Made by a program: the position numbers and the translations under genes. This document shows positions 1 to 64,000 of a stretch of 64,000 nucleotides of DNA, piece by piece; the stretch's first letter is position 1; every line of letters starts with the position of its first letter. The stretch covers positions 1 to 64,000 of IMG/VR virus record IMGVR_UViG_2595698619_000001; one strand, 5' to 3'. Under the pieces are notes generated by a model, which saw only the letters and a list, made by a program, of their open reading frames with translations, ran no database searches and was not told the origin of the DNA. The DNA is from a virus (lineage: Duplodnaviria > Caudoviricetes).

Positions 1-600
1 TTCTCCTGTTCTCTGGGGGCGGACGCTGAGCACTAGAGCGTGTTCTCGACCGTGGGCACCCGGGCGTACACGTCGAACGGCTTGATTTCTCGCGCCACCC
101 GGCTCGCCCTCAAGAACGGCGAGAGACGCCACCGAGACCACGCAGACGTCCTCCACGTCGAGACCGGTTTCCCCCTGGTTTTTCGGGGTTGGTGCGCACC
201 GGGAGCTTGATATTCTCACGCCCCTGTGTCTACCCAGAGAGCGGGGTCTCTGCCGCTATCTCCCCGTTCATTCTCGGCCATGTGAGACCGGCGAGAGAGA
301 CGATTCTCGAGGGCAGGAACGACGAAGAAGCTTGATTCTCTACGTGCGAGAATCTCTGCTGTCTCCACGTCAGAGACCGGGGTATATGCAGGGTATCTGT
401 GTGTCTGCTACAGAGGGATTTCTGCTGTGCTGCTGATGCTGCTGTGCGACGACGACGTCTCCATGAACAGGTAGCAGGAAGACTCATAGACGGGGTTCTC
501 TACGCGGAGACACAGAGGATTCTCGAACGTGCGCGACGATGGTCCCTTCTATTCCGAAACCTCCCCAGGACGGATATTTGGATATCCTCGTTTTCAGAAT
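1..600. repeat. Non-coding region with degenerate ~125-bp periodic motifs; possible left terminal repeat of a linear genome
   Basis: No ORF with halophile-like composition; GCTTGAT(A/T)(T)TCTC-like motif starts at 80, 205 and 330; GAGACCGG at 160, 284 and 373. Terminal-repeat status and right boundary are inferred. Confidence 0.4.
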
Positions 601-745
601 CAGACCAAAATCTCGGGTAGACCCCACCCGTGCTCGAAAACCGGGTAACCCCATGCCACCGTCTCTGCCACTAGTGTCGCGCGAGGAGTCGCTCGTCACC
701 GCCTACTACGAGACACCTTTCCCGATGCCCTCCGTCAACCCGTGT

Positions 746-1138
746 ATGTTCGACTTTCCGAACGAGGATGAGCCCGACGGGAACCGTCTCGTCCCGCACC
801 ACTACCTCCAGGGTGCGTGGGCTGTCGTCCTACTCGCAGTGATGTACGATGCTACCTGGATTCTGCCCCCGATTGCCGTGTCTCTCTTCGGGTGGTACCA
901 TGCGTGGTTCCACTATCCTCGAACGGGTGCGGGCTTGACGCTGACGGGCCTAGCAGGCGCGCTCTGCGCGTCCTTGCTCACCCTGTCGTTCGGGTCGGGT
1001 CTACAGGTCGCCTTCGTTCTCTCCGTCGCGTGGGCGGCAGACGACGCCCTCGAGCATGCCTTCGGTATCTGGACGCCGCTCGACTGGTTGTGGAATCAGC
1101 ATCTACGTGCTATCGTCACCGAGAAACCGAACCTGTGA
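746..1138 (+). CDS. Small multi-pass membrane protein
   Basis: MFDFPNED start within track ORF 539..1138; several hydrophobic helices. Confidence 0.7.
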   Translation: MFDFPNEDEPDGNRLVPHHYLQGAWAVVLLAVMYDATWILPPIAVSLFGWYHAWFHYPRTGAGLTLTGLAGALCASLLTLSFGSGLQVAFVLSVAWAADDALEHAFGIWTPLDWLWNQHLRAIVTEKPNL

Positions 1139-1147
1139 CCGCGAGAA

Positions 1148-1315
1148 TCAGACGTTGACGACGGGCGCTTCGTCGCTGTTCAACTCCGCCTCCGGGTGAA
1201 GACCGCGCTCGCACACCTCGCACGTATGGACGCCACCCAGCTCGTCCATGATGCCGAACGGGACCGACGTGACGCCGCCGCACTCGCGGCACGTCAGCGA
1301 ACCGTCGCGTCTCAT
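1148..1315 (-). CDS. Small Zn-ribbon protein
   Basis: CRECG...CEVC; ATGA coupling to the upstream ORF. Confidence 0.65.
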   Translation of the reverse strand: MRRDGSLTCRECGGVTSVPFGIMDELGGVHTCEVCERGLHPEAELNSDEAPVVNV

Positions 1316-1518
1316 CCCTCGACCTCCATCATCTCCGCGCACTTCGCGCAGTCGTTCATCCCGTCACCGAAGTCCTCCGGGAAGTCGTCGAGCCACGAGG
1401 AATCCTCCCACGTAGCGTTCTCCTGCCCGTCCTGAATCAGCGAGGCACCGCACTTCGTCGTACTGTCCTCGCCGGGCAGGTGCTTCGTCCCGCTCGAACG
1501 ATTGACGACGAGCTTCAT
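1312..1518 (-). CDS. Small hypothetical metal-binding protein
   Basis: MKLVVN...H..CG...CAKC; coupled start/stop. Confidence 0.65.
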   Translation of the reverse strand: MKLVVNRSSGTKHLPGEDSTTKCGASLIQDGQENATWEDSSWLDDFPEDFGDGMNDCAKCAEMMEVEG

Positions 1519-1805
1519 GCGTCCGCCTCCTCGACCATCGTCAGGTCCTTCAGAACCGCGTCTCTCCCGCGTCCGTTCGCGTTCATGCGAGGCTTGACGC
1601 GCATGGTGCCGTCGGAGTACATCAGGACGTCCATCCCGACACGACCCTTCGCCGTGTACGCCTTGACCTTCGGCGTGCCCATAACCTCGTCCGGGTCCTG
1701 CTGCGTGGTGTTGTACTCGACGGTGACCTCCAGCGTCTTCAGCTCGCCGTCGTCTCTCTCGCACTCAACCTCGACCGTGTCGCCCGCGTTGACCGTGTAT
1801 GCCAT
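1515..1805 (-). CDS. Hypothetical protein
   Basis: MAYTVNAG start preceded by GAGG and a motif-TATA promoter. Confidence 0.7.
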   Translation of the reverse strand: MAYTVNAGDTVEVECERDDGELKTLEVTVEYNTTQQDPDEVMGTPKVKAYTAKGRVGMDVLMYSDGTMRVKPRMNANGRGRDAVLKDLTMVEEADA

Positions 1806-1842
1806 TTCTGTTCTCCTCACTTCGTAGTACACAGGGTATGCC

Positions 1843-1870
1843 CTTATAACTGAGTACCGTGGTGAAAGTG
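1843..1870 (-). promoter_or_regulatory. CACTTTCAC-class promoter
   Basis: CACTTTCACC-N11-TTATAAG upstream of ORF 1805. Confidence 0.7.
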
Positions 1871-1894
1871 AAGAGAACGCCTGTACCGCGGGAA

Positions 1895-2467
1895 CTACTC
1901 GAACGCCTGCGTCATCCGCTCGAACCACTTGGGCTCGATGTCCATGCTCACGGGACACTGCCCGTAGACACGTCGCACACCGGGCGTCTCTACCGCGCGT
2001 TCGCCTGCCCGACGTGCGGCACCTCCCGCGAGAGCGACCGTTGTCTGTCGCGTGTCTCGCGTCTTCTTCCACAGGTACGCGGCGACGGCGACGATGGCGA
2101 GGGCACCGACGATGACCCCGACACAGACAGCGATGAGCTCGACCAGTAGGAACGGTTCGCGGATGATTTTGATAATCAGCCACGAGGCGATTGCTCCGAA
2201 GTACACACCGACCGCCCACGCGAGGATGAGGTCCGTCGCGTCATCCACGTAGGGATGAGCGAGGAACGACTGCACGCGGTCGACTGCACCTGTCCCGGTC
2301 ACCTTGTCGAACGTCCAGGCGAGCGCGAGCAGGACGATTCCGAGGACACCGAGGAGCGCGTACCCCGCGTGCCAGAACCCGTACTTGACTGCACACCGCA
2401 GGTTCGCTACTGCCCCGTCGTTACCGAGGAGAGCGTCCTTCCAGTGCGGATACTTGTTTTCTTCCAT
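1895..2467 (-). CDS. Membrane protein
   Basis: Three hydrophobic segments; 190 aa. Confidence 0.7.
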   Translation of the reverse strand: MEENKYPHWKDALLGNDGAVANLRCAVKYGFWHAGYALLGVLGIVLLALAWTFDKVTGTGAVDRVQSFLAHPYVDDATDLILAWAVGVYFGAIASWLIIKIIREPFLLVELIAVCVGVIVGALAIVAVAAYLWKKTRDTRQTTVALAGGAARRAGERAVETPGVRRVYGQCPVSMDIEPKWFERMTQAFE

Positions 2468-2572
2468 GCTTCGCCTTCACGTTCGACACACATCTGCATA
2501 TAGGTTCAGAGCCAAGAAGTTGCGATTCTCTGGAACCGACGATTGACGCGGGTAGTTTCCGAAGTTGCGAGC

Positions 2573-2800
2573 ATGAAGACAGAGGTACCAGACCTCAGTC
2601 AGTATCCCATCGACCGCCCGCAGACGTTCTACGCAACTCACGAGAACTGGTACCTGCATAACGACTGGAACGACAACGACGGAAACCCGCGAGAACCCGA
2701 GTATCCCACCCCCGACGCGCAGATTCTCATCTGTTACTCACGCCGGGTAGAATTCTGGGACCGCTATATGCGCGACCTCACTGACGACCCGTACTCGTGA
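2573..2800 (+). CDS. Small protein, FW-motif family
   Basis: C-terminal ...YSRRVEFWDRYM. Confidence 0.6.
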   Translation: MKTEVPDLSQYPIDRPQTFYATHENWYLHNDWNDNDGNPREPEYPTPDAQILICYSRRVEFWDRYMRDLTDDPYS

Positions 2801-2805
2801 GCGAC

Positions 2806-2979
2806 CTACGCTCCAAGGTTCGAGAGAGTGTCATGCGAACGCTGGCGTAGGTAGTCCTGCTTGTTGCCGTCCTTGATGCCGCGGAAGATTTCCCCTTCAT
2901 GGTACGTCTCCGCGTGCTGCTCGATGGACGCTCGGAAGTGCGTGTCGCAGTCGGCGCAGTAGTGCTTTGCCTCCGCCAT
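2806..2979 (-). CDS. Small C2H2-like Zn-finger protein
   Basis: CADC...H...H. Confidence 0.6.
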   Translation of the reverse strand: MAEAKHYCADCDTHFRASIEQHAETYHEGEIFRGIKDGNKQDYLRQRSHDTLSNLGA

Positions 2980-3021
2980 GGTAAGAAATAACGACCGTGA
3001 GACCAAAGGTCACCCGACGAC

Positions 3022-3282
3022 CTATCCGAACAGGTCGCCGAGGCCGTCATGCTCGACTCTGCTGAGCCCGACCTGTACGCGCACGTCGTTGACCATGTCG
3101 TTTACGTCGTTGTACCTGTTCCCATCCAGAGTACCCGTCAGCTCGTCGTCTCCGTCGTAGATGGCGAGGTGAAACTCGCTCTGGGTTGAGTGTACCGCAC
3201 GCACCTCGAACCCGTTGACGCGCACGCTGTCGCGTTCTCCGGTGATGAGGTCATCCACTACACTCCTGTCGAGGTCCGTCAT
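3022..3282 (-). CDS. Hypothetical protein
   Basis: Acidic ORF coupled to the upstream gene. Confidence 0.65.
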   Translation of the reverse strand: MTDLDRSVVDDLITGERDSVRVNGFEVRAVHSTQSEFHLAIYDGDDELTGTLDGNRYNDVNDMVNDVRVQVGLSRVEHDGLGDLFG

Positions 3283-3431
3283 GCCTCGGGTAGGTCCACC
3301 CCGGAGAACGTAATCTCGCACTGCGGACATCTGTATGCCGGTACGTCGGCGTCACCCATGACGAGGCCTGGTTTCGTCAGGTCGGTTTCACGCTCGACTG
3401 CGTGACCGCACTCCTTACAGATTTTACCCAT
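3279..3431 (-). CDS. Small Zn-ribbon protein
   Basis: CKECG...CPQC. Confidence 0.65.
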   Translation of the reverse strand: MGKICKECGHAVERETDLTKPGLVMGDADVPAYRCPQCEITFSGVDLPEA

Positions 3432-3708
3432 CGTCTCGAACCTCCAGTGACTCGATGAGCGGGTGATTCTCTGGGTTGTCGGGGTCGATACGAACGCCGT
3501 CCAGCATCGGGACGTAGGTCTCGTACATCTCCTCCTTGCTCTCCTCGGTGAGCAGGAGCAGGACGCCTGTCTCATCCTCCTCGAACGCGAACATCTCGGC
3601 CTCGACGGTGAAATAGTAGTTCGCGGCGGCGTTCGAGTGACCGACGACTCGGTGCTCGACCTCGTACACCCGTCCTGGGTATGGGTCTTGCTTTGCTTGT
3701 CCTTCCAT
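3424..3708 (-). CDS. Hypothetical protein
   Basis: MEGQAK start ~30 nt downstream of a motif-TATA promoter. Confidence 0.65.
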   Translation of the reverse strand: MEGQAKQDPYPGRVYEVEHRVVGHSNAAANYYFTVEAEMFAFEEDETGVLLLLTEESKEEMYETYVPMLDGVRIDPDNPENHPLIESLEVRDDG

Positions 3709-3733
3709 GCGTCTCCAACGACGAAGTGCGTCC

Positions 3734-3925
3734 TCATATATTCTCGGAGCACGGTGAAAGTGAATCGGTGTATAACGTCCAGAACTCATCTTCTTGGAAT
3801 ATAACCCACACCTTGTAGTGCGTCTCGAGCTCGTAGGCGGTGTTTCCTTTCGGGCGTTTCCACCAGGCGTAGTAGTCGTATGCGCCCGGGTTCTCGTCCT
3901 CGTAGTCAGCCGGGTCCTTCGTCAT
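3734..3925 (-). CDS. Small protein, FW-motif family
   Basis: VWVIFQEDEFWTLY. Confidence 0.6.
   Translation of the reverse strand: MTKDPADYEDENPGAYDYYAWWKRPKGNTAYELETHYKVWVIFQEDEFWTLYTDSLSPCSENI
3735..3762 (-). promoter_or_regulatory. CACTTTCAC-class promoter
   Basis: CACTTTCACC-N11-ATATATG. Confidence 0.6.
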
Positions 3926-4059
3926 GGCATCCTCGCGTCCCAGAACGATTCTTCGTAGTAGTACCGCCAACAGCGATTCAACGACCTGTCCGATGCTTCG
4001 CGGTGTGACCGGTAGACAACGTCTGCCTCGGCAACGGGTTCACCGAGCAGCTCCTTCAC
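3922..4059 (-). CDS. 45-aa protein, FW-motif family (not in ORF track)
   Basis: MKELLGEP...CWRYYYEESFWDARMP; GTGA and ATGA coupling on both sides. Confidence 0.6.
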   Translation of the reverse strand: MKELLGEPVAEADVVYRSHREASDRSLNRCWRYYYEESFWDARMP

Positions 4060-4193
4060 GCACACCACCTGTCCCAGAACTCCTCCTCGTGGAAGATACG
4101 CCAGGTGGAACGTGTCGTGGGTCCTGTGAGCGCACCCTCCGTCTTCACGTAGTTGTACCGGACAATCGCAGCGTCGTCAGGACAGTCACCCAT
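4056..4193 (-). CDS. 45-aa protein, FW-motif family (not in ORF track)
   Basis: MGDCPDD...TWRIFHEEEFWDRWCA. Confidence 0.6.
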   Translation of the reverse strand: MGDCPDDAAIVRYNYVKTEGALTGPTTRSTWRIFHEEEFWDRWCA

Positions 4194-4304
4194 GCTCCCA
4201 CGTTGACAGTCAGTCCAGGTCAACGTTTGTAGCCAGAGAACGACGTGTTCTTAGATAGGTCGAATACCCCGATTGAAAACCGCCCGCCGGCGCACTAGTT
4301 TGAT

Positions 4305-4492
4305 AATTGGCGAATTACGAAAGTAGCGACGAAGAGAGTGCGAACTCCGACGAACTGACGCGGACTCTTCGGGCAGAATTATGGGGCATGACTATCTTCG
4401 TCCATACCCGGCGCGACGCCGCCTTGCCGGCTGCGTACATTACAGCTACGCTGTAATGGACGCAGATAGCGTTGCCCCATACGACCGCCAGA
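4305..4492 (+). ncRNA. Candidate structured non-coding RNA
   Basis: GNRA-capped hairpins (tac-GAAA-gta, gagt-GCGA-actc); stems tatggggca/tgccccata and cattacagc/gctgtaatg. Confidence 0.4.
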
Positions 4493-4507
4493 AAACCGGA
4501 CTCTACT

Positions 4508-4759
4508 TCACTGCTCGACGAGCAACCACTCGTGCAGGTCCTCGGGCGTCCCGAGGTACTCAGCACCGAGCCCGTGTTCCGCGAGCACCTGCACGGTACC
4601 CGGGTGCAGCGTCTTGCTGTTCGTACACAGGCGAAGCGTGTACCCACCGCCGAACTCTTCCGCGTCCTCGCTCGTGCGAAGGAGCAGCGGCGTCTCACGC
4701 AGGTCTGCGTACTCGTCGCGCAGTTCCTCGATGGTGTCCGCCCGGGCGTAGTCGCTCAT
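4508..4759 (-). CDS. Hypothetical protein
   Basis: Acidic ORF, coupled. Confidence 0.65.
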   Translation of the reverse strand: MSDYARADTIEELRDEYADLRETPLLLRTSEDAEEFGGGYTLRLCTNSKTLHPGTVQVLAEHGLGAEYLGTPEDLHEWLLVEQ

Positions 4760-4857
4760 GGCGACCACCCGTAGGAGCACCCATTACAGTGCTGGTGCGT
4801 CTTCCCGAGGTTCTCGCGTTCCTCCGTGTCCTCGCTACCACAACGCGGACACGTCAT
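4756..4857 (-). CDS. Micro Zn-ribbon protein
   Basis: MTCPRCGS...HCNGC. Confidence 0.6.
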   Translation of the reverse strand: MTCPRCGSEDTEERENLGKTHQHCNGCSYGWSP

Positions 4858-5339
4858 GCCGGCACCTCCTCGTCCCAGGCGTCGTCTCGAACCTCGCACC
4901 ACTTGTCCGCTGCCGCGTCCTCGACGATACGACGGACCTGGCCGGGATTCTCTTTCATCTCGGTCATCGTCATGCCCGTCTTGACCTCGACGTGGACGGT
5001 GTGCTCGCCTCCGTAGCGGTCGTAGGTCTTGACCGCGCCCTTCGCCTTCTGATACTTGATGCCGACGCGACCCAGGTACCCAGGACCGAACGGGTACTGC
5101 CACTCCTGCGCGTGCATGAGGTCGCCCGACAGGCCTGAGATAGGTCCGCGGTCGTCGAACGTCTTGACCAGGACCATCCCCGGGTTCTTGCGACAGACCT
5201 CAGCGTTCGAGTCGCGCTCGATGAGGCGACCCGTGATTTTCTCGGCGACGCGAATCTTGCTGAGCGCACGGCGGTCGTCCAGCGACACCAGGTACTGATA
5301 ATCGCCCTGACCACGCTCGGGTTTGGAATCGTCGTTCAT
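4854..5339 (-). CDS. Hypothetical protein
   Basis: MNDDSKP start; coupled to neighbours. Confidence 0.7.
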   Translation of the reverse strand: MNDDSKPERGQGDYQYLVSLDDRRALSKIRVAEKITGRLIERDSNAEVCRKNPGMVLVKTFDDRGPISGLSGDLMHAQEWQYPFGPGYLGRVGIKYQKAKGAVKTYDRYGGEHTVHVEVKTGMTMTEMKENPGQVRRIVEDAAADKWCEVRDDAWDEEVPA

Positions 5340-5596
5340 CAGGCGGACACCTCGTAGACACCGACGCCGTTGTACTCGATGCCATCCATGCCGACGCGGG
5401 ACGCGGGGCCATCCTCGAAGTTGCACGGACGACCCGTGCCCGAAGTAACGACGTACATGACGCCGCTCCGCCACTCATCCTCCGCCTCAGAATCCGCGCG
5501 GCTCTTCGCACCGCGCTCCGTCTTGTACGCCTTCACGAGACGCGAGTATTCGCCGTTCGTTCCTATCTTCCACACCGTGTAGGTCGAATCCGTCAT
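5339..5596 (-). CDS. Hypothetical protein
   Basis: GAGG leader and TTTTATG promoter upstream. Confidence 0.7.
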   Translation of the reverse strand: MTDSTYTVWKIGTNGEYSRLVKAYKTERGAKSRADSEAEDEWRSGVMYVVTSGTGRPCNFEDGPASRVGMDGIEYNGVGVYEVSA

Positions 5597-5965
5597 TTCT
5601 TTTCTCCTCACTAGCGTCTACACGACCTGGTAACATAAAAGTACGGGTTGTATCACTACACGCACGCGAGACGTGCGCTCTTGAGGTTGTACGATTTGGT
5701 ACGGACTTTCTCAGAACAAGAGACGAGGCGTCTAAGCGGTTTCGTCCTGGGTAGGATGTATGCCCCAGACCTCGACTTCAAAAGGATGGGTATAAATCCT
5801 ACGGAGAAATATCTGACCAACACTCACAACCCCCACCACCATAAAAGTATGCCATAACTCCTGACCGAGTCACGACACCTCTAATCTCGCACGCGCTTCT
5901 GGACCCGCAGCTATATCATCCCTCTCGCGTTAGTTGTAGCCGAGCGGAGGGAGTATTAACATCAT

Positions 5966-6292
5966 ATGGAAGACGACCTGATAGATACGCTAAGGTACGC
6001 TCAACGGAGCAGGCGTAAGAGAAGGACGAACCACTACTACGGAAAATCACCCATCGAGTCGGTGCTAGAAAATAAGTCGGTGATTCAGTATAGTAGGTCA
6101 GCACAGAAGAGTCGTCTACGTGGAACAATCACGGACTTCACTTTTGAGGCAGGCCCGACGACATATGAGAATCCATGGGACGCTGAGATATGGCGTAAGT
6201 GGCAGGGGCGAGCCGAGGAGTTCTGGGACGCTCGACTGCAAGGACCTCTCATGTGGGAGTACGCTAAAAACGGGTCAACCCGTAGCGATTGA
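5966..6292 (+). CDS. Small protein, FW-motif family
   Basis: IWRKWQGRAEEFWDARL. Confidence 0.6.
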   Translation: MEDDLIDTLRYAQRSRRKRRTNHYYGKSPIESVLENKSVIQYSRSAQKSRLRGTITDFTFEAGPTTYENPWDAEIWRKWQGRAEEFWDARLQGPLMWEYAKNGSTRSD

Positions 6293-6293
6293 T

Positions 6294-6563
6294 ATGGGAG
6301 AATTCAACGTCGGAGGATTGACCGTCGAGATTGACGGTGTTGACCGTGACGACCTCCCATCTGCGTTCGACTTCAGCGAGATGATGAAGCTCGCGCAGGA
6401 AGGAGAATCGGTCGATGAGATGGCGAAGTACGTTCATGCTCAGGTCTGGGTTGAATCCGACCGAGGGCAGGAGTTCTGGGATGTCTACACAGGAAAAACG
6501 TCTACTCGAGGAGAAGATTCGACAACAAGTCACCCTCCCAACGGAGGTCGGTTTTCCACCTGA
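6294..6563 (+). CDS. Small protein, FW-motif family
   Basis: QVWVESDRGQEFWDVY. Confidence 0.6.
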   Translation: MGEFNVGGLTVEIDGVDRDDLPSAFDFSEMMKLAQEGESVDEMAKYVHAQVWVESDRGQEFWDVYTGKTSTRGEDSTTSHPPNGGRFST

Positions 6564-6636
6564 CCCGGAATGGGATTCCCAGAGACAAGACCTATTCTGG
6601 ACCCAGCGATTGAATAGGATGAGGTACGAAAGATAG
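6481..6636 (+). CDS. Small protein, FW-motif family
   Basis: EWDSQRQDLFWTQRL; overlaps the previous ORF by 83 nt. Confidence 0.45.
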   Translation: MSTQEKRLLEEKIRQQVTLPTEVGFPPDPEWDSQRQDLFWTQRLNRMRYER

Positions 6637-6641
6637 TTTGC

Positions 6642-7115
6642 ATGACGGAATACCGTGAGGAGGAGGTGTTACAACGCAAATACTGGGAAGAAGGCAAATC
6701 CCTCAAACAGATAGCAGAGGAGTACGACGTACAGATTCATACCATCCAGCGATGGATGAAAAAGAACGATATTCCCCGACGTGACCACAAACAGAGACAG
6801 AAGTTCACGCGAGTCAACTACGCTCGCTTCGAGGTACGTCAAACCGGGCATGAAGCTTGGCAGGCATGGGACCCGAAGCGACAGAGTACGGATACCGTGC
6901 TTATCCACCGTCTGCTTGCGGTTTCGGAACACGGGTTTGACGCAGTTCGAGACAAACACGTTCATCACCGAAACGGTATTCCGTGGGACAACAGACCTGG
7001 GAATATCGAGGTGCTTACTGAAGAGGAGCACAAATCACTGCATAGCAAAGATGGTCGATTACTTAGGCCTGATATGGGACGACGTTCTAACCGCGTTCCA
7101 GACAGGTGGAGATGA
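6642..7115 (+). CDS. HTH-HNH homing endonuclease
   Basis: N-terminal HTH; HRL...VHHRNGIPWDNRPGNI...H. Confidence 0.85.
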   Translation: MTEYREEEVLQRKYWEEGKSLKQIAEEYDVQIHTIQRWMKKNDIPRRDHKQRQKFTRVNYARFEVRQTGHEAWQAWDPKRQSTDTVLIHRLLAVSEHGFDAVRDKHVHHRNGIPWDNRPGNIEVLTEEEHKSLHSKDGRLLRPDMGRRSNRVPDRWR

Positions 7116-7429
7116 CGATTCCGATGAACGGGTACGAGAAAGCGTCGAAGGCGAGGGACGAGGACACTCTGTTTCCGAGTCTCGACCCGAGCGACGACGT
7201 TAAGTTAGACGTCTGGCGTGAGTATCACCTGAACCGTTTCTGGGCCTCGTACATGGACGGCGGCGAGGACAGTTGTCCGTCATGTCGCTCCTCGAGCTAC
7301 GTAGAGGAGGAGAAGCAGCTCGACGTGGGCGGCATCGACTACGACACTGTTCTCGTCTGCTACCGGTGTACGCGGTGCGGACAGCGGTGGAAGAACGAAC
7401 GACCGACGACTCACAAATATGAACCGTAA
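7112..7429 (+). CDS. FW-motif plus Zn-ribbon protein
   Basis: VWREYHLNRFWASY; CPSC...CTRC. Confidence 0.65.
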   Translation: MTIPMNGYEKASKARDEDTLFPSLDPSDDVKLDVWREYHLNRFWASYMDGGEDSCPSCRSSSYVEEEKQLDVGGIDYDTVLVCYRCTRCGQRWKNERPTTHKYEP

Positions 7430-7811
7430 CGACGAGGAGGGTGTCATAATCACCGTCCACAAAACGGAAGCACAGCACGGCGTCGTACACGCCGAACCTT
7501 GCGAGTGTCACGAGCACATCCAGGTAGGCGCAGAAGAAAAGCGCTACCTCGAAGTAATCGACCGATTCCTCGGTGACCTCGCGTCTCTGCACAACGCGGT
7601 CATCGTCGGGTGCTCCGACTGCGGATGGGAGGGTTTCCTCGGACCTGGAGATAAGGCTGCTGACGAGGGGAATAAGGCGGTAGTTGACGAAGGAAGTTGT
7701 CCGGAGTGCGAGGGTGACCTCATCGACTTGACGAAGGACGACTGCGAGCACGAGAACCCGGCGCTCGAACCGTTCTACGATGAGGAAGAAATCCTCCCCG
7801 ACGACACATAG
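7419..7811 (+). CDS. Cys-rich hypothetical protein
   Basis: CSDC, CPEC; acidic. Confidence 0.65.
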   Translation: MNRNDEEGVIITVHKTEAQHGVVHAEPCECHEHIQVGAEEKRYLEVIDRFLGDLASLHNAVIVGCSDCGWEGFLGPGDKAADEGNKAVVDEGSCPECEGDLIDLTKDDCEHENPALEPFYDEEEILPDDT

Positions 7812-7813
7812 AT

Positions 7814-10792
7814 ATGCCACAGGAAGAACTTGCAGTCGAGGACGTTGTGCTACCTCCCAAACGACAAGACGAACCGACGCTCGAGGCGCGGATGAGCGAG
7901 AACGCCTACAACAGAATCCTCCCATCTCGGTACCAGCGACGGGACGCTGACGGTGAACTGGTCGAGGAGCAGGAGGAGGTTTTCGAGCGGGTAGCGAAGA
8001 ACATCGCTCTCGGCGACGTACCGCACATGGAGGGGATTATCGAGGTGGGTCCCAGCGAGTATCGTCCGGAGTTCCTGGACGAGTTCCCCGACGGTGAGAC
8101 GCAGGTCGAGGTGACAGAGGACAACGCGCGGTATCTCGACTACGATAGCGTCTCCGAGGTTCTCGCACCCGAGGCCCGGCGCGACCTCGAATCTACGAAG
8201 GACGAGTTCCAGGACCTGATGGAGCATCTCTCGTTCATGCCGAACACCCCGACACTCATCAACGCTGGCGACGAACTCCAGCAACTGTCGGCGTGCTTCG
8301 TAGATTCGCCCGCTGACGACATGGACGACATCCACGACACTGCCCGCGAAGCAGCGAAGATTTTCCAGTCGGGAGGTGGCATGGGGTACGCCTTCTGGAA
8401 ACTGCGTCCCTACGGGGATAAGGTCGGTTCGACGGGCGGCATCGCTTCTGGTCCTATCACGTTCATGCGCACCTACGACCAGATGTGTAAGACCATCGCT
8501 CAGGGTGGTACGCGACGGGGTGCGCAGATGGGAGTGATGAAGGTCTCCCACCCGGACGCCATCGAGTTCATCCACGCGAAGAACAAGGACGTGTCCCTCG
8601 CGGTGGCACTGGGTCTGAACGACCCGAAGGACCCGACCAACAACTCCTTCCGTGAGGCGCTCGACGAAGCGCGAGACCTCATCGAGGACGGGAAGGTTCC
8701 CAAGCACCTGCGGAACGCCGTCGAACGTCACCTCTCGAACTTCAACATCTCGGTCGGCGTCACCGAGGACTTCATGGAGGCCCTGGAGCAGAAGGAAGAA
8801 TTCACGTTCACCAACCCGCGCACAGACGAACCGCATATCGCCACTCAGGAAACGAAGGAACTGTGGTCGCGGTACGACCTCGGACACCACGTCAGCGTCG
8901 GAGAACCGCTGTCTGTCCCTGCGGAAGAAGTATGGGAGCGTATTATCGAGGGCGCCTACGAAAACGGAGAGCCCGGCGTTATCTTCCTCGACCGCGTCAA
9001 CGAGGAGCACTCGTTCGACGTAGAGAAGCATCCCGACCACGAGATTCTCGCCACCAACCCGTGCGGTGAGCAGCCTCTGGAGGAGTACGAGGCCTGTAAC
9101 CTCGGGCATATCAACCTCTCGACGCTCGCAGCGAAGGACGCGCCTGACTGGCGTGAGTACGATGGTGACGTGGACGCCTTCCTGAGTGACGCCATCGACT
9201 GGGAAGAGTTCGACCGACGTATCTACGAAGGCACGCACTTCCTGGACAACGTCGTCACCATGTCGAACTTCCCGATTCCGGAAATCGAGGAGAAGGTCAC
9301 GTCCATGCGCAAAATCGGACTCGGTATCATGGGGTACGCGCAACTCCTCATCCAGCTCGGTATCCCGTATGGGTCGGACCTCGGGAACGACGTGGCGCGG
9401 CGTCTCATGCAGTACATCAATCACGAGAGCAAGGCGGAATCTCACCACCTGGCGCAGGAGCGAGGTGCGTTCGACGAGTGGGACAAGTCGAAGTACGCGA
9501 ACCCGACGGAGTACCCGTCCTGGTTCGAGGAGCACACCGGAGAGAACTCGTTCGACTGGGAAGACGGATTCCCGGTACGGAACCACAACACTACGACCAT
9601 CGCTCCCACTGGAACGACCAGCATGATTGGGAACACTTCGGGCGGTTGCGAACCGCTACACAACGTCGCGTTCCTCAAGAATGTCAGTCAAGACATCCAA
9701 GGCGAGGACGAGCTCGTGGAGTTCGACGACTACTTCCTGCGCGTTCTCGAAGCGAACGAGATAGATGTCCAGGCTGTCAAACGCCAGGCGGCGCGTCAAA
9801 TGCAGGACCCGTCGCTTGAGTTTAAGGGTACTGATTCTCTCGACGAAGTGCCTGATAGCATCGGGTCACTATTCGTTACTACTGGTCAGCTTAGCGGTCG
9901 TGAGCATGCGTCGGTTCAGTGCGCTTTCCAGGAAGGCGTGGACAGCGCTATCTCCAAGACGGTGAACTTCCCCTCGACGGCGACACGCGGCGACGTGCGC
10001 GAGGTGTACGAGTACATCTACGAGCATGGTGGAAAGGGCGTCACCGTGTACGTTGATGGCTCGCGTCAGAAGTCGGTCATCTCCACGTCCTCGAACTCTG
10101 CCGATGAAGAGGACACGGGCACCGAGGAACCGCAGAGCACGCAAGAGACGACGCAGACGACGAAGCAGGTTGCCGACGACTTCCTCAACGACGAGTACGG
10201 TGTCAGCGTCGAGTGGCTCGATGCCGTAATGAACGACGAGGAGGTTCCGACGACGGGCACGCCGCGCCCGCGCGAACGCCCCAAAGTCCTCGACTCGACT
10301 GTGTACCCGGTCAGTACGGGATACGGCGAGCTCAACGTCTTCGTCAACGAGGACAACGCAGGCGAACCGTTCGAGGTCTTCGCGGAAATCGGGAAGTCGG
10401 GTGGATTCACTCACTCCTTCACCGAGGCCATCGGACGCCTCACGTCGCTCGCTCTCCGTAGCGGGATTCCCGTGGATGAGGTGGTCGACCAACTCGACGG
10501 CATCCGGTCACCGAAGACGGGATGGCACAACGGCGGGCACCAGATTCAGTCGATTCCTGACGCGGTCGCGTATGCGCTCGAACAGCATACTGAGGAACCC
10601 GAATCCGAACCCGCGAACCCCACACCTGACACCACCCAACTCCCCGTCCAGAATGGGAATCAGCAGGAGTCAGAGGGTGGCGCTCTCGCGCATGGCGAGA
10701 ACCCGGAGTGTACGGAGTGTGGGGCGATGGCGCTGACGTACAGTGAAGGATGCAAAACTTGTTCTGCCTGTGGGTGGTCAGAATGCGGGTGA
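7814..10792 (+). CDS. nrdJ: Class II (adenosylcobalamin-dependent) ribonucleotide reductase
   Basis: PNTPTL, LSACFV, TNPCGEQPL, TIAPTGT, SAISKT; C-terminal TSCPD-like domain and Zn ribbon; no intein. Confidence 0.96.
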   Translation: MPQEELAVEDVVLPPKRQDEPTLEARMSENAYNRILPSRYQRRDADGELVEEQEEVFERVAKNIALGDVPHMEGIIEVGPSEYRPEFLDEFPDGETQVEVTEDNARYLDYDSVSEVLAPEARRDLESTKDEFQDLMEHLSFMPNTPTLINAGDELQQLSACFVDSPADDMDDIHDTAREAAKIFQSGGGMGYAFWKLRPYGDKVGSTGGIASGPITFMRTYDQMCKTIAQGGTRRGAQMGVMKVSHPDAIEFIHAKNKDVSLAVALGLNDPKDPTNNSFREALDEARDLIEDGKVPKHLRNAVERHLSNFNISVGVTEDFMEALEQKEEFTFTNPRTDEPHIATQETKELWSRYDLGHHVSVGEPLSVPAEEVWERIIEGAYENGEPGVIFLDRVNEEHSFDVEKHPDHEILATNPCGEQPLEEYEACNLGHINLSTLAAKDAPDWREYDGDVDAFLSDAIDWEEFDRRIYEGTHFLDNVVTMSNFPIPEIEEKVTSMRKIGLGIMGYAQLLIQLGIPYGSDLGNDVARRLMQYINHESKAESHHLAQERGAFDEWDKSKYANPTEYPSWFEEHTGENSFDWEDGFPVRNHNTTTIAPTGTTSMIGNTSGGCEPLHNVAFLKNVSQDIQGEDELVEFDDYFLRVLEANEIDVQAVKRQAARQMQDPSLEFKGTDSLDEVPDSIGSLFVTTGQLSGREHASVQCAFQEGVDSAISKTVNFPSTATRGDVREVYEYIYEHGGKGVTVYVDGSRQKSVISTSSNSADEEDTGTEEPQSTQETTQTTKQVADDFLNDEYGVSVEWLDAVMNDEEVPTTGTPRPRERPKVLDSTVYPVSTGYGELNVFVNEDNAGEPFEVFAEIGKSGGFTHSFTEAIGRLTSLALRSGIPVDEVVDQLDGIRSPKTGWHNGGHQIQSIPDAVAYALEQHTEEPESEPANPTPDTTQLPVQNGNQQESEGGALAHGENPECTECGAMALTYSEGCKTCSACGWSECG

Positions 10793-10805
10793 TATGACGT
10801 AGCTC

Positions 10806-10834
10806 TACTTTCACCCCGATACTAAGTTTTTTTG
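10806..10834 (+). promoter_or_regulatory. CACTTTCAC-class promoter
   Basis: TACTTTCACC-N11-TTTTTTTG about 30 nt before ATG 10861. Confidence 0.5.
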
Positions 10835-10860
10835 TTACTGTCGGTCAAACGTAGTCGTGT

Positions 10861-11298
10861 ATGTCGGACGACTACATCAGCAAAATGTGGGACCGCATAA
10901 TCGAGGAAGAAGAGGTCGTGTCCGTCGAGACGGAAAAAGGTCGCGTGTACGTGGACGACCCGTCGCAGGCGCCAGATGACGCGAACGTGCAACAGGGTGA
11001 CCAGGGTGGGTATTTCTACGAAACGGATGGCGGGTCAAGTGGTTCGGGTGATGGGGGTGATAGCGAGGATAGTGGAATGTCTGGTAGTGAGTTTGTTGAA
11101 GGCATTAACCGATACTGGGGTGAGGAAGATGGAGATTCTGTTGTAACACTAGAATCTGGTGAGAAAGTATCCGGTAAAACAGTAATGACGACAAACGGAG
11201 CTAGAATCCGTATAGTCGATGAAGATGGTGAATCTCAGACTTTCTCACCTGGCGAAGTTCAAAATGTTGAGACTGAAGGCGAACCTAAGTCTGGCTGA
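10861..11298 (+). CDS. Hypothetical mosaic protein
   Basis: N-terminal VYVDDPSQAP...GGYFYE module, Gly/Ser linker, AT-richer C-terminal half. Confidence 0.7.
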   Translation: MSDDYISKMWDRIIEEEEVVSVETEKGRVYVDDPSQAPDDANVQQGDQGGYFYETDGGSSGSGDGGDSEDSGMSGSEFVEGINRYWGEEDGDSVVTLESGEKVSGKTVMTTNGARIRIVDEDGESQTFSPGEVQNVETEGEPKSG

Positions 11299-11343
11299 CG
11301 TAGCGGGACGACTCCTTTTGCTACGTGGTTGTTGTTGTATCGT

Positions 11344-11790
11344 ATGGACGAGCATCTGACCAGTGCTGTTTCGCGTGCGTTCGAGAAAGAGGAAGACCTG
11401 CCCGATGGTGCAGTCGATGAGGACGATACCGAAGCGTCGCCCATGGACATCGAGCATGAGCAGATTTACTACCTGCTTGCAGACGCCTATCCTGACCAGT
11501 TCGACGGTCCTGAGGACGCTCGTGACCAAATCCACGAGGCGCTTGGCGTTGAGGAGGAGAAAGGGGTAGATGACGAAGAGGACCGTGAGGAGACGAGTGA
11601 GGACTTCAACCCGGCGAACACCCCCGACAACCTCGACCAGCATCCCTACGACGAGGCAGAGTGGCAGGAGGACTACGAGGCGGAGTACGGCGATGACCAG
11701 GCAGAAGAGAAGGCGTGCGACCATACCGACCACCGTGGACGTCCTCTCGACGAAGACGAGTGCCCCTGGTGTGGTGAGGACGATGAGTGA
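11344..11790 (+). CDS. Acidic hypothetical protein
   Basis: Very acidic; C-terminal CPWC. Confidence 0.7.
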   Translation: MDEHLTSAVSRAFEKEEDLPDGAVDEDDTEASPMDIEHEQIYYLLADAYPDQFDGPEDARDQIHEALGVEEEKGVDDEEDREETSEDFNPANTPDNLDQHPYDEAEWQEDYEAEYGDDQAEEKACDHTDHRGRPLDEDECPWCGEDDE

Positions 11791-12055
11791 GTCCGAGAAC
11801 GCTGATGAGGAGCAAGCACAGGGGGAGACGCAGACGACCGACTCTCGTCACTGGCTGACGAACGATGGCCTCGCGTACCTCCTGAACTTCTCGCTCATCG
11901 GCGTCCTCGCTGCAAGCGCCGCAGGATACCAGGTCGAACTGTCCGGGACGCTGATGACCGTGTACGCCTCGTCTATCGCCCTCGCAAATCTGTGGGCGTT
12001 CGGTTCTCAGGCGGCGAGCAAGCTCGGTGACATGATGGGCGGACCGTCCCAGTAA
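11783..12055 (+). CDS. Two-TM membrane protein
   Basis: Two hydrophobic helices after an acidic N-terminus. Confidence 0.7.
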   Translation: MSESENADEEQAQGETQTTDSRHWLTNDGLAYLLNFSLIGVLAASAAGYQVELSGTLMTVYASSIALANLWAFGSQAASKLGDMMGGPSQ

Positions 12056-12056
12056 C

Positions 12057-12224
12057 GTGCCTCACAACGTCGAGCTCGTAGAGTGCGACAACTGTGGTAC
12101 GGGCGTCTGCGTAGCACTCGCGTGGGAGGGTGCAGAACCGATTCTCGTTTTCGCGTGCGACTGCTACGGGATGAGGGTGACTGAGTCCCTGGAGCCCGAC
12201 GCTACACCACCTCGGTGGAAGTAG
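12057..12224 (+). CDS. Small Zn-binding protein
   Basis: GTG start; CDNC...CDC. Confidence 0.5.
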   Translation: MPHNVELVECDNCGTGVCVALAWEGAEPILVFACDCYGMRVTESLEPDATPPRWK

Positions 12225-12274
12225 TCCTCTCAGGGTAGCAGGCGTCTCGCGTTCGTCTCGGTGGAGCCAGAAAT

Positions 12275-12302
12275 CACTTTCACTTCGCTACGTACTTTTA
12301 TG
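12275..12302 (+). promoter_or_regulatory. CACTTTCAC-class promoter
   Basis: CACTTTCACT-N11-TTTTATG. Confidence 0.7.
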
Positions 12303-12342
12303 TTACCAGGTGCTGTACGACTACGTGGAGGTCGAAGAGAAA

Positions 12343-13494
12343 ATGGCGACGAACGCAGACGACAACGGCGATGGCAACGAGCGGATGAACAGCAACGTGG
12401 AAGTCAACGCGGTGCCGCTGGACGCAGTCAGCGACGCTGACGAGGACGCGGAGGTTCTCGGGTTCGCGGTCATGTCGACCACGGGCGAGGTCGTCGTTCC
12501 TCGTGACTGGTTGCAGGCGCAGTGGGAGGAGTACAACCTGCCCGAAGAAATCATGCCCAGCGAGACGTGGAATTCGAGTGCGTACAAGCGCGCCATGTTC
12601 CACCTCCTCGACCAGGGCAACGATGAGCAGTACGTCAAGACGTCCGCGGGCACGCAGAAGGTCACGCTCGACACCAAGGACGGCAGCGGGAATCAGAAGC
12701 ACGTTCTCGCCAACGTCTGGTTCGACGACGACCACCCGAACGCGGAGCAGTTGGACATCGAGGCAGGCGGCGAGTGGCGGCAGACGACGCTCGGTGTCAC
12801 CAACTACGACGCCGAGGAGCAGGACGTGCGTATCACTCAGCGGATTGACGACGAGCACCCCCTGTCCGATGTCTGGCAGAACCTGGTCGCTCGTATCCGT
12901 GAGCTGTTCGAGACGCACAAGGTCTCGCACAACGGTGACGATATGCGAGACGTCCTGTACGACTTCACGCGCTACTACAGTGACAGCATCCCGCTGCGCG
13001 ACGGCGGCGCGGTGTACTTCATCCCCGCGAACGAGAAGGACACCATCGAGGCGCTCGCAGAAATCTGGGACAAGATGGACGACGAGTTCAAGCTGCGCGG
13101 GCGCGAGACGGAGATTCAGACGATTCCCGTCGTCTCCGACACGGAGCGCAAGGAGCTGGTCGAGAAGCGCGCCGCCAAGGTCGTGCGCGACGAGATTGAC
13201 CGCGTCCTGGAGGACGCCTTCGACGACCTCGAGGACCCGGACAACGACACGCCCGAGGACGAGATAGTCGGGACCATCGAGGACGCGCTCGGTGACCACT
13301 CGCAGACGGCAGACGTCTACAACGCCCTGGTCGACGCTCGGATTGACATCCGCGAAGTCCTCAAGGAGTTCGCGCAGGACGTTTCCGAGGAAGCGCGCCA
13401 GGACCTCATCGAGGACACCCTGGAGCGCCTCGACGCCGACGAAGTCGCAACCGACGGCGGTCAGGAACGCGACGAGAACGGGCAGTTCAAGTAG
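12343..13494 (+). CDS. Conserved hypothetical protein (DUF6744/DUF3150-like)
   Basis: 383 aa; LRDGGAVYFIP motif recalls these families; family assignment tentative. Confidence 0.6.
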   Translation: MATNADDNGDGNERMNSNVEVNAVPLDAVSDADEDAEVLGFAVMSTTGEVVVPRDWLQAQWEEYNLPEEIMPSETWNSSAYKRAMFHLLDQGNDEQYVKTSAGTQKVTLDTKDGSGNQKHVLANVWFDDDHPNAEQLDIEAGGEWRQTTLGVTNYDAEEQDVRITQRIDDEHPLSDVWQNLVARIRELFETHKVSHNGDDMRDVLYDFTRYYSDSIPLRDGGAVYFIPANEKDTIEALAEIWDKMDDEFKLRGRETEIQTIPVVSDTERKELVEKRAAKVVRDEIDRVLEDAFDDLEDPDNDTPEDEIVGTIEDALGDHSQTADVYNALVDARIDIREVLKEFAQDVSEEARQDLIEDTLERLDADEVATDGGQERDENGQFK

Positions 13495-13511
13495 ACCCGT
13501 TCTCACTCGCT

Positions 13512-13600
13512 CCTCGTCGCAGGACCCAGGACAACGTGTCCAAACCTGCCTGATGACCGCGCGAGCGGCGTAGGCCCGCAGGGGTGCGGGCGAAACGAGG
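13512..13600 (+). ncRNA. Type III hammerhead ribozyme with an extra core helix
   Basis: CCTCG-TC / GCAGG..CCTGC / CTGATGA / CCGC-GCGA-GCGG / GCCCGCA-GGGG-TGCGGGC / GAAA-CGAGG; predicted cleavage after C13518. Confidence 0.85.
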
Positions 13601-13637
13601 TGTCCAACCGATGAAGGAAAACACCGAGGTGTGACTC

Positions 13638-14957
13638 ATGGGCAGCGGCATGGGCGCACCAGATGACGAGATGAACCGCCGGGCGGAGTTGCAGCAGCGC
13701 CGCCTGGAACAGATGTCTACGGACGTGCCTGCGGTCGGTGGGAGCAGCCCCGACGCCAACGGTGAGGTTTCCACCGCAGGTTCCGCCGAGGACATGCTCG
13801 CACAGTACGCAGAAACGAACGAGGAAACTACGATGACCAAGGAAAAACAGAAACTCAAGTCGCCGCGGTACAGTGACGTTCCAGCATACAGTCTCGAAGC
13901 GCTCGACACCGATACTCTCAAGGACGAGGTGTTCCCTGCGCTCGACTTCAGCGAGGCAGAACGTCAAGCGGCAGGTGCGCTCGTGGAGTACGCGGAGGCC
14001 GATATGTCCCAGGCAGACATCGCCGAGAAGGCGGGTGTGTCAGGGACGACCGTCAGTCGGACGAAGCGTTCGCTCACTACGTCGCGTAATCCGTCGAAGG
14101 ACAAGCGCGAGATTCTTCGGTATGCTCGTGAGAACCCAGACGCTTCGGTCAGTGAGATAGCGGATTACGGGGACACCGCGTCCTCGAACGTGAAAGCGAT
14201 GCTCCGCGAGTTCCGCCACGCACGTATCGTCTGCGAGGTCGAGGTTCCCGAAGAAACCGACGAGGACGAGAGCACGGGCGGAGAGACGACGGAGACGCAG
14301 GAGCAGGATGACTCGGACGGCGACGACACGGACGACGAGAGCGACGAGTCTGACGCGGTACAGAAGGACCTCGAAGGCGACGATGAGGTGACCTACAAGT
14401 ACGACCCGAAGGACAAGACGAAGAAGCAGACGCGCGGAGGGCAGTCGCTGAAGAAGGTGCGCGACCAGTCGCACCTCATCTCGCTGTTCCGCGAGCTCGA
14501 CCGCCGCGTGCGGGAGCTCGAGGATAGTGGTGTCGAGGTTGACGTGTCCGAGCCGGTGAAAGGACGCCTCACGTCCCTGGAGAACCAGGTCGAAGGCGTG
14601 CAGTCGGTCGTTGACCGTATCGAGAATCAGCAGTCGAACCTCGAGCGGTTCGTCGAGAACGAGATGGACACGTCGTCTGACCTGGACGGCATCGAGCAGG
14701 ACGTGGAGGACCTCAAGGAACAGTTGCAGAACATCACCGACACCATGGACCTCGAGTGGAGCGATACGAAACTCGGGCAGCGGGTCGACCGTATCGAGGA
14801 GTCGCTGTCCTCGCACAAGCAGGCCATCGAGGACCTGCGCGAGGGAGATACGGGCAGTAGCACTGATTTCTCGACGGAGGAGAAGCGGAAGGTTATCGTC
14901 GCCCTCGCTGAGAACGGGCAAGATGACCTCATCGACCGGGTGTTAGACGAGTTCTAG
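13638..14957 (+). CDS. Tandem-HTH plus coiled-coil protein (putative regulator)
   Basis: MSQADIAEKAGVSGTTVSR HTH, second HTH, acidic linker, long heptad region; start uncertain. Confidence 0.7.
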   Translation: MGSGMGAPDDEMNRRAELQQRRLEQMSTDVPAVGGSSPDANGEVSTAGSAEDMLAQYAETNEETTMTKEKQKLKSPRYSDVPAYSLEALDTDTLKDEVFPALDFSEAERQAAGALVEYAEADMSQADIAEKAGVSGTTVSRTKRSLTTSRNPSKDKREILRYARENPDASVSEIADYGDTASSNVKAMLREFRHARIVCEVEVPEETDEDESTGGETTETQEQDDSDGDDTDDESDESDAVQKDLEGDDEVTYKYDPKDKTKKQTRGGQSLKKVRDQSHLISLFRELDRRVRELEDSGVEVDVSEPVKGRLTSLENQVEGVQSVVDRIENQQSNLERFVENEMDTSSDLDGIEQDVEDLKEQLQNITDTMDLEWSDTKLGQRVDRIEESLSSHKQAIEDLREGDTGSSTDFSTEEKRKVIVALAENGQDDLIDRVLDEF

Positions 14958-15024
14958 ACACCCGAGTCTACTTGTAATCCGCGAGTACAAACGTCGAACG
15001 TTGTCTTTTCTCGTACCCGTTCAC

Positions 15025-15052
15025 CACTTTCACCCCGGTACGTACTTATATG
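15025..15052 (+). promoter_or_regulatory. CACTTTCAC-class promoter
   Basis: CACTTTCACC-N11-TTATATG. Confidence 0.7.
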
Positions 15053-15093
15053 GTACTACCCCGTGTACGACGATACGCGGAGGACGAAAAGAA

Positions 15094-15504
15094 ATGAGCG
15101 ACACCACGCAGAAGGTCGAAGTGTTCCAGCCCCGTGACCCTGGACAGTTCTACGACCGCGAGAATGACGAAGCGACCGACGAGATGTTCTACGACCTGCG
15201 CGACCTGCGCGGCGGGTTCGTTGAGGCCGAAGACATCTCGTTCGAGAAGTTCGGTGACTGCTACGACCTGGTCGGCACTGAGCAGGTCGAGGCAGACGAC
15301 GAGGACGAGGCGCTCACCGTCGCGTTCGACACTTGGCAGAACAAGCCCGCTGGCGCGGGTCGCCCCGTCAGCAGCAAGTTCCGCGAGATGAACGAGCAGG
15401 AGCGCGCGACCTCGCTGAGCACCGGAGACATCGTTCGCGTCAACGGCACCGCGTACCTGTGCGAGAGCATCGGGTGGAGTGAGGTCGAGGAGGTGTCCAT
15501 CTGA
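15094..15504 (+). CDS. YodL-like domain protein
   Basis: TSLSTGDIVRVNGTAYLCESIGW resembles the YodL SLSVSD..YYVDSFGF signature. Confidence 0.6.
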   Translation: MSDTTQKVEVFQPRDPGQFYDRENDEATDEMFYDLRDLRGGFVEAEDISFEKFGDCYDLVGTEQVEADDEDEALTVAFDTWQNKPAGAGRPVSSKFREMNEQERATSLSTGDIVRVNGTAYLCESIGWSEVEEVSI

Positions 15505-15647
15505 TGCCGGTCGAGTGTTTCGAGCTCGAGGACCCGATGTCCGACGACACGCTGCCCGAGGGCATGGACGGGTGGTACGAGGTCTACGACAGCGAGGAGA
15601 CGGAGGCGTGGGTCGCGTGCGACACGACCATGGAGGTCGAGCGATGA
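15504..15647 (+). CDS. Small acidic protein
   Basis: MPVECFELED; coupled at both ends. Confidence 0.55.
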   Translation: MPVECFELEDPMSDDTLPEGMDGWYEVYDSEETEAWVACDTTMEVER

Positions 15648-15898
15648 GCGAGTACACCCGCCTCGCCTACGCGCCCGCCGCGACTCACCCCTACGATATC
15701 CACGTCTGGGAGGTGCTCGACGACGGAGACACCGAGCACTTCGGTGCGTTCGACGAGGTGTGCCATGATGGGTACTGCGTCACCTCCGACGACCTGAGTG
15801 AGGAGAGGCGCGTCTCCGTGCGAGACACGACAGTCGAGCGGAAGGGTGACACGACAACGCTCACCCTCATCGACGTGGCCGAGGAACCGGACGAGTAA
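15644..15898 (+). CDS. Hypothetical protein
   Basis: MSEYTRL; ATGA coupling; followed by a T-tract. Confidence 0.6.
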   Translation: MSEYTRLAYAPAATHPYDIHVWEVLDDGDTEHFGAFDEVCHDGYCVTSDDLSEERRVSVRDTTVERKGDTTTLTLIDVAEEPDE

Positions 15899-16015
15899 CG
15901 CTTTTTCTTCGCGGTTATCTAGTCTCGATACGTCATCTGGTCCGAGTGTTAATGTAGGATTCAGGCGATAGTATCTGGTGATGTCCGTGCTGTACGGAAT
16001 CAAACGGATGACACC

Positions 16016-17245
16016 ATGACGGACTACGACCTTACCGACCGACAGAAAGAACTCGTATCGTACCTCTCGAAAGGCGGCGCGGACGCAGGCGACCTCGCTT
16101 CTCGCATGAACCTCACCAACTCAGGAGTCAAATCCCTGATTGGGAGGACACGAGATAGCGGTGTCAACATCCGTTATGACCGCGAGGCAGGTGTCTACCA
16201 CCTGGTCGATGAACCCGAAGCGCGCCGTCTCTCGACGAAGGCGAAGGGTACAATCACTCGAGACGCGAACGAATTCCGAACAGAGCAGGAAGACGCTGTT
16301 CTCCGTCGCCTGAAACGAAAGGAGCCGCTCGTCGCCAAGCAGGACCCGGCACAGGGGAACGAGGACATGGTCGTGGCGATGGGAGACGTTCATATCGGTG
16401 ACGTGGTCGAGGACGAACGAGGACGCGAGGTCTATAACCCCAAAATCGCCGCGGCATCGGTGCAGCACGTCACTCAGAAGGTCCTCAACCTCAAGAAATT
16501 CCAGGAGCAGCTCGTTGACTTCGACTCGTGCCACCTCCTCTGGATTGGTGACATGCTGACCGGCGAGGGCATCTACGACGGGCAGGCGTATCATACGAAG
16601 TTGCAGCTCGCTGACCAACTCTCACTCACCGTCGAAGTCCTCCTACAACAGGCGGAATCGCTCGCGCAAGAATTCGACACGCTTCACATTTCTGCGGTAC
16701 CTGGCAACCATGGTCGAATCCGGTCCTCGTACACGAGCGGGCAGGCGAATATGGACCTCGTCGCGTATCGGTGGGTGACCGACCGTCTCATCGACCGAGG
16801 ATACGAGAACATCCAGTTCAACGTCGGAGAAGCGAAACACTACAGGAATCACCCTATGCGAGGTGGGAAGTGGAACCTGCACGTTCGGCACGGACATGAC
16901 GAGCAGATTCACGTTGACGCGACGGCTCGTTCTCAGGCAGACGCACGCGGGATGGTGCACAAGCATCAACTGGACGGCATCGTTCGAGGTCACTACCACA
17001 CTCATCGAGAGGAAGATATCCTCAATCAGTACCCAGCAATCACGCTCCCGTCCGGGAAACCCGGAGACGAGTTTGCGGAGCGTATCGGCCGACCCGACTG
17101 TTCTGACAAGCGGAAACTCGCTGTCACCTGGAGAACGTCGGACAAACGATTCAAGACGGGGAGCTACGTCATAGACGACCTCGACTTGGACATGGACGAG
17201 GTTGACGTGCCGAGCATCGAGGACATCCGCGCACGAGCAATCTGA
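16016..17245 (+). CDS. wHTH plus calcineurin-like metallophosphoesterase
   Basis: GDVHIG, GDML, PGNHGR, HGH, GHYH. Confidence 0.88.
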   Translation: MTDYDLTDRQKELVSYLSKGGADAGDLASRMNLTNSGVKSLIGRTRDSGVNIRYDREAGVYHLVDEPEARRLSTKAKGTITRDANEFRTEQEDAVLRRLKRKEPLVAKQDPAQGNEDMVVAMGDVHIGDVVEDERGREVYNPKIAAASVQHVTQKVLNLKKFQEQLVDFDSCHLLWIGDMLTGEGIYDGQAYHTKLQLADQLSLTVEVLLQQAESLAQEFDTLHISAVPGNHGRIRSSYTSGQANMDLVAYRWVTDRLIDRGYENIQFNVGEAKHYRNHPMRGGKWNLHVRHGHDEQIHVDATARSQADARGMVHKHQLDGIVRGHYHTHREEDILNQYPAITLPSGKPGDEFAERIGRPDCSDKRKLAVTWRTSDKRFKTGSYVIDDLDLDMDEVDVPSIEDIRARAI

Positions 17246-17304
17246 GGAAAGGTTCGCTGTTCTCGTCGTCGTCTCCGCGCGTGCTTCGTTGCTCTCTGCG
17301 TTCT

Positions 17305-17688
17305 TCAGTGACCGCCCAGGATATTGGTGGTCTCGTGTTCTATCGCTATCTCGTAAGCACGCTTGCGCTCAGCGTCCTTTCTCTGATTGACCCCACCTTC
17401 GACAGGCACGAGGTCGTACAGGCCAACAACGTCAAAGCGGTCATCCTCGTTCAGGTAGATTCGTTCGAGAAAACTGTCACCGTCTTTCTGAACCGATACA
17501 GTCATCTCAGACGCACAGTTCGAGTGAACGCGAAGACGCTTCTCCAACTGCGTTGTCTCACCGACGTAGAACCAGGTAGTGTCGTCGGTACTTCGCTTTA
17601 GAACGAGGACGTAGACGTACCCGCTGGTTGAGAAATCGTAGGAATCATGTTCCCAATACTTCTGCGGGTCGAGGGTATCGAGGTTCAT
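17305..17688 (-). CDS. GIY-YIG endonuclease
   Basis: GYVYVL...FYVGET...KRLRVH...E. Confidence 0.75.
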   Translation of the reverse strand: MNLDTLDPQKYWEHDSYDFSTSGYVYVLVLKRSTDDTTWFYVGETTQLEKRLRVHSNCASEMTVSVQKDGDSFLERIYLNEDDRFDVVGLYDLVPVEGGVNQRKDAERKRAYEIAIEHETTNILGGH

Positions 17689-17689
17689 G

Positions 17690-18271
17690 CTACAGGTCCG
17701 ATGAGTCAGAGATAACCTCGACCGCGTCAGCAACCGAGTCAACGCGGTAGACGTTCGACCGTTCCTCGACGTTCTGGTTCCACGGCCGGTCAACGAGGAA
17801 CTGCACCTGCTCGTCCGAGATGTTGTCTGCGAGCTGCGGCTTGTCGTCTATGAAGTAGTGGTAATCGAGGTTCGCCTTCGACTTGCTCGGGTGCAGGCTT
17901 CTGAACTGCGACGTGAGCGGGAGAATCGCTTTGTCTCCCAGCCAGAATCTCATCTCATGCTCGACGCCGACACGCGCCGTCACTATGTCAACGATGTAGT
18001 CGAGAGCGAGGTCCTCGATAGCATCCAGCAGTTCGTCCTCCGGGTCGCACGTTGGAATCGTCATCCACTCGTCTTCCCAGGCGTGGTGGACGATGGACAT
18101 GAACTCCCCGAAGTCACGTTCCTCCTGCGAAACCCAGTCCCAGTCATCGACCTCGTGATACTCGTACCGTCGTCCGTACCGCTCGTTGAGCTCCTCGATG
18201 TAGACCTGGTGCGTGTCAGCGAGAACGCTCTCGAGGTCGAGCGATACGCGGGGAGGATGTACGTCTGTCAT
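17690..18271 (-). CDS. HAD-family 5'(3')-deoxyribonucleotidase-like protein
   Basis: LDLESVLAD, IVTAR, FIDDKP, PWN. Confidence 0.8.
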   Translation of the reverse strand: MTDVHPPRVSLDLESVLADTHQVYIEELNERYGRRYEYHEVDDWDWVSQEERDFGEFMSIVHHAWEDEWMTIPTCDPEDELLDAIEDLALDYIVDIVTARVGVEHEMRFWLGDKAILPLTSQFRSLHPSKSKANLDYHYFIDDKPQLADNISDEQVQFLVDRPWNQNVEERSNVYRVDSVADAVEVISDSSDL

Positions 18272-18993
18272 GGTGCCAGTCGATTCTTCCGATGAACCAT
18301 CTCTTCAACTAACGTTTCTCGTTCTTCGTATTGCATTTTGATGTCTGCTGGCATTTCTTGGTCACCTACGACGATGTAGGTGGTGTCCGGGTGCTGTTCG
18401 ATAAATCTTTGCGCTTTTTCGATTGAATGCTCATCCGCGTATCCTTTCACTTCGATTATTGTATCACCAACTCGGAAGTCGGGGTAGTAGTTGATTCCAT
18501 CCAGGTCGTACAATTCAGGCTCATACTCGTACTCGATTCCAGCACGAACGAGGAGCAAAGCGACCTCCTTCTCCCAACTCGAACGGACGATATGGTCAAG
18601 TTCGTCATGGTGGATGATGTTAGGACCTCGAGGTTCATGTCCTTCTGCTGCTTCGGACATTTTCTCGATGGATTCTTCAGTATGCTCTCGTCCGTACCAC
18701 GGGTGGTCCTCGGAGGCTACATCCTTCCACGGAGCATTTTCACTGCACGCCTCACTCCGCTTTTGTTTCTCTTCGTCGCTCATTGCTCCACGGTTAGTGA
18801 ATTCTTCACTTTCTGTGTACGACTCTCTATTCTCATCCCACGCACGTTTGTTTCCCTCACTGACCTTCTTGCGGTGAGATTCGGGGAGCGACGCTTCGAT
18901 GTCCAGCGTCTCTCCGTGCTTGAGTTTATGATGGATTTTGAGTCCTCGTTTGGTATCGGATTCGTCCTCACACCCCGGATACGGGCATTTCAT
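18268..18993 (-). CDS. Zn-finger/NUMOD3 PD-(D/E)XK homing endonuclease
   Basis: C2H2 finger, HPWYGREHTEESIEKMS, RSSWE, YYPDF, IEVKG; AT-richer; carries a ThyX-like tail. Confidence 0.8.
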   Translation of the reverse strand: MKCPYPGCEDESDTKRGLKIHHKLKHGETLDIEASLPESHRKKVSEGNKRAWDENRESYTESEEFTNRGAMSDEEKQKRSEACSENAPWKDVASEDHPWYGREHTEESIEKMSEAAEGHEPRGPNIIHHDELDHIVRSSWEKEVALLLVRAGIEYEYEPELYDLDGINYYPDFRVGDTIIEVKGYADEHSIEKAQRFIEQHPDTTYIVVGDQEMPADIKMQYEERETLVEEMVHRKNRLAP

Positions 18994-19031
18994 CGATTCT
19001 ACTTAGGATGCCTTTGGCCTTAAAGTCCTGG

Positions 19032-19799
19032 TCAGGGTGCTAATCTGTTTTTGCGGTGTATCATTTCTTCACGGTAAAATCCAAAAGTCAGCGGCATCCA
19101 CTCCTCTGCGAGGTCGAGCACCTCGCCAGTCAGTTCTCGAATCTCCCACTGCGCGTCTGCCTGAGCGCGCATATCCGCGACGTGCATGAGCGTCCTCGCG
19201 TTGAGGGTCATGTAGATGTTGACCTTGGAACCGATGGGCAGAACGAAGCGCGCGTCCTCCGGAGGCCATCCGAGCGCGACGAGGTTCCGGTACGCTTGCA
19301 CGGAATCCTGAATCGCCTTCTCGAAGGTCGCCTGTGCCTCCTCGAACTGCTCACCGACCGGGACACCTGTACGCTCCTGCACCTCCTCAGGCGTCGGTGT
19401 ATCGGGGTTGCGCCCGACGTGTTCTCGGTCCTCTGCCGACTTCGGACGGACGACCAGTTCCTCGGCGTCGGTGTCCGTGAAGTCGACGTAGCGCTGACTC
19501 TGGATGTCGAACGTGATTCCCGTTCGGTGTCGAGTCAGTTGCGCCATCAGCGAGCGTGAGACACCCTCGATAGCGAAGGTAATCTGCGGATGCTCGAACG
19601 GGCCGAAGTGCCCCTTCTTCATCAGGCGCTTGAGGAACGCACGCAGTTGTTCTTCCCAGTTGCCCTCGTCCTCGCGAATGGACTGGATGAGCTCATCGTT
19701 CGTCTTGTCGGCAACGAAGGATTCCATGTAGTCGTTCTTCGCCGCCCGCGCGACATGGAAATCCGGTTGCTCTGTTGACCGTTCTACCTCAACTCGCAT
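19032..19799 (-). CDS. thyX: Flavin-dependent thymidylate synthase
   Basis: GHFGPFEH, QLTRHR...QSQRY, EDARFVLP, AQWEIR. Confidence 0.95.
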   Translation of the reverse strand: MRVEVERSTEQPDFHVARAAKNDYMESFVADKTNDELIQSIREDEGNWEEQLRAFLKRLMKKGHFGPFEHPQITFAIEGVSRSLMAQLTRHRTGITFDIQSQRYVDFTDTDAEELVVRPKSAEDREHVGRNPDTPTPEEVQERTGVPVGEQFEEAQATFEKAIQDSVQAYRNLVALGWPPEDARFVLPIGSKVNIYMTLNARTLMHVADMRAQADAQWEIRELTGEVLDLAEEWMPLTFGFYREEMIHRKNRLAP

Positions 19800-19842
19800 A
19801 CACGAGTTCTTTCGAGTTTCCGCGTGGTATAGGTACGGAGAC

Positions 19843-20160
19843 AGAGACGCGCGTTTTCTTAGCCGAAGGATACTTGTCACGTCATGCCGAACGTGGGAAC
19901 GCACAGGAGAACAACGAAGGCAGGCGGAAAAGCCATCCTGCCCGTCCACAGCACCCGTTGGCGTTCGAGTCGTCATCCCTTCCACTCTCGTCCTCGTGGG
20001 GGCGAAAAAACGCGCTCACGGTGGACGAGATTCGCTTTCAAGAGAGAACAAGCAGACGCGCGTCTCTCGGGTTCCTTCTGACTCCGATACATCGTAGGCG
20101 CTCGGCCCAGAGGTCGAGACAGGTCGGAAGCTCTTGCGCGAGAGAAGGAGCTGAGGGCGA
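19843..20160 (+). ncRNA. Candidate structured non-coding RNA
   Basis: 12-bp inverted repeat (19843-19854/20056-20067) enclosing several hairpins; further hairpins downstream. Confidence 0.4.
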
Positions 20161-20162
20161 CC

Positions 20163-20903
20163 CTATCGTCGAGACGCGCGGTTCGAGGTCGGGTCGCTCG
20201 GCATGTCGTCTTTCACCTGCGAATAGCGCGAGATGTACGAGTGAACCGTAGATTCCGAGTATCCCGTCGCTTCTGCCAAGATATGGTGGTCTGTACCCCA
20301 ATCTCGGGCGATATGCCAGGTGGTTGCGAGGGTTTCTCGCCCCTCACGCTTGCGGTCTTCGTAGGAGAATCCGTCCTCTTCCCACACCATATCCCGGACG
20401 GTTTGCGGTTTCAACCCGAGACGACGGGACGCTCGCTCGATATCCAGGCAGTATCGGGCGGCGGTGTCGAGCCAATCGAGGCGTTTCTCCCGTAGATTCG
20501 ACCGAACTTCCCGATTGACCGACGGAGAACAGTGTTTCTGGTGGGAATTCTTGTGCTGCGTGCCCCCGAACGTCGCAGAACAGTTGGGACACTCGACGGA
20601 GATGTCCGAATAGGACCTGGCATCGGGGTTCGTCGGGTTCACCCACCAGTTCTTGCCCGACATAGGCGAACGCCACGCGCCGAGCATGTTCATAATCTCC
20701 TCAGACACACCGTAGACCTCGCGTTCGTCGTCCACAACGTCCTTCAACTTGAACGTGAGGATGAGCTTGTCCTGTCCGTTCTCCTCCCAACCCTCGAACG
20801 ACGAACGAATCTTCGCCATCAGCTCGAACGGGTCATAGACGCGACTACGATACGGGAGAAGGAAGTTGTGGACATCCTCGCGCCCGAGCTGACGGTCACT
20901 CAT
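20163..20903 (-). CDS. Zn-finger plus HTH DNA-binding protein
   Basis: CPNC..H..C; two HTH-like segments (ASRRLGLKPQTV, LAEATGYSESTV). Confidence 0.6.
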   Translation of the reverse strand: MSDRQLGREDVHNFLLPYRSRVYDPFELMAKIRSSFEGWEENGQDKLILTFKLKDVVDDEREVYGVSEEIMNMLGAWRSPMSGKNWWVNPTNPDARSYSDISVECPNCSATFGGTQHKNSHQKHCSPSVNREVRSNLREKRLDWLDTAARYCLDIERASRRLGLKPQTVRDMVWEEDGFSYEDRKREGRETLATTWHIARDWGTDHHILAEATGYSESTVHSYISRYSQVKDDMPSDPTSNRASRR

Positions 20904-20905
20904 GG

Positions 20906-21478
20906 TTACTCCTCGTCGTACTCGTCGAGGTTTTTCTCGTTGATACCGTCCAGCCGGCGTTTGAACTCTGCCTTCTTCGAGCGAGCGTGCTTCACTGCGT
21001 CACCGGAGAAGTCGTAGTCACCGTCCGTGCCGAGAGGATACCCGAACGTCTCCATGTCCTCGTAGGTGACCTTCGACCCGTCCTCCTCAGCGAAGTACGC
21101 GAACAGCTCGATGGGGAACAGGAACGCGCGGTCCTCCTCCCAACCCATGCGAGATTCTGGGTCGCCACGCGCTTCGAGCGCGACGAACATATCTCGACCC
21201 GACACCTCACCGTACTCCATCTGCCGCTCGATTTGGTCGGGGTCGTAGTTCCCGTTGAAGTAGAAGCGATACTTCGAGTTGATAGTCTTGCACTCGATGC
21301 CGATGTAGTACGCCTCTTCGGGTGAGTCAACGAGCAGGTCGCCTGTAACCTGGTCGGCCTGGAAACCGTGTCCTGCTCGCGCACTGAACGACTGCCGCCG
21401 TAGGAGGACAACACCGGCATCGCCAACCGCGTCCTCAAGCGAGTGCCATATCGTATCTTCAAAGTCCTTGCCAGCCAT
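20906..21478 (-). CDS. Holliday junction resolvase-like PD-(D/E)XK nuclease
   Basis: GKDFE, GDLLV, IECK. Confidence 0.7.
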   Translation of the reverse strand: MAGKDFEDTIWHSLEDAVGDAGVVLLRRQSFSARAGHGFQADQVTGDLLVDSPEEAYYIGIECKTINSKYRFYFNGNYDPDQIERQMEYGEVSGRDMFVALEARGDPESRMGWEEDRAFLFPIELFAYFAEEDGSKVTYEDMETFGYPLGTDGDYDFSGDAVKHARSKKAEFKRRLDGINEKNLDEYDEE

Positions 21479-21479
21479 G

Positions 21480-21962
21480 TCAGTTCACCTCCTCTGCTGC
21501 TTCGACGTGCTCCCACGTAGCACCACGCGAGATTTCTCCTATTGCTTCACGACTCACTCCGTACTCATCCGCTATCTGCTTTTGAATCATGTTGGTGTTT
21601 TCGAGTTTCCACTTGATGACTGCTACGTCGTCGTTCGACAGCGAGGAGCGTGGATGGTCCTCGCCGACTGGATATTCGTAGTCTCTCCTCTCCTGCCAGT
21701 CGTCCATGTTATCCTGCTGTGTACCGATGTAGAGGTGGTCAGGATTGACGCAGGAAGGATTATCGCAGTGGTGCAGGACGTACTGACTGCCTGGGCTGTC
21801 ACCGTGTAGCATGAGGACGACACGGTGTGCCAGTTCTACACGTCCATCGTATCCGAACTGACCGTATCCGTCCTCGTTCCGGTGATACTGCCACTCCCAG
21901 CACTCCTCCTCAGACCCAACATCTGCTTTGTCGAGCAAGCGGGAGTTAGTACTGTTTGCCAT
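21480..21962 (-). CDS. HNH homing endonuclease
   Basis: CWEW, GYG, AHR, HHCDNPSCVNPDHL, C-terminal HTH. Confidence 0.9.
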   Translation of the reverse strand: MANSTNSRLLDKADVGSEEECWEWQYHRNEDGYGQFGYDGRVELAHRVVLMLHGDSPGSQYVLHHCDNPSCVNPDHLYIGTQQDNMDDWQERRDYEYPVGEDHPRSSLSNDDVAVIKWKLENTNMIQKQIADEYGVSREAIGEISRGATWEHVEAAEEVN

Positions 21963-22257
21963 GTTTATGCTCACGCCCCTCGTTGATGGCGTTCTTCCGC
22001 TTGATTTCTTCCTCGAGGTTGATGCCCTCCGTCTCGGCGTGGTCGAGGACACGGATGACGATGTCCGCGAGCTCCTCCGCGTAGAGTTCATCGTCACCTT
22101 CACGGTCAGCCTCGAGCGCCTCGGACACTTCGGAGTGGATGAGGGCGAGAATCTTCGCTCGACTGCGTGCGTCCTCGCCTGCCTCATCGCCTTCATGGAA
22201 CCCGCTGTCCTCGGCAATAGCCCATGCCTCTGCCTGGAGTCGTCGTAGGTCAGTCAT
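21946..22257 (-). CDS. MazG-like NTP pyrophosphohydrolase
   Basis: LIHSEVSEALEA...EELADIVIR. Confidence 0.85.
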   Translation of the reverse strand: MTDLRRLQAEAWAIAEDSGFHEGDEAGEDARSRAKILALIHSEVSEALEADREGDDELYAEELADIVIRVLDHAETEGINLEEEIKRKNAINEGREHKHGKQY

Positions 22258-22393
22258 CGTTGTGTTCTACCTCGTCTGCTGCGTCGTTCAGTTCTTTCGC
22301 CATGTACCGCGCCTGGTCGGGAGTCATCGACTCCGTCATCCCTTCCATCGTCACGTAGACGAACGTGTCTCCGGGTTCGACGGGCAAGCTCAT
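22250..22393 (-). CDS. Small hypothetical protein
   Basis: MSLPVEPG...; fills the gap and is coupled. Confidence 0.5.
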   Translation of the reverse strand: MSLPVEPGDTFVYVTMEGMTESMTPDQARYMAKELNDAADEVEHNDD

Positions 22394-23850
22394 TCTTCTG
22401 CCTTGAGGTTGTGAACCGGCGTCAGCGTTTCCTCAACCGATGCTGTCTCCTCGATACGTTCGAGGATAACGTCCCGCGACTTGTACGCCATCGGCGCCTC
22501 GTCAATCGTATCCCCGGTGACTGAGGTCGAGAAGATGCCGTCCATCTCCTGCGAAAACTCAGCGAGGTCGAACTGACGGAACGCCCAACGACGTGAACCG
22601 CGTCGTCCGGCACCGTGAGGGGCGCTACGATTCCACTCGTCGTTCCCCTCACCGCGGACGATAATCGCACCGTCCCGCATATTGAACGGGATAACGCCTC
22701 GCTCTCCCTGATGTACGCGGGTCGCACCCTTTCGGATGGTCAGGTCGTCGAAGTCGATGTAGTTGTGAGTCGAGACGATGAGGTCCTCCGGGTCCCACTG
22801 ACGAACACCGAGGACGTGCGCGACGGAATCGACCATCTGGAGACGCGACTCGGCAGCGTAGGTCTGCGCGAATATCATGTCTCGCAGGTAGCCGTGACGG
22901 TCCTCTCCTTCGAGGAAGTCGAGGTCGTCTCCGCCCGCGTTCTCACGCAAGTAGGACGAGACATCCTTCATCTCGTTGATGAGGCGACCGATTTCTTCGC
23001 CCTCGTAGTTGAGTCGAACCCATGACGTGTCCTTCCAGTCCTCGCCCATGCCGCCCTGCACCCAGTTGAGGAGTTCTCGGTCGGACACGTCCTGCACGTC
23101 GAACTTGTACGCGCCGTCCGGGAGGCCCGAGAGCATGTCGCGCACCGTGTCTGCTCTGTCGTCCTGCGCCTGGTGCGCCTGCTCCTGCCAGTACTCCGCG
23201 ACGCTGAGCCCGATGCCACGCGACCCAGAGTGAACGACCACCCAGTAGTCGCCTGTCTCGTCCGAACGGGAAATCTCGACGAAGTGATTGCCACCACCGA
23301 GCGTGCCGATGCTGTTGATGGCTCGGTTCACGTCGTATCCCACGCGCTCGCACAGGTCGAGGAAGTACTCCTTACCGTAGTCAGGCGACTCGATGGGTTC
23401 GCCGTTCCAGTTGTCGTTCAGCGACTGGAGTTTCTGCTCGCACGCCTCCCACGGGAAGTCGTTGACGATATGATACTGCTGCTCGATATGAGTGTCCGCG
23501 AACGTGTTCCGACCCATCGGAACGTGCGCACGGATTGACTCATCGAGGTCGCGCATGAGCCCATCGTCACCGAGACGAATCTCGAGCTCGTCAGGACGCC
23601 CGAGGCGAAGCGCGGTCATCCCGCAACCGATGTCCACGCCCACGGTGTTCGGGCAGATACGTTCACCGAGTTCCATCGTAAACCCGATGACCGCGCCCGC
23701 ACCAGCGTGAGCGTCGGGCATGATTCTGACCGGGTTCTGGAACGCCTCGTGGTTGACCAGTTCCTGCACCTGCTCGATACACGTCTCGTCCACCTCGTCG
23801 GTGAAGATTCGCGCGTCGGTGTGCCGTCCGTTGATGTTTATCTCACTCAT
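22390..23850 (-). CDS. rtcB: RNA 2',3'-cyclic phosphate/5'-OH ligase RtcB
   Basis: MPDAH, VDIGCG, GGGNHF, HSGSR, HNY, HGAGR, DEAPMAYK. Confidence 0.95.
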   Translation of the reverse strand: MSEININGRHTDARIFTDEVDETCIEQVQELVNHEAFQNPVRIMPDAHAGAGAVIGFTMELGERICPNTVGVDIGCGMTALRLGRPDELEIRLGDDGLMRDLDESIRAHVPMGRNTFADTHIEQQYHIVNDFPWEACEQKLQSLNDNWNGEPIESPDYGKEYFLDLCERVGYDVNRAINSIGTLGGGNHFVEISRSDETGDYWVVVHSGSRGIGLSVAEYWQEQAHQAQDDRADTVRDMLSGLPDGAYKFDVQDVSDRELLNWVQGGMGEDWKDTSWVRLNYEGEEIGRLINEMKDVSSYLRENAGGDDLDFLEGEDRHGYLRDMIFAQTYAAESRLQMVDSVAHVLGVRQWDPEDLIVSTHNYIDFDDLTIRKGATRVHQGERGVIPFNMRDGAIIVRGEGNDEWNRSAPHGAGRRGSRRWAFRQFDLAEFSQEMDGIFSTSVTGDTIDEAPMAYKSRDVILERIEETASVEETLTPVHNLKAEE

Positions 23851-24073
23851 GCAGTCCCACCACGTCGGGATACGCTTCAGCGAGGTCGCTGTCGTCGGTG
23901 ACGCCCTTCGTCTTGAGACGCAGTTCGAGCGTCTCCATCGACCGTGGTCGGTCGTCGTCGAGTAGCGGGTTCGGGTCCGACTTCTCAATCAGTAGCTCGA
24001 TGACTTCTCCGTCCTTGAGACGCTCCACCGTCGAGTCGGAAAGAGCGTCGAGTATCGCTTGTCGTTCTGTCAT
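23843..24073 (-). CDS. Hypothetical protein
   Basis: Coupled acidic ORF. Confidence 0.6.
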   Translation of the reverse strand: MTERQAILDALSDSTVERLKDGEVIELLIEKSDPNPLLDDDRPRSMETLELRLKTKGVTDDSDLAEAYPDVVGLHE

Positions 24074-24220
24074 TCTTCTCCTCCGTGGAGTTGACGGTGA
24101 ATCGACTTCGCACGTTTCTCTCCTATCCCGTCAATCTGCTTGAGGTCCTCCACGTCAGCTTTAAGTGCGGCGGATAGTGACCTATACCTTTGCTCCAAGA
24201 CACGAGCGGTCTCTGGCTTG
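24070..24220 (-). pseudogene. Orphan C-terminal HhH segment paralogous to the ERCC4 nuclease tail
   Basis: ADVEDLKQIDGIGEKRAKSIHRQLHGGE versus ATVSDIASVGGFGEKTATSVYTQLHDGE. Confidence 0.6.
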
Positions 24221-24223
24221 TAG

Positions 24224-25132
24224 CTAAAAATCGAGTACATTTGTTCCACCACCTCTACTATCTTCTCTCATATCAACACCCCCAATTCTTGAAGCGTCGT
24301 AATTAGTAAAGAGCACTTCTTGGGTTACACTATGCTCTTGTTTGTTACCACTTGGACCGTTTTGATTTGTTTTGGCATCATCCTTATACACGTTCCAACC
24401 AGTCAGATTAGTTCTATATAATTGAGAATCGTAAGAAGAGATACCGACATACCCGTCCATATTACGCGCGACGCTCAACAGTTCTTCATGGTCTTCATCA
24501 GAAAACTCATTAGAACCGTAAGCACCTTCTGAGTTTTCTCGAACCTCTACAGGATATGGTGGGTCCAAATAGAACACGGTCTCTTCAGCGTCATATTCCT
24601 CGAGTAGCTTGATAGCATCTCGATTTTCTATTTGAACGTCTGAGAACCTCTCAGCTACGACTGCCAATTGCTCTATCTTATTCCTATACTTGTTAATATC
24701 CAACGGAGATTCGCCACGTATTTGAGTTATTGTACGTGCCCATTCTCCTTTACTTCGAGCTTCAAACATCCTAGAGTACCTTCCTTGCTCGCAAAGAACG
24801 AAAAACAATCGAGCACGTTCAATTTTTTCTAATTTCTCGATACCGTCAGACTCTAACTCAACAGCACGCTCAAACTCATTCCTAGAATAAGGAGTTAATT
24901 CGAGTTTTCGGATGAGTTCTTCAGCGTCGTCTCTCAACACTTCAAAGAAATCAGTAACCAGCTTTTCCACGTCATTATATGTCTCATGCTCAACTTTTGT
25001 GCGGTTGCAGAGTATCGTTGCTGAACCACCGAAAGGTTCTACATACCTTTTCGTAATAGGTAAATGTTCTAAGATAAAACTACAACTCCTGTACTGCGAA
25101 CCGAAGTAGGTGAAAGGGTAAATCTTACTCAT
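24224..25132 (-). CDS. Dam-like N6-adenine DNA methyltransferase
   Basis: EPFGGS, YNDV, LDPPY; clearly AT-rich. Confidence 0.9.
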   Translation of the reverse strand: MSKIYPFTYFGSQYRSCSFILEHLPITKRYVEPFGGSATILCNRTKVEHETYNDVEKLVTDFFEVLRDDAEELIRKLELTPYSRNEFERAVELESDGIEKLEKIERARLFFVLCEQGRYSRMFEARSKGEWARTITQIRGESPLDINKYRNKIEQLAVVAERFSDVQIENRDAIKLLEEYDAEETVFYLDPPYPVEVRENSEGAYGSNEFSDEDHEELLSVARNMDGYVGISSYDSQLYRTNLTGWNVYKDDAKTNQNGPSGNKQEHSVTQEVLFTNYDASRIGGVDMREDSRGGGTNVLDF

Positions 25133-26303
25133 CGTTATCGCTCCATGGAACCTCAATTGACACCCGTTCCGAAGGTTCTTTCGGGTTAACGTCCCTCCAC
25201 GACTGCTCAGACGCTATTTTACGTACCGTCTCCTCAGCAACGTCGTACTCCCATGCTATTTCGGCTTGTGAGTAGTCACTGTTGACGATTAGCCACTTGA
25301 TGACTGCCACGTCATCTTCGGCAAGTTGCGAATTACCGTTATCTTCGCCCGATACGAACGTCTCGGGCTGTCGCATAGCACGGTCCTGCATATTATCAGA
25401 GTGGTCTCCTGAGTAGAGATGCTCTGGGTTGACACAGGACTTGTTGTCACAGTGGTGGAGAACGAAGTCGTCCTCAATCACTCCGTACTCCAGCATGTAC
25501 GAGAACCGATGGGCGAATACCGACTCTCCAGCGATGAACATTACACCGTAACCGTGTCCGTCGTCAGTCCCCTTCCACTCCCAGCACTCATCTTCGTCGC
25601 GTCGGTCGACTTTCGCCCAAAACTCACCGTCATGCAACTGCGTGTAGACGGAAGTCGCAGTTTTCTCACCGAACCCCCCGACACTTGCTATATCAGAAAC
25701 GGTTGCGTTCTGAATATCACGCATACCGCTGAACTCTTCACCGAGGTCTCGTGCCCGCGTCTCTCCAACCCCCTCCAGCGAACCGAGTGCCCGAAGGTAG
25801 AACGAAGCGTCCTTCTCTACGACAGACGCCTGTAGCGACGACGCTGACGGGTCCTCCTTGTGTTTCCTTGCGAGGCGTATCGCCATGTCCACGAGCCCAT
25901 CTGCGTCGGAGCAGAAGCGCACACCTTCGAGATATCGCACGTCGGTCGAGGCGACGCTTCCGACGAGTGACGATGCCGAGATGTTCGTCCCGGTCAGCGA
26001 GCGGAAGTCCTCCTGATTCCCCTCGATGAGGATGTACGCGGGTCCGTCGAAGTCGACCAGTTTCTGAATCTGCTCGTCCAGGCGCGTCCCCTCCTTACCC
26101 ATCAGCGTGCCTGCGTAGTCGCTGGGTGTCTTCCGCTCGAACACCACGGTGAGGTCGCTGTCGTCGAAGGTGAGTTGCAGGTCGCCTTCGTCGAGCGCAG
26201 CGAGTTTCCAATCCTCAACGTCCGGGTGGTCGCTGAGGGCGGTTAGCATCTGCGGTGCGTCCTGCTCGTGTACGTCGAGTTTGACTGTGACTTTCTCTTT
26301 CAT
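25125..26303 (-). CDS. ERCC4/XPF nuclease-HhH fused to an HNH endonuclease
   Basis: GD..ERKTPSD, ILIEG, two HhH motifs, then FWAKVD..CWEW..HHCDNKSCVNPEHL. Confidence 0.88.
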   Translation of the reverse strand: MKEKVTVKLDVHEQDAPQMLTALSDHPDVEDWKLAALDEGDLQLTFDDSDLTVVFERKTPSDYAGTLMGKEGTRLDEQIQKLVDFDGPAYILIEGNQEDFRSLTGTNISASSLVGSVASTDVRYLEGVRFCSDADGLVDMAIRLARKHKEDPSASSLQASVVEKDASFYLRALGSLEGVGETRARDLGEEFSGMRDIQNATVSDIASVGGFGEKTATSVYTQLHDGEFWAKVDRRDEDECWEWKGTDDGHGYGVMFIAGESVFAHRFSYMLEYGVIEDDFVLHHCDNKSCVNPEHLYSGDHSDNMQDRAMRQPETFVSGEDNGNSQLAEDDVAVIKWLIVNSDYSQAEIAWEYDVAEETVRKIASEQSWRDVNPKEPSERVSIEVPWSDNDE

Positions 26304-26437
26304 TCTGACCACCTGAGCATGAGGTGGAGTGCGATATTCGTAAGCGCTTCTGCCAGGCAGAAGATGACGCGCATGAACGCGAAGAACATGAGCGTCCCGA
26401 GGACGATGGCGAGTAGGAGGACAGGTTCAGATACCAT
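26300..26437 (-). CDS. Small membrane peptide
   Basis: MVSEPVLLLAIVLGTLMFF; coupled. Confidence 0.45.
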   Translation of the reverse strand: MVSEPVLLLAIVLGTLMFFAFMRVIFCLAEALTNIALHLMLRWSE

Positions 26438-26579
26438 CGGATGTACTGAGTCCTCCTGCTTCCTCGCCTACAGTGTTCGTCGCGCAGTCGGGACAGGCGT
26501 GTACGACTCCATCGTTGTCGCCCATGACGCGAGCGAACTCCGCGGAGACGTGACCGTCGCAACCCTGACACTCAGGCAT
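26427..26579 (-). CDS. Small haloarchaeal Zn-finger protein
   Basis: MPECQGCDGHVS.EFARV.GD...ACPDC. Confidence 0.7.
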   Translation of the reverse strand: MPECQGCDGHVSAEFARVMGDNDGVVHACPDCATNTVGEEAGGLSTSDGI

Positions 26580-26832
26580 CGTCCTCCTCCCGAGTGCTCT
26601 CGGTGTCGAACTCTGCTGCCTGCCTGTCCTCGACGTTGCCCTCCAGCATGTTCTCGAAGTCGTGGTACACGCGGTCGGGCTCGTGACCGAGGTTCCGCAA
26701 CTTACCCTCGTAGGCGACGAGACGCCGGTTGACGTGTCGCACGACCGCTTTCTTCTCGTACCACTGCCACAACGCCACCAACGCGAAGATGACGCAGAGC
26801 ACCGCAAGCACGAGGGAGACGAGGTCAGACAT
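26572..26832 (-). CDS. Single-TM protein
   Basis: N-terminal hydrophobic helix. Confidence 0.6.
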   Translation of the reverse strand: MSDLVSLVLAVLCVIFALVALWQWYEKKAVVRHVNRRLVAYEGKLRNLGHEPDRVYHDFENMLEGNVEDRQAAEFDTESTREEDDA

Positions 26833-27082
26833 CCTCGGGCACCTCGTCGGGCAGCTTGTATCGCTTCCGACGCCCACCCTCCTGCTCGTCCTCGCAGAAG
26901 TACTGGAGCGCCTCGCGCACTCGAATCTCGTTGTGCTTGCTCGATTCCACGTCCATCGTATTACAGACGTCCACGACAGTCGCCGTCTGCCGCAGGTCGC
27001 AGTGCTTCCGCAGGAAGCGGTGAACGAGGACGCCTGCGCGGTCGTATGTGAGCTTGTCCTCTTCTTCGTAGAACTGACTCAT
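26825..27082 (-). CDS. Hypothetical (wHTH-like) protein
   Basis: Coupled ORF. Confidence 0.55.
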   Translation of the reverse strand: MSQFYEEEDKLTYDRAGVLVHRFLRKHCDLRQTATVVDVCNTMDVESSKHNEIRVREALQYFCEDEQEGGRRKRYKLPDEVPEDV

Positions 27083-27543
27083 GCGAGGTCCCTCCGTTCG
27101 AGGAGAATCTGCTCGTCCTCACCTTTCACGTATCGCACCTTGGTACTACTCTTCGACTGAACGTGGATGCCCTCTGGCACGTCTTCGTCGGTGTCGTCAC
27201 GCGCGTCCATCAACTCCTCGTAGGAGTCGAACCGTTCCTGCACCACAGGGATACCTCGCCGGTTGCCCGACTCAGTCAGGTCCTCCTTGAGCGTGACGAA
27301 AACCCACCAGAACTTCTCCTGGTCGAGTGACGCGAACAGCGACGTGGGCGTCTGCGCCCACTCCTCATCAGCGAGACCTTCGTCGTCCTCGACCTCCTCA
27401 CCCATGGTGTCTACCTCGTCGTAGTCCTCCTTGACGCCGACTGGGTCGAGCGGGTCCTGTTCATCGTCCTGGGTGGTGTCGTTCTGTTCGTCCTCTACCT
27501 CGTCCACTATCGTCGGTTTGCTTGAGAATGGGTTCTCACTCAT
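27079..27543 (-). CDS. Hypothetical protein with acidic NPF N-terminus
   Basis: MSENPFSS start. Confidence 0.65.
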   Translation of the reverse strand: MSENPFSSKPTIVDEVEDEQNDTTQDDEQDPLDPVGVKEDYDEVDTMGEEVEDDEGLADEEWAQTPTSLFASLDQEKFWWVFVTLKEDLTESGNRRGIPVVQERFDSYEELMDARDDTDEDVPEGIHVQSKSSTKVRYVKGEDEQILLERRDLA

Positions 27544-27925
27544 GTATTTTCTCCTCCAGCATGGCGTCGTCCATGATATGAACTTCCGCCTCGATAACAC
27601 GCTTCTCGGTGTTGTTCTCGACAACTGTGCCGGTCGACTCGAAGTCCTCTGCCCACCTGTCGAGATACAGCGACCAGTCGTTCAGTTTCCGCTCGTACAT
27701 CCGACCTACCCGCCATCGCTTGTACGGGATACGCACGAGGATGCTGTCGTTATCGCTCTCCAGAAGCGCGTGGAAGTGCGTTCCTGCTGACTGCGCCTCG
27801 TACTCCATGCGGTAGCAATCCTGCGTCAAGTGACGCTCGCGGATTTGCATGGGGATGTTCAGGTAGTTCGACGGTGGGAGATGAACTTCGGTCGTGTATT
27901 CGTCAGCGTCCTCCTGCCCGAACAT
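27536..27925 (-). CDS. Hypothetical protein
   Basis: Coupled ORF. Confidence 0.6.
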   Translation of the reverse strand: MFGQEDADEYTTEVHLPPSNYLNIPMQIRERHLTQDCYRMEYEAQSAGTHFHALLESDNDSILVRIPYKRWRVGRMYERKLNDWSLYLDRWAEDFESTGTVVENNTEKRVIEAEVHIMDDAMLEEKIHE

Positions 27926-28404
27926 TACGCCTCACCCGGTTTCTTGGGTTCGACGTCTGTCCAGTTACGACCTGACGAGATATGTCCTACTGCACCTGTT
28001 GTCACGCCGTACCCTTCTGCTATTTCACTGAGTGTCTCATCAGTATTCTCGATTTTCCACTTTATTTCTTGCACCTCTGTTTTGTGAAGACGGGCATTAC
28101 CATGCTCCTCGCCTGTCGCCGTTCGACCACGTTCATCCCGGTCCTTGATGTTGTCTTCTTGCGTTCCGAGATAGAGGTGGTTCGGGTTGACGCAGGAGCG
28201 ATTATCACACTTATGAAGCACATTTGAACCGTCTGGGTCCTCGACCTCGAGACGATACGCTACACGGTGTGCTCCTTCTGCTGATGACCGTTCGGTCCTG
28301 ATACGCCCGTACCCGTACTCGTCTTCTGCTCCCTTCCACTCCCAGCACTCATCTTCCTCACCCATATCAACCTTGGAACGGAAACGGTAGAGGAAGTCCA
28401 TCAT
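27925..28404 (-). CDS. HNH homing endonuclease
   Basis: CWEW, AHR, HKCDNRSCVNPNHL, C-terminal HTH. Confidence 0.9.
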   Translation of the reverse strand: MMDFLYRFRSKVDMGEEDECWEWKGAEDEYGYGRIRTERSSAEGAHRVAYRLEVEDPDGSNVLHKCDNRSCVNPNHLYLGTQEDNIKDRDERGRTATGEEHGNARLHKTEVQEIKWKIENTDETLSEIAEGYGVTTGAVGHISSGRNWTDVEPKKPGEA

Positions 28405-28838
28405 TACACCTCCTTCAGAATCTCGTGTACGCGCCGGCCCAGGTCAGACCTGAAGTCATCATGCACTTCCTCGGGTGCAGTTCTGAGGAAGTTGCGATAT
28501 GCGTTATATCGCCCGGACGACGTTTTGTAAATCAGAATTTCTGCCTCCCGGAGCTGCTTCGGGAGAATCGAGAACATGAACGACCATGTCCCCGTAACCT
28601 GATACGGGATAACGTACTTGTCCTGTTCGAGTTTACGCTCGACTGCCTTCTCCAGAGCGACCTTGTCCACGTTGTGCGAACTGAAGTTCCACACTACAGT
28701 CCCATCAACGACGTGCGGATTCGCAACTCGCCCGCGGATGAAGTCCTGCACTTCGTCGAGCGAAGTGCTCTCGTCCACGAGGAGCGCGTCGTCCGCGTAT
28801 GCCGTGCCGAACGATTTCTTTTCGTTGTTGTCTGCCAT
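28404..28838 (-). CDS. Hypothetical protein
   Basis: MADNNEK start downstream of the tRNA. Confidence 0.6.
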   Translation of the reverse strand: MADNNEKKSFGTAYADDALLVDESTSLDEVQDFIRGRVANPHVVDGTVVWNFSSHNVDKVALEKAVERKLEQDKYVIPYQVTGTWSFMFSILPKQLREAEILIYKTSSGRYNAYRNFLRTAPEEVHDDFRSDLGRRVHEILKEV

Positions 28839-28884
28839 CTTTTCTTGCCTCCGTATTTCTATCATGGCGCCCGGCGGCGCTAGA

Positions 28885-28959
28885 TTGTCCCCGCGAGATT
28901 TGAACTCGCGTCCAGCGCTCCAAAGGCGCTGAGGATTGGCCAAACTACCCCAGGGGACT
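28885..28959 (-). tRNA. tRNA-Gln (UUG)
   Basis: Cloverleaf: GTCCCC/GGGGAC acceptor, AGCGC-CTTTGGA-GCGCT anticodon arm, GCGAG-TTCAAAT-CTCGC T arm; no CCA; TATAAA upstream. Confidence 0.92.
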
Positions 28960-29048
28960 GCTCGCGTGTCACGGCGCGACCCGTGCCTCACACATTATCC
29001 CGTACCATTTATAGTTCCTTCGGTTGTCCGAAGGCTTAGGCGTTCTCT

Positions 29049-29210
29049 CTAGGTTCTCTCTTCTTCGTTCTCCTCCTCACTACCTCCTATGAAGTCCTCG
29101 ATGGGACCTTCTCGAACGACCCGCCCGAACTGCAACTTCCAGCGTCCCACGCGGATGTCTATCAGTTGATTCATCTCCTGAACCGTCGGTGTGTCGTTGT
29201 CGTCGGACAT
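29049..29210 (-). CDS. Small hypothetical protein
   Basis: MSDDNDTP; TGATG coupling. Confidence 0.5.
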   Translation of the reverse strand: MSDDNDTPTVQEMNQLIDIRVGRWKLQFGRVVREGPIEDFIGGSEEENEEERT

Positions 29211-31441
29211 CAGAACATCACCTCGTTGACGAGGTTCCGAAGCGACCCGAGGATGTCCCCGTTCTGCGGGACCTGAGTCGTGCGGTCGTACCCCGGATTG
29301 CCGTAGGAGTTGCCGCCGATTTCCACGCCCAGAACCGGGAAGTTGCACTCCCCGACCTGCTTGGCGAACTGGTTCCCGTCGTCGGGTCGTCCGTCGGTTA
29401 TGACGAGCATGAAGCGCGTCGTCGTCGCGTGCTGATTGATACGGTGACGACAGAGGTACGTCGCCTGAGACAGCGGCGTACTCCCGCCCGTCGACTCGGT
29501 GAAGATGACGTTCTTCTGGTCCTCGACCTTCCCGCCGAACGGGACCTCCAGGACCGCCTCGTTCGAGTCAACGGACACCATGCTGACGTTGACGCCGACG
29601 CCTTGCAGCGACATGAGGAGCGCGCCTGCCGCGCGTTCCGCCTGACGCACCAACTGACCGCTCATCGAGGACGAACGGTCGAGGACGACGATACACTCGT
29701 AGTCCTTCTGGTCGGGGGTGTTCCGCGTCTTGAACACCTTGGTCGAGCGTCCCGAGCGGTGCATGCTGCGAGAGTCAGGCGACCCGAAACGCTTGCCGCG
29801 CTTGACCTTCGTCTTCTGCTCCTGACGCAGTTTCTGCTCCCAGAGACGCTTGAGCGCGCGACTGTCGTTCTTCGCCTGACGGAATCGGTCGGTGTTGAAG
29901 TCGTCCGATTCCGGAATCACGAGCTTCATGTTCTCGTCGGGCATATCACCCGACTCGTCGCCGCCCTTGAGGACCTCGAGGAACTCCTCGGCCTCGTCGA
30001 GCATGTCGTCGCCGCCGACCTCCTCTGCCTCACGGGAAATCTCGTCGTTGTACCGACGCTGAACGCGGTCCTCTGCCTCCTTGAGGCCGTCACCGCCCGA
30101 CCCGCGAGCGTCGCCGTCTGCGTCGTCTCCGCCGTCGCCTTCGTCGCCTTGCTCGCTGTCGTCGTCACCGCCCTCGTCACCGTCGTCGCCCTGTTCATCA
30201 CCGTCGTCGTCTCCGTCGTTGTCTGCGTCGCTCTCGCCTTCGTCGTCGTCCCCGTCGTCTCCATCGGACCCGTCGCCTTCCTCGTCAGCGTCGTCCTGCT
30301 GCTCGTCGTCTCCGCCCGCACCGTCCTCGTCACCATCTTCGTCCTCGCCTTCGTCCTCGTCACCGTCACCGAGACCCCAACCGTCGGCGTCGTCGTCCTG
30401 CTCGTCACCACCGTCACCGTCGTCGTCTTCGTCAGCGCCTTCGAGACCTCCGCCCACGTCAACCTCGATAACGATGGTGTCTCCGTCGAGGTCGTCAGCG
30501 TCACGCGACGAGTCACCGATACCCGGTTGCGCGTCGTCAGGCATCCCGTTCTCGCCGCCTCCACTGTCGGAGAGCGGGCGCTTACCGGTGACCTGAGAGT
30601 CGTCCATGAGGTCCTGGAAATCCTCCCAGAACTCCCACGTCCGCTTGTTACGCTTGCGGGCCTTCGGTTGCGTGAGCATGTCCTCGACGTAGTCCTCAAT
30701 CGTCGGGAGGAAGTCGCGGAACAGGTCCTCGTCGTCGGGCGAACCGAAGATGTGCTCTTCGTCGTTCGGGTCGAGCAACGCCTGGAGCGTGCCGCTCGCC
30801 TCGTCGTACAACTCCTCCTGCCAGAGGTCGAGGATGGCGGTGATGACCGCGTGCGCCATCGGGAACTTGTAGAACGAGTCGTCGTTGTTCTGGTCGAGCG
30901 AGTCCTGCTCGATGCCGAACCCACCAGGCTGCGCCTCGTGCAGGTTCGCGTACAGGACCTTGAAGTCGTCGCGCACGTTGAACTCCGAGGTAATCTGGCG
31001 CTCAATCGCACCGTCCTCGGCGGCGTTCCAGATGTGCTTGAACAGGTGACGACTGTTCATGTCCACCCGATTCATGTAGCGCTCGAACGACGGCCAATCC
31101 GAGAACAAGATGTGACCGCACTCGTGCATGGTCAGAACCTCCTGCACCAGGAGGTCGTACTCGTCCTCGGAAATGTCGGTCACGTCCTGCTCGTGCTTCT
31201 CGCCGGTGACGTTGATTTCCGGCGTGTCCTTGTTGAGCTTGACGTGCGCACCCTGCCCGCGAACGTACAGAACGAGGTCCGTCAGCGAGACGAGACCTGC
31301 GATTTTCTGAAGGTACGACTCGCGGCGCGAGGAGTTGCGCAACTTCTCGCCTGCGCCGACCCCGATACGCTTACGCAGCTCGTCAGGGTCGGTGTCCGGC
31401 GAGATTCGCGTGCCGGTCGTATTGTAGAGTTTCTCTTTCAT
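29210..31441 (-). CDS. VWA-domain protein (CobT-like) with N-terminal HExxH domain and long acidic linker
   Basis: HECGH...NAAED; DRSSSM MIDAS; GGSTP; ITDG. Confidence 0.88.
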   Translation of the reverse strand: MKEKLYNTTGTRISPDTDPDELRKRIGVGAGEKLRNSSRRESYLQKIAGLVSLTDLVLYVRGQGAHVKLNKDTPEINVTGEKHEQDVTDISEDEYDLLVQEVLTMHECGHILFSDWPSFERYMNRVDMNSRHLFKHIWNAAEDGAIERQITSEFNVRDDFKVLYANLHEAQPGGFGIEQDSLDQNNDDSFYKFPMAHAVITAILDLWQEELYDEASGTLQALLDPNDEEHIFGSPDDEDLFRDFLPTIEDYVEDMLTQPKARKRNKRTWEFWEDFQDLMDDSQVTGKRPLSDSGGGENGMPDDAQPGIGDSSRDADDLDGDTIVIEVDVGGGLEGADEDDDGDGGDEQDDDADGWGLGDGDEDEGEDEDGDEDGAGGDDEQQDDADEEGDGSDGDDGDDDEGESDADNDGDDDGDEQGDDGDEGGDDDSEQGDEGDGGDDADGDARGSGGDGLKEAEDRVQRRYNDEISREAEEVGGDDMLDEAEEFLEVLKGGDESGDMPDENMKLVIPESDDFNTDRFRQAKNDSRALKRLWEQKLRQEQKTKVKRGKRFGSPDSRSMHRSGRSTKVFKTRNTPDQKDYECIVVLDRSSSMSGQLVRQAERAAGALLMSLQGVGVNVSMVSVDSNEAVLEVPFGGKVEDQKNVIFTESTGGSTPLSQATYLCRHRINQHATTTRFMLVITDGRPDDGNQFAKQVGECNFPVLGVEIGGNSYGNPGYDRTTQVPQNGDILGSLRNLVNEVMF

Positions 31442-31472
31442 CCTCTGCGTCCTGTGCTTCGGCGGTCGTCGT

Positions 31473-31500
31473 CTTAATACCTCGTAGCCGAGTGAAAGTG
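31473..31500 (-). promoter_or_regulatory. CACTTTCAC-class promoter
   Basis: CACTTTCACT-N11-TATTAAG. Confidence 0.7.
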
Positions 31501-31512
31501 GAGAGAGGCGTT

Positions 31513-31701
31513 CTACTGCGCCTCGAACTCCACCCAGGTAGCAAACTCGTGCAGTTCGCTGTTCAACTCGCTACGTGCCATGCGGTCTCTCGGCACGACC
31601 ACGAGTTTCACTCCCTGGTCTCCATGCTCGACAGTCACCGATTCTACGCGCTTGTCACTACGCAGTTTGTCTGCTTCTGCGTTGGCGATTGCTTGTTCCA
31701 T
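31513..31701 (-). CDS. Small hypothetical protein
   Basis: 62-aa ORF. Confidence 0.5.
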   Translation of the reverse strand: MEQAIANAEADKLRSDKRVESVTVEHGDQGVKLVVVPRDRMARSELNSELHEFATWVEFEAQ

Positions 31702-31728
31702 GATAGCGAAAAAGGCGGGCGTCTCAGG

Positions 31729-33066
31729 TCAGAAGACCTTGTCTATGATGCCCTCGATGGCGCTCACGTCCTCCGGGTTCGCCGCGTTCTTGAAGATGCT
31801 CTTGGCGGCCTGGTTCGGGTCCATCAGCTTCGTCTTGCGACCGACCTTGATGAGGTCACGAGTGCCGATGGGCGAGTAGATGTCACCGCCCTCGTCGTCG
31901 AACATGCTGAGCTTGCGCTTCGACCCCTCGGGCAGCGCCGACCGAGGTCCTGCGAGGCGAGCGCGAATCCGGTTCGCCGTCTTGACGATGCTCTCGGCGT
32001 CACCGTCACTCAGCGGCGTGCGCGACACGAGCAGGCGCTTCTCAGCGTCCCACTCCATGTACGGAATCCACTCCTCGTAGAAGCGGTTCCGGGTCGCGTC
32101 GTTCATGTTCTGCGTCCCCGCGTAGGAGGACGGGTTGATGGTTGCGACGAACGAGAACTCGGGGTGGATGTACTGCCCGACGTGCTCCTCGTTGTCCCAC
32201 TTCTCGACCCGGGCGTAGTGCGCGGCGAGCGCCTTGTCCTCGGGCATGGTCAGGTCGTGCTTGTCGGCGGCGTCGGAAATCTCGCCGTTCTCAACGGGCA
32301 GGTCACGCAGGACCTCGCCGCGCTCCTCGATGGAGAGGAACCGCTTGCCTTCCTCCTCCAGGAGGCCGTGAAGCGGCATCGTCGCCTCACCGCCAGCGCC
32401 GTTGAACTCGTCGGCAACGAACGTGCCACCGTACCGAGCGCACCACGTCAGGAGGCCGTCCTGCCAGGTCCACCCTTCACCGTCCTGCTCCGGGACCCAC
32501 ATGCCGACGACCTTCTCCTTGTTGGTTTCGAGCCCGAAGTTGACGCGCACCATCGGACGGTTCGTCATGCCGCAGACGTGCGACACGAGGGCATTCTTCC
32601 CCGTCCCGGTATGACCCTTGAGCATGGTGTAGAACTCGGGGTCGTTCATGTCGAACGCGACCGTCTCGATGTCCGAGACGCCGCCCTCGAGCTCGCGCTT
32701 GAAGTACCCGTGCAGGGAATCGGGGACGAGCGGGTGCTCGTCGTCGTCGAGAACGTCCAGGTGATTCTCGAACTTCTCACCGTTCGGGAGGCCCGCGGGC
32801 GTGCTGAGCGAAACGATTTTGCTCAGGTTGTCCACGTCGTCTCCGCGGTTCTCCGTCTCGCCTGGGGAATCCTTCATCCCGAGAATGACCTTCTCACCGT
32901 GCGCGTCCGTGTCAGTCACGCAGTAATCCCAGACGTAGGATTCTGCCGTGACCTGCTGAACGTCCTGCTGTTCCATGAGCGATTCCACAGTCGGCTCGAA
33001 CGCAAGCTCACCGTCGTCGCTGTCAGCGAACATCTCGGCGAGCTGCTTCCTTGCTGCTTTTGACAT
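31729..33066 (-). CDS. MoxR/CobS-like AAA+ ATPase
   Basis: GHTGTGKN, ADEFN, ATIN, RNRF. Confidence 0.9.
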   Translation of the reverse strand: MSKAARKQLAEMFADSDDGELAFEPTVESLMEQQDVQQVTAESYVWDYCVTDTDAHGEKVILGMKDSPGETENRGDDVDNLSKIVSLSTPAGLPNGEKFENHLDVLDDDEHPLVPDSLHGYFKRELEGGVSDIETVAFDMNDPEFYTMLKGHTGTGKNALVSHVCGMTNRPMVRVNFGLETNKEKVVGMWVPEQDGEGWTWQDGLLTWCARYGGTFVADEFNGAGGEATMPLHGLLEEEGKRFLSIEERGEVLRDLPVENGEISDAADKHDLTMPEDKALAAHYARVEKWDNEEHVGQYIHPEFSFVATINPSSYAGTQNMNDATRNRFYEEWIPYMEWDAEKRLLVSRTPLSDGDAESIVKTANRIRARLAGPRSALPEGSKRKLSMFDDEGGDIYSPIGTRDLIKVGRKTKLMDPNQAAKSIFKNAANPEDVSAIEGIIDKVF

Positions 33067-33109
33067 TTTCTTTTCGACCTCTCGCGTCCTCTACTTCACA
33101 CCCCGGGAC

Positions 33110-33137
33110 CATAAAGTCGAGGAGCGGGGTGAAAGTG
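33110..33137 (-). promoter_or_regulatory. CACTTTCAC-class promoter
   Basis: CACTTTCACC-N11-CTTTATG. Confidence 0.7.
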
Positions 33138-33139
33138 GT

Positions 33140-33547
33140 CTAACCGTCATCTTCGAGCAGAGCGTCTCTCATCGACTCGAAGTCCAGGCAGTACGTCTCT
33201 TCGTCAACGTCGAACGTGACGGGCAACTCTCGTTCTCCGCCACCCAGCTTGTGGAACTCCTCAGGTTTCAGGTCGAGGAACTCCAGAATCACCACCAGGT
33301 CGTTCGTCAGGTCCCACGTTTCAGGCGGGGACATCTGAGTCATTATCCTGCGCCCGTCGTCTGTCTCGACACCGATGCCGACGACTACGTTCTCCAGGGA
33401 GTCATCGTCCTCGAAGATGGGATACTCGCCCGATTCAGTCTCGAGCGTCGTCCCGACGATTTGCCCCATGGCAGAATACTCGTCACCCTTCAGTACGCGC
33501 AGTTTCGCCTCGAACTTCTGAGTGTCGTCGTCAGCTCCCATCGCCAT
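33140..33547 (-). CDS. Hypothetical protein
   Basis: Acidic ORF. Confidence 0.6.
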   Translation of the reverse strand: MAMGADDDTQKFEAKLRVLKGDEYSAMGQIVGTTLETESGEYPIFEDDDSLENVVVGIGVETDDGRRIMTQMSPPETWDLTNDLVVILEFLDLKPEEFHKLGGGERELPVTFDVDEETYCLDFESMRDALLEDDG

Positions 33548-33578
33548 CTCCTCGTGAAGGTGTAACCATTCTGACTGC

Positions 33579-34001
33579 CTACACAGGCGCGTTCGGGTCA
33601 TTTCTGAGCATCACCACTTGTTCTGCGAGCCACTCGGCCTCGTCCTCAGCATCCTCACGGGACGCGGCACGCTCATGCCCTACGCGCACCTCTATCCAGC
33701 CATCGTCGTCGTAGTGCATGATATTGGCGTCGAACATCTCGGCGGCACGCTGCATGACGTCTTCCGGCCAGTTGACCTCAACGCCTGCCACCCAGAATTT
33801 CTGACGCGACTTGGTGATGGCTTCGTCCGTTTCCTCGACTTCTGTCTTGCGCACGCGACACTGAACGCCTGCACACAGGAAGTAGTCACCCTGCACGGAA
33901 TCGACCACGTCCTCCAGGTCGTCCTCGGTAAACCCCATGTCGAGGTTGTCGAGGTCCATGTCAGCGAACTCTTCCGCCGGGTCAGGTACCTCGTCGCTCA
34001 T
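33579..34001 (-). CDS. Hypothetical protein
   Basis: Acidic ORF, coupled. Confidence 0.65.
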   Translation of the reverse strand: MSDEVPDPAEEFADMDLDNLDMGFTEDDLEDVVDSVQGDYFLCAGVQCRVRKTEVEETDEAITKSRQKFWVAGVEVNWPEDVMQRAAEMFDANIMHYDDDGWIEVRVGHERAASREDAEDEAEWLAEQVVMLRNDPNAPV

Positions 34002-34444
34002 GCGTGCATGACAAGTTGCTCGCAGACCCATTCCACCTCGTCGCGGATGTCTTCGAGCGACGGTTCCTCGCCATCGACCAGTTGCAGGTGCAGAGTGTCG
34101 AACCCGACGTAGCGCCCGCGCTTGACGAGCCCGTTCGGTTGGTCGACCTCGAGAACATCGTTCAGACGCTGTGCCGTCGCGTCTGCGATACTCTCCGGTC
34201 CTTCAACGACTCCGATGTACGACTCGGTCATCAGTTCCTCCTCGGCGTCCTCGTCGTCTGCCGCCTGTCTGTACCACTTCTTCTCCTCGACCACGCACGT
34301 CATACCGTTCTTCTCCCAACGGTCAACGGGGTTGCAGACGACCCACTCCTCGTACTCGTCGTCCACACTCTCCAGGTCGAGGCGCTTCGGGTCCTCGTCG
34401 TTCTGTTCTGTGTCCTCTGGGGTTATCATGTCGTCAGCGTCCAT
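33998..34444 (-). CDS. Hypothetical protein
   Basis: Acidic ORF. Confidence 0.65.
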   Translation of the reverse strand: MDADDMITPEDTEQNDEDPKRLDLESVDDEYEEWVVCNPVDRWEKNGMTCVVEEKKWYRQAADDEDAEEELMTESYIGVVEGPESIADATAQRLNDVLEVDQPNGLVKRGRYVGFDTLHLQLVDGEEPSLEDIRDEVEWVCEQLVMHA

Positions 34445-34501
34445 CTGTTTTGCCTCGGTTGCTCGTTCGTTATCCGGAATAATATCGGTACGGTTCCAGA
34501 A

Positions 34502-35164
34502 CTACGGGCGTCTCTCGGTCCACCGCGGGTGATTCTTCGCCGGCGGGTCCTGCATGACGACCCACGACTTCTCACTACAGTTCGCGCAGTAGGACATATG
34601 ACGCTCCGGGTCCTTGACCTTCTTCGACTTCTTCTGTCTCCACAGGACGAGCCCGCACCCGTCGCAGACGATGAAGTACCGCGGGTCGGGTTCATCGTAG
34701 CGAGAGATGTTGGTCACGTCGAGACGTTTCGCCTCCTCGATGAAGGTAGGTCCGTGACCCATGTAGCCGTACTCGACGAAGTTGGAAGCGTGCACCAGCT
34801 CGTGCTTGACCGTGTTCCGCAGACGCTCCCACTCGTACCCGCGCTTCTTGTATGCGTCCCACGACAGGATGACTTCCACGTCGTAGGGTTCGTTCTCGTC
34901 ACAGCGACCGAGCAGGCGCGTCATACGCCCGCTCTCACGCATGGTGACCATGTCACGAGTGAGGACCTCGAACCCGTACTCCTCGAAGACCCACTCCATG
35001 TACGCCTCTGCGTACTGCATGAATCGGTCCCGCGTTTCTGGGTCCTTCTCCCACTCTTGCTGACCAGTCTGTGCCTCCTTGGAGGCGTTCGCGTCCACGC
35101 CGTCCATCGTCAACGACTTCTTCTGAAACGGGTTCGCTCCTGAGCCCGGGCAGTGTCTGCACAT
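34502..35164 (-). CDS. SprT-like Zn metalloprotease
   Basis: KHELVHA...GHGPTF, C-terminal CDGC/CANC. Confidence 0.85.
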   Translation of the reverse strand: MCRHCPGSGANPFQKKSLTMDGVDANASKEAQTGQQEWEKDPETRDRFMQYAEAYMEWVFEEYGFEVLTRDMVTMRESGRMTRLLGRCDENEPYDVEVILSWDAYKKRGYEWERLRNTVKHELVHASNFVEYGYMGHGPTFIEEAKRLDVTNISRYDEPDPRYFIVCDGCGLVLWRQKKSKKVKDPERHMSYCANCSEKSWVVMQDPPAKNHPRWTERRP

Positions 35165-35206
35165 ATCTGTTTGTCCTCCTGCACCCGTCACTACACGGGG
35201 TGGGAA

Positions 35207-35234
35207 TATCAAAGTGAGTAGCGGGGTGAAAGTG
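35207..35234 (-). promoter_or_regulatory. CACTTTCAC-class promoter
   Basis: CACTTTCACC-N11-TTTGATA. Confidence 0.6.
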
Positions 35235-35438
35235 TTATTCTTCGTCGCCGTCGTTCTCGACTGCGTTCCGACACGACCCGCAGACCTCCTTGCCCTTCAC
35301 GAGACCTACCTGGTGAATCCCGGCGACTTCCATGCGCATGAGCGTCTCGCCTGCGTCCTCTCCGCAGTACGTCTCGTCGTCCGTTTCTTTGATATGCGTT
35401 ACTGTCGCGCCGTCAGTGAATCGGAATGTCTCTGTCAT
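35235..35438 (-). CDS. Small Zn-binding protein
   Basis: H..TYCG...CGSC. Confidence 0.6.
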   Translation of the reverse strand: MTETFRFTDGATVTHIKETDDETYCGEDAGETLMRMEVAGIHQVGLVKGKEVCGSCRNAVENDGDEE

Positions 35439-35453
35439 GGTACACGTTGTTGT

Positions 35454-36569
35454 TTAGAACTCGAGCACGTTGTCGCTTTCGCCGTCGAACCAACCGTTCT
35501 GCCACCGCGTGCGAATCTGATACGCCCAGTGCATGACAGAACGCTCGTATGCCTCGAAGTTACGATTCTGAACGATGTCTGGGTCAACGAGGTGCGACCC
35601 AGCAACGTCCCGCGGTTTTGGGAACGCCGCTGCTTGATAGAAGTCGGAATCCGGGTCCTCGCCCATTACGTCGAGCGTCGGATTCTCGAACTTCCAGTCG
35701 TGTCCCGACCAGTAACGATTAGCAACGTTCGCCATCTTGTTGATGGCGTTGCCGTCAATCGAGACAATATCACCGTCGAACTCCCTAATCATGTCCATCT
35801 GCTTCGCAGGAGCGCCTCCGAGAAGGTGAATATCCCGACCGTGGTAGTCGATTAGTTCGCCTTCTGCCGCGCCGTAAGTCGTCGGGACACTGTATCCCAC
35901 GACCATATCGTCTGGGACGTGCTCGACCTGGTTCGACCCGTGCGGGACGACCTGAACGTTCTCCGCGTACTGATTCAGGATTTCCGCGCGTTCGTTGATG
36001 AGCGAGATGTTCGAGTCGGGATGAGACGGGTCGTGCTTGGTGTAGTCACCGCCGACCACGTACTCAGGTTCGTACTTCTTGCACGCCTGCACGAGACGGT
36101 CGAACTCCGGGTTGTGCCAATCCATGTCTATGAAGTGGATTGGGATGCCGTCCTGCGCGAGTCGGTCGATATTGTCCAGTCGACCGCCCGTCTTGAACCC
36201 GTACTCGTATGCGATTCTCATGTGCTCGTGCCCCGCGGTCGTTATCACGTCGAAAGGCAGTTCCTCCATCCAGTCAGGAGCGAGGTCGAACGGTGCGGGG
36301 TTGTCCTCGTCGTAGTCCCACCCACCTCGTTCGTACCTGAGCATCGACTCGTTCGCTTGTTTTCCTGCGGCGAGCGTAGCGTCGAAGACGTACTGATGAG
36401 CGGGTTGTCTGTCGGGCGTGTCTGTGTCGTTGAACACCTCGCTCTCGGGTTCCTCATCGACCACGTCGTCTGGGTCAGGGTCCTCGTCAACCTCAGAGAC
36501 ACCGTTTGTCTCTTCGTCGTCCGTCGTCGGACGCGCTATGGTCGACTCGTTACTGAACGGGTTTCCCAT
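35454..36569 (-). CDS. dpdA: Putative DNA guanine transglycosylase (archaeal-virus DpdA-like)
   Basis: TGT-like motifs FIDMD, IHLLGG, SIDG; directly downstream of folE in the que cluster. Confidence 0.6.
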   Translation of the reverse strand: MGNPFSNESTIARPTTDDEETNGVSEVDEDPDPDDVVDEEPESEVFNDTDTPDRQPAHQYVFDATLAAGKQANESMLRYERGGWDYDEDNPAPFDLAPDWMEELPFDVITTAGHEHMRIAYEYGFKTGGRLDNIDRLAQDGIPIHFIDMDWHNPEFDRLVQACKKYEPEYVVGGDYTKHDPSHPDSNISLINERAEILNQYAENVQVVPHGSNQVEHVPDDMVVGYSVPTTYGAAEGELIDYHGRDIHLLGGAPAKQMDMIREFDGDIVSIDGNAINKMANVANRYWSGHDWKFENPTLDVMGEDPDSDFYQAAAFPKPRDVAGSHLVDPDIVQNRNFEAYERSVMHWAYQIRTRWQNGWFDGESDNVLEF

Positions 36570-36570
36570 G

Positions 36571-37200
36571 CTATTCACCTGTGCGTAGCATCTGGAAAAA
36601 CTCGTCCTTGATATGCGCCTCGTCTCTGGCTTTCCCGCGTAGTGCAGTGGTGCGAGTCGCCGAGTGCGCTTCCTCGATGCCACGGCACGACATACACTCG
36701 TGCTCTGCGCGGACGAACACCACGACTGCCTGCGGATTCAGTTCCTCGTGGATGGCGTCTGCGATTTGGTTCGTCAGGCGTTCCTGCACCTGCGGGCGAC
36801 GAGCGTACCCCCGCACAACGCGGGCGAGTTTCGACAGGCCCACGACCTCCTCATCCGGGATATACCCGACGTGAGCGCGTCCTCGGAACGGAAGGAAGTG
36901 GTGCGCACACATGCTCTCCACCTGGATGTTGTCAACGATAACGAACTGGTCGCTGACCGACTCGCTATCCTCGAACGTTCGCTCCAGGTGCTCTCGCGGG
37001 TCGTTTCGTAATCCCTCGAACAGTTCGTAAGCGCGACTCTTCGCCAGGCGAGTCGGGGTGCCCGAGAGGTGCTCGTTGTCGAGGTCGAGACCCAGTGCCT
37101 CGATGAAGTCCTCCGCCGCCTGGACGGCAGCATCGTAGTCGACTTCTCCTGCTTTCATGTCGTCATCCATGACGACTTTAGTTTCTTCCTGTGGGTTCAT
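36571..37200 (-). CDS. folE: GTP cyclohydrolase I
   Basis: CAHHFLPF, GLSKLAR, QVQERLT, HECM..RG. Confidence 0.96.
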   Translation of the reverse strand: MNPQEETKVVMDDDMKAGEVDYDAAVQAAEDFIEALGLDLDNEHLSGTPTRLAKSRAYELFEGLRNDPREHLERTFEDSESVSDQFVIVDNIQVESMCAHHFLPFRGRAHVGYIPDEEVVGLSKLARVVRGYARRPQVQERLTNQIADAIHEELNPQAVVVFVRAEHECMSCRGIEEAHSATRTTALRGKARDEAHIKDEFFQMLRTGE

Positions 37201-37212
37201 GGTTCACTCGTT

Positions 37213-37392
37213 CTAGATTTCCTCGTCGTCTGGCTCGGGAATCGGGATGGGTGTCCCGTACCCGTGTTTCTCTACCTTCTCTCGTAGGTCGTCTGCCTGC
37301 TCACCGCGCAGACCCGACATGGCGATGAAGGTGTCCAGTGCGCCTTCGTCCTCGAACTTGATTGTACGCTGTCCGGTGTCTTCGTCAGTCAT
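37213..37392 (-). CDS. Small hypothetical protein
   Basis: MTDEDTGQR; coupled. Confidence 0.5.
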   Translation of the reverse strand: MTDEDTGQRTIKFEDEGALDTFIAMSGLRGEQADDLREKVEKHGYGTPIPIPEPDDEEI

Positions 37393-37507
37393 CGTTCCTC
37401 CGTTCTTCTTCGCAGTCTTCGCAGTAGTGACCCTTGTACTTCATCGGGGTATCACCGCGTCGTTCACCACGGGTGAACTCCCCGCCGCAGTCGATACAAG
37501 TTGCCAT
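37385..37507 (-). CDS. Micro Zn-finger protein
   Basis: CIDC...CEDC. Confidence 0.55.
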   Translation of the reverse strand: MATCIDCGGEFTRGERRGDTPMKYKGHYCEDCEEERRNDD

Positions 37508-37509
37508 CG

Positions 37510-38295
37510 TCACACCCCCGTCGCCTGATTCCACGTAGTCACTTGCAGACGAGGCGTGAAGTCCCAGACGCGGTCCTTGCACAGTTCCGCGACGATGGGG
37601 TACGTCTCAGCGACCTGTTCGCGTGTCTGCCCTGCGGGCATGAGTGAGATACGGTCGTCGGGAATCTCGTACTCCTCGACGATATCCAGAATCTCGTCCA
37701 CGTCCTCCTCCCGAGAGACGACGAACTTGAACTTGCTCGTCGGGTTGTTGGCGTGGAAGTCGAGTGCGTCGTCAACGAGACGACGGTCCTCATCCATCCC
37801 GCTGTTCGACAGTTTGAGCGAGACGTTGTAGAGGTTGATGTACGGACGCAGTTGTTCGTTGGGAACCTGCGTGCCGTTCGTCTCGACCTCGATGAACGGT
37901 TTACCTCGCTTCCGACGCCTGAGCATCTCTGCGACGAGCGCGACGATTTGCTCCTGTCGCGCTTCGAGGAGTGGTTCGCCGCCGGTCAGGATGAGGTGAG
38001 CACCGTCAGGCGTCATCTTGTCCCACCACCCCTCGTCCTCCCACGTATCGAGGATTTCCGCGGGCGATTCCGTGAACTCTGGTTGCCGCCAGACGTCTAT
38101 CGTATCGCACACCCATGTAGCGTCGTCCATGGGTTCGTCGCCTGGTTCGTACTCGTTCAGTTCGTCGTCCCACCCGCAGGTCAGGTTACAACCCGCGAGA
38201 CGCAGGAAAACCGCCGGGACTCCCGCGTAAGGACCCTCGCCTTGCACCGAGTAGAACTGTTCCGCTACCGGGATTTGTGTGCTTACGTCGTTCAT
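37510..38295 (-). CDS. queE: 7-carboxy-7-deazaguanine synthase (radical SAM)
   Basis: [19 protein letters not shown]...CDT, TGGEP, ETNG. Confidence 0.93.
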
Positions 38296-38735
38296 CGTTG
38301 AGTTACCCCCGTGTACTCCGTGTCCCAGAGGCGGTACAGGTCGACTCTGTCACCGAGGTCCTCCAGGCCTTCATCCTCGAGAAGCGCGAGCCATGCACCG
38401 TCCTTGGCGACACGCGCAGGACCGTTGTGAACCGTATCGAGAACGTTGTCTCGTCGGTGTTCTTCGTCCGGTTGAATCACGTCCTCCAGACGCGGGTCAC
38501 TGACGTTCCAGTAAATCGAGTCCCACTGGTCGTCCTTGAGATGGTCCGGTTTGTCCTCGAGACGCTCCTGCTCCGATTCAGCGAGCCGTGCGAGCGCTTT
38601 CCAGTACGTCTCCGCAGTGACGACGTGACCGCCTGCTTTGACGCGAACCTTCCCGTTCTTGAGTTTCTGAACCAGGTAGTGACTGACCGACTCGTCCACG
38701 ACTTCCTCGCCCTCTGGACGTGCCGTTTCAGGCAT
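38292..38735 (-). CDS. Hypothetical protein
   Basis: Coupled ORF within the que cluster. Confidence 0.6.
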
Positions 38736-38862
38736 CTTCCTCCTCCTCGACCTCGAGAACGTCCACGCGCACCACGTCGCCACGTTCGCGGAGTTCCTCA
38801 GCGACCTCCTCCGCGTCTCGGTCAGGTTCGAGCGCGACGAGCAGCGAGTTGATGGTGGACAT
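38728..38862 (-). CDS. Small acidic protein
   Basis: MSTINSLL; TAATG coupling. Confidence 0.5.
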   Translation of the reverse strand: MSTINSLLVALEPDRDAEEVAEELRERGDVVRVDVLEVEEEEDA

Positions 38863-39320
38863 TACTCCTCGTCGAAGGGGTCAGGATACGACGCTGACAT
38901 GGCGTACTTCGCCGTCTCCTTGATTTGGACACGGGCACGCTCGACGTTCTCGAACGTATCGACCAGTTGCTGAGCGACGACCTGACTCACGAGTTCCGTC
39001 GTCGGGTCTCCGTCGAACGTGTAGACCTCACCCAGAACGTCGGTGACGAGCGCACTGCCTCCGAAGTCCTGAAGCGCCTCGAGGAGTGGGTCGTCGTTGT
39101 TGAGGAGGATGGCGTGGTCGTACTGGTCGAAGACGTCCGAGATGTCCTTGAAGTCCTCCGCCATCTGATGCTCCTCGTTCGGGACGCGCACCTTGAGACG
39201 CGCGTTCCACTCCATGTTGTGTCCGTGGATGTTGTTACACGCCCCGTCGTAGTGCATGAGGCGGTGTGCGGTGCTCGTGGTGTGACCTTCGACTTCGAGT
39301 GTGCGGATGTTGTTGCTCAT
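38862..39320 (-). CDS. queD: 6-carboxytetrahydropterin synthase
   Basis: AHRL, CNNIHGHN, DH..LN, PTTE, ET. Confidence 0.92.
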   Translation of the reverse strand: MSNNIRTLEVEGHTTSTAHRLMHYDGACNNIHGHNMEWNARLKVRVPNEEHQMAEDFKDISDVFDQYDHAILLNNDDPLLEALQDFGGSALVTDVLGEVYTFDGDPTTELVSQVVAQQLVDTFENVERARVQIKETAKYAMSASYPDPFDEE

Positions 39321-40081
39321 CGGTGACTGACCTCCTCCAGGATGTTCTCCCACGCTTCGGGACTGTTCTGCTTCACCGCGTCAGGCGTACCGAACGGGTC
39401 GGTGACGCGGGCGATATGGAACGCTTCGCCTCGCTCGATACAGGCGGGACACTGCCCGCACGGTTCGGGGTCATCGTCCTCGATTGCTTCGTAGCAGGAG
39501 TACGTGTATTCCCACGGAACGCCGAGGTTCTCGCCTTGCTGAATCACCTCGACCTTCGACCGGTGAAGGAGAGGCGACCGGAGAGTGATGTTCTCACCGT
39601 CAGCGAGCGAGGCGTTGATGGCATCTTCCGCCGCGGTGACGAACGGCGCTCGACAGTCAGGATACGACTCCTCATCGCCACCCTGAACGCCGATGTAGAG
39701 CGCGTCCCCGTCCGTCACGTCAGCGACGCCCGCACCCGTAGCGAGGAGGTGCAGGTTTCGCATGGGCACGTACCCAGTCGAGCGACCATCATCTTCCTCC
39801 AGGTCGCCGTCGTCGGTGACGAACGAGTCGCGGTCAGACGCGACACCGCGCCCGAACACCGAGAACACCGACTCGTAGTCGATGGTCGTGACCGGGTGGA
39901 CGTTGTGTCCTTCGTCGCGGAAGTGAGTTGCGAGGTTGACCGCCTGCTGCTCCTCGAACTCCGCCGTCTGCTGACCGTAGTTGTAGTGAACTGGCTGTAC
40001 CTCATCGTAGTGTTCCGCTGCCAAAGCGAGACACGTCGCCGAGTCGATTCCTCCCGAAAGGAGGACGATTGCTTTCGTCAT
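39317..40081 (-). CDS. queC: 7-cyano-7-deazaguanine synthase
   Basis: SGGIDS, YGQ, YVPMRN, YPDC, TYSCY, CGQCPAC. Confidence 0.95.
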   Translation of the reverse strand: MTKAIVLLSGGIDSATCLALAAEHYDEVQPVHYNYGQQTAEFEEQQAVNLATHFRDEGHNVHPVTTIDYESVFSVFGRGVASDRDSFVTDDGDLEEDDGRSTGYVPMRNLHLLATGAGVADVTDGDALYIGVQGGDEESYPDCRAPFVTAAEDAINASLADGENITLRSPLLHRSKVEVIQQGENLGVPWEYTYSCYEAIEDDDPEPCGQCPACIERGEAFHIARVTDPFGTPDAVKQNSPEAWENILEEVSHR

Positions 40082-40138
40082 CTTGCGTTTGAGATATGAG
40101 CGTTGTCGGTTATCAAACTTCCCATCTATCGGAACCGC

Positions 40139-40573
40139 CTATTTTAGCTCGTGTCCGCAGTTCGGGCAGACGTCTGTATGCCAGCCTTCCTGGTGTCGGG
40201 ACGCATGGTCAGATGGAGTTTCGAGTGTGAGGTTCGACGGGCGATTATCCCATTTGATTCCCGTTTTGTGGTGAACCTGATTCCCGCATACCGCCTCGAA
40301 CCCGAACTGAGCAACAGCAACGAGACGATGGACGAGGACGCTCCTCGTTGTTTTCGGTTCACCGTCCCACGCCTGCCACAGTTCGTATCCGTCCTCGGTG
40401 GTCGAGAACGACGCGCGGTTGACTTCACGTTGCTCACGCTCGATTCCGAGTTTCTCCATCCAGTTGTATATCGTCTGCGCGGTCACGTCATACCTATCTG
40501 CGATTTGACCACCACTCAGGCCTTCTTCGCAGTAGAGACGACGGAGTGTTTCTTCGTCGCGGTATCCCGTCAT
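40139..40573 (-). CDS. HTH-HNH homing endonuclease
   Basis: Paralog of 6642..7115; HRL...HHKTGIKWDNRPSNL. Confidence 0.85.
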   Translation of the reverse strand: MTGYRDEETLRRLYCEEGLSGGQIADRYDVTAQTIYNWMEKLGIEREQREVNRASFSTTEDGYELWQAWDGEPKTTRSVLVHRLVAVAQFGFEAVCGNQVHHKTGIKWDNRPSNLTLETPSDHASRHQEGWHTDVCPNCGHELK

Positions 40574-40633
40574 TACATCTATTACTTCGGGTATAGATGT
40601 AAAGGTGTGACGTGGAGACACGAGCATTTTCTG

Positions 40634-41050
40634 TTACTGGAACCCGAGCTTGCCGCCACCTCCTGTCGAGTCACCGAACATGCCGCCCATGTCGCCCATC
40701 TGCTCTCTCATCTCCTCCATCATCTCCTCGCGTTCCTGCTGTCGTTCCTTGAGCCACTCGGTCATGTCGGGGCCGTAGATTTCCTTGCCGACCTGCGTGC
40801 CGACACTGCCCATCAGTTGGGAGAGACCCGCAGTCGACTGGTCGGACGCCAGCTCGATTTCTTTCTCCCATGCGACGTGCAGGAGAGTGAGCGCCTCAGC
40901 ACGAGTCAGGTCCACGCTCACAGGACGGTCCTCTTCCGTCTCACCGGCGCACTCGTCGCACGCCTCGTTCTCTCCGCACGTACAGGTCGCCCCGTCCGAT
41001 TCATCCTCCGCGTCGTCGAACCGCTCAGCGTCGTTGTCTCTGTCGTTCAT
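40634..41050 (-). CDS. Hypothetical protein
   Basis: Acidic ORF with CTC..C..C. Confidence 0.6.
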   Translation of the reverse strand: MNDRDNDAERFDDAEDESDGATCTCGENEACDECAGETEEDRPVSVDLTRAEALTLLHVAWEKEIELASDQSTAGLSQLMGSVGTQVGKEIYGPDMTEWLKERQQEREEMMEEMREQMGDMGGMFGDSTGGGGKLGFQ

Positions 41051-41265
41051 TACCCTTCCCTCGAGATGTGGATGAAGCGGTCACCGTGCACCGTCAGCAC
41101 GCGCTCCTCATCAGCGTACACGTCGAGGAGCGGAGGTGCCTCGTCGGGAGTGATGGCGTCTCGGTGAGGTTCGACACGGGGGTACGAGGTCGACTGGAAC
41201 CGCTTCGACTGAACCTCACCCTCGACCGTGCGCCACTTGGCGACGTAGGATTCTTCTCGACTCAT
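41050..41265 (-). CDS. Hypothetical protein
   Basis: MSREESY; coupled. Confidence 0.55.
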   Translation of the reverse strand: MSREESYVAKWRTVEGEVQSKRFQSTSYPRVEPHRDAITPDEAPPLLDVYADEERVLTVHGDRFIHISREG

Positions 41266-41269
41266 CGGA

Positions 41270-41611
41270 TTACTCCTCGTCAGTCTCCGTCTCAGTCTCG
41301 TTGTCCTCCTCATCGGTGTCGTCTCCCTCGTCTGCCGCGTCGTCTGCGTCGTTGTAGTCGTACCCGATGGATACGGTGAAGCGGTCGTCGAACGCGGAGA
41401 CGTCGGTGTTGTCCGGGTCGTGCTCCGGCGGCAACTTGTTCTCGAGAATGTCCTTCGCACGCTCGAGATTCTCGGCGGTGTCACCGTCGTCCTCCCACTC
41501 GATTTGGAAGGTCACCTTGCCTTCGTAGTGCGAGACGTTGACCGCGTCCGCCTCGAAGCGTTCCTCCAGCTCCTCCGCTCGTTCCGTGATTTGCTGTCCT
41601 AGGTCGTACAT
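41270..41611 (-). CDS. Hypothetical acidic protein
   Basis: TAATG coupling to queF. Confidence 0.6.
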   Translation of the reverse strand: MYDLGQQITERAEELEERFEADAVNVSHYEGKVTFQIEWEDDGDTAENLERAKDILENKLPPEHDPDNTDVSAFDDRFTVSIGYDYNDADDAADEGDDTDEEDNETETETDEE

Positions 41612-42072
41612 TACTGGATACCTCCAACCCACGTCTGCGACGAGATACCACCGCGCGGATTCACGTCGAAGGCGACGTGGAGTCGCTTCTGCACCTCGTC
41701 CTCATCGAGGTCCGGGTACAGGATTTCCGCGAGGTCCTGCCACACCTTCGCGGTGACTTCCTCGTGCGAGATTCGAGCGTCCTCGAACGACATGAGGTAG
41801 TACTTCAGCGACTTCAGTTCGACGATGAAGTCATCTGGGACGTACTCGATTTCTATCTCGCCGTAGTCGCGCACTCCTTCGCTCTCGACCTCATCCTCGT
41901 CGGCGTCCGGGTCCACGCCGTAGTCGACCGGACAGTTGGTCGAGAACTCCTTTGCGACGTGCCGGTCGGTCCTGTCCGTGTCAGGACGCGGGTTGGGCAC
42001 TGCCTGTAGCACTTCGCCGTTGATAGGGTCGTAATCCGGGTTGAACCGGAAAGTCACTTCGTTGTCTCCCAT
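41611..42072 (-). CDS. queF: QueF / QueF-like T-fold protein (preQ0 reductase)
   Basis: CP, ELKSLKYY, SHE, PRGGI. Confidence 0.85.
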   Translation of the reverse strand: MGDNEVTFRFNPDYDPINGEVLQAVPNPRPDTDRTDRHVAKEFSTNCPVDYGVDPDADEDEVESEGVRDYGEIEIEYVPDDFIVELKSLKYYLMSFEDARISHEEVTAKVWQDLAEILYPDLDEDEVQKRLHVAFDVNPRGGISSQTWVGGIQ

Positions 42073-42115
42073 CTGCGAATAGACGTTACTGACGGGAGGA
42101 CGTTAACCTGATTGT

Positions 42116-42700
42116 CTAAGATTCACCTCGTTTTTGGCTTGGCCACTTATGTTCAAATCCGGGCAGTGGGTCACCCATCCATTCTAAAATTCGCTGAGAC
42201 TGCGCCGTTCCAAACCGAAGTTGACCTTCACTAAACTTAACCATCCACTTCTGTTCTTGAAAGATTCGTTCAAATAATCTCCGCCGTTCTTGCTGTGCAT
42301 AATTCGAGATGAGCATGTTGGGAGTACCGATGGGAGTAGGACAGTAATGCCCGTCACAGCAATACCAAACTTTGAGTTTGAGGGGTGTTAGCGATAAGTC
42401 ATCTGGGAATCTCTTACCACCATCTATGTACCAGTCAGAATAAGAATTAAATACAGGTGAAGATTTAGTCGACCACACCCAAGTTTGAGAGTAATTCTCA
42501 GACGGATACTCCGACGATTTACGTTTGCTACCTTGTTTCACACCCAACGAATATTCCGAGAACTCATCATGCAACCACTCCAAGAACTCACGTTCGGTCA
42601 ATTCACATACGACCGAGCATGAATCTCCCCGTCGGTCCAAATACCCGTCACCAAGAAGTAACCCCTGTATAATATCGTCTTGCCTCTCTGTAAGTTCCAT
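42116..42700 (-). CDS. LAGLIDADG homing endonuclease
   Basis: IQGLLLGDG and VWYCCDG helices; AT-rich. Confidence 0.88.
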   Translation of the reverse strand: MELTERQDDIIQGLLLGDGYLDRRGDSCSVVCELTEREFLEWLHDEFSEYSLGVKQGSKRKSSEYPSENYSQTWVWSTKSSPVFNSYSDWYIDGGKRFPDDLSLTPLKLKVWYCCDGHYCPTPIGTPNMLISNYAQQERRRLFERIFQEQKWMVKFSEGQLRFGTAQSQRILEWMGDPLPGFEHKWPSQKRGES

Positions 42701-42861
42701 ACCACAGGTATGACTTCGTCTGCATTAACCACGTTGAAACTACCCAGAAAAGACGGCGTTCTTAGCCCGGGACAGCCAGCTACTCAAAGAGCTGACCGGC
42801 GCGCTCGAACGTCGCCGCGAAGTCATCAGCGACACTGACCTTGTAACCGTTCTCGTTCAGG

Positions 42862-43032
42862 GTGTTGACGAACGAACGAGACAGAAAAGAATACGTGAAA
42901 GGGTTGTTCTCATCATTAGACGTTTCACCGCGTTTTCACAACGGAGTGGTGGGGTTTCGAGTAGACGACAGTGGCAAGCTATGGGATTATATGGGTGATG
43001 CCGTGCAGGGGTTCGAGTACAAATGGCCTTGA
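42862..43032 (+). pseudogene. C-terminal remnant of a second LAGLIDADG endonuclease
   Basis: ...KLWDYMGDAVQGFEYKWP* versus RILEWMGDPLPGFEHKWP of 42116..42700. Confidence 0.7.
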
Positions 43033-43037
43033 CAGGC

Positions 43038-43892
43038 TCAGAAATCTAATACATCTCTTCCTTGGGTGTTGAACGAGGCAGAAGACGGGTCGTAATTCAT
43101 CACTAGCCTCTCAACAGATTTCTTTGAAGAATCACTTTGAGTAGTATAGTTACGGTCTCTGACCGTAACATCCCACTCACCGTTTTGCACCTCCTTTTCA
43201 AACGCAGGAGGTAACTCTTCATATGAGACGATGAACGACCCATCAATCTCACAAAGCACTTCGTAGAACCGTCCATGGTCGAAGTCTTCTTCATGCTCAT
43301 AATAAGCATCTCCTACACGGTAGTACGGAGGGTCATAATAGAAGAGTGTACCAGCACGGTCATATTTCTCAGTCAGTTCAGCATAGTCGAGGTTTTCTAT
43401 GATAACCTGGTCAAATCTATTCTGAATCCTTTTAACCTGCTCCTTTGTTCTCTCGTACTTGTAAGTAATCTCATCAGCAGGACACTTCGTTGTTGAATTG
43501 ATTCTAAAACCACCCCCATCAATTTTACCGGAGAAGGAGGTAGATTGGATGTAGAAGAACCTACCCGCTTTCGCTACAGGGTCCGTTGGCTCATCTTCCG
43601 ACCGCATATCCTCGACATATTCCTCATACAGTTCACGGGAGTATGGAGTTGATTCTAACCACTCGTACAACTCCTCACCTTGGTCACGGCAAACCTCAAA
43701 GAAATTAACGACTCGACCGTAAACATCGTTATAGACCTCGATAGTAGAACGGGGTTTGTTGAATAAAACAGCAGCAGACCCACCGAAAGGTTCAACGTAG
43801 CACTCATGCTCCGGCATATGCTCTATAATCCACGGAGCTATCGTTGTCTTACTACCCGGGTAGTTAATCGTACCGCTATTTTTCTTAGGCAT
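43038..43892 (-). CDS. Dam-like N6-adenine DNA methyltransferase
   Basis: YPGSK, EPFGGS, YNDV, YDPPY; AT-rich. Confidence 0.92.
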   Translation of the reverse strand: MPKKNSGTINYPGSKTTIAPWIIEHMPEHECYVEPFGGSAAVLFNKPRSTIEVYNDVYGRVVNFFEVCRDQGEELYEWLESTPYSRELYEEYVEDMRSEDEPTDPVAKAGRFFYIQSTSFSGKIDGGGFRINSTTKCPADEITYKYERTKEQVKRIQNRFDQVIIENLDYAELTEKYDRAGTLFYYDPPYYRVGDAYYEHEEDFDHGRFYEVLCEIDGSFIVSYEELPPAFEKEVQNGEWDVTVRDRNYTTQSDSSKKSVERLVMNYDPSSASFNTQGRDVLDF

Positions 43893-43894
43893 GG

Positions 43895-45139
43895 TTAGAA
43901 ATCAAGAACCGATTGACTCTTTGATTCATATTCCTGTACGCTGGAGTCCTTCCCGCCCGCCCAATCCTGATAGGCGTCCGGGTCGAGGTCGAGCACCTCA
44001 AGTTCGTCTCCCTCGAGACGGTGCTGGAGTGCCATTTGCCGACGTTCCTCTACGTCGAGGTCGCGTAGCAGGTCGAGCATGACGTTCTTGAAGTGAATAT
44101 ACGACCCGCTGAACTTGTACGTGGTCCCGTCGTAGTCCTTCAACTTGCGATAGACGCGAGCAGTCGCGGTGTCTCCCGATGCTTTGTCCAGCGAGTGCCT
44201 GAACCAAGTGGGGAACAGGTCGGGGATGTACCCCGAATATGCCTCGGTGAGGCGCACCTCTGCCGTCATGCGTGCGAGTGCGCCGGCGTATTTCCAGTAT
44301 CGGTAGTTGCGCGTCGTCTGAGAGCGTCCCAACCACTTGTCGGCACGCGCCAGAGCATCGTAAGCGACGCCTGCCTCGAGACCTCGGAACTCCTTCGCCA
44401 CCGCCTGGTCGAGCCAGATGACCAGGTCGTTCGGAGAGATGTCGTTGCCAGCGTACTTGTCGCCGCCGATGAGTTCCGGGATGGCGTCGAACTCTCCTTC
44501 CTCCCACTCACGGTCGTCGAACCCGAGTGGAACGTCGCTCTCCGCCATCATCTGTAGGTCGTTGATGGCAGAACGCAGGTCAGGACGTTGTGCGAGGCGT
44601 TCCTCGTCATGCTCGTCCAGTTCGACACCCTCGGACGCCGCGACCTCTCGAATCTTCGCCGCCCGCGACCGCTTCCCAAGTTTGAATTTCTCGGTGTTCA
44701 CCCGATTCTTGATGCCGTCTGGCACGTCATACTCCTCGTTCGCCGTGAGGATAATCGGGTTCGCGGGGGAACTGAGCGCGTCGTACAGCGGTTGCTTGTT
44801 AGCAGCGTGGTGCCACCCGTCCACCTCGTCGAGAAGGACGAGTTGACGCTGACCGTCTGCCGGCGACGCGGCGATGCTCGCCGCCATCTCCTCAATATCG
44901 TCTGTCTTCCGCGCAGACGAGGCGTTGATTTGATTGAGCGGCATGTCGAGAACGTCAGAGACGACGTATGCCGTGGTCGTCTTGCCTGTCCCCGGTGGTC
45001 CCACGAGCAACTGCCCCTGGTCGCCCGGTTCCCACTCCTCTGCCCACTCCCGAATCCGGTCGAGAGCGGCGTTGTTTCCTTGAATCTCGCTGAACGATTC
45101 AGGACGATACTTGTCTACCCAGGATTGATTCTCACTCAT
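43895..45139 (-). CDS. rfcL: Replication factor C large subunit
   Basis: WVDKYRP, GPPGTGKT, INAS, LDEVD, DLRSAINDLQ. Confidence 0.9.
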   Translation of the reverse strand: MSENQSWVDKYRPESFSEIQGNNAALDRIREWAEEWEPGDQGQLLVGPPGTGKTTTAYVVSDVLDMPLNQINASSARKTDDIEEMAASIAASPADGQRQLVLLDEVDGWHHAANKQPLYDALSSPANPIILTANEEYDVPDGIKNRVNTEKFKLGKRSRAAKIREVAASEGVELDEHDEERLAQRPDLRSAINDLQMMAESDVPLGFDDREWEEGEFDAIPELIGGDKYAGNDISPNDLVIWLDQAVAKEFRGLEAGVAYDALARADKWLGRSQTTRNYRYWKYAGALARMTAEVRLTEAYSGYIPDLFPTWFRHSLDKASGDTATARVYRKLKDYDGTTYKFSGSYIHFKNVMLDLLRDLDVEERRQMALQHRLEGDELEVLDLDPDAYQDWAGGKDSSVQEYESKSQSVLDF

Positions 45140-45329
45140 AGGATTTGCTCACCTCATCGTCGTCCTCGACTTCCTGTTTCGCCATCTCGTACATCTCCTC
45201 CGCCGTCTCTTTCACGTCGTCCGTTCTTTCGCCTTCAGACTCCTGTACTGTCACCTCTATCTCCTGGTCGGATGTGGCCGAGTGAACGTAAATCCGCGGA
45301 CGCTTGTCGGCATCGTTGCTGTTCGTCAT
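45132..45329 (-). CDS. Small hypothetical protein
   Basis: Acidic 65-aa ORF. Confidence 0.55.
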   Translation of the reverse strand: MTNSNDADKRPRIYVHSATSDQEIEVTVQESEGERTDDVKETAEEMYEMAKQEVEDDDEVSKSYE

Positions 45330-45331
45330 GG

Positions 45332-45829
45332 TCAGAAATCGAGTGGGTCCTCCACGGTGTAGTCGGGCTCCAGTTCACGCTCGTACACGACCATGCGATT
45401 GCCGCGGTCGGTGTAGTAGTAATCGACTGCACTGAACCCGTTATCCATCCAGAACTCCTCGAGGTCAGCAGTCGAGAGAACGTCTGCGACCATGACCTCC
45501 TTCCCGCGTTCCTCGGCGTACCGAACCGCCTCGTCGAGCAACTCGCTGCCATACCCCTCGTGACGGTCCCGAGCAGCGACAGCGATGTTACGGAGACACG
45601 CTTCCTCACGGGACAGGATGTCTGACTCGGCCCAAACCATGCACGCGCCAGACACGCGGTCTCCGCGCAGGAAATACAGGAGACGCCTGTCCTCGCGCCT
45701 GGCACAACGCTCGACGTTCTCACGTCGAACGAACCAGTACAGGTCCTGGGTGATTTCCACGTCCTCGAAGAACGCTTCTATCTCCTCGAGACGCTCGTCG
45801 CCGGGTTCTGCGACCTTGATTTCTACCAT
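45332..45829 (-). CDS. GNAT acetyltransferase
   Basis: IAV...RHEGYGSELL, FW..NGF. Confidence 0.88.
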   Translation of the reverse strand: MVEIKVAEPGDERLEEIEAFFEDVEITQDLYWFVRRENVERCARREDRRLLYFLRGDRVSGACMVWAESDILSREEACLRNIAVAARDRHEGYGSELLDEAVRYAEERGKEVMVADVLSTADLEEFWMDNGFSAVDYYYTDRGNRMVVYERELEPDYTVEDPLDF

Positions 45830-48564
45830 GAGAGAACACCTCCGCTACCGTCGTCGCCATCGTCGTCGTCACTACCACCTGCGAACGGGTTGCTGTTGTT
45901 GCTGTCCTCCAGTTCGACACCCTCTGTCTGCGCACCTGCCGCCAGTTCGTCGAAGTCCCATCCGACCTCCTCGAGGATAGGACGTAGCGGACGGTCGAGC
46001 GTTTTCTCGATATGCTTCTCGGAGTCGAGGTCGAACCCGTCCGGAATGTCGTCCCACCACTCCAACGCGAGAACGTCGGTGTTGGGTTTCATCGCCGGCG
46101 TCTTCTTGATGTAGTAAATCCACGGTTGGTCACCGTGCGACCAGTCGTATCCGAGATGCTCGTTCGAGTAGATGGACGCTCGCACCGACAGCGTGGGCGA
46201 CGAGTACGAGTGAATCGGGTCGTTGATGGTGCCCGGTTTTGCGATTTTCCGCAGTTCTATGTCCTGACTGCGGATACGGTCACAGAGGTCCTTGATGTAC
46301 GCGCTCACCTCGTCGAACCCCTCCGCGTTGAGAATCTTCTTGATGACTTCGGGTTGTGCCTCTTCGGTGAGTTCCGGGGAGTCACTGCGCTCTGACTCCA
46401 TCCCGGTGATGTTTGGCACGGGGACGATGTTACCGTTCTCGTCCTTCATGTACTTCCCCTCCTTCCATACGCAACCGCCCGCGTACCGCTTCTTCTTGTT
46501 GTACTGGAAGAAACGACGGAAGAGTTTCTCAAACTCGAACGCCCACGCATGATTCTCGTCCTCGGGCAGGTTGTGAGGCAGTTCGCTCAAGTCGATGAAC
46601 GGGTGGTCATCACCGAGACCTATGTCGTCTGCCGCACGCCCGATTTCTTCGTTGATACGACGCTCGACCTCCTTCCCGCGTTCGACGACCTTCTCCATCG
46701 TCTCACGCTCGGACAGGTCCTCGAACTCTTCGGGGTCAGCGAGGGACACCATCACCGAGTCAGTGTCCCCGTAGAGCACCTCGTACCCGAGTTCTTCGCA
46801 AATCTCCACGCCCGTCCACAGGATGAACCTCGAGAGACCTGTGATAGTGTCACCCAGTTCGGGAGACGACAGGCGGTAGTATTTGTTGTTGCTCACACCG
46901 AAGAAGGAGTTCATAATGACCTTAACCGCACGCTGCTTGTGGTCCCACACCTGGTACATGGGCGTGTCAGGGTCGTACCGATTCCGGTTGTCCTTCATGT
47001 CCTCGCGCTCACTGAACAGGAGTTTGAGGTACTTCGGCATGATACCCTCGTCGTCGAGTTTCAGACCTTGCCCCTTCTTAGCGTCGAACTCCAGATGCTC
47101 ACGCTTGATGGTCCCGCCGAAGTCGTCTTCCTTCGCCGGCATCCACGGAACGATAACGTCTGCCTCGTCGTTGTCGTCGGTCATCATCTCCTTCGAGATG
47201 TTCGCCGTGATAATCGAGGACGGGTAGAGTGACTTCAGGTCAATCACCCCGACCCACTCGGTGATACCGGACGACGGTGACAGGACGAGGCCTCCTTCCG
47301 CGTTGTCTACTTCCTCCGTGTCAGTCGAAGGCAGAATCTCATCGTCGCCTCGCCGGGACAGGACGAACCCGTCCACGAGACGCATGGCGGAGAACGTGTC
47401 GTAAATCGGGACACCGGTGAGGTCCGACAGTTGGTAGAAGAACCCGTGGATGTCCGCCATGTCGTCGAGAGCGACGAGCAACTGCGTGTCTATGATGTTA
47501 TACGCCGTGAGACGACTGCGGTCCTTCTCGTACCCGTCATGGATGTTGATGTCTTCGACCTTGCCGACGCCCAATTCTTCCTGGGACACGTAGTCGAGCG
47601 ACTTCGACCGCCAGTCGCTGAACACCATCTGGTCGCAGTACGCCCTCATCATGTCGAACCCCGGCAACCCGTCAATCCGCGCGACGGTCGTCTCCAGGTC
47701 GTTCCGGTAGTTGTGCGTGATTCCGCCGATGTCCGACATACGCCAGCGGTCGACTCCGTCCACCTTCTCCATGCGATTGAGGAGATATCGGTGGTCGAAG
47801 TCCTCCCAATTCCATCCCGACAGGAGGTCTGGGCGCACGTCCTCGATGTACGAGAGGAAGGCGTTGAGGAGCGCAGATTCGCTGTCAGCAATCGTCAAGT
47901 CGATGTCTGCGTTGACGTAGTCGGGTGCTAACTCGTGCCCGTTCCAGTGGTCACCGAGATGGTGTTTCACGTCCTTCCCGTCTACCGAGCGGTCAGGGTC
48001 GAGAACGAAAACGTCGTACTGCTCCTCCCGCGTGTCGTAGGCGGAAATCATTATGACCTCGCCCGTCGCTTCCTCGGTAAACTCGTCGAAACCCACGTCG
48101 TAGTCGGGTAGCGCCTCGATGTCCGCCATGACGACTCGAGGAGTAATCGACTCCACGTCCGACTCCTCGATGTCTGTCTCCACCTCAGATATGTCGCAGT
48201 GTTTCCTATCCGGCACGCGGATGTAACCCGACAACCCGTAGTCGACCGACACGCGACGACTGAACGGGATGTCTGCTTCGTAGGTCACCGAGAAGTCGTC
48301 TCGAATCTGCCCGACGTTCTTCGGGAGTTTCGTCACTACCTTCTTCAACGGTCGACCGTCGTACCCTTCGTACCCATGCTCCTCACGCACCACGCAGTCC
48401 TGGTCGGCGCTCTCGTGAGGCGGGACGAAACAGTACGGTTCTGTACCACCGATTATCGTTAGGTTCCGCTCGCCGTCTTCGTCGCGTCCGACGACTCTGA
48501 CGACGACTTCACCATCGTTGTCCTTGTAGTCGAGGTCCGTAACACGGACGAGTTTATCGCTCAT
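45823..48564 (-). CDS. polB: Family B DNA polymerase
   Basis: Exo DIE, GWN..FD, YNIID; DLKSLYPS, KVIMNS, YGDTDS, KKRY; no intein. Confidence 0.97.
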   Translation of the reverse strand: MSDKLVRVTDLDYKDNDGEVVVRVVGRDEDGERNLTIIGGTEPYCFVPPHESADQDCVVREEHGYEGYDGRPLKKVVTKLPKNVGQIRDDFSVTYEADIPFSRRVSVDYGLSGYIRVPDRKHCDISEVETDIEESDVESITPRVVMADIEALPDYDVGFDEFTEEATGEVIMISAYDTREEQYDVFVLDPDRSVDGKDVKHHLGDHWNGHELAPDYVNADIDLTIADSESALLNAFLSYIEDVRPDLLSGWNWEDFDHRYLLNRMEKVDGVDRWRMSDIGGITHNYRNDLETTVARIDGLPGFDMMRAYCDQMVFSDWRSKSLDYVSQEELGVGKVEDINIHDGYEKDRSRLTAYNIIDTQLLVALDDMADIHGFFYQLSDLTGVPIYDTFSAMRLVDGFVLSRRGDDEILPSTDTEEVDNAEGGLVLSPSSGITEWVGVIDLKSLYPSSIITANISKEMMTDDNDEADVIVPWMPAKEDDFGGTIKREHLEFDAKKGQGLKLDDEGIMPKYLKLLFSEREDMKDNRNRYDPDTPMYQVWDHKQRAVKVIMNSFFGVSNNKYYRLSSPELGDTITGLSRFILWTGVEICEELGYEVLYGDTDSVMVSLADPEEFEDLSERETMEKVVERGKEVERRINEEIGRAADDIGLGDDHPFIDLSELPHNLPEDENHAWAFEFEKLFRRFFQYNKKKRYAGGCVWKEGKYMKDENGNIVPVPNITGMESERSDSPELTEEAQPEVIKKILNAEGFDEVSAYIKDLCDRIRSQDIELRKIAKPGTINDPIHSYSSPTLSVRASIYSNEHLGYDWSHGDQPWIYYIKKTPAMKPNTDVLALEWWDDIPDGFDLDSEKHIEKTLDRPLRPILEEVGWDFDELAAGAQTEGVELEDSNNSNPFAGGSDDDDGDDGSGGVLSW

Positions 48565-48585
48565 CTAATCACCTGTTGTCGGTCG

Positions 48586-49197
48586 TCAGTAATCAAGCAC
48601 GTCATCCACGTCAACCTCGTCTATGGCTTCGGGGTCAGGACACTCAATCCTACCCGTTTCGACTAACCGGTGATGGGTGGCACACAGGGTGATGAGATTG
48701 TCTCTGGTGTGTGCATTATCCGGGTCGTCGAACTTCTTTACCTTGACGAGATGATGAACGTGCAGCGGGTCACTGACCATCTGCCCGCGTCCGCACACCC
48801 TGCACTCGTAGTTGTCTCGTTCGAGTACCATCTCACGTTTCTCGTCCCAGGTAGAACCGTATCGAGGACGCTCGTACCCGTCACGGTAGTTCGGGTTGCC
48901 TTCGCCCTTGATTGTCTCCGACTGAGCGTCGCGCATACAGTCGCCTCCGCAGGTTTCCTGGGTACGATACTCCCAACACTCGAACTCTTCACCGCAGATA
49001 CGACACTCTCGTGTCTCTTTAGCGAGCGACTCATCATGCACCATAGTGTGGTGACGCCTCATCCCCGATTCCGATTCAAAACCGTCGCCGCAGGTCGGAC
49101 AGTGCCACGGTAACCAATCGGAGTGTAGATTCTTCTTGTGACGGATGAGGGTTGAATCGCTTGCCAGTTCATCACCGCAGTATTCGCACTTCGGCAT
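48586..49197 (-). CDS. Zn-finger HNH endonuclease
   Basis: C2H2 fingers; RDNYECRVC, HVHH, NLITLCATHH. Confidence 0.88.
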   Translation of the reverse strand: MPKCEYCGDELASDSTLIRHKKNLHSDWLPWHCPTCGDGFESESGMRRHHTMVHDESLAKETRECRICGEEFECWEYRTQETCGGDCMRDAQSETIKGEGNPNYRDGYERPRYGSTWDEKREMVLERDNYECRVCGRGQMVSDPLHVHHLVKVKKFDDPDNAHTRDNLITLCATHHRLVETGRIECPDPEAIDEVDVDDVLDY

Positions 49198-49994
49198 TAG
49201 TATTTCCAGTACGAGAGATTCGCCATGCTCGTCTCCTGTGCCGGGCAGACAAACTCATAATCGCAAAATCCACAGTGCCCGCCCGGTTTCGCCGGGAACT
49301 CTCCTGCGCCCATCGCTTGCAGGAGCGAACGAGCGTACTGCTTCATCTGACTCCACTGCTCCTCGTCGGGAATCCGGTTCGCTATCTCGCCGTCACCGAG
49401 GTAGACGAACGTGACGTACTCCGGGTACTCTCCGTACTTGTTGAGGTAGGCGCCAGCGTACACCATCCCCTGAATCAGTTCGTCGCGCTTCCGGTAGTCG
49501 CGCACGTTCCCATCGCTGTCCTTTCGCTTGCCCGTCTTCCAGTCGAGGACACCTTCCTCGGTGACGATGTCCATCTTCGCGTTGAATCCTTTGTTGACCT
49601 CGCCACCGACATGATACTGATGCTCGACCTCGAACCCGCGAAACGTCATGTCCGCACCGAACTTCTCGATGTACTTCGCGGCGTTGTCGCAGCAATCCAA
49701 CCCGTTCTCGTACATCCACTCGGGGACGTCCGGGTTCTTCTCGCGGTACCTCTCCTTGAACCGGTGCGACAAGATACCGCTGTCTCGTATGCTCTCGTCG
49801 TCTAAGAGCACCTCCTCAATCGCCTCGTGAACTGCGGTGCCCATCTCTCGATACCCCTTCTCCGGTTTCGTTCTGTCCTCGTCGCGTGCGTAGTCGAACC
49901 ACCAACTGAGTGGACACTGCGCGAACTTCTTGACGCGCGACGCTGACAGGTAGTCGTCGAATAGTTCGTCTGGTACGTAGCGTTCCTTAGTCAC
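49197..49994 (-). CDS. Cas4/RecB-like PD-(D/E)XK exonuclease
   Basis: SAS..CP, GTAVH, DWKT, Q..VY, CGFCDYEFVC. Confidence 0.88.
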   Translation of the reverse strand: MTKERYVPDELFDDYLSASRVKKFAQCPLSWWFDYARDEDRTKPEKGYREMGTAVHEAIEEVLLDDESIRDSGILSHRFKERYREKNPDVPEWMYENGLDCCDNAAKYIEKFGADMTFRGFEVEHQYHVGGEVNKGFNAKMDIVTEEGVLDWKTGKRKDSDGNVRDYRKRDELIQGMVYAGAYLNKYGEYPEYVTFVYLGDGEIANRIPDEEQWSQMKQYARSLLQAMGAGEFPAKPGGHCGFCDYEFVCPAQETSMANLSYWKY

Positions 49995-50304
49995 GGTTAC
50001 TCCACCTCATTTCTGCTTTTTCTTTTGCTGCTGCGTCCTTCATCGAGCGACCTCCTGCCGCGTCCATGTTTGTACCGTACTTCTCCATGAGGTTGACGTT
50101 CTCGGACAATCCGAGCGACGTGTCAACCTTCGAGGTCCAGTCAGTGACCTCGTAGTACACCGCCGCGCCCTTGACGACCTGCCACTGAATCAGCGTCAGG
50201 TTATCGTCGTTCTGATTCCCCATGGGCAGACGACGTATCTCGTCGTCCGTGAGGCGCGCTTGGCCGATGGGGACTGACTGTCCACAGCACGGGCACGTTG
50301 GCAT
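49987..50304 (-). CDS. Hypothetical protein
   Basis: N-terminal CPCCG. Confidence 0.6.
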   Translation of the reverse strand: MPTCPCCGQSVPIGQARLTDDEIRRLPMGNQNDDNLTLIQWQVVKGAAVYYEVTDWTSKVDTSLGLSENVNLMEKYGTNMDAAGGRSMKDAAAKEKAEMRWSNRD

Positions 50305-50305
50305 T

Positions 50306-50494
50306 TTACTGGATGTCGTCGTCGAAGGTGTCCATCTCGTCGTACATCTCGTCTATCTCATCGAGTTTCGCCAGCGCCTGCTCCTTCGACTTCTCGTGTA
50401 CCTGCACCAGGTGCTTCAGTGCGTCCTTGCGCGAGTCGAAGTCAGTGTCGTGGTCGAAGCAGTAGTATCGACTGAAGTCACCCGAGGGTTTCAT
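50306..50494 (-). CDS. Small Zn-finger-like protein
   Basis: CFDH..F.....L.H...H. Confidence 0.55.
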   Translation of the reverse strand: MKPSGDFSRYYCFDHDTDFDSRKDALKHLVQVHEKSKEQALAKLDEIDEMYDEMDTFDDDIQ

Positions 50495-51474
50495 CGCTCG
50501 TACCCCTCCAGCGAGACGTACCGTGCGACGTGCAGGTCCGCGAGGAGCGAGTGGAACTGAACGTGCGGGTTCGCACCACGCATGGCACGCCAGTTCGTCT
50601 CCGCGAGTTTGTCGAGACACTTCGCTTTCACGTCACCGGGTAGGTCCTGCCGCTTGATGACTCGGAGGAACGAGTCGCAGAGTTGGTTCGTCGGGACGCC
50701 CTCCTTGAGAACCTCCACGTCGAGTTGCCGCATGGCATCGTCCAGGTCACCCTCGACTGCGGTGTTGACGATTTGCTCAACGAGCGCGTCGTCGACCGTC
50801 GAGACGACCACGTTGACGCCGTTCTCGTCAATCTCACCCTCGTATGCCGCCGCCTGCATGCTGTTGATGAGTTTGCGAGCGTCGCCGCCTGCCGCGTTGA
50901 CCATCAGTTTCAGCGTGTCGTCAGCGATGGTCAGACCTTCCTGCTCCGCGACGTTCTGCCCGATTTGGTACAGGTCGTCGTCCGTGAGCGGCGAGATGCT
51001 GAACGGGGCGCACCGCGACTGGATAGGCCCGATAATCTGCGACAGGTAGTTGCACGAGAGGAAGAACCTCGTCACGTCCGCGTGGTCCTCCATGATACGC
51101 CGGAGTGCAGTTTGCGCGTCTTTCGTGAGCTGGTCAGCCTCATCGAGGAATACGATTTTGTACTGATGGTCGCCAATCGTACCCTGGACGGCGTAGTTCT
51201 TCACCTTGTCGCGGATGGTGTCAATCCCACGCTCGTCGGAGGCGTTCAGTTCGAGGATGTTATTCCGCCAGTTGTCCTCGCCGTACTTCTCCTTGGCGAA
51301 CGCCTGGATGATTGCTGTCTTCCCGATTCCTTGCTTGCCGGCGAAGACGACGTGAGGCACGTCCTCGGTGCCGAGGAACTTCCTCATCCGCTTCACCACT
51401 TCCTCGTGCCCAACTATGTCGTCGAGCGTTTGAGGGCGATACTTTTCGACCCAGATTTTGTCGCTGACACTCAT
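50491..51474 (-). CDS. rfcS: Replication factor C small subunit
   Basis: WVEKYRP, GKT, ELNASDERG, LDEAD, ALRR, QSRC. Confidence 0.95.
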   Translation of the reverse strand: MSVSDKIWVEKYRPQTLDDIVGHEEVVKRMRKFLGTEDVPHVVFAGKQGIGKTAIIQAFAKEKYGEDNWRNNILELNASDERGIDTIRDKVKNYAVQGTIGDHQYKIVFLDEADQLTKDAQTALRRIMEDHADVTRFFLSCNYLSQIIGPIQSRCAPFSISPLTDDDLYQIGQNVAEQEGLTIADDTLKLMVNAAGGDARKLINSMQAAAYEGEIDENGVNVVVSTVDDALVEQIVNTAVEGDLDDAMRQLDVEVLKEGVPTNQLCDSFLRVIKRQDLPGDVKAKCLDKLAETNWRAMRGANPHVQFHSLLADLHVARYVSLEGYER

Positions 51475-51540
51475 GCTTCGTATGTTGTTATTCGCAAAGG
51501 GTTATCAGTCGTTTCGTCGAGAGAACGGGTCGCTGCTGGC

Positions 51541-52131
51541 TTACCCGTTCACTACGTCCTGAACGATGTCCAGGACCTCCTCACGGACCTCCTTCTTCGA
51601 CTGCTCGCCGTCCACGACAGCGTACTCCTTCTCGTCGGCGAGGTCCATCATGTACGAGTAGTTCTCCTTGACCTGTTCGAGCATCTCGCGCTTCTCGTAC
51701 TTCTCCTCACCGTCGGAGCGTTCGAGCGCCGTGTCCACGGAGATGTCCAGGTAGATGGTGAGGTCAGGTCGGATATTCCACGGAGACATGACACCCGCCA
51801 TCCAGTCGACCGGGTCGTCCAGTTCGTCCTGCAACTGCACGGGTTGATACGCGAACGTGGAGTCGGTGAACCGGTCGGAGACGACGACCTTCCCCGTCTC
51901 GAGGTGCGGTTTGATGAACTCTTCTATGTGGTAGTGCCTGTCCGCCATGAACAGGAAGAAGTCGGTGAACGCCGGCGTATCGCTGCGTAGCGCCTTGCGC
52001 ACCTGCTTCCCCGTCCAGAACTCGGACGGCTCGCACGTCGTCACGGCACCGAACTTCCGCTTGATGGCCTTGACGACGAGCGTCTTCCCCGCGCCGTCGA
52101 GACCTTCGACAGTGATGAACGTTCCTGACAT
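51541..52131 (-). CDS. tmk: Thymidylate kinase
   Basis: EGLDGAGKT, DRFTDS..AYQ, PDLTIYLD. Confidence 0.94.
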   Translation of the reverse strand: MSGTFITVEGLDGAGKTLVVKAIKRKFGAVTTCEPSEFWTGKQVRKALRSDTPAFTDFFLFMADRHYHIEEFIKPHLETGKVVVSDRFTDSTFAYQPVQLQDELDDPVDWMAGVMSPWNIRPDLTIYLDISVDTALERSDGEEKYEKREMLEQVKENYSYMMDLADEKEYAVVDGEQSKKEVREEVLDIVQDVVNG

Positions 52132-52133
52132 GG

Positions 52134-52586
52134 TTAGAACCCCAGCACGTCGTCGCCAGTAACCTCAGACGCCGGGTCGCCCAGGCGATTGAGGAGGCGT
52201 CGTCCTTCCTCGGTGATGTAGTAGTACGACCGCCGTCCGTCCTTGCGTTCGTTCGCGTACCCCGCCTTGAGGAGCGCGGAGGTCGCAGGGGATGGCTCGA
52301 AGTCACCGCCCGCCGACAGTTCGAGCAGGTCGTAGTTGCTCAGCATCCGCCGCGGAGAATCCGCGTCGTTGTTGTCGAGCAGGTACAGGCACCGATGAGT
52401 CGGGTCGTCGTCCTGTACGGGCAGGTCCGGGTTGTACGAGGTCTCCTCGGACCCAGACAGGTCGCGTGGTTCGGGGTCGCCGTCCCTTTCGAGGACCCGA
52501 ATATCACCGTCGAACTCCGGGTTGTCGTACAGGAACGATACTGCTTCGTCGGTCGTGTCGAACGTCTTGATTTGTTCTTGCGTCAT
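52134..52586 (-). CDS. wHTH protein
   Basis: DGRRSYYYITEEGR wing signature; VLGF tail. Confidence 0.65.
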   Translation of the reverse strand: MTQEQIKTFDTTDEAVSFLYDNPEFDGDIRVLERDGDPEPRDLSGSEETSYNPDLPVQDDDPTHRCLYLLDNNDADSPRRMLSNYDLLELSAGGDFEPSPATSALLKAGYANERKDGRRSYYYITEEGRRLLNRLGDPASEVTGDDVLGF

Positions 52587-52587
52587 G

Positions 52588-53739
52588 TTAGTCCTCTATC
52601 CACTCCGCTTTCCCGCCGCCCCAACCGAAGGTCGGGCAGGATTCAGGTTCCTCCTTTCGCGTGCAGAGACCCAGCGACTGAATCGACTGGCACGACATAT
52701 CGGAGTACCCGCGGTTGTGGATTTGATTCAGGAACTTCCGTGTCTTGCTCCGGTCGGCGTCAACCCACCCGAGCGACATGAACATCTCCTCTATCTCTTC
52801 CTTGGCGAACCCTGCGTTGAACAGGAGAACCGCGCAGTTGAACCGCACCATGTGGTGCGGATTCGGTTGTACGATACGCTCGTACATACAGGGCATCTGG
52901 AGTAGTTCCTTCAGCATGTTCAGGATGCCCTGACGTTCGTAGTTCTGTACGTCTATCTCGACCTCGACCTCTCCACGCACTGTCGCCCGTTCCTCCAGGT
53001 AGTCGTCGTACACCTGCATTTCCGGACGTTCCCCATCGGGCAGAGGAATCTTACGAGGCGATTCCGACCAGTCGAGAAGGTCCTTCACCGTCAGGTCCTT
53101 CACGTCGTCCCGCGTGAGAGGCACCGTGTAGAGGTTACACGCCATCGTATGCGTGTCCTCGGTGATGCTCTCACCGCGGTCGGAGTCAACGTACACGCGC
53201 CTCACGTTCGGTATCCTGAGGATACGCTGCACGTCACCGATGAGTTGAATATCGAGCGTGTCGAGGTCCAGTTCATCGAGGTATCGTCTGACCGTCGTAG
53301 CGAGGTGCTGACGCGCCTGCAACTGCTCCTGGTACAGAAGGTGGAGGTGTAACCCGAACCCAGAGAAAACGCCCACGAGCGGTATCTGTTCGGCCTCTGC
53401 GCGCTCGGCGACCCTACGCGCGTCCTCGACGACCTCACCCAGGACCTCCTCAGCGAGGTCCAGGTCCTCACGCATGAGCATGACCTTCTCATCGTCGCGG
53501 TCAGTACGTGGGAACGCTGCTTCCTTCATGGGTGAGTCGAGGTCAATCGAGATTTTGTCCGAGACGACACCGCCGCCTTCTGTCAGGTCGAAGTGCGAGA
53601 TGGTGGCGTACAGGTTACGTTCGCCTTCGCACTCCTCGATGACTGCGTCCAGTTCACTCTCGCTATGGACGGGCCACTGCACCGGGTTACCGACCCGACG
53701 CGGGAACTTGCCGTACAGCAGTTTCTGAACTGGGTCCAT
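52588..53739 (-). CDS. Archaeo-eukaryotic primase, PriS fused to a PriL-like C-terminal domain
   Basis: IDLD, SGFGLHL, D..RILRIP; C-terminal PCM..H..R..YSDMSC....LC. Confidence 0.8.
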   Translation of the reverse strand: MDPVQKLLYGKFPRRVGNPVQWPVHSESELDAVIEECEGERNLYATISHFDLTEGGGVVSDKISIDLDSPMKEAAFPRTDRDDEKVMLMREDLDLAEEVLGEVVEDARRVAERAEAEQIPLVGVFSGFGLHLHLLYQEQLQARQHLATTVRRYLDELDLDTLDIQLIGDVQRILRIPNVRRVYVDSDRGESITEDTHTMACNLYTVPLTRDDVKDLTVKDLLDWSESPRKIPLPDGERPEMQVYDDYLEERATVRGEVEVEIDVQNYERQGILNMLKELLQMPCMYERIVQPNPHHMVRFNCAVLLFNAGFAKEEIEEMFMSLGWVDADRSKTRKFLNQIHNRGYSDMSCQSIQSLGLCTRKEEPESCPTFGWGGGKAEWIED

Positions 53740-53753
53740 AGCGAGTCAGGTGC

Positions 53754-54611
53754 TCAGTTCTTGTTGACCGGACCGATAACGTTCCGGAGCACCTGACCTT
53801 CGTACTCGTCCTGCACCACGCAGATGGGGTTGCCGTCGTCCGTCTCGATACGGACATCCCCCGACACCGTGCCGAAGAGTTCCTCGAACCCCTGGTTGTA
53901 CTCGTTCGACAGGTCGGGACCTTCGACGCTATCCGCGTTGAGCGCACCCCACGCGGCATTCCGTCGCTCGTCCTTCCCGACACTCAGGTACAGGTCACCG
54001 TCCTGGATGGTAATCGGGTAGAACTTCGTATCGTCGTCGTCGTTGACGATGTCTACGATACGCTGAACCTCGCGCACGCCCGTCTCGATGGTCGCCTCCA
54101 TCGGTTCGCCGTCACCGGTGAGGAAGGAGTGCGTCTCGTCGTCGAACCGACCCACAGCGTCGAGCGGGACCTCATCGAGGTTCGACTCGCTCGCGGGCAG
54201 CATGACGCGCGTCTGAATCGCTCCGTGGAACTGGAGCGCGTGACAGAGGCGGTCGTCCTCCTCACCGAGGAGCGTCAGTTCGACCGTACTGCTCGGGTCG
54301 TCCTGCGCGTAGTTGAGATACGTGAGGAAGTCCTCGACGTTGATAATCGCCTCCGCTGTCCCGTTGTTGTCCTCCACGAGGAGGTCTTGGTCGACCTCGA
54401 CCGAGTCGAGGAATCCCGCACCGAAGGTGGAGTACGAGATGACGCTGTTGTTCTGCTTGGAGGCGAGGAACCGCGCCTCACCGCCGCCCACGTTGACGTA
54501 CACCTCCGAGTGCACAGCGTCGCCGGAAGACGCCTTGAGCGACGCCTTCTTAATCATCTGTTCGAGTCGGTTCGCCTTCGCCGTGATAGTTGCCTTGGTG
54601 ACTTCAGTCAT
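53754..54611 (-). CDS. Divergent PCNA-like sliding clamp
   Basis: 285 aa, two similar alpha/beta halves, ends VIGP; context of two RFC subunits and PolB. Confidence 0.65.
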   Translation of the reverse strand: MTEVTKATITAKANRLEQMIKKASLKASSGDAVHSEVYVNVGGGEARFLASKQNNSVISYSTFGAGFLDSVEVDQDLLVEDNNGTAEAIINVEDFLTYLNYAQDDPSSTVELTLLGEEDDRLCHALQFHGAIQTRVMLPASESNLDEVPLDAVGRFDDETHSFLTGDGEPMEATIETGVREVQRIVDIVNDDDDTKFYPITIQDGDLYLSVGKDERRNAAWGALNADSVEGPDLSNEYNQGFEELFGTVSGDVRIETDDGNPICVVQDEYEGQVLRNVIGPVNKN

Positions 54612-55101
54612 CGTTGTTCTCGTCGTTGTCGTCCGCACTAAGTTCGTTGTCGAGCTGTGCCCTTATCATCTCGGAGCCAGTGTCCCCGAGGTATCTGTCC
54701 AGAACGTCGAGCGCGGTGACGTTCTCTCCAGCGAGCGAGTTAACGTCCTCATGCACGTCCTCCTCGACGTACACGGAGACGTACTCATCCTCGGGAATCT
54801 CCATGCGGTGCGCTTCCACGTCGTCGGGCAGGAGGACACGTAGCGCGTCGCTGAGCGTGTACTCCGTGCCGTCCACTGCCTCCTTCAGCGTCGTCCGCCA
54901 GTCGCGTGGGACGCGGATGCCCTTAAGGTTCCGCTCCTCGGTGATTTCCATCTTCATCACCAGCCCGCGTCCGATGCCCTCGATGGACAGCAGGTCCTCG
55001 TCGTCCTCCTCGAGAACCTCCTCGGCGGATTCGTACCCTGCGTCTCGCAGGATGCCCGCCGTCTTCGGACCCACGCCCGCGAGACGTTCGAGCTCAGTCA
55101 T
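54604..55101 (-). CDS. HhH DNA-binding protein
   Basis: LAGVGPKTA..L..AG, IEGIG. Confidence 0.7.
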   Translation of the reverse strand: MTELERLAGVGPKTAGILRDAGYESAEEVLEEDDEDLLSIEGIGRGLVMKMEITEERNLKGIRVPRDWRTTLKEAVDGTEYTLSDALRVLLPDDVEAHRMEIPEDEYVSVYVEEDVHEDVNSLAGENVTALDVLDRYLGDTGSEMIRAQLDNELSADDNDENNDD

Positions 55102-56614
55102 CGCTCCACCGTCCCGGGTTACCTTCGACGACTCGCACGTCGCCGTCCAGCACTTCTTCGAGCATCGGGTCCTTGCCTTCCTCTTCGAGGTCGCGGATTT
55201 CCTCGCAGACCTGCTCGTGCTTGTCGAACGTGGGATACCGCAGACCCGTGTAACTGTACTTCGACAGCCCGTTCTTCTGAAGTTGACCGACGGGTTCGCC
55301 GTCAGGACCTTCGACGAACCGCAGGACCTGGTCGACCTTGTAGGCGTTGTCTCGCTCGCCCACAGGTTTCTTCGGGTTCCCTTCGTCACCCTCCATGATG
55401 GCCTCGTAGTCGTCCGTCTGCATGGCCGTCCAGTAGAAGTGGAACGGGGTGTCAATCATTACCTCGCGGAACCGCTTGTTGTGGTACCGCTTGATGACTT
55501 TCCAGTCGCTCTCACCCGAGCGTCCCATGTTGGACGACAGGTTGACTTCGTCGAGCGTCTTCCCCTGGTACGCCTTGCTGACGTACTTCTGCTTCGACCA
55601 CTCCCACATCTCACTCATCGAGTCGACTACGATGGTGCCGCGGTGACCTTCCTCGAGGTAGCGGTGAAGCACGGAGATGGCCTCGTTGAGCGCCTCTCGC
55701 GCCTCGTCGTAGTCGTCGGGTTGCCAGATGTACGTGACCTTATCCTCGAACTTCGAGGCGAGGTTGTGCGCCTTGCCCTCCGTGTCTATGATACAGACAG
55801 GTTGAGGCATGGTGAACCCGAAGTGGGTCTTGCCCTTGCCGGGTTCTGCCCACCCGAGGATACGCCAGAGGTACGGTTGCTCTGCCGCCTCGTCGGTGTC
55901 CATGGCGTTCGGAGCAACGTCTCCGATGTCCACGGCCCCGATGCTGCTCACGTCGTCGTCTACCGAAGCAGTTTGCGTCGTCTCGGGTTCGTCGTCCTGC
56001 TCGGTCGTGTCGGACGTGTCCTCGTCGGCGAGGTTGTCTACCCCAATCTCGTCGAGTTCATCGGGGTCGACTTCATCGACCGCGTCGTCCACCTCATCCT
56101 GAGTCGCTCCGTCGTCCTCGTCGTCCATGCCCCACCCGCCGCTGTCGTCGGTCGACTCGTCGTCGGATGTCTCGTCCTGCGTCTCGTCGTCCTCGTTCTG
56201 CGAGGTGGCGTCGGAGTCGTTTCCCGCGTCCTCATCAGCATCGTCCTCGACCTGATTCAGACGACGCTCGTACACTTCCTGTGCGGACGAGCGCGTGTCC
56301 TGCTCCATCGCTTCGCGCAGAACGTCGGCGTCGTCGAGCTCCTTGTACTTGTCCTCGATGGTGGACACAGTGATGCTCTCGACGTTCTCCGCGTCAACGA
56401 CCGACGCGAACTGCTGCGCGAACCCGAGTTCTTCCTCGGTTTCGTCGTCGCGGTCATCACCGTCAGCGAGGTCCTGCACGTCAGAACCCCATCCTCCAGC
56501 GTCGTCAGACGTGTCCTCGGTGGTGTCCCCCTCCACCTCGGTCGTTTCCTCGTCGGCATCGTCTGCCTCGAGGTCCTCTGCCTCCAGTTCGTCGTCGTCC
56601 ATTCCCCAGCTCAT
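55094..56614 (-). CDS. AAA_24/Sak4-like ATPase with a long acidic N-terminus
   Basis: EPGKGKTH, IDTEG, IVVDS; adjacent to the SSB-like gene. Confidence 0.75.
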   Translation of the reverse strand: MSWGMDDDELEAEDLEADDADEETTEVEGDTTEDTSDDAGGWGSDVQDLADGDDRDDETEEELGFAQQFASVVDAENVESITVSTIEDKYKELDDADVLREAMEQDTRSSAQEVYERRLNQVEDDADEDAGNDSDATSQNEDDETQDETSDDESTDDSGGWGMDDEDDGATQDEVDDAVDEVDPDELDEIGVDNLADEDTSDTTEQDDEPETTQTASVDDDVSSIGAVDIGDVAPNAMDTDEAAEQPYLWRILGWAEPGKGKTHFGFTMPQPVCIIDTEGKAHNLASKFEDKVTYIWQPDDYDEAREALNEAISVLHRYLEEGHRGTIVVDSMSEMWEWSKQKYVSKAYQGKTLDEVNLSSNMGRSGESDWKVIKRYHNKRFREVMIDTPFHFYWTAMQTDDYEAIMEGDEGNPKKPVGERDNAYKVDQVLRFVEGPDGEPVGQLQKNGLSKYSYTGLRYPTFDKHEQVCEEIRDLEEEGKDPMLEEVLDGDVRVVEGNPGRWSDD

Positions 56615-57654
56615 AGGCTTTGCGTCTCCGTTCCGTGGTCATCGTCGTCGTTACCGCCGTTGTTGCCGTAGTTGTCGTCTATCGGCATCGAGATGTACGG
56701 GACGATTCCGACCACGTTCATCTGAATCTGCCCCTTGTTGTCTCCACTGTCCTCGCGCGTGATTGTTCCGTAGAAGTCACACTGCGAGTCGTTTCCGTAC
56801 TCCATCAGGTCCGGTTGCGTCCAGCACGTCAGACCTGCGTTCCGGTCGTCGCCACCGGTAATCTCCTCGCGGAGGTCGTTCGGGTCTACCACCGTGTCGT
56901 CGAGAATGTTGTAGATACCGAACGGGTTGCCGTTCTTCGACTCACCCTGATAGTGGTCGACCACGTACCCGCTGATACGCTTGAGGTCTCCCTCGTGCGA
57001 GAAGTCATCGCTGTCCCCGACGGACAGGTGGTCACCGAGGTCCGCGAGCGTCGCCGCGTCCTCGATTTGGTTGTTGATGACTTTCCGCTTGCCGTCCTTG
57101 CTGCTCGGCAGGTCGTCGAAGTCGCCCTCCTCCGCCTTTGTCTGGTCAGACGACCAGCAGACGTAGATGGGCGTCGGTTCGGGGTCGCCCGTCGCCTTCA
57201 CGTCGCCCTCCTCGATGGAGTTCCACACCTTCAGTTCGTTGAGCGGGCGGAACTTCGCCTTCATGTCGCCCAGGTCAACGCCGTCCGTCTCGTCGAAGAT
57301 GAACACTCCGATGCCGACCGGCTTGTCGTGCGGGTTGACGATGGCGTAGGCGAAGAGAACGTCTCGCTCCTGAGTGTTCGGGTTGTTACGTCCCCAACGT
57401 CGCACACCGCCGTGACCGAGTGCGAGTGTTGGAATCTCGACGACCTCACCCGAGAACGAGGACGTGCGGTCCTGACGCATGATTTCCGAGCGCACCATGC
57501 GAACCGCGAACGACTTGATGGCATCCTCACTCAGGTCGTCCTCCGCGTTTTTCCTCGCGTCGCTCAGTTTGGTTTGGAACCGCTCCTTGAGGTCTGCGAG
57601 GTCCTTCCCGGTGTCGTCTGCGATTTTCTCGAGTTCCTGTGCCACGTCCGTCAT
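56611..57654 (-). CDS. Putative RPA/SSB (OB-fold) protein
   Basis: N-terminal helical region, beta-rich body (ILDDT), acidic tail, replication context. Confidence 0.5.
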   Translation of the reverse strand: MTDVAQELEKIADDTGKDLADLKERFQTKLSDARKNAEDDLSEDAIKSFAVRMVRSEIMRQDRTSSFSGEVVEIPTLALGHGGVRRWGRNNPNTQERDVLFAYAIVNPHDKPVGIGVFIFDETDGVDLGDMKAKFRPLNELKVWNSIEEGDVKATGDPEPTPIYVCWSSDQTKAEEGDFDDLPSSKDGKRKVINNQIEDAATLADLGDHLSVGDSDDFSHEGDLKRISGYVVDHYQGESKNGNPFGIYNILDDTVVDPNDLREEITGGDDRNAGLTCWTQPDLMEYGNDSQCDFYGTITREDSGDNKGQIQMNVVGIVPYISMPIDDNYGNNGGNDDDDHGTETQSL

Positions 57655-57887
57655 GCCGTATCTCCTCGCTTCATCTGCGTCTTTTCGTTTACCGTACCCC
57701 TCCGTAAAGGGTCGGGTCTAAGATGCCCCGCAAGAATAGGTCCAGCACACCCACCCGCTCTGGACACTAAGTGTTAATATCCCTACCGCGTTACTTATCT
57801 TTGAACATGGCTGTAGTAGGGAAGAGGGAGTTAAGGGCTGACCCTATTTTACAGCAGTAGACGGTTGCTACGACGGAGACACTAACC

Positions 57888-58799
57888 ATGGAAGTCACAG
57901 ACCTTACTGGCGTTGGTCAAGTAACGTTCAACGATAAACTGAAGCCGGCCGGATTTGATACGATAGACAAGATAGCGAAGGCTACGGTGGATGAGCTGGT
58001 CGATGAAGCAGGACTGACTGAAGGGAAGGCTGAGAAGATACACCAACGAGCGAACAGAGAAGCGGTGATACTTCAGTCAGGTACGGACGTGCAGGACGAG
58101 TACGACAGCAAGAGTTACGTGAAGACGGGGATGGAGAAGCTCGATACGATGCTCGGTGGAGGATGGGAGGAAGGGTTCCTCATCACCCTGTCGGGCGAAG
58201 CAGGTTCCGGGAAGACACAGGTCGCGTTCAACTCGATGGTACACGCTGTGGAGCAGGAAGGAAAGCCCGCTGTCTACATCGAGACGGAGCCTAACCGTTA
58301 TCGCCCCGAACGGCTACGTGCCCTCGCCAACGAGGAGGACACTCAGCAAGACATATATCGTATAAAGGCATACGACCTCGAAAAGCAGAAGCTCGCCTAC
58401 GAGAAGGTGCGTGAAGCGTTTGACGAGGTGTCTCTCGTTGTGGTCGACTCGTTCACTGCCCGCTTCCGCCTCGCTGAGCAATTCGACGGTCGAGGTTCGC
58501 TGAGTCAACGGTCGGAGGAGATGGGCGCCCACCTACGTCGTCTCGAGCGCCTGTGTGAGGAACTGGGCGCACCCGTCCTTCTCACTGCGCAGGTGTACGG
58601 GAATCCCAGCGGGTTCGGTGCAGGAGACGCTGTCTACGGGGGTTCGCTCATGCAGCACACCGTCTCGTGTTTCGTCAATATGAAGTCGTCGAGTGGGAAT
58701 CTGAAGGAGGCACAACTACGCGGTCATCCTGGTCAGGCAGACGAGGAGGTCTACGTCAATATCGGCGAGAATCAACTCGAAGCGATGGACAACGTCTAG
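57888..58799 (+). CDS. radA: RadA recombinase
   Basis: N-terminal HhH, GEAGSGKTQ, IETE, VVDS, R..L..R. Confidence 0.9.
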   Translation: MEVTDLTGVGQVTFNDKLKPAGFDTIDKIAKATVDELVDEAGLTEGKAEKIHQRANREAVILQSGTDVQDEYDSKSYVKTGMEKLDTMLGGGWEEGFLITLSGEAGSGKTQVAFNSMVHAVEQEGKPAVYIETEPNRYRPERLRALANEEDTQQDIYRIKAYDLEKQKLAYEKVREAFDEVSLVVVDSFTARFRLAEQFDGRGSLSQRSEEMGAHLRRLERLCEELGAPVLLTAQVYGNPSGFGAGDAVYGGSLMQHTVSCFVNMKSSSGNLKEAQLRGHPGQADEEVYVNIGENQLEAMDNV

Positions 58800-58948
58800 T
58801 AGCGACGGTACGACGACCGACGCCGACTCTTTCTCTCGAAGTGTCGCAGGCCCACGTACACGAGCATTATCGCCCAGAGTCCTGCGAAGAATATGACGAA
58901 CGATAGCAGGACCATCATCTGCACGTCAGCGACGAGGTTCTCGAACAT
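58796..58948 (-). CDS. Small membrane protein
   Basis: MFENLVADV; TM helix followed by a basic tail. Confidence 0.5.
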   Translation of the reverse strand: MFENLVADVQMMVLLSFVIFFAGLWAIMLVYVGLRHFERKSRRRSSYRRY

Positions 58949-58949
58949 C

Positions 58950-59051
58950 TTAGAACCCGCCGGAGACGCTCACGACCATGAGCAGGCCCGTCAGGACGAG
59001 GACGAGCAGCGCCCAGAGTCCTGCGCCCAAGCGAACGAGAGTGTGGTTCAT
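58950..59051 (-). CDS. Membrane micro-peptide
   Basis: MNHTLVRLGAGLWALLVLVL; upstream TTTATG. Confidence 0.45.
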   Translation of the reverse strand: MNHTLVRLGAGLWALLVLVLTGLLMVVSVSGGF

Positions 59052-59387
59052 CTCTGTGTCACCTCACACATGGTAGTACACAGGTCGCGCATAAATACTT
59101 GGCGGAGAAAATACCGTACCGAAACGTATGGGGCAGAGTAGTAAAACGTGAACCGCCTTTAGAAGCGCCTATGCAGACAAAATCCGACGAAGCGGGGTAT
59201 AGCAGTCAACGTCAGGCCATCGGAGTTACTGTGACGTACTACTGAAACCCCCGAGAACTAGTCTACCGCCCGTCAACTGTCTTTAGAAGGGCTATACTCC
59301 GTCCGAGTTCAGCGAGTATCTCGACCGGTGAAATTCTCTGCGGGATGTTGAAGGTCGCATGACGGGAAACGTGTTATAGAGAGCGTC

Positions 59388-60050
59388 ATGCCAGGTGGTA
59401 AACCCAAGTTCCGGAAGAAGGAAACCCGCGTAGAAGTTGCTCTCGCCAAGTACTACGGTCTTGGTGATGAGGAACCGTGGGACCTCGACAGGATAGCGGA
59501 GTACCTCAACGTCTCCCTGTCCACGGTCGAGGACTACGTGTATAACAGCGAGATGGCGGAGGAGGTGGAGCGCGCCGCTGCGGAAGCGCAGGCACGCACG
59601 CGCATGGAAATCGTCGTCAAGCTCAAGAACGAGCTGTCGAAGCTCGAAGAAATCGAGGAGGACCTCCTTCAGGCGAAAGATACCGTCATCTCGTCGTACA
59701 CACCGAAGCACGTCGAGGTCAAGGTCAACTCCCCGGAAGGGGTCCACTTCGACGACGACGCCGATTCTCCGACCGTCTCCACGCAGATACCCGTGCCTGC
59801 GGACTACAAGGAGGTCCCGGACACGAGCAAGCTCAAGAACGTCTGGATTCAAAAGCGCAAAATCATCCAAGACATCGAGGACCTGATGGGGCTCGAGGCG
59901 CCGGACAAGGTCGAGCAGGAAAGCAAATCGGTGCACCTCGAACGCAAGGTCTACGAAGTGCGCGACTCGGGTGACTTCCCGGAAGCGGACGTCTCGCACG
60001 TCAACGACGAACCCGCAGAAATCGAGGTCGAACCTACAGACGACGCATGA
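59388..60050 (+). CDS. Terminase small subunit (putative)
   Basis: N-terminal HTH, coiled coil, LMGLEAPDK; position before terL. Confidence 0.7.
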   Translation: MPGGKPKFRKKETRVEVALAKYYGLGDEEPWDLDRIAEYLNVSLSTVEDYVYNSEMAEEVERAAAEAQARTRMEIVVKLKNELSKLEEIEEDLLQAKDTVISSYTPKHVEVKVNSPEGVHFDDDADSPTVSTQIPVPADYKEVPDTSKLKNVWIQKRKIIQDIEDLMGLEAPDKVEQESKSVHLERKVYEVRDSGDFPEADVSHVNDEPAEIEVEPTDDA

Positions 60051-60604
60051 GTAGCTCAGCAAAGGAGACGACTCGGTGTCAGAACTGTGGTGAGCAGTTC
60101 TCTTACTATCCTTCGAGCACACCGGGTAAGTATTGCTCTCGTTCCTGTTCGACGGACGCAAACTCCGGTGAGAATCATTACAGGTACTCACAGGTGTCGG
60201 TTCGTTGTACGTGGTGCGGAAAACGTCTCTCGCGTCGTAAGTCGCGGGTCCTCAAACACGACCATCAGTTCTGTGATGAGACGTGCGAAGGTCAGTGGCG
60301 TTCAGAACTCCAGTCTGGCGACGGTAATCCTAATTGGAGAGGCGGTTCTGACGACGAGTATCCGTTCGGGTCGAATTGGGAGAAGCAGAGGGCAAAAGCG
60401 CTCGAACGTGATAAGGTCTGTCAACGGTGCGGCGAGGACGGCTCGGACGCTCGCCTGTCTGTTCACCACCTGGAACCTCGCCGGTCGTTCGACCGAGATG
60501 ACCTTGAGGAGAAGGCGAACGACTTGAGTAACCTCGTCGTCCTCTGCATGCCGTGTCATGGTGCGGTAGAGCACAACCCCGAGGTGACTCTTGATGTCTG
60601 CTGA
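60047..60604 (+). CDS. Zn-finger HNH endonuclease
   Basis: CQRC, VHH, NLVVLCMPCH. Confidence 0.88.
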   Translation: MSSSAKETTRCQNCGEQFSYYPSSTPGKYCSRSCSTDANSGENHYRYSQVSVRCTWCGKRLSRRKSRVLKHDHQFCDETCEGQWRSELQSGDGNPNWRGGSDDEYPFGSNWEKQRAKALERDKVCQRCGEDGSDARLSVHHLEPRRSFDRDDLEEKANDLSNLVVLCMPCHGAVEHNPEVTLDVC

Positions 60605-62039
60605 GCAATCGGCGGCGTGGGAGTTTACACCTTTTGATAAGCAAGAAGACTTCCTCAACTGTACGGACAGGCAGGTTCTCCTGTCCGGCGCGTTCGGTAC
60701 CGGGAAGACACTCGTTGGGTGTGAGAAGGGGTACAGGTTCAATCAGATGTACCCCGGCAACCGCGGGCTCATCGTTCGTAAGACGTTCACTGACGTGAAG
60801 TCAACGACGGTGAATCAGACGCTCCTGGAGGACGTGATTCCCCCGTCGCATATCGTCGAGCACAACCGCTCGGAGCACGTCATAGAACACTACACGGGTG
60901 AGCAGACGCCCGACGGTGAACCCGTCACGTCCGAGATTTACTACCACGGTCTCGACTCGGGACGGAAGACAGGCGACGACGACCTCCCGCGCAAAATCGG
61001 TGGGATGGAGTTCGGGTGGATTTTCGTTGATGAGGCCTCAGAACTGTCGAAAGGTGAGTGGACCCAGCTCATGGGCCGTCTTCGTTTCGACGGGCGACGG
61101 GTCGGGAATTACCAGTACCAGGTCCCGTATCGTCAAATCTTCGCTGCGACGAACCCGGAACACCCGGGACACTGGATGTACCGGTGGTTCTTCGAGGACA
61201 ACAGAGGAACGCACTTCACCCTCCGCATGGACGATAATCCCCACCTAGCGGAGGACTACGTGCAGGACAACAAGGAGAACTACTCGGGCGTGTACTTCGA
61301 CCGATACATCCTCGGGAAGTGGGTCGGTGCAGAAGGTCTCATCTACGACGAGTGGGACCCTGATACGCACCACGTCAAACCCAGCGAGCTTCCCGGAGAT
61401 TGGGAGGTTCACCGCACGGAGGAGTACGAGGACGGCGAGGCATACTTCGCGTCTCCGCCCGAAGACTGGCGCGTGTACCGCACCATCGACTTCGGGTATC
61501 GTAACCCGTTCGTCTGTCAGTGGTGGGGTCGCGGTCCCGACGACCAGTTCGTCCTGTTCCGCGAGCTGTATCAGACGGAAGAACTCGTCGAGGACCTCGC
61601 CAAGAAAATCAAAACGCTCGACCCGCAAGGACACGTCGTAGACCAGTCGTTCGCTGACTGGAACGCCGAGGACCGCGCCACTCTCCAACGTCACGGGGTG
61701 GACGTGGCTCGTGCGAATAAGGACGTGTCGCCGGGAATCCAGAGTGTGAAGTCGCGCCTGACGAAGGACGAGCGCGGCAAACCGGGGCTCTACATCATGC
61801 AGGGTGCGAGAGTGCATGAGCCCGACGACAACCTCGATGAGAACAACGACCCGGTTAAGACAGTGGGGGAAATAACTGGGTACAAGTGGAACGACTCAGA
61901 TGACGAGGACCGCCCGAAAAAGGCCGACGACCACGGCATGGACGCTATGCGGTACTTCGTCCATACGGTCGATGCTCGGGGTCAGATGTCAGAGGAGGAG
62001 ATGAGAGAATGGAGCAACACGGTGAATTCTGCATGGTGA
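60594..62039 (+). CDS. terL: Terminase large subunit
   Basis: GAFGTGKT, FVDEA, ATNP, IDFG, DDHGMDAMRY. Confidence 0.95.
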   Translation: MSAEQSAAWEFTPFDKQEDFLNCTDRQVLLSGAFGTGKTLVGCEKGYRFNQMYPGNRGLIVRKTFTDVKSTTVNQTLLEDVIPPSHIVEHNRSEHVIEHYTGEQTPDGEPVTSEIYYHGLDSGRKTGDDDLPRKIGGMEFGWIFVDEASELSKGEWTQLMGRLRFDGRRVGNYQYQVPYRQIFAATNPEHPGHWMYRWFFEDNRGTHFTLRMDDNPHLAEDYVQDNKENYSGVYFDRYILGKWVGAEGLIYDEWDPDTHHVKPSELPGDWEVHRTEEYEDGEAYFASPPEDWRVYRTIDFGYRNPFVCQWWGRGPDDQFVLFRELYQTEELVEDLAKKIKTLDPQGHVVDQSFADWNAEDRATLQRHGVDVARANKDVSPGIQSVKSRLTKDERGKPGLYIMQGARVHEPDDNLDENNDPVKTVGEITGYKWNDSDDEDRPKKADDHGMDAMRYFVHTVDARGQMSEEEMREWSNTVNSAW

Positions 62040-62620
62040 AAGAACATACGTGTGATAAGTGCGAAGCTCGTTTCAAGAGTTGGCACTACAAGGACGGGCA
62101 TGAAAGGCGAGAACACCCGGAGTTATTCCCTTACGAGTGCCCATCTTGTGACAAGAACCTCAAAACGGAACGAGGCGTTCGTACCCACCACAAGCAATCG
62201 CATGGTGAATCGCTAGTCGAGGAAGAAGTAGAATGTGATACCTGCGGCGAACCGTTCGTTCAATCGGGGTACAAACTTCGCAGGAACGAGCATCACTTCT
62301 GTTCGTCCGACTGTTACGGTGAGTTCCGTTCTCAGTATTATACTGGCGACAAGCATCATAATTGGAAAGGAGGACACGTCGAGTACGGTGAGAACTGGTA
62401 CGCTGTGAGACGGAAAGTGCGTAGTAGGGACGAGGTATGTCAGAAGTGCGGTTCGGATGGGACTGACTGCCTCCTCGACGTTCATCATATCGACCCCATC
62501 CGGACGTTCGAGAAACCCGAGGAGGCAAATACGATGGACAACCTGATACTCCTTTGTAGGAGTTGTCACCGAGCAGTGGAAGAGAATCAAGCAAAATGCC
62601 CGCAACCGGAGGCATGGTAA
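62033..62620 (+). CDS. Zn-finger HNH endonuclease
   Basis: C2H2 fingers; CQKC, VHHI, NLILLCRSCH. Confidence 0.88.
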   Translation: MVKEHTCDKCEARFKSWHYKDGHERREHPELFPYECPSCDKNLKTERGVRTHHKQSHGESLVEEEVECDTCGEPFVQSGYKLRRNEHHFCSSDCYGEFRSQYYTGDKHHNWKGGHVEYGENWYAVRRKVRSRDEVCQKCGSDGTDCLLDVHHIDPIRTFEKPEEANTMDNLILLCRSCHRAVEENQAKCPQPEAW

Positions 62621-62623
62621 ATC

Positions 62624-64000
62624 ATGGCAACGAAACTCGGTAAGGCAGTCCGTAGCCGTGTAACGAGCACGCTGGACAAACGTATCGCCGGCATGCTGTC
62701 GAAGTACGGAGTCGGTTATCCGTCCTTCTCTCGCGCGGAGCAACCGCGTGGACGTGAGCCGCAACCACCGTATCAGCGTCGCGTCAGCCCGACGTTCATC
62801 TATCGCCTGCGTCAGAACTCGACGCTGGTCAACAACGCCATCGAGGAGAAGGTATCGCAGACCTTCCGTCGAGGCTTCACGGAAATCGAGAAGAAGTGGG
62901 AAGCGAAGTGTCCCGCGTGCAAGGAGACCTACGAGACACTGCAACCGTTCTACGATGAGTTCTCGTGGCTCGAGGAAGGCGACGAGGTTGACTTCTCGAA
63001 GGAGCGGCGGTGTCCTGACTGCGACGAACGAGTCGGGTTCAAGACGCCTGACAAGCAGGACAAGTTCCTGCTGGAATCGTTCCTCGGGCAAGCGAACCAG
63101 CGGTCGCAGGTCAACAGCGACCTCGAACCTTCCGAGCAGAACTCGGTCGGACAAACGCTCCTCGAGGTGTTCAAGGAGGTCGGGTGGGACATCCAGTCCT
63201 TCGACGACGGATGGCTCATCTTCGAGCGTTCGTACAAGACGGATTCGGACGGCAAAATCGTCGACTACGAACTGAAGGGTGTGCACCGCGCACCGCCTGA
63301 GCTCATGCGATACTCGGTGGACGAGAACGGTCACTTCGGACAGGAATACTACGTCTGTGTCGAGTGTCGCGCGACTGAAGGCGAGATGTACGAACCGCAG
63401 CGTTCGGGCGAGCACTGTCAGAACTGCGGGAGTCACACCTATCCCGTGTACGCTGTTGGGATTGACGGGCTCGGTCGTGGCAACAACGAGGACCCGGACA
63501 ACTACTTCATCCGCGGAGAGTTCGTACACGCGAGCGAGTACGAGCCGTCGAAGTTCTATGGGTACTCGCCAATCCTGACGCTGTGGGACGAGGCGTCTAC
63601 CCTGGAGAAGATGGACAACTGGTATCGAGAGGCCTACAAAGAGCGTCGCGCACCGCGTGGCGCCATGATTATCTCGTCCTCGAACAGCGAATCCACCCGC
63701 GCGTTCAACAAGGGCGAGATGGAGAAACTGCGGAACGACCCCAACTACATCCCGACGTTCATAGACGATTCTCAGTCGGGTGAGGGCGGGAAGCCTATCG
63801 AGTTCATCAACCTACTCGAAACGCCCGCCGCCATGCAGCACATGGAGATGAGGGAGTGGTTCCTCGACCGTATCTCCGCGAAGTACGGTGTCACCGCTGT
63901 GTTCCAGTCGGGTTCGCCTGAGAACGCGGGCCTGTCGCAGTCGATGGAGATTCAGGTGTCGAACCGGAGCGCCGACCGGCTGCGCACCATCTTCAACAAT
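62624..64000 (+). CDS. Portal protein (runs off the window end)
   Basis: Open frame from MATKLG to the window end; FYGYSPI motif, PRG, position after terL; CxxC insertions. Confidence 0.8.
   Translation, partial: MATKLGKAVRSRVTSTLDKRIAGMLSKYGVGYPSFSRAEQPRGREPQPPYQRRVSPTFIYRLRQNSTLVNNAIEEKVSQTFRRGFTEIEKKWEAKCPACKETYETLQPFYDEFSWLEEGDEVDFSKERRCPDCDERVGFKTPDKQDKFLLESFLGQANQRSQVNSDLEPSEQNSVGQTLLEVFKEVGWDIQSFDDGWLIFERSYKTDSDGKIVDYELKGVHRAPPELMRYSVDENGHFGQEYYVCVECRATEGEMYEPQRSGEHCQNCGSHTYPVYAVGIDGLGRGNNEDPDNYFIRGEFVHASEYEPSKFYGYSPILTLWDEASTLEKMDNWYREAYKERRAPRGAMIISSSNSESTRAFNKGEMEKLRNDPNYIPTFIDDSQSGEGGKPIEFINLLETPAAMQHMEMREWFLDRISAKYGVTAVFQSGSPENAGLSQSMEIQVSNRSADRLRTIFNN

Follow-up and report, generated by a model that had tools for sequence, protein, structure and literature searches.

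Hammerheads are the best-studied small ribozymes, and the three-way junction at their center is usually regarded as almost invariable. Can such a junction hold a folded insertion of 17 nucleotides in a natural viral transcript, and if so, would the RNA still cleave itself, and with what effect on the genes around it? These questions arise at an intergenic site in the 64-kb window (the whole stretch of DNA analyzed here), which at this locus is that of a Druskaviridae haloarchaeal tailed virus and where the site is flanked by a DUF6744 gene upstream and a winged-HTH gene downstream. Sequence comparison makes it probable that 13512–13600 is a conserved type III hammerhead that cleaves a transcript shared by these two genes, and that its insertion-bearing form is catalytic. 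Every hammerhead element listed in an initial annotation of this DNA was recovered base for base on the + strand at 13512–13600: a complete core, a GUC triplet, three stems arranged as in type III and, placed between core and stem II, an extra GNRA hairpin with its 5-nt linker. The features of the locus are as follows.

12343–13494, + strand: upstream gene, DUF6744 family protein (ORF list; Pfam DUF6744, 69.2 bits)
13512–13517, + strand: stem III 5′ strand CCUCGU; U13517 is U16.1; pairs with ACGAGG at 13595–13600
13516–13518, + strand: cleavage triplet GTC (from sequence)
13518, + strand: C17; predicted self-cleavage site is the bond 13518/13519 (from the GUC triplet)
13519–13549, + strand: stem I, GCAGG at 13519–13523 with CCUGC at 13545–13549 (sequence and fold)
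13524–13527, + strand: ACCC of the stem I internal loop ACCCA / AAA (sequence)
13529–13541, + strand: stem I inner hairpin GGACA-ACG-UGUCC (sequence and fold)
13550–13556, + strand: core strand CUGAUGA, C3 U4 G5 A6 U7 G8 A9 (sequence)
13557–13568, + strand: inserted hairpin CCGC-GCGA-GCGG with GNRA loop (sequence and fold)
13569–13573, + strand: insertion linker CGUAG, complementary to core C3, U4, A6, U7 and G8
13574–13591, + strand: stem II hairpin GCCCGCA-GGGG-UGCGGGC; G13574 is G10.1 and C13591 is C11.1
13592–13594, + strand: core G12 A13 A14, in the GAAA string 13592–13595
13595–13600, + strand: stem III 3′ strand ACGAGG, Shine-Dalgarno-like; A13595 is A15.1 and pairs with U13517
13611–13634, + strand: mini-ORF of 7 codons, MKENTEV and stop, conserved in relatives
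13638–14957, + strand: downstream gene, winged-HTH protein with a coiled-coil-like C-terminal half (ORF list; Pfam HTH_24, 32.7 bits)

The ribozyme begins 17 nt after the stop codon of the DUF6744 gene (TAG, 13492–13494), whose product is 79–96% identical to its homologues in HVTV-1, HCTV-16 and HCTV-1; the HCTV-16 counterpart of the downstream gene is annotated as an HTH domain-containing protein. Stem I is two-tier in the window copy, and stem II is closed by G10.1–C11.1 (G13574–C13591), with C13591 adjoining G13592. Residue 17 at the cleavage site, C13518, is a non-G as hammerheads require, and the ViennaRNA minimum-energy fold contains every listed helix. The ACGAGG strand sits 10 nt upstream of the next ATG, that of the mini-ORF, the final codons of which supply GAGGTG, the Shine-Dalgarno sequence of the HTH gene; the mini-ORF is 7 codons long in all four copies that precede the HTH gene.

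Short core strings by themselves are not rare, and some of our statistics would fit a chance resemblance in G+C-rich intergenic DNA that has neither ribozyme ancestry nor function. The bare CTGATGA..GAAA string matched twice, which is not significant (two or more matches in 18 of 100 shuffles), and the fold energy is unremarkable (z-score only −1.74; 12 of 200 shuffles equally good), as is that of the minus strand, which folds no better than shuffles (z −0.75). The complete architecture, however, is not readily produced by chance. A relaxed descriptor in which A9 and stem II could lie up to 20 nt apart, scanned over both strands of the window, matched the 13512–13600 site and no other, and just 2 of 200 dinucleotide-shuffled windows produced a match, one each. 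An independent covariance model (R1), built only from five bacterial-phage (non-halovirus) hammerheads of alignment A7, ranked 13511–13601 first at 25 bits (rough E 2e-5); its runner-up in the window, at 16.2 bits, was without a core. Three other genomes also have hammerheads at the syntenic position with covarying stems, and we regard a chance origin as extremely improbable.

These related copies comprise two R1 matches in HVTV-1 (29.0 and 27.9 bits) and a single match each in HCTV-16 (32.1 bits) and HCTV-1 (24.8 bits), all at the same intergenic position; at E ≤ 1, the only other match in the four genomes scored 13.5 bits (E 0.13) and lies in the window's own genome. The two HVTV-1 copies, a and b, flank an inserted gene, one on either side. 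Outside HVTV-1 and HVTV-2, homologues of HVTV-1 gene 26 were not found. We tabulated pairs from parsed coordinates for the five copies (four distinct sequences, one virus family), leaving MAFFT alignments A1, A4, A5 and A6 out of the structure counts because the core or the extra nucleotide was misplaced in them. The core, loss of which in close relatives had been named as an outcome that would count against a ribozyme, is intact in all five: each has CUGAYGA, invariant G12 A13 A14, the same A15.1–U16.1 pair and C17, and G–C at G10.1–C11.1.

Covariation in related haloviruses had also been suggested as a check, and it was found, with compensatory changes at four stem I and four stem II pairs. 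Stem I pairs 1–5 are standard in 25/25 cells, with double changes at pairs 2–5, and stem II pairs 1–6 in 30/30, with double changes at pairs 2, 4, 5 and 6; these counts represent few independent events, since there are only four distinct sequences from one virus family. Stem III pairs 1–6 are likewise standard (30/30 cells) and vary on one side only, the ACGAGG strand being invariant in 5/5 copies. A start codon follows that strand by 6–10 nt in all five halovirus copies and by 7–9 nt in six of nine well-formed IMG/VR hammerheads among the matches listed.

The Rfam hammerhead models, proposed earlier as a further check, gave no such support. Cmscan of the whole window at the gathering threshold returned no matches, and the hammerhead models left the window copy unmatched at gathering, at E ≤ 10 (over 13400–13720) and at E ≤ 1. 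None of the five copies attains the gathering score of RF00008 (Hammerhead_3), 48.5 bits: HVTV-1 copy a reaches 35.7 bits and the insertion-bearing copy b 22.1 bits. The type II model RF02276 found nothing at the ribozyme locus and gave weak below-cut-off matches elsewhere in the relatives' genomes, and the records of all copies are without a hammerhead annotation. Matches to other families over 13400–13720 at E ≤ 10 (KDPG-aldolase, 16.6 bits; radC, 13.5; RAGATH-10, 13.5; Yar_3, 11.0) were taken as chance. A match of the sR28 C/D-box model to the HCTV-16 copy, which arises because of the UGAUGA string, was rejected (20.4 bits versus a cut-off of 39).

What sets the window copy apart is the 17 nt (13557–13573; a 4-bp GNRA hairpin plus the 5-nt linker) that separate A9 from G10.1. 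The spacing is also 17 nt in HVTV-1 copy b, a single U in HCTV-1 and HCTV-16, and 0 in HVTV-1 copy a. In the consensus, A9 and G10.1 are joined directly or through at most 1 nt; the window copy and HVTV-1 copy b both depart from this, and because its junction exceeds the consensus we classed the window element as a variant, not as a typical member. Judged by their sequences, the insertions of these two copies are homologous to each other, with the same length, the same site and a GCGA or GUGA loop. The inserted hairpin of HVTV-1 copy b is GCGC-GUGA-GCGC, one pair being flipped relative to the window, and both copies retain the GGACA/UGUCC helix in stem I. Between them, double changes number three in stem I, three in stem II and one in the inserted hairpin; 6 of 11 stem I and II pairs differ, all compensated and none broken. 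We read the insertion-bearing form as still catalytic, because only compensating double substitutions have accumulated in stems I and II and the inserted hairpin since the insertion arose and the core is intact.

Published precedents for added nucleotides at this junction are small. Natural hammerheads that have a single nucleotide added between A9 and G10.1 are reported to be active, and the rate rose 3–4-fold with a U there (PMC3705267); in hammerheads of Penelope-like elements, a nucleotide is described as conserved at the same place (PMC4209133). The single U of HCTV-1 and HCTV-16 matches this known one-nucleotide variation exactly. CChMVd (+), with its A10, and the Penelope-like-element hammerheads share the window's insertion site and are reported to retain activity (PMC3705267, PMC4209133), but their insertions are 1 nt, whereas that of the window is a folded 12-nt hairpin with a 5-nt linker. 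The literature found on A9/G10.1 insertions or extra helices consisted of single-nucleotide cases only, and no natural hammerhead with a 17-nt insertion beside A9 was found in it, the supplementary variant lists of PMC3088659 lying outside this scope.

The insertion could impair the A9/G12 stacking platform, and the interrupted A9-to-G10.1 junction and the failure of Rfam to recognize the window copy are both compatible with a hammerhead whose catalysis the insertion ended, leaving in the window and in HVTV-1 copy b only a structured leader that masks ACGAGG or a neutral sequence. The saltern hammerhead HHmeta, which carries a 2-nt core insertion, is described as almost inactive in standard conditions (PMC3088659). 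The same source, however, reports useful HHmeta rates restored at Mg2+ levels as high as those of extreme halophiles, and tolerance of core insertions at high Mg2+ among saltern-derived hammerheads. Moreover, neither insertion-bearing copy has lost a core nucleotide, and masking of a Shine-Dalgarno sequence would need stem III alone, whereas it is in stems I and II that 6 of 11 pairs differ, each compensated. Loss of catalysis seems to us quite improbable.

A pseudoknot of loop I with loop II, as earlier proposed, is possible but no better than expected of shuffled loops in any of the four distinct copies: each has 4–5 contiguous complementary bases, yet 22–58% of shuffles equal them, and the window's ACCC/GGGU pairing was equaled by 2894 of 5000 loop shuffles. 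The candidate pairing sequences are CUCGC/GUGAG in HVTV-1 copy a versus CCC/GGG in the other copies.

Alternative secondary structures raise another possibility. In the minimum-energy fold the linker is paired with the core, and this fold is more stable than the core-free one by 2.4 kcal/mol in the window and by 5.6 kcal/mol in HVTV-1 copy b, so cleavage by the ribozyme may be slow or absent. Could it be a self-inhibited, switchable hammerhead? The inserted hairpin and linker would then form a 9-bp OFF helix with core C3–G8 during transcription, ahead of stem II, so that cleavage would be delayed or would depend on a trigger that opens this helix (for example a protein on the GNRA hairpin, the concentration of salt or Mg2+, temperature, or a ribosome). 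All five linker nucleotides pair with the core in both insertion-bearing copies even though the linkers differ (CGUAG in the window, CAUCG in HVTV-1 copy b), so the pairing survives both differences, and just 5.3% (window) and 4.4% (HVTV-1 copy b) of the 1024 possible linkers achieve it in full. Perreault et al. also consider, for the hammerheads of phages and salterns, that cleavage may be regulated and depend on salt (PMC3088659). The linkers are nevertheless homologous, and within their C-N-U-N-G frame full pairing is kept by 5–6 of 16 variants; in a sample of two sequences, the second copy therefore contributes little. In HVTV-1 copy a, which is free of the insertion, the minimum-energy fold is likewise non-catalytic and lies 6.1 kcal/mol below the core-free one, and predicted alternatives of this kind are therefore common; the complementarity could, moreover, be a relic of the insertion's origin as an inverted copy of neighboring sequence. 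On balance we consider such a switch unlikely.

Somewhat broader, and put forward only tentatively, is the idea of a natural four-helix hammerhead in which the GNRA-capped module between A9 and G10.1 is a working ribozyme part, either a clamp or an OFF switch. As a clamp, its GYGA loop could dock on the GGACA/UGUCC helix, an arrangement suited to multimolar salt; as an OFF switch, the linker could conceal the core, to be freed by a signal from the virus or its host.

The preferred reading, a catalytic type III hammerhead, places the element among known phage ribozymes. Intergenic type III hammerheads of phages (RF00008; PMC3088659) are described as resembling it in core, GUC site, stem order and open stem III. 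They also lie just 5′ of a start codon with ACGAGG(AG) as the stem III 3′ strand, as in the window, and the IMG/VR hammerheads L018, L026, L041, L049, L092 and L102 share this start-codon/ACGAGG layout; L026, L075, L078 and L102 have one extra U after A9. The window copy differs from this group in its 17 nt at A9/G10.1, its two-tier stem I, its sub-threshold Rfam score and the archaeal host of its virus.

Closer in host are the hammerheads of HF1 and HF2 (HHphage), which are likewise found in haloarchaeal tailed viruses, within a polycistronic region and only a few nucleotides ahead of a gene (PMC3088659). The HF1/HF2 element lies 13 nt upstream of a helicase gene, with a mapped 5′ end within 3 nt of the cleavage site, and the authors of the halovirus and saltern study propose RNA processing or salt-dependent control (PMC3088659). 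HHphage and HHmeta resemble the window copy in carrying an unusual insertion in or beside the core, but theirs, as described, is 2 nt beside C3 and stem I, whereas in the window C3 directly follows stem I and the 17-nt module comes after A9 (PMC3088659). The HF2 copy (AF222060.2, 10292–10359) is annotated as type II with stem II open, and the window copy is type III; HF1 and HF2 belong to the Hafunaviridae and have a helicase downstream, whereas the window virus belongs to the Druskaviridae and has an HTH protein there. No literature was found tying a hammerhead to HVTV-1, HCTV-1, HCTV-5 or the Druskaviridae.

Wider searches added little to this set. The HTH protein had no relatives in IMG/VR, and the DUF6744 protein alignment retrieved HCTV-1 only from IMG/VR and nothing from metagenome contigs. 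A hammerhead DNA pattern hit at least 119 IMG/VR stretches, with about 10 ordinary phage hammerheads and no further halovirus copies among the matches listed; a locus-specific pattern hit six, HCTV-1 being the one relative, and an insertion-module pattern had 0 matches there. A long-stem-II pattern in metagenome contigs (at least 114 stretches and at least 116 matches) gave, among the matches listed, seven in which each of the two stems had 3 bp or more; none of these seven was halovirus-like. In GTDB genomes the pattern search (106 stretches, 111 matches) gave three in which each of the two stems had 3 bp or more, but none was convincing; a match in a Natronomonas MAG, which is without stem I, was dismissed.

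Part of the 64-kb stretch is contained in 20 of 24 public runs, and we compared Logan contigs of four DNA runs with 13200–13900. The ribozyme-covering contigs had no listed difference between 13462 and 13666 and so add no covariation; nor is their identity a sign of selection, since the mosaic X4 contig starts to diverge only at 13667. One diverged contig has 13488–13628 replaced by 101 letters.

The most likely role of the element is a predicted self-cleavage of the polycistronic transcript just 5′ of the HTH gene. We propose that the DUF6744 and HTH genes are cotranscribed; the intergenic region (13495–13637) has no AT-rich TATA-like box. Ahead of the 12343 gene, the sole TATA-like hexamer seen was TTTTAT, which lies at 12296–12301 and not at 12275, where the initial annotation placed a promoter. 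Splitting of the transcript and a downstream mRNA with a 5′-OH, both part of the earlier proposal, seem reasonable. The RNA would fold and then cleave itself after C13518, leaving the upstream mRNA with a 2′,3′-cyclic phosphate end and the downstream mRNA with a 5′-OH at G13519 and the ribozyme body as its leader. After cleavage, stem III would be a 6-bp two-piece duplex, free to dissociate, and its release would expose the ACGAGG strand 10 nt before the mini-ORF, translation of which would terminate on the HTH gene's own Shine-Dalgarno sequence. Predicted RNA cleavage would thereby be tied to exposure of a Shine-Dalgarno-like sequence.

We regard the window element as a structurally new form within an established ribozyme class. 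Standard homology searches overlook such variants, recovery at the Rfam gathering threshold being 0 of 5 copies. If the four-helix form is active, the A9/G10.1 junction is able to hold a whole structural module, which matters for ribozyme engineering because it would be a new attachment point for sensor domains. Were the clamp or OFF-switch reading true, the element would represent a new architectural subclass of hammerhead and a natural ribozyme-gated leader governing a regulator gene of an archaeal virus. HVTV-1 has at this same spot an inserted extra gene that is accompanied by a hammerhead of its own, which hints at a modular arrangement in which ribozyme and gene form a unit. For haloarchaeal tailed viruses more generally, our data extend ribozyme-processed leaders, the processing being predicted here, from the HF1/HF2 group to a second family.

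The coordinates proposed for a hammerhead ribozyme at 13512-13600 were all correct when checked against the sequence. The element takes up most of the 143 nt that separate the DUF6744 gene's stop codon (TAG, 13492-13494) from the start ATG of the winged-HTH gene (13638), and is built as follows.

Parts of the window copy, read from the sequence
13512-13517, plus strand: stem III, 5' strand, CCUCGU
13518, plus strand: C17 (hammerhead numbering)
13519-13523 and 13545-13549, plus strand: stem I, GCAGG with CCUGC, enclosing an internal loop and the inner hairpin GGACA-ACG-UGUCC
13550-13556, plus strand: core, CUGAUGA
13557-13568, plus strand: inserted 4-bp hairpin with GNRA loop, CCGC-GCGA-GCGG
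13569-13573, plus strand: 5-nt linker, CGUAG
13574-13591, plus strand: stem II, GCCCGCA-GGGG-UGCGGGC
13592-13594, plus strand: core, GAA
13595-13600, plus strand: stem III, 3' strand, ACGAGG

Short strings of this kind are not rare: the window holds the bare CTGATGA..GAAA pattern two times, and at least two copies turn up in 18 of 100 shuffles. The predicted fold energy is likewise ordinary (z -1.74; 12 of 200 shuffles equally good); the minus strand folds more poorly than the plus strand. The complete arrangement is rare: a scan for it (core, H17, U16.1-A15.1, a minimum of 5 bp in stem III and 4 bp in each of stems I and II, at most 20 nt from A9 to stem II) matched only the 13512-13600 site in the 64-kb window, and 2 of 200 dinucleotide shuffles, once each. 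A covariance model (R1) built from hammerheads on five unrelated IMG/VR contigs, apparently of bacterial viruses and including no halovirus sequence, ranked 13511-13601 first in the window with filters off (25 bits, rough E 2e-5). The runner-up, 54331-54412 (16.2 bits), was rejected as a ribozyme, having a stem III-like inverted repeat (UCCUCGA..UCGAGGA) only, with CACGAGGA and GAGU replacing the core strands CUGAUGA and GAAA.

Over this region the window shares 87% identity with HVTV-1 and HVTV-2 and about 74% with HCTV-1 and HCTV-16, which are all Druskaviridae (tailed viruses infecting Haloarcula); none of their records carries an RNA annotation at the locus. There, R1 recovers exactly the window, HCTV-16, HCTV-1 and two HVTV-1 hammerheads (24.8-32.1 bits); across four genomes at E<=1 it gives one further match only, in the window's own genome (13.5 bits, E 0.13). 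The search with Rfam hammerhead models suggested by the initial annotation returned no match for the window copy, and the type III model none for HCTV-1 and HCTV-16; HVTV-1 copies a and b scored 35.7 and 22.1 bits, both under the 48.5-bit threshold, which explains why these copies are unannotated. In HCTV-16 and HCTV-1 the corresponding position is occupied by a compact type III hammerhead that has one additional U after A9. The HVTV-1 copies lie on either side of gene 26 (196 codons), which the window, HCTV-1 and HCTV-16 lack and for which no homologues were found beyond HVTV-1 and HVTV-2.

Hammerheads of HVTV-1 (our sequence L001)
L001 2713-2775 (KC117377.1 10984-11046): copy a, fully canonical, immediately upstream of gene 26
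L001 3391-3473 (KC117377.1 11662-11744): copy b, downstream of gene 26 and upstream of the HTH gene

Copy a and gene 26 look like a ribozyme-headed gene module inserted upstream of the resident ribozyme. No further members were found in GTDB genomes, or in IMG/VR or metagenome contigs among the matches listed. Contigs from four metagenome runs carry the ribozyme without any listed difference and so add no covariation. One diverged contig (run X1, record 2, 1808 letters) has 13488-13628, a 139-nt intergenic stretch, swapped for 101 unalignable letters, which may represent a relative whose ribozyme is compact or missing.

Pairing and conservation in five copies (four distinct sequences) from a single virus family
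Core strands, C17, A15.1-U16.1 and G10.1-C11.1: invariant in all 5 copies; only position 7 varies (U or C)
Stem I, pairs 1-5: 25 of 25 standard; 4 pairs with double changes
Stem II, pairs 1-6: 30 of 30 standard; 4 pairs with double changes
Stem III, pairs 1-6: 30 of 30 standard; changes one-sided only; 3' strand ACGAGG invariant

The covariation that the initial annotation sought in related haloviruses is therefore present in stems I and II, and the loss of core nucleotides in close relatives, which it had named as evidence against a ribozyme, did not occur; position 7 is free in the hammerhead consensus. Copy b carries the same 17-nt insertion as the window copy (GCGC-GUGA-GCGC plus linker CAUCG), and the equal length, site and architecture indicate a single origin. 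The two copies differ at three stem I pairs, three stem II pairs and one inserted-hairpin pair, all of them compensating doubles with the core unchanged, so the fold has been kept up ever since the insertion. It is chiefly these compensated changes that lead us to regard the insertion form as a ribozyme that probably still works and not as a wreck. The basal helix GCAGG/CCUGC seems to have been gained in the window copy, shifting the CCC element from a terminal to an internal loop. The inner hairpin at 13529-13541 (GGACA..UGUCC) matches in sequence the entire stem I of copy b (GGACAC..GUGUCC; L001 3399-3420).

Because the second hairpin adjoins G12, opens with G-C in every copy and, in copy b, shows clear homology to HCTV-16 stem II (GACCCG..CGGGUC versus GACCGG..CCGGUC; loop containing UCGGG), we take the first hairpin and linker to be inserted between A9 and G10.1. 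Taking the first hairpin as stem II and the second as an insertion ahead of G12 is less likely, as the window copy would then have C-G at 10.1-11.1 and the stem II homology would be lost. Insertion at A9/G10.1 has single-nucleotide precedents: a review (PMC3705267) describes an additional A in the CChMVd plus-strand hammerhead, with moderate loss of rate, and a U that raises the rate 3-4-fold; PMC4209133 describes a conserved nucleotide there in Penelope-like-element hammerheads; and several IMG/VR phage hammerheads that we fetched likewise have a U after A9. The site thus tolerates one extruded nucleotide. The hairpin module is an architectural variant without a match in our literature searches, which turned up no description of a folded module in this place and had the supplementary variant and saltern lists of Perreault et al. 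(2011) outside their scope.

As a rival or refinement, the linker may pair with the core and block the catalytic fold. In minimum-energy folds of the window copy and copy b all five linker nucleotides pair with the core and the inserted hairpin lengthens to 9 bp, and only 5.3% and 4.4% of all 1024 possible linkers pair fully in the two copies. The two linkers are homologous, however, 5-6 of 16 variants in their shared frame retain full pairing, and copy a, with no insertion, favours a non-catalytic predicted fold even more strongly; we give such an OFF helix a modest probability. The loop-loop pseudoknot of the initial annotation is plausible: in each distinct copy, loop II could form four to five contiguous pairs with loop I or with the internal loop of stem I (CUCGC/GUGAG in copy a, CCC/GGG in the others), but 22-58% of shuffled loops do equally well. 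Such a contact agrees with what Perreault et al. (PMC3088659) report for many hammerheads.

No TATA-like box was seen in the intergenic region before the HTH gene; the nearest lies ahead of the DUF6744 gene. There, a promoter previously placed at 12275 more likely lies at 12296-12301, where a TATA-like TTTTAT precedes ATG 12343 by ~42 nt with GGAGGT between them; the HTH gene is thus most simply co-transcribed with the DUF6744 gene. The invariant stem III strand ACGAGG resembles a Shine-Dalgarno sequence, with an ATG 6-10 nt downstream in all five copies. After copy a this ATG is the start codon of gene 26; after each of the remaining four it opens a conserved mini-ORF of 7 codons.

13611-13634: mini-ORF MKENTEV*, between the ribozyme and the HTH gene

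Mini-ORFs of equal length stand in HVTV-1 (MKDATEV*), HCTV-16 (MKPKTEV*) and HCTV-1 (MKAKTEV*). The final codons supply the GAGGTG Shine-Dalgarno sequence for the HTH gene, whose start comes 3-5 nt after the mini-ORF's TGA, so the two look translationally coupled. Given the likely co-transcription and the conserved strand near the ATG, we propose that cleavage would divide the DUF6744 and HTH messages and would also weaken stem III, making the ribosome-binding sequence accessible. Hammerhead products end in a 2',3'-cyclic phosphate and a 5'-OH, the ends that RtcB ligates.

22402-23772, minus strand: RtcB-family RNA ligase gene (Pfam PF01139, 108.6 and 83 bits)

This gene also occurs in HCTV-16 and HCTV-1 and is annotated in HF2; no RtcB-family match was found in HVTV-1.

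The nearest published analogue is the HF1/HF2 hammerhead, which PMC3088659 places 13 nt upstream of a helicase gene, with a mapped transcript 5' end at most 3 nt from the cleavage site. That element is type II, has a 2-nt insertion beside C3 and belongs to a different virus family, whereas the Druskaviridae element is type III. The Druskaviridae element very probably belongs to a true hammerhead lineage, and we consider the overall explanation, including predicted activity of the insertion form, likely. Judged by sequence comparison, it is a genuine, conserved, unannotated hammerhead in a second haloarchaeal virus family. Type III hammerheads on six IMG/VR contigs (L018, L026, L041, L049, L092 and L102) also have a start codon 7-9 nt past the stem III 3' strand, ACGAGG or ACGAAGG (6 of 9 well-formed among the matches listed, leaving out two found solely through a pattern requiring ATGAAG), and Shine-Dalgarno masking within stem III may be a general phage design.

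Follow-up and report, generated by a model that had tools for sequence, protein, structure and literature searches.

A C-terminal tail shared by replication and DNA-modification proteins of a haloarchaeal virus: a candidate lineage-specific docking code for the viral sliding clamp

Background

Why should eight mutually unrelated proteins of one virus, namely a family B DNA polymerase (PolB), the clamp loader large subunit (RFC-L), two Dam methyltransferases, the DNA guanine transglycosylase DpdA4, a GNAT acetyltransferase, a zinc-finger/HNH nuclease and a winged-helix protein, end in nearly the same four residues? The question is raised by a 64,000-nucleotide window (IMGVR_UViG_2595698619_000001:1-64000) of a haloarchaeal virus genome of 102,105 bp, which has 87% nucleotide identity to HVTV-1/HVTV-2. 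PolB and RFC-L are the two textbook carriers of PIP boxes, and in eukaryotes the DNMT1-PCNA pairing couples maintenance methylation to replication forks. Moreover, the clamp-binding motifs of T4 gp43, gp55 and gp33, hydrophobic-acidic and C-terminal, have been shown to be common to the three proteins and interchangeable, and are carried by flexible linkers that diverge (PMC2988020), so that the T4 precedent invoked in a preliminary description of the window is real. In HVTV-1, about 30% of G in the DNA is replaced by preQ1, and the insertion has been proposed to be post-replicative (PMC6884629, PMC10516641). In this study, we report the distribution and conservation of the tails, the predicted structure of the viral clamp, and the tails of other viruses that encode a clamp of the same family.

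Methods

Genes were called with a codon model on the whole 102,105-bp genome, which gave 134 predicted proteins. Domains were assigned with Pfam, and structures predicted with AF2 were compared using Foldseek. The comparison covered four independent lineages of viruses and a single virus without a clamp; of the distant contigs, G001 was 29% complete, G002 was 48% complete, and G003 contig 19 was a 40-kb MAG contig. All tail patterns, including those of the distant contigs, were defined post hoc.

Results and discussion

Distribution and conservation of the tail

The pattern [VP]L[DEGS][FYW] was found at the C-terminus of eight of the 134 predicted proteins of the whole genome (Table 1), each at the minus-strand gene end and with the residues first described for it. 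Internal matches numbered nine in approximately 29,300 positions, giving about 0.04 expected at C-termini and a binomial P of about 1e-16, a value that is optimistic because the pattern was defined after the data had been seen. A pattern-free count gave the same picture, with 'VL' at -4/-3 being the top pair (7/134 proteins). All eight genes lay within the replication module, a set of 49 minus-strand genes spanning 17690-57654, and such tails were absent from the structural half of the genome in the 134-protein call. Seven of the tails were also present in HVTV-2, where they form the ends of CDSs annotated in GenBank.

Table 1 Tailed, variant and tail-less products and the clamp
Product	Coordinates	Strand	Assignment	C-terminal end
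HTH protein, 439 aa	13638..14957	+	Pfam HTH_24	...RVLDEF
Dam (D12) adenine methyltransferase 1	24224..25156	-	Pfam MethyltransfD12, E 6.4e-22	...GTNVLDF
DpdA4 (DUF6610), archaeal-virus DNA guanine transglycosylase	35454..36683	-	Pfam DUF6610	...ESDNVLEF
Protein of unknown family, 138 aa	40634..41050	-		...GGGGKLGFQ
Dam (D12) adenine methyltransferase 2	43038..43892	-	Pfam MethyltransfD12, E 1e-25	...GRDVLDF
RFC-L, clamp loader large subunit	43895..45139	-	Pfam AAA/Rad17	...SQSVLDF
GNAT acetyltransferase	45332..45829	-	Pfam Acetyltransf_1	...VEDPLDF
Family B DNA polymerase PolB	45823..48564	-	Pfam DNA_pol_B + exo1	...GSGGVLSW, D/G-rich linker
C2H2 zinc finger + HNH endonuclease	48586..49197	-	Pfam	...VDDVLDY
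RFC small subunit RFC-S, without tail	50491..51474	-	HVTV-2 annotation gp96	...SLEGYER
Winged-helix protein, 150 aa	52134..52586	-	AF2 + Foldseek	...TGDDVLGF
Divergent viral sliding clamp, PCNA fold (predicted), 285 aa, proposed hub	53754..54611	-	AF2 + Foldseek	

Tail codons, stop codons and downstream DNA all differed among the eight genes, and the tail is thus not a DNA motif; the differences in codons and stop codons point to selection at the protein level. The linker preceding the tail was usually acidic or glycine-rich, and disordered. Across orthologues the tails persist while the linkers drift, with the last four residues at least as identical as positions -5 to -14 in all family sets compared; the HNH set, in which tail-less paralogues were included, was uninformative in this respect (0.20 and 0.18). 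The anticipated conservation was thus observed, the exceptions being one winged-helix orthologue (VLEV) and one of DpdA4 (VLDA).

The tailed proteins

Pfam bore out the original labels of the two D12/Dam enzymes, the DUF6610 protein, the AAA/Rad17 protein, GNAT, PolB and the C2H2 + HNH protein. Orthologues of PolB ended in GVLSW (three) or GVLDF (one, from locus L004) and those of GNAT in PLDF or PLNF. The HNH orthologues differed at their N-termini and kept DDVLDY or DDPLDY, and the tail was absent from HNH paralogues elsewhere.

Both Dam methyltransferase genes were low in GC (GC3 0.37 for gene 1 and 0.46 for gene 2). The closest homologues of methyltransferase 1 in the phage collection were bacterial-phage Dam enzymes (33-39% identity), and the tail was missing from all three of those checked. 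The HVTV-2 orthologue of methyltransferase 2, 63.6% identical and encoded at another genome position, ended in ATDVLDF.

The product of 35454..36683, previously labelled DpdA-like, passed PF20314 (E 3.9e-59; 200.1 bits against a cut-off of 27) and is an orthologue of HVTV-1 DpdA4, with 87% identity to the HVTV-2 protein, the label agreeing with the renaming of DUF6610 as DpdA4 (PMC10516641). Its start is uncertain because the orthologues range from 338 to 392 aa. In HVTV-2, the orthologous gene is flanked by those for FolE, QueE, QueD, QueC and QueF, which serve preQ0/preQ1 synthesis. Among 12 orthologues the ends were VL[DEG]F (six), VLEDF (four), VMQY (one) and VLDA (one), preceded by linkers variable in both length and sequence. 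VLEDF, in 4/12, is a one-residue-longer variant of the same type as the RVLDEF of 13638..14957. The available portions of the HVTV-1 DpdA4 literature make no mention of a C-terminal tail or a link to a clamp (PMC6884629, PMC10516641).

The 150-aa protein had no Pfam match, and its winged-helix label held at the level of the fold: the AF2 model (pLDDT 72) contained a winged-helix core at residues 62-135, and the best Foldseek matches were MarR/PadR/ArsR/TubR/F-93 winged-helix proteins (E 3e-3 to 2e-2). Its tail was predicted to be disordered (residues 144-150, pLDDT <50), and the orthologues ended in VLGF, VLRF or VLEF, apart from the VLEV noted above.

Two further products may carry variants of the tail. 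The HTH regulator of 13638..14957 ends in VLDEF, as had been noted, and its HVTV-2 orthologue has the same RVLDEF end, possibly the tail with one additional acidic residue. Likewise, the GGGGKLGFQ end of the 40634..41050 product, which had no Pfam match and whose orthologues ended in RVGFQ or PLGFQ after variable G-rich linkers, may be the tail with one additional residue.

A divergent clamp with a PCNA fold

The product of 53754..54611, proposed earlier to be the clamp, is a two-domain PCNA-fold clamp as judged from its predicted structure. The AF2 model (pLDDT 81.7, pTM 0.82) gave 514 PDB matches at E<=1e-3, the top matches listed being all PCNA, with Foldseek probability 1.0 to many PCNA chains and target-normalised TM of 0.63-0.83 (0.83 to Hfx. 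volcanii PCNA, 3ifv). At the sequence level, the product had no Pfam match at E<=0.01, its profile search of PDB gave no match at E<=10, and PF00705, the PCNA sequence model, was not found in the whole genome at E<=10. hhalign against one host PCNA gave a probability of 2.6% with an alignment collinear over the full length. The family comprised 137 representatives at E<=1e-3; the HVTV-2 orthologue, gp101, is annotated as PCNA, and the loader genes RFC-L and RFC-S are co-encoded with the clamp in the virus. The interdomain region was well conserved over the family, and no pocket changes matching the tail dialects described below could therefore be identified. At locus L011, which has a 52%-identical clamp, no shared tail was seen, and RFC-L and PolB were also missing from the locus.

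Relation of the tail to the PIP box

In PolB and RFC-L the tail lies at the extreme C-terminus, where PIP boxes are normally located, as had been suggested. Of 120 viral-type RFC-L homologues among the matches listed, 117 ended in W or F, many with Q-x-x-[AVI]-[LM]-[DSE]-[WF] and Q at -7, and in its residues the viral RFC-L tail shows what reads as a truncated PIP box. Within the eight tails, the aliphatic residue of PIP position 4 and the aromatic of position 7 corresponded to V at -4 and F/W/Y at -1 in seven, GNAT having P at -4 where an aliphatic residue is expected. The Q of position 1 was missing from seven of the eight, and that of RFC-L stood at -6, one position off register. Position 8, the second aromatic/hydrophobic residue, was missing from all eight, the chain stopping at position 7.

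Host RNase HII and Methanosarcinales-type RFC-L are likewise truncated after the first aromatic; the RFC-L of Methanoperedens, Methanotrichaceae and Methanocella end in Q-x-S/T-L-[FL]-D-F, indicating that the truncated form exists in cells. Haloarchaeal host RFC-L had Q-[SAT]-G-L-x-[DE]-[FW]-x in 29/29 loci, and other host PCNA clients had QTGLD[RQ]WT (Fen1) or QASLGDF and QRTLSEF (RNase HII), so that the viral tail is unlike the host haloarchaeal PIP in the clients compared. Canonical PIPs have also been described in Hfx. volcanii PolB and PolD2 (PMC2737543). The structures listed by Foldseek included PDB 1isq, P. furiosus PCNA together with a PIP peptide from RFC-L.

Tail dialects in distant viruses

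Tail dialects are lineage-specific and common to several proteins within each virus. The three distant viral contigs, each encoding a clamp of the same family, had one dialect each, namely ...[LM][DS]W, [IV]F[SED]Y and SADW, and the matrix of dialect pattern by genome was diagonal. On G001, 6/47 proteins ended in W: RFC-L (SALDW), two N6_N4 methyltransferases (GAMSW, EATDW), a DUF6884 protein (SAITW), a Zn-ribbon protein (ADSW) and a 256-aa protein (GGMSW). The G002 tails were those of RFC-L (GIFSY), an N6_N4 methyltransferase (GIFEY) and a Rad3-like helicase (TVFDY), and G003 contig 19 had RFC-L (NSADW) and a weakly TGT-like 582-aa protein (SSADW). PolB did not carry the local dialect in G001 (...DPFSD), G002 (...KNPFG) or G003 (...NNKWL), and the code is thus not uniform. 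In the clamp-less halovirus HRTV-24, the end of PolB was a host-type PIP (QTGLAAFC), and the 66 genes predicted over the 50 kb examined revealed no shared tail. The earlier idea of a virus-private code therefore stands in part: the tail differs from the host PIP, and DNA methyltransferases and a TGT-like protein of related viruses with a clamp of this family bear dialects of their own, but the code does not extend uniformly to PolB of the distant contigs.

The partner of the tail

We consider it probable that the tail is a lineage-specific PIP-like code by which the replisome and the DNA-modification enzymes dock on the viral clamp. As a short linear docking peptide, Φ-L-[D/E/G/S]-[F/W/Y]-COOH would be a PIP box ended after the first aromatic and with the leading glutamine mostly gone, and most likely enters the hydrophobic pocket of the divergent clamp that the virus encodes. 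The viral RFC-L/RFC-S would load this clamp, which would then act as a tool-belt on newly synthesised viral DNA, holding the polymerase, the clamp loader, both adenine methyltransferases, DpdA4, GNAT, the HNH nuclease and the winged-helix DNA-binding protein. The partner would thus be the viral clamp, presumably in preference to the host clamp, and docking may raise the efficiency or selectivity of DNA modification.

The strongest alternative, which we regard as unlikely, is that the tails are ordinary, somewhat degenerate PIPs binding host PCNA, or host and viral clamps alike, in which case the code would not be private and the viral clamp would be merely an extra copy. V as position 4 and the aromatic as position 7 keep the canonical h-x-x-a spacing, and host RNase HII (QASLGDF) likewise stops at the first aromatic; moreover, hydrophobic contacts are stronger in high salt, the HvPCNA pocket accepts non-canonical residues (PMC2737543), and a methyltransferase of HHTV-1, which has a canonical but divergent PCNA, ends host-like in KLGDFK. 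However, from one virus to another with the same clamp family the tails are markedly different, whereas the host clients RFC-L (29/29 loci), Fen1 and RNase HII are uniform, all having Q, with L at position 4 and no hydrophobic residue at position 5; furthermore, PolB of clamp-less HRTV-24 has the host form, and the C-terminus was identical in the two host PCNAs examined.

Docking on another viral partner, such as the primase, RFC-S, the Cas4-like nuclease, a single-strand-binding protein or a replication-factory scaffold, is still less likely. The first three are also common to all four viral lineages, and the dialect-less PolB of the distant contigs would fit such a partner, but the known common partner of PolB and RFC-L is the clamp. 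Both are tailed in this virus, and neither is therefore the hub; in addition, RFC-L tails are PIP-shaped, with Q at -7 in many lineages, and the extreme C-terminus on a flexible linker is the usual place for clamp-binding motifs (PMC2737543, PMC2988020). Finally, although acidic linkers are common among halophilic proteins and E or D is a frequent last residue of the proteins of this genome, a tail without a docking role (a degradation/stability signal, a halophilic solubility feature or chance) is very improbable given the small number expected by chance, the confinement to the replication module, the retention in orthologues despite different codons, and the tail-less HNH paralogues and bacterial-phage Dam homologues.

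Comparison with known systems

Docking on the viral clamp would most resemble the T4/RB69 gp45 system, in which a virus-encoded clamp is bound by the polymerase and by unrelated transcription factors through a short C-terminal motif. The tails are likewise short, hydrophobic-acidic and at the extreme C-terminus, on divergent flexible linkers, in the polymerase and in non-replicative proteins (PMC2988020). In contrast to T4/RB69, the clamp here has an archaeal/eukaryotic PCNA fold (predicted) and an RFC-type loader, the tails are candidate clamp-binding motifs, and their carriers also include DNA methyltransferases, a DNA transglycosylase, GNAT and an HNH nuclease. With the archaeal/eukaryotic PIP network (Q-x-x-[LIM]-x-x-[FY]-[FY]) the tail shares its place at the extreme C-terminus of PolB/RFC-L, the h-x-x-a spacing and a PCNA-fold clamp, but position 5 of the viral tail is almost invariantly L (M or F in other dialects). 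The DNMT1-PCNA pairing offers a DNA methyltransferase with a clamp-binding peptide whose methylation follows the fork, the viral tail being a candidate for such a peptide; unlike DNMT1, whose motif is N-terminal, the viral enzymes, adenine (Dam) and N6/N4 methyltransferases, fall into two Pfam families and have a C-terminal motif, and their dialect changes from virus to virus.

Conclusions

More tentatively, and with odds that we would place somewhat below even, each clamp-encoding haloarchaeal virus lineage may have its own co-evolving C-terminal docking code, with the clamp serving as an orthogonal tool-belt insulated from host PCNA clients. If so, self-marking enzymes (adenine and N6/N4 methyltransferases, DpdA4 and TGT-like transglycosylases) would be tied to viral forks via the clamp, the local tail would be the entry ticket for horizontally acquired modification genes, and the tailed winged-helix and HTH proteins would link transcription to the clamp in a T4-like manner.

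Occurrence of the C-terminal tails in the viral genome

The virus genome, of which the window forms the first 64 kb, is 102,105 bp in length with direct terminal repeats. Its DNA shares 87% identity with the Haloarcula viruses HVTV-1 and HVTV-2 (Druskaviridae), and 79% with HCTV-1 and HCTV-16. A minus-strand module for replication and nucleotide metabolism is followed by the structural genes. The preliminary description had reported that eight proteins end in [VP]L[DEGS][FYW] and that an HTH protein ends in VLDEF; each of the eight tails was found at its gene end (8 of 8 checked), and the VLDEF terminus was also present. Pfam backed the names given to these proteins, namely two D12/Dam adenine methyltransferases, DUF6610 (DpdA4), an RFC-like AAA ATPase (RFC-L), GNAT, PolB and a C2H2 zinc finger plus HNH protein, and returned no match for the winged-helix (wH) protein or the viral clamp.

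Location of the features discussed in the text
Feature	Sequence	Position	Strand	Length
Protein with stalk-like C-terminus	Window	3022-3330	-	102 aa
HTH protein	Window	13638	+	
Replication and nucleotide metabolism module	Window	17.7-57.7 kb	-	
RtcB ligase ORF	Window	22390-23988	-	532 aa
First low-GC island	Window	24001-26000		
Methyltransferase 1	Window	24224-25156	-	
DpdA4	Window	35454-36683	-	
Second low-GC island	Window	42001-44000		
Low-GC ORF	Window	42116-42700		194 aa
Methyltransferase 2	Window	43038-43892	-	
RFC-L	Window	43895-45139	-	
GNAT	Window	45332-45829	-	
PolB	Window	45823-48564	-	
C2H2+HNH	Window	48586-49197	-	
Cas4-like PD-(D/E)XK nuclease	Window	49197-49994	-	
wH protein	Window	52134-52586	-	
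Primase	Window	52588-53739	-	
Viral clamp	Window	53754-54611		285 aa
ORF directly downstream of clamp	Locus L011	11004-11381	+	
AdoMet methyltransferase of HHTV-1	Locus L241	47712-48311		

When genes were called across the whole genome with a codon model, 8 of 134 proteins had the pattern at the C-terminus; its nine internal occurrences in about 29,300 positions give an expectation of about 0.04 terminal cases, the pattern itself having been formulated post hoc, after inspection of the data. On these counts chance was rejected as the origin of the tails. An unbiased tally gave 'VL' at positions -4/-3 as the top pair (7 of 134 proteins), and LDF and DEE as the joint top C-terminal triplets (4 each). 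All eight tailed genes belong to the module, which has 49 genes on the minus strand; the structural half contributes none. A gene-call artefact was ruled out by seven tails of HVTV-2 which coincide with the ends of GenBank-annotated CDSs. A DNA-level motif, such as a terminator, a promoter or the ribosome binding site of the next gene, was likewise ruled out: the tail codons vary between genes (GTA/GTG/GTT; CTC/TTA/CTT/CTG), all three stop codons are used, and the downstream DNA is unrelated among the tailed genes. These differences therefore argue for selection on the peptide.

Each of the two low-GC islands (GC 0.49 and 0.47 respectively, against about 0.59) holds a Dam methyltransferase gene, with GC3 of 0.37 for methyltransferase 1 and 0.46 for methyltransferase 2. 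A low-GC ORF of unassigned nature adjoins the second of these genes.

Conservation of the tails in orthologues

The tails were kept in the orthologues of HVTV-2, HCTV-1 and four metagenomic or viral contigs, while the linkers preceding them change. DpdA4 is the clearest case: its 12 orthologues (52-98% identical) end in VL[DEG]F (6), VLEDF (4), VMQY (1) or VLDA (1), behind linkers variable in both length and sequence. Since the VLEDF form exists among these orthologues, the VLDEF of the HTH protein is a plausible variant. PolB orthologues end in GVLSW (3) or GVLDF (1), and those of the wH protein in VLGF, VLRF or VLEF, with one VLEV; in the model of the wH protein the tail is disordered (residues 144-150, pLDDT <50). 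HNH orthologues end in DDVLDY or DDPLDY, also in those with a different N-terminal half; the tail is missing from HNH paralogues encoded elsewhere in these genomes. The methyltransferase 2 orthologue of HVTV-2 occupies another position within the module and still ends in DVLDF. No such tail was present in the three bacterial-phage Dam homologues of methyltransferase 1 that were checked (33-39% identity).

Predicted structure of the viral clamp

The clamp has 14 close relatives in a set of 5.8 billion proteins, and its family comprises 137 representatives at E<=1e-3 in a library clustered at 50%. It was not recognised as PCNA at the sequence level, with no Pfam match and no PDB profile match, and PF00705 was absent from the genome at E<=10. 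Aligned to host PCNA by hhalign, it gave a probability of 2.6%, yet the alignment was collinear along the full length, with unreliable residue mapping. The best AlphaFold2 model had a pLDDT of 81.7 and a pTM of 0.82, the remaining four models scoring 53-60. Foldseek returned 514 matches to this model at E<=1e-3, and the top ones listed were all PCNA or clamp chains with probability 1.0, among them Haloferax volcanii PCNA (target-normalised TM 0.83) and several complexes of PCNA with PIP (PCNA-binding box) peptides. The clamp fold proposed in the preliminary description was thus borne out by AlphaFold2 and Foldseek, and it is by this predicted fold alone, not by sequence, that the protein is recognisable as PCNA.

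Homologues of the clamp family were detected in 19 of 401 sampled haloarchaeal genomes (E 1e-23 to 1e-82; loci L183-L201 and L202-L237). In the two loci detailed, the gene sits among housekeeping genes, between paaABCD-like genes and nop5/fibrillarin, and its product ends in ...LP..W. A viral replication module was found in none of the 18 surroundings fetched. Some haloarchaea would seem to have, in this homologue, a second and divergent PCNA-like gene not described before; it is uninformative on the tails.

Comparison with PIP boxes of RFC-L and host clients

With viral RFC-L as the query, 506 homologues were found at E<=1e-5. Among the best 120 of these, the C-terminal residue is aromatic in 117 (W 103, F 14), and many end in Q-x-x-[AVI]-[LM]-[DSE]-[WF], which reads as a PIP box ending at its first aromatic residue. 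In Methanoperedens, Methanotrichaceae and Methanocella, the cellular RFC-L ends likewise, in Q-x-[ST]-L-[FL]-D-F. Of 80 RFC-L genome loci returned, the 46 read comprised 29 haloarchaeal loci, one viral-type contig and 16 from other archaea; all 29 haloarchaeal proteins end in Q-[SAT]-G-L-x-[DE]-[FW]-x. A search of PLSDB recovered host RFC-L alone. In two haloarchaeal genomes Fen1 ends in QTGLD[RQ]WT and RNase HII in QASLGDF or QRTLSEF, and PolB and PolD2 of Hfx. volcanii are described as bearing canonical PIPs (Winter et al., PMC2737543). Judged by its residues, the viral tail is of the PIP kind, yet distinct from the host set: it lacks the Q, has V rather than L at position 4, hardly varies at position 5, where the residue is hydrophobic, and carries no residue past the aromatic.

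Lineage-specific tails in distant viral contigs

The strongest new evidence is provided by lineage dialects. A clamp belonging to this family is encoded on each of three distant viral contigs, and each contig has its own tail, common to several of its proteins. From this sharing it follows that DNA methyltransferases of two Pfam families (D12 in this virus, N6_N4 in the contigs) and enzymes of the DpdA/TGT type match the RFC-L tail of their own virus. Four tail patterns, set post hoc, gave a strictly diagonal matrix across six genomes.

Tails shared within three distant viral contigs
Contig	Size	Genes	Clamp E	RFC-L identity	Tails
G001	33.7 kb	47 (predicted)	7e-62	45%	RFC-L SALDW; two N6_N4 DNA methylases GAMSW, EATDW; DUF6884 SAITW; Zn-ribbon protein EADSW; 256-aa protein GGMSW
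G002	51.3 kb	70	4e-46	37%	RFC-L GIFSY; N6_N4 methylase GIFEY; Rad3/XPD-like helicase TVFDY
G003 contig 19	40.3 kb	44	4e-67	54%	RFC-L NSADW; 582-aa protein SSADW

In G001, six proteins carry a terminal W against 0.7 expected. The thymidylate kinase of G002 ends in NGIFD, and the 582-aa protein of G003 contig 19 has a sub-threshold TGT match (E 0.0023). PolB is without the local dialect in all three (ends …DPFSD, …KNPFG and …NNKWL, respectively), which is evidence against the docking reading. The interdomain region of the clamp is conserved throughout the family, and the dialects therefore cannot be tied to pocket changes; the clamp/RFC-L pairs number only about seven in all, and the 71-sequence clamp alignment is too diverse for a pattern scan. 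The distant contigs are fragments, and four independent lineages were reached. IMG/VR yielded three RFC-L relatives of >37% identity. Within the phage collection, the clamp and viral RFC-L were confined to the HVTV/HCTV group. A metagenome locus, L011, encodes a 52%-identical clamp and contained no RFC-L, PolB or shared tail. The ORF directly downstream of its clamp ends in ...DNVLGFIKDG, with VLGF four residues short of the end.

Two further haloviruses served as comparators, each as a single genome. HRTV-24 (Hafunaviridae) gave no match in either clamp search; its PolB ends in QTGLAAFC, a host-type PIP, and the 50 kb examined, with 66 predicted genes, showed no shared tail of any kind. The PCNA of HHTV-1 is canonical but divergent, and the AdoMet methyltransferase of this virus ends in ...AKLGDFK, near the host PIP core GLGDF. 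DNA methyltransferases with PIP-like tails may be general in haloviruses.

Other C-termini and neighbouring genes

The C-terminus of the Cas4-like nuclease is conserved and aromatic: it reads ...MAN[LV]SYW[KR]Y in close relatives and ...VPWEEY or ...IDYIKF in more distant homologues, and may be a longer variant of a docking tail. At the C-terminus of the primase, ...GW[SG]GG.AEW.. is conserved, and an aromatic lies two or three residues before the end; the distant primase homologues end in ...GGQCEY, ...NTPWK and ...ALYPYQ. The 102-aa protein at the beginning of the window ends in ...HDGLGDLFG, and ribosomal stalk protein P1 of two haloarchaeal genomes in ...GEGLGQLFG and ...GEGLGALFG. The archaeal stalk P1 tail recruits translation GTPases, and the viral protein, for which blastp found no orthologue in HVTV-2, may mimic it. 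In the RtcB ligase ORF two stretches matched the Pfam profile, the best spanning only its first half; an insertion, for example an intein, is possible.

Proposed model and significance

We propose that the tails are PIP-like peptides which would dock on the viral clamp. Viral RFC would put the clamp onto primer ends, where PolB first, and the DNA-modifying enzymes next, would alternate on it; adenine methylation and the exchange of guanine for preQ1 would thereby trail the fork. From the dialects and the contrast with host clients, we infer that the viral clamp would be preferred over host PCNA. Insertion of 7-deazaguanine has been argued to be post-replicative by Cui et al. (PMC10516641), who named DUF6610 DpdA4, and HVTV-1 DNA is described as having preQ1 in place of about 30% of its G and as resistant to every restriction enzyme tested (PMC6884629). 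The fold of the wH protein matches MarR/PadR/ArsR-type regulators (E 3e-3 to 2e-2); by analogy with T4 gp33/gp55 (PMC2988020), the wH and HTH proteins could be clamp-coupled DNA-binding factors.

In two metagenomic DUF6610/DpdA4 homologues, P0283 and P0284, precomputed Pfam annotation places a GNAT acetyltransferase domain in the same protein, whereas in this virus GNAT is a separate tailed gene. Such a fusion is a hint that GNAT and DpdA4 act together, perhaps on the aminomethyl group of preQ1.

Already known are the PIP-type tails of PolB and RFC-L and the common clamp-binding tails of T4. New are the extension of the tails to methyltransferases, DpdA4, GNAT, the HNH nuclease and the wH/HTH proteins of an archaeal virus, the predicted divergent PCNA-fold hub, and the lineage-specific dialects. 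Literature searches gave no account of halovirus methyltransferases or DpdA4 with PIP-like tails, and the main text of a 2021 halovirus survey (PMC8651126) contains neither 'PCNA' nor 'sliding clamp'.

The docking hypothesis is directly testable with peptides and the cultured HVTV-1/Haloarcula system. If it is true, new clamp clients in halovirus genomes, proteins of unknown family included, could be spotted by a simple sequence rule, and the dialects would be a compact natural case of a co-evolving peptide-hub code, with ready-made orthogonal clamp/peptide pairs. It would also carry the tool-belt idea of T4 to the PCNA-type clamp of archaeal viruses, and would account for the fast and heavy post-replication self-modification of DNA by an archaeal virus.
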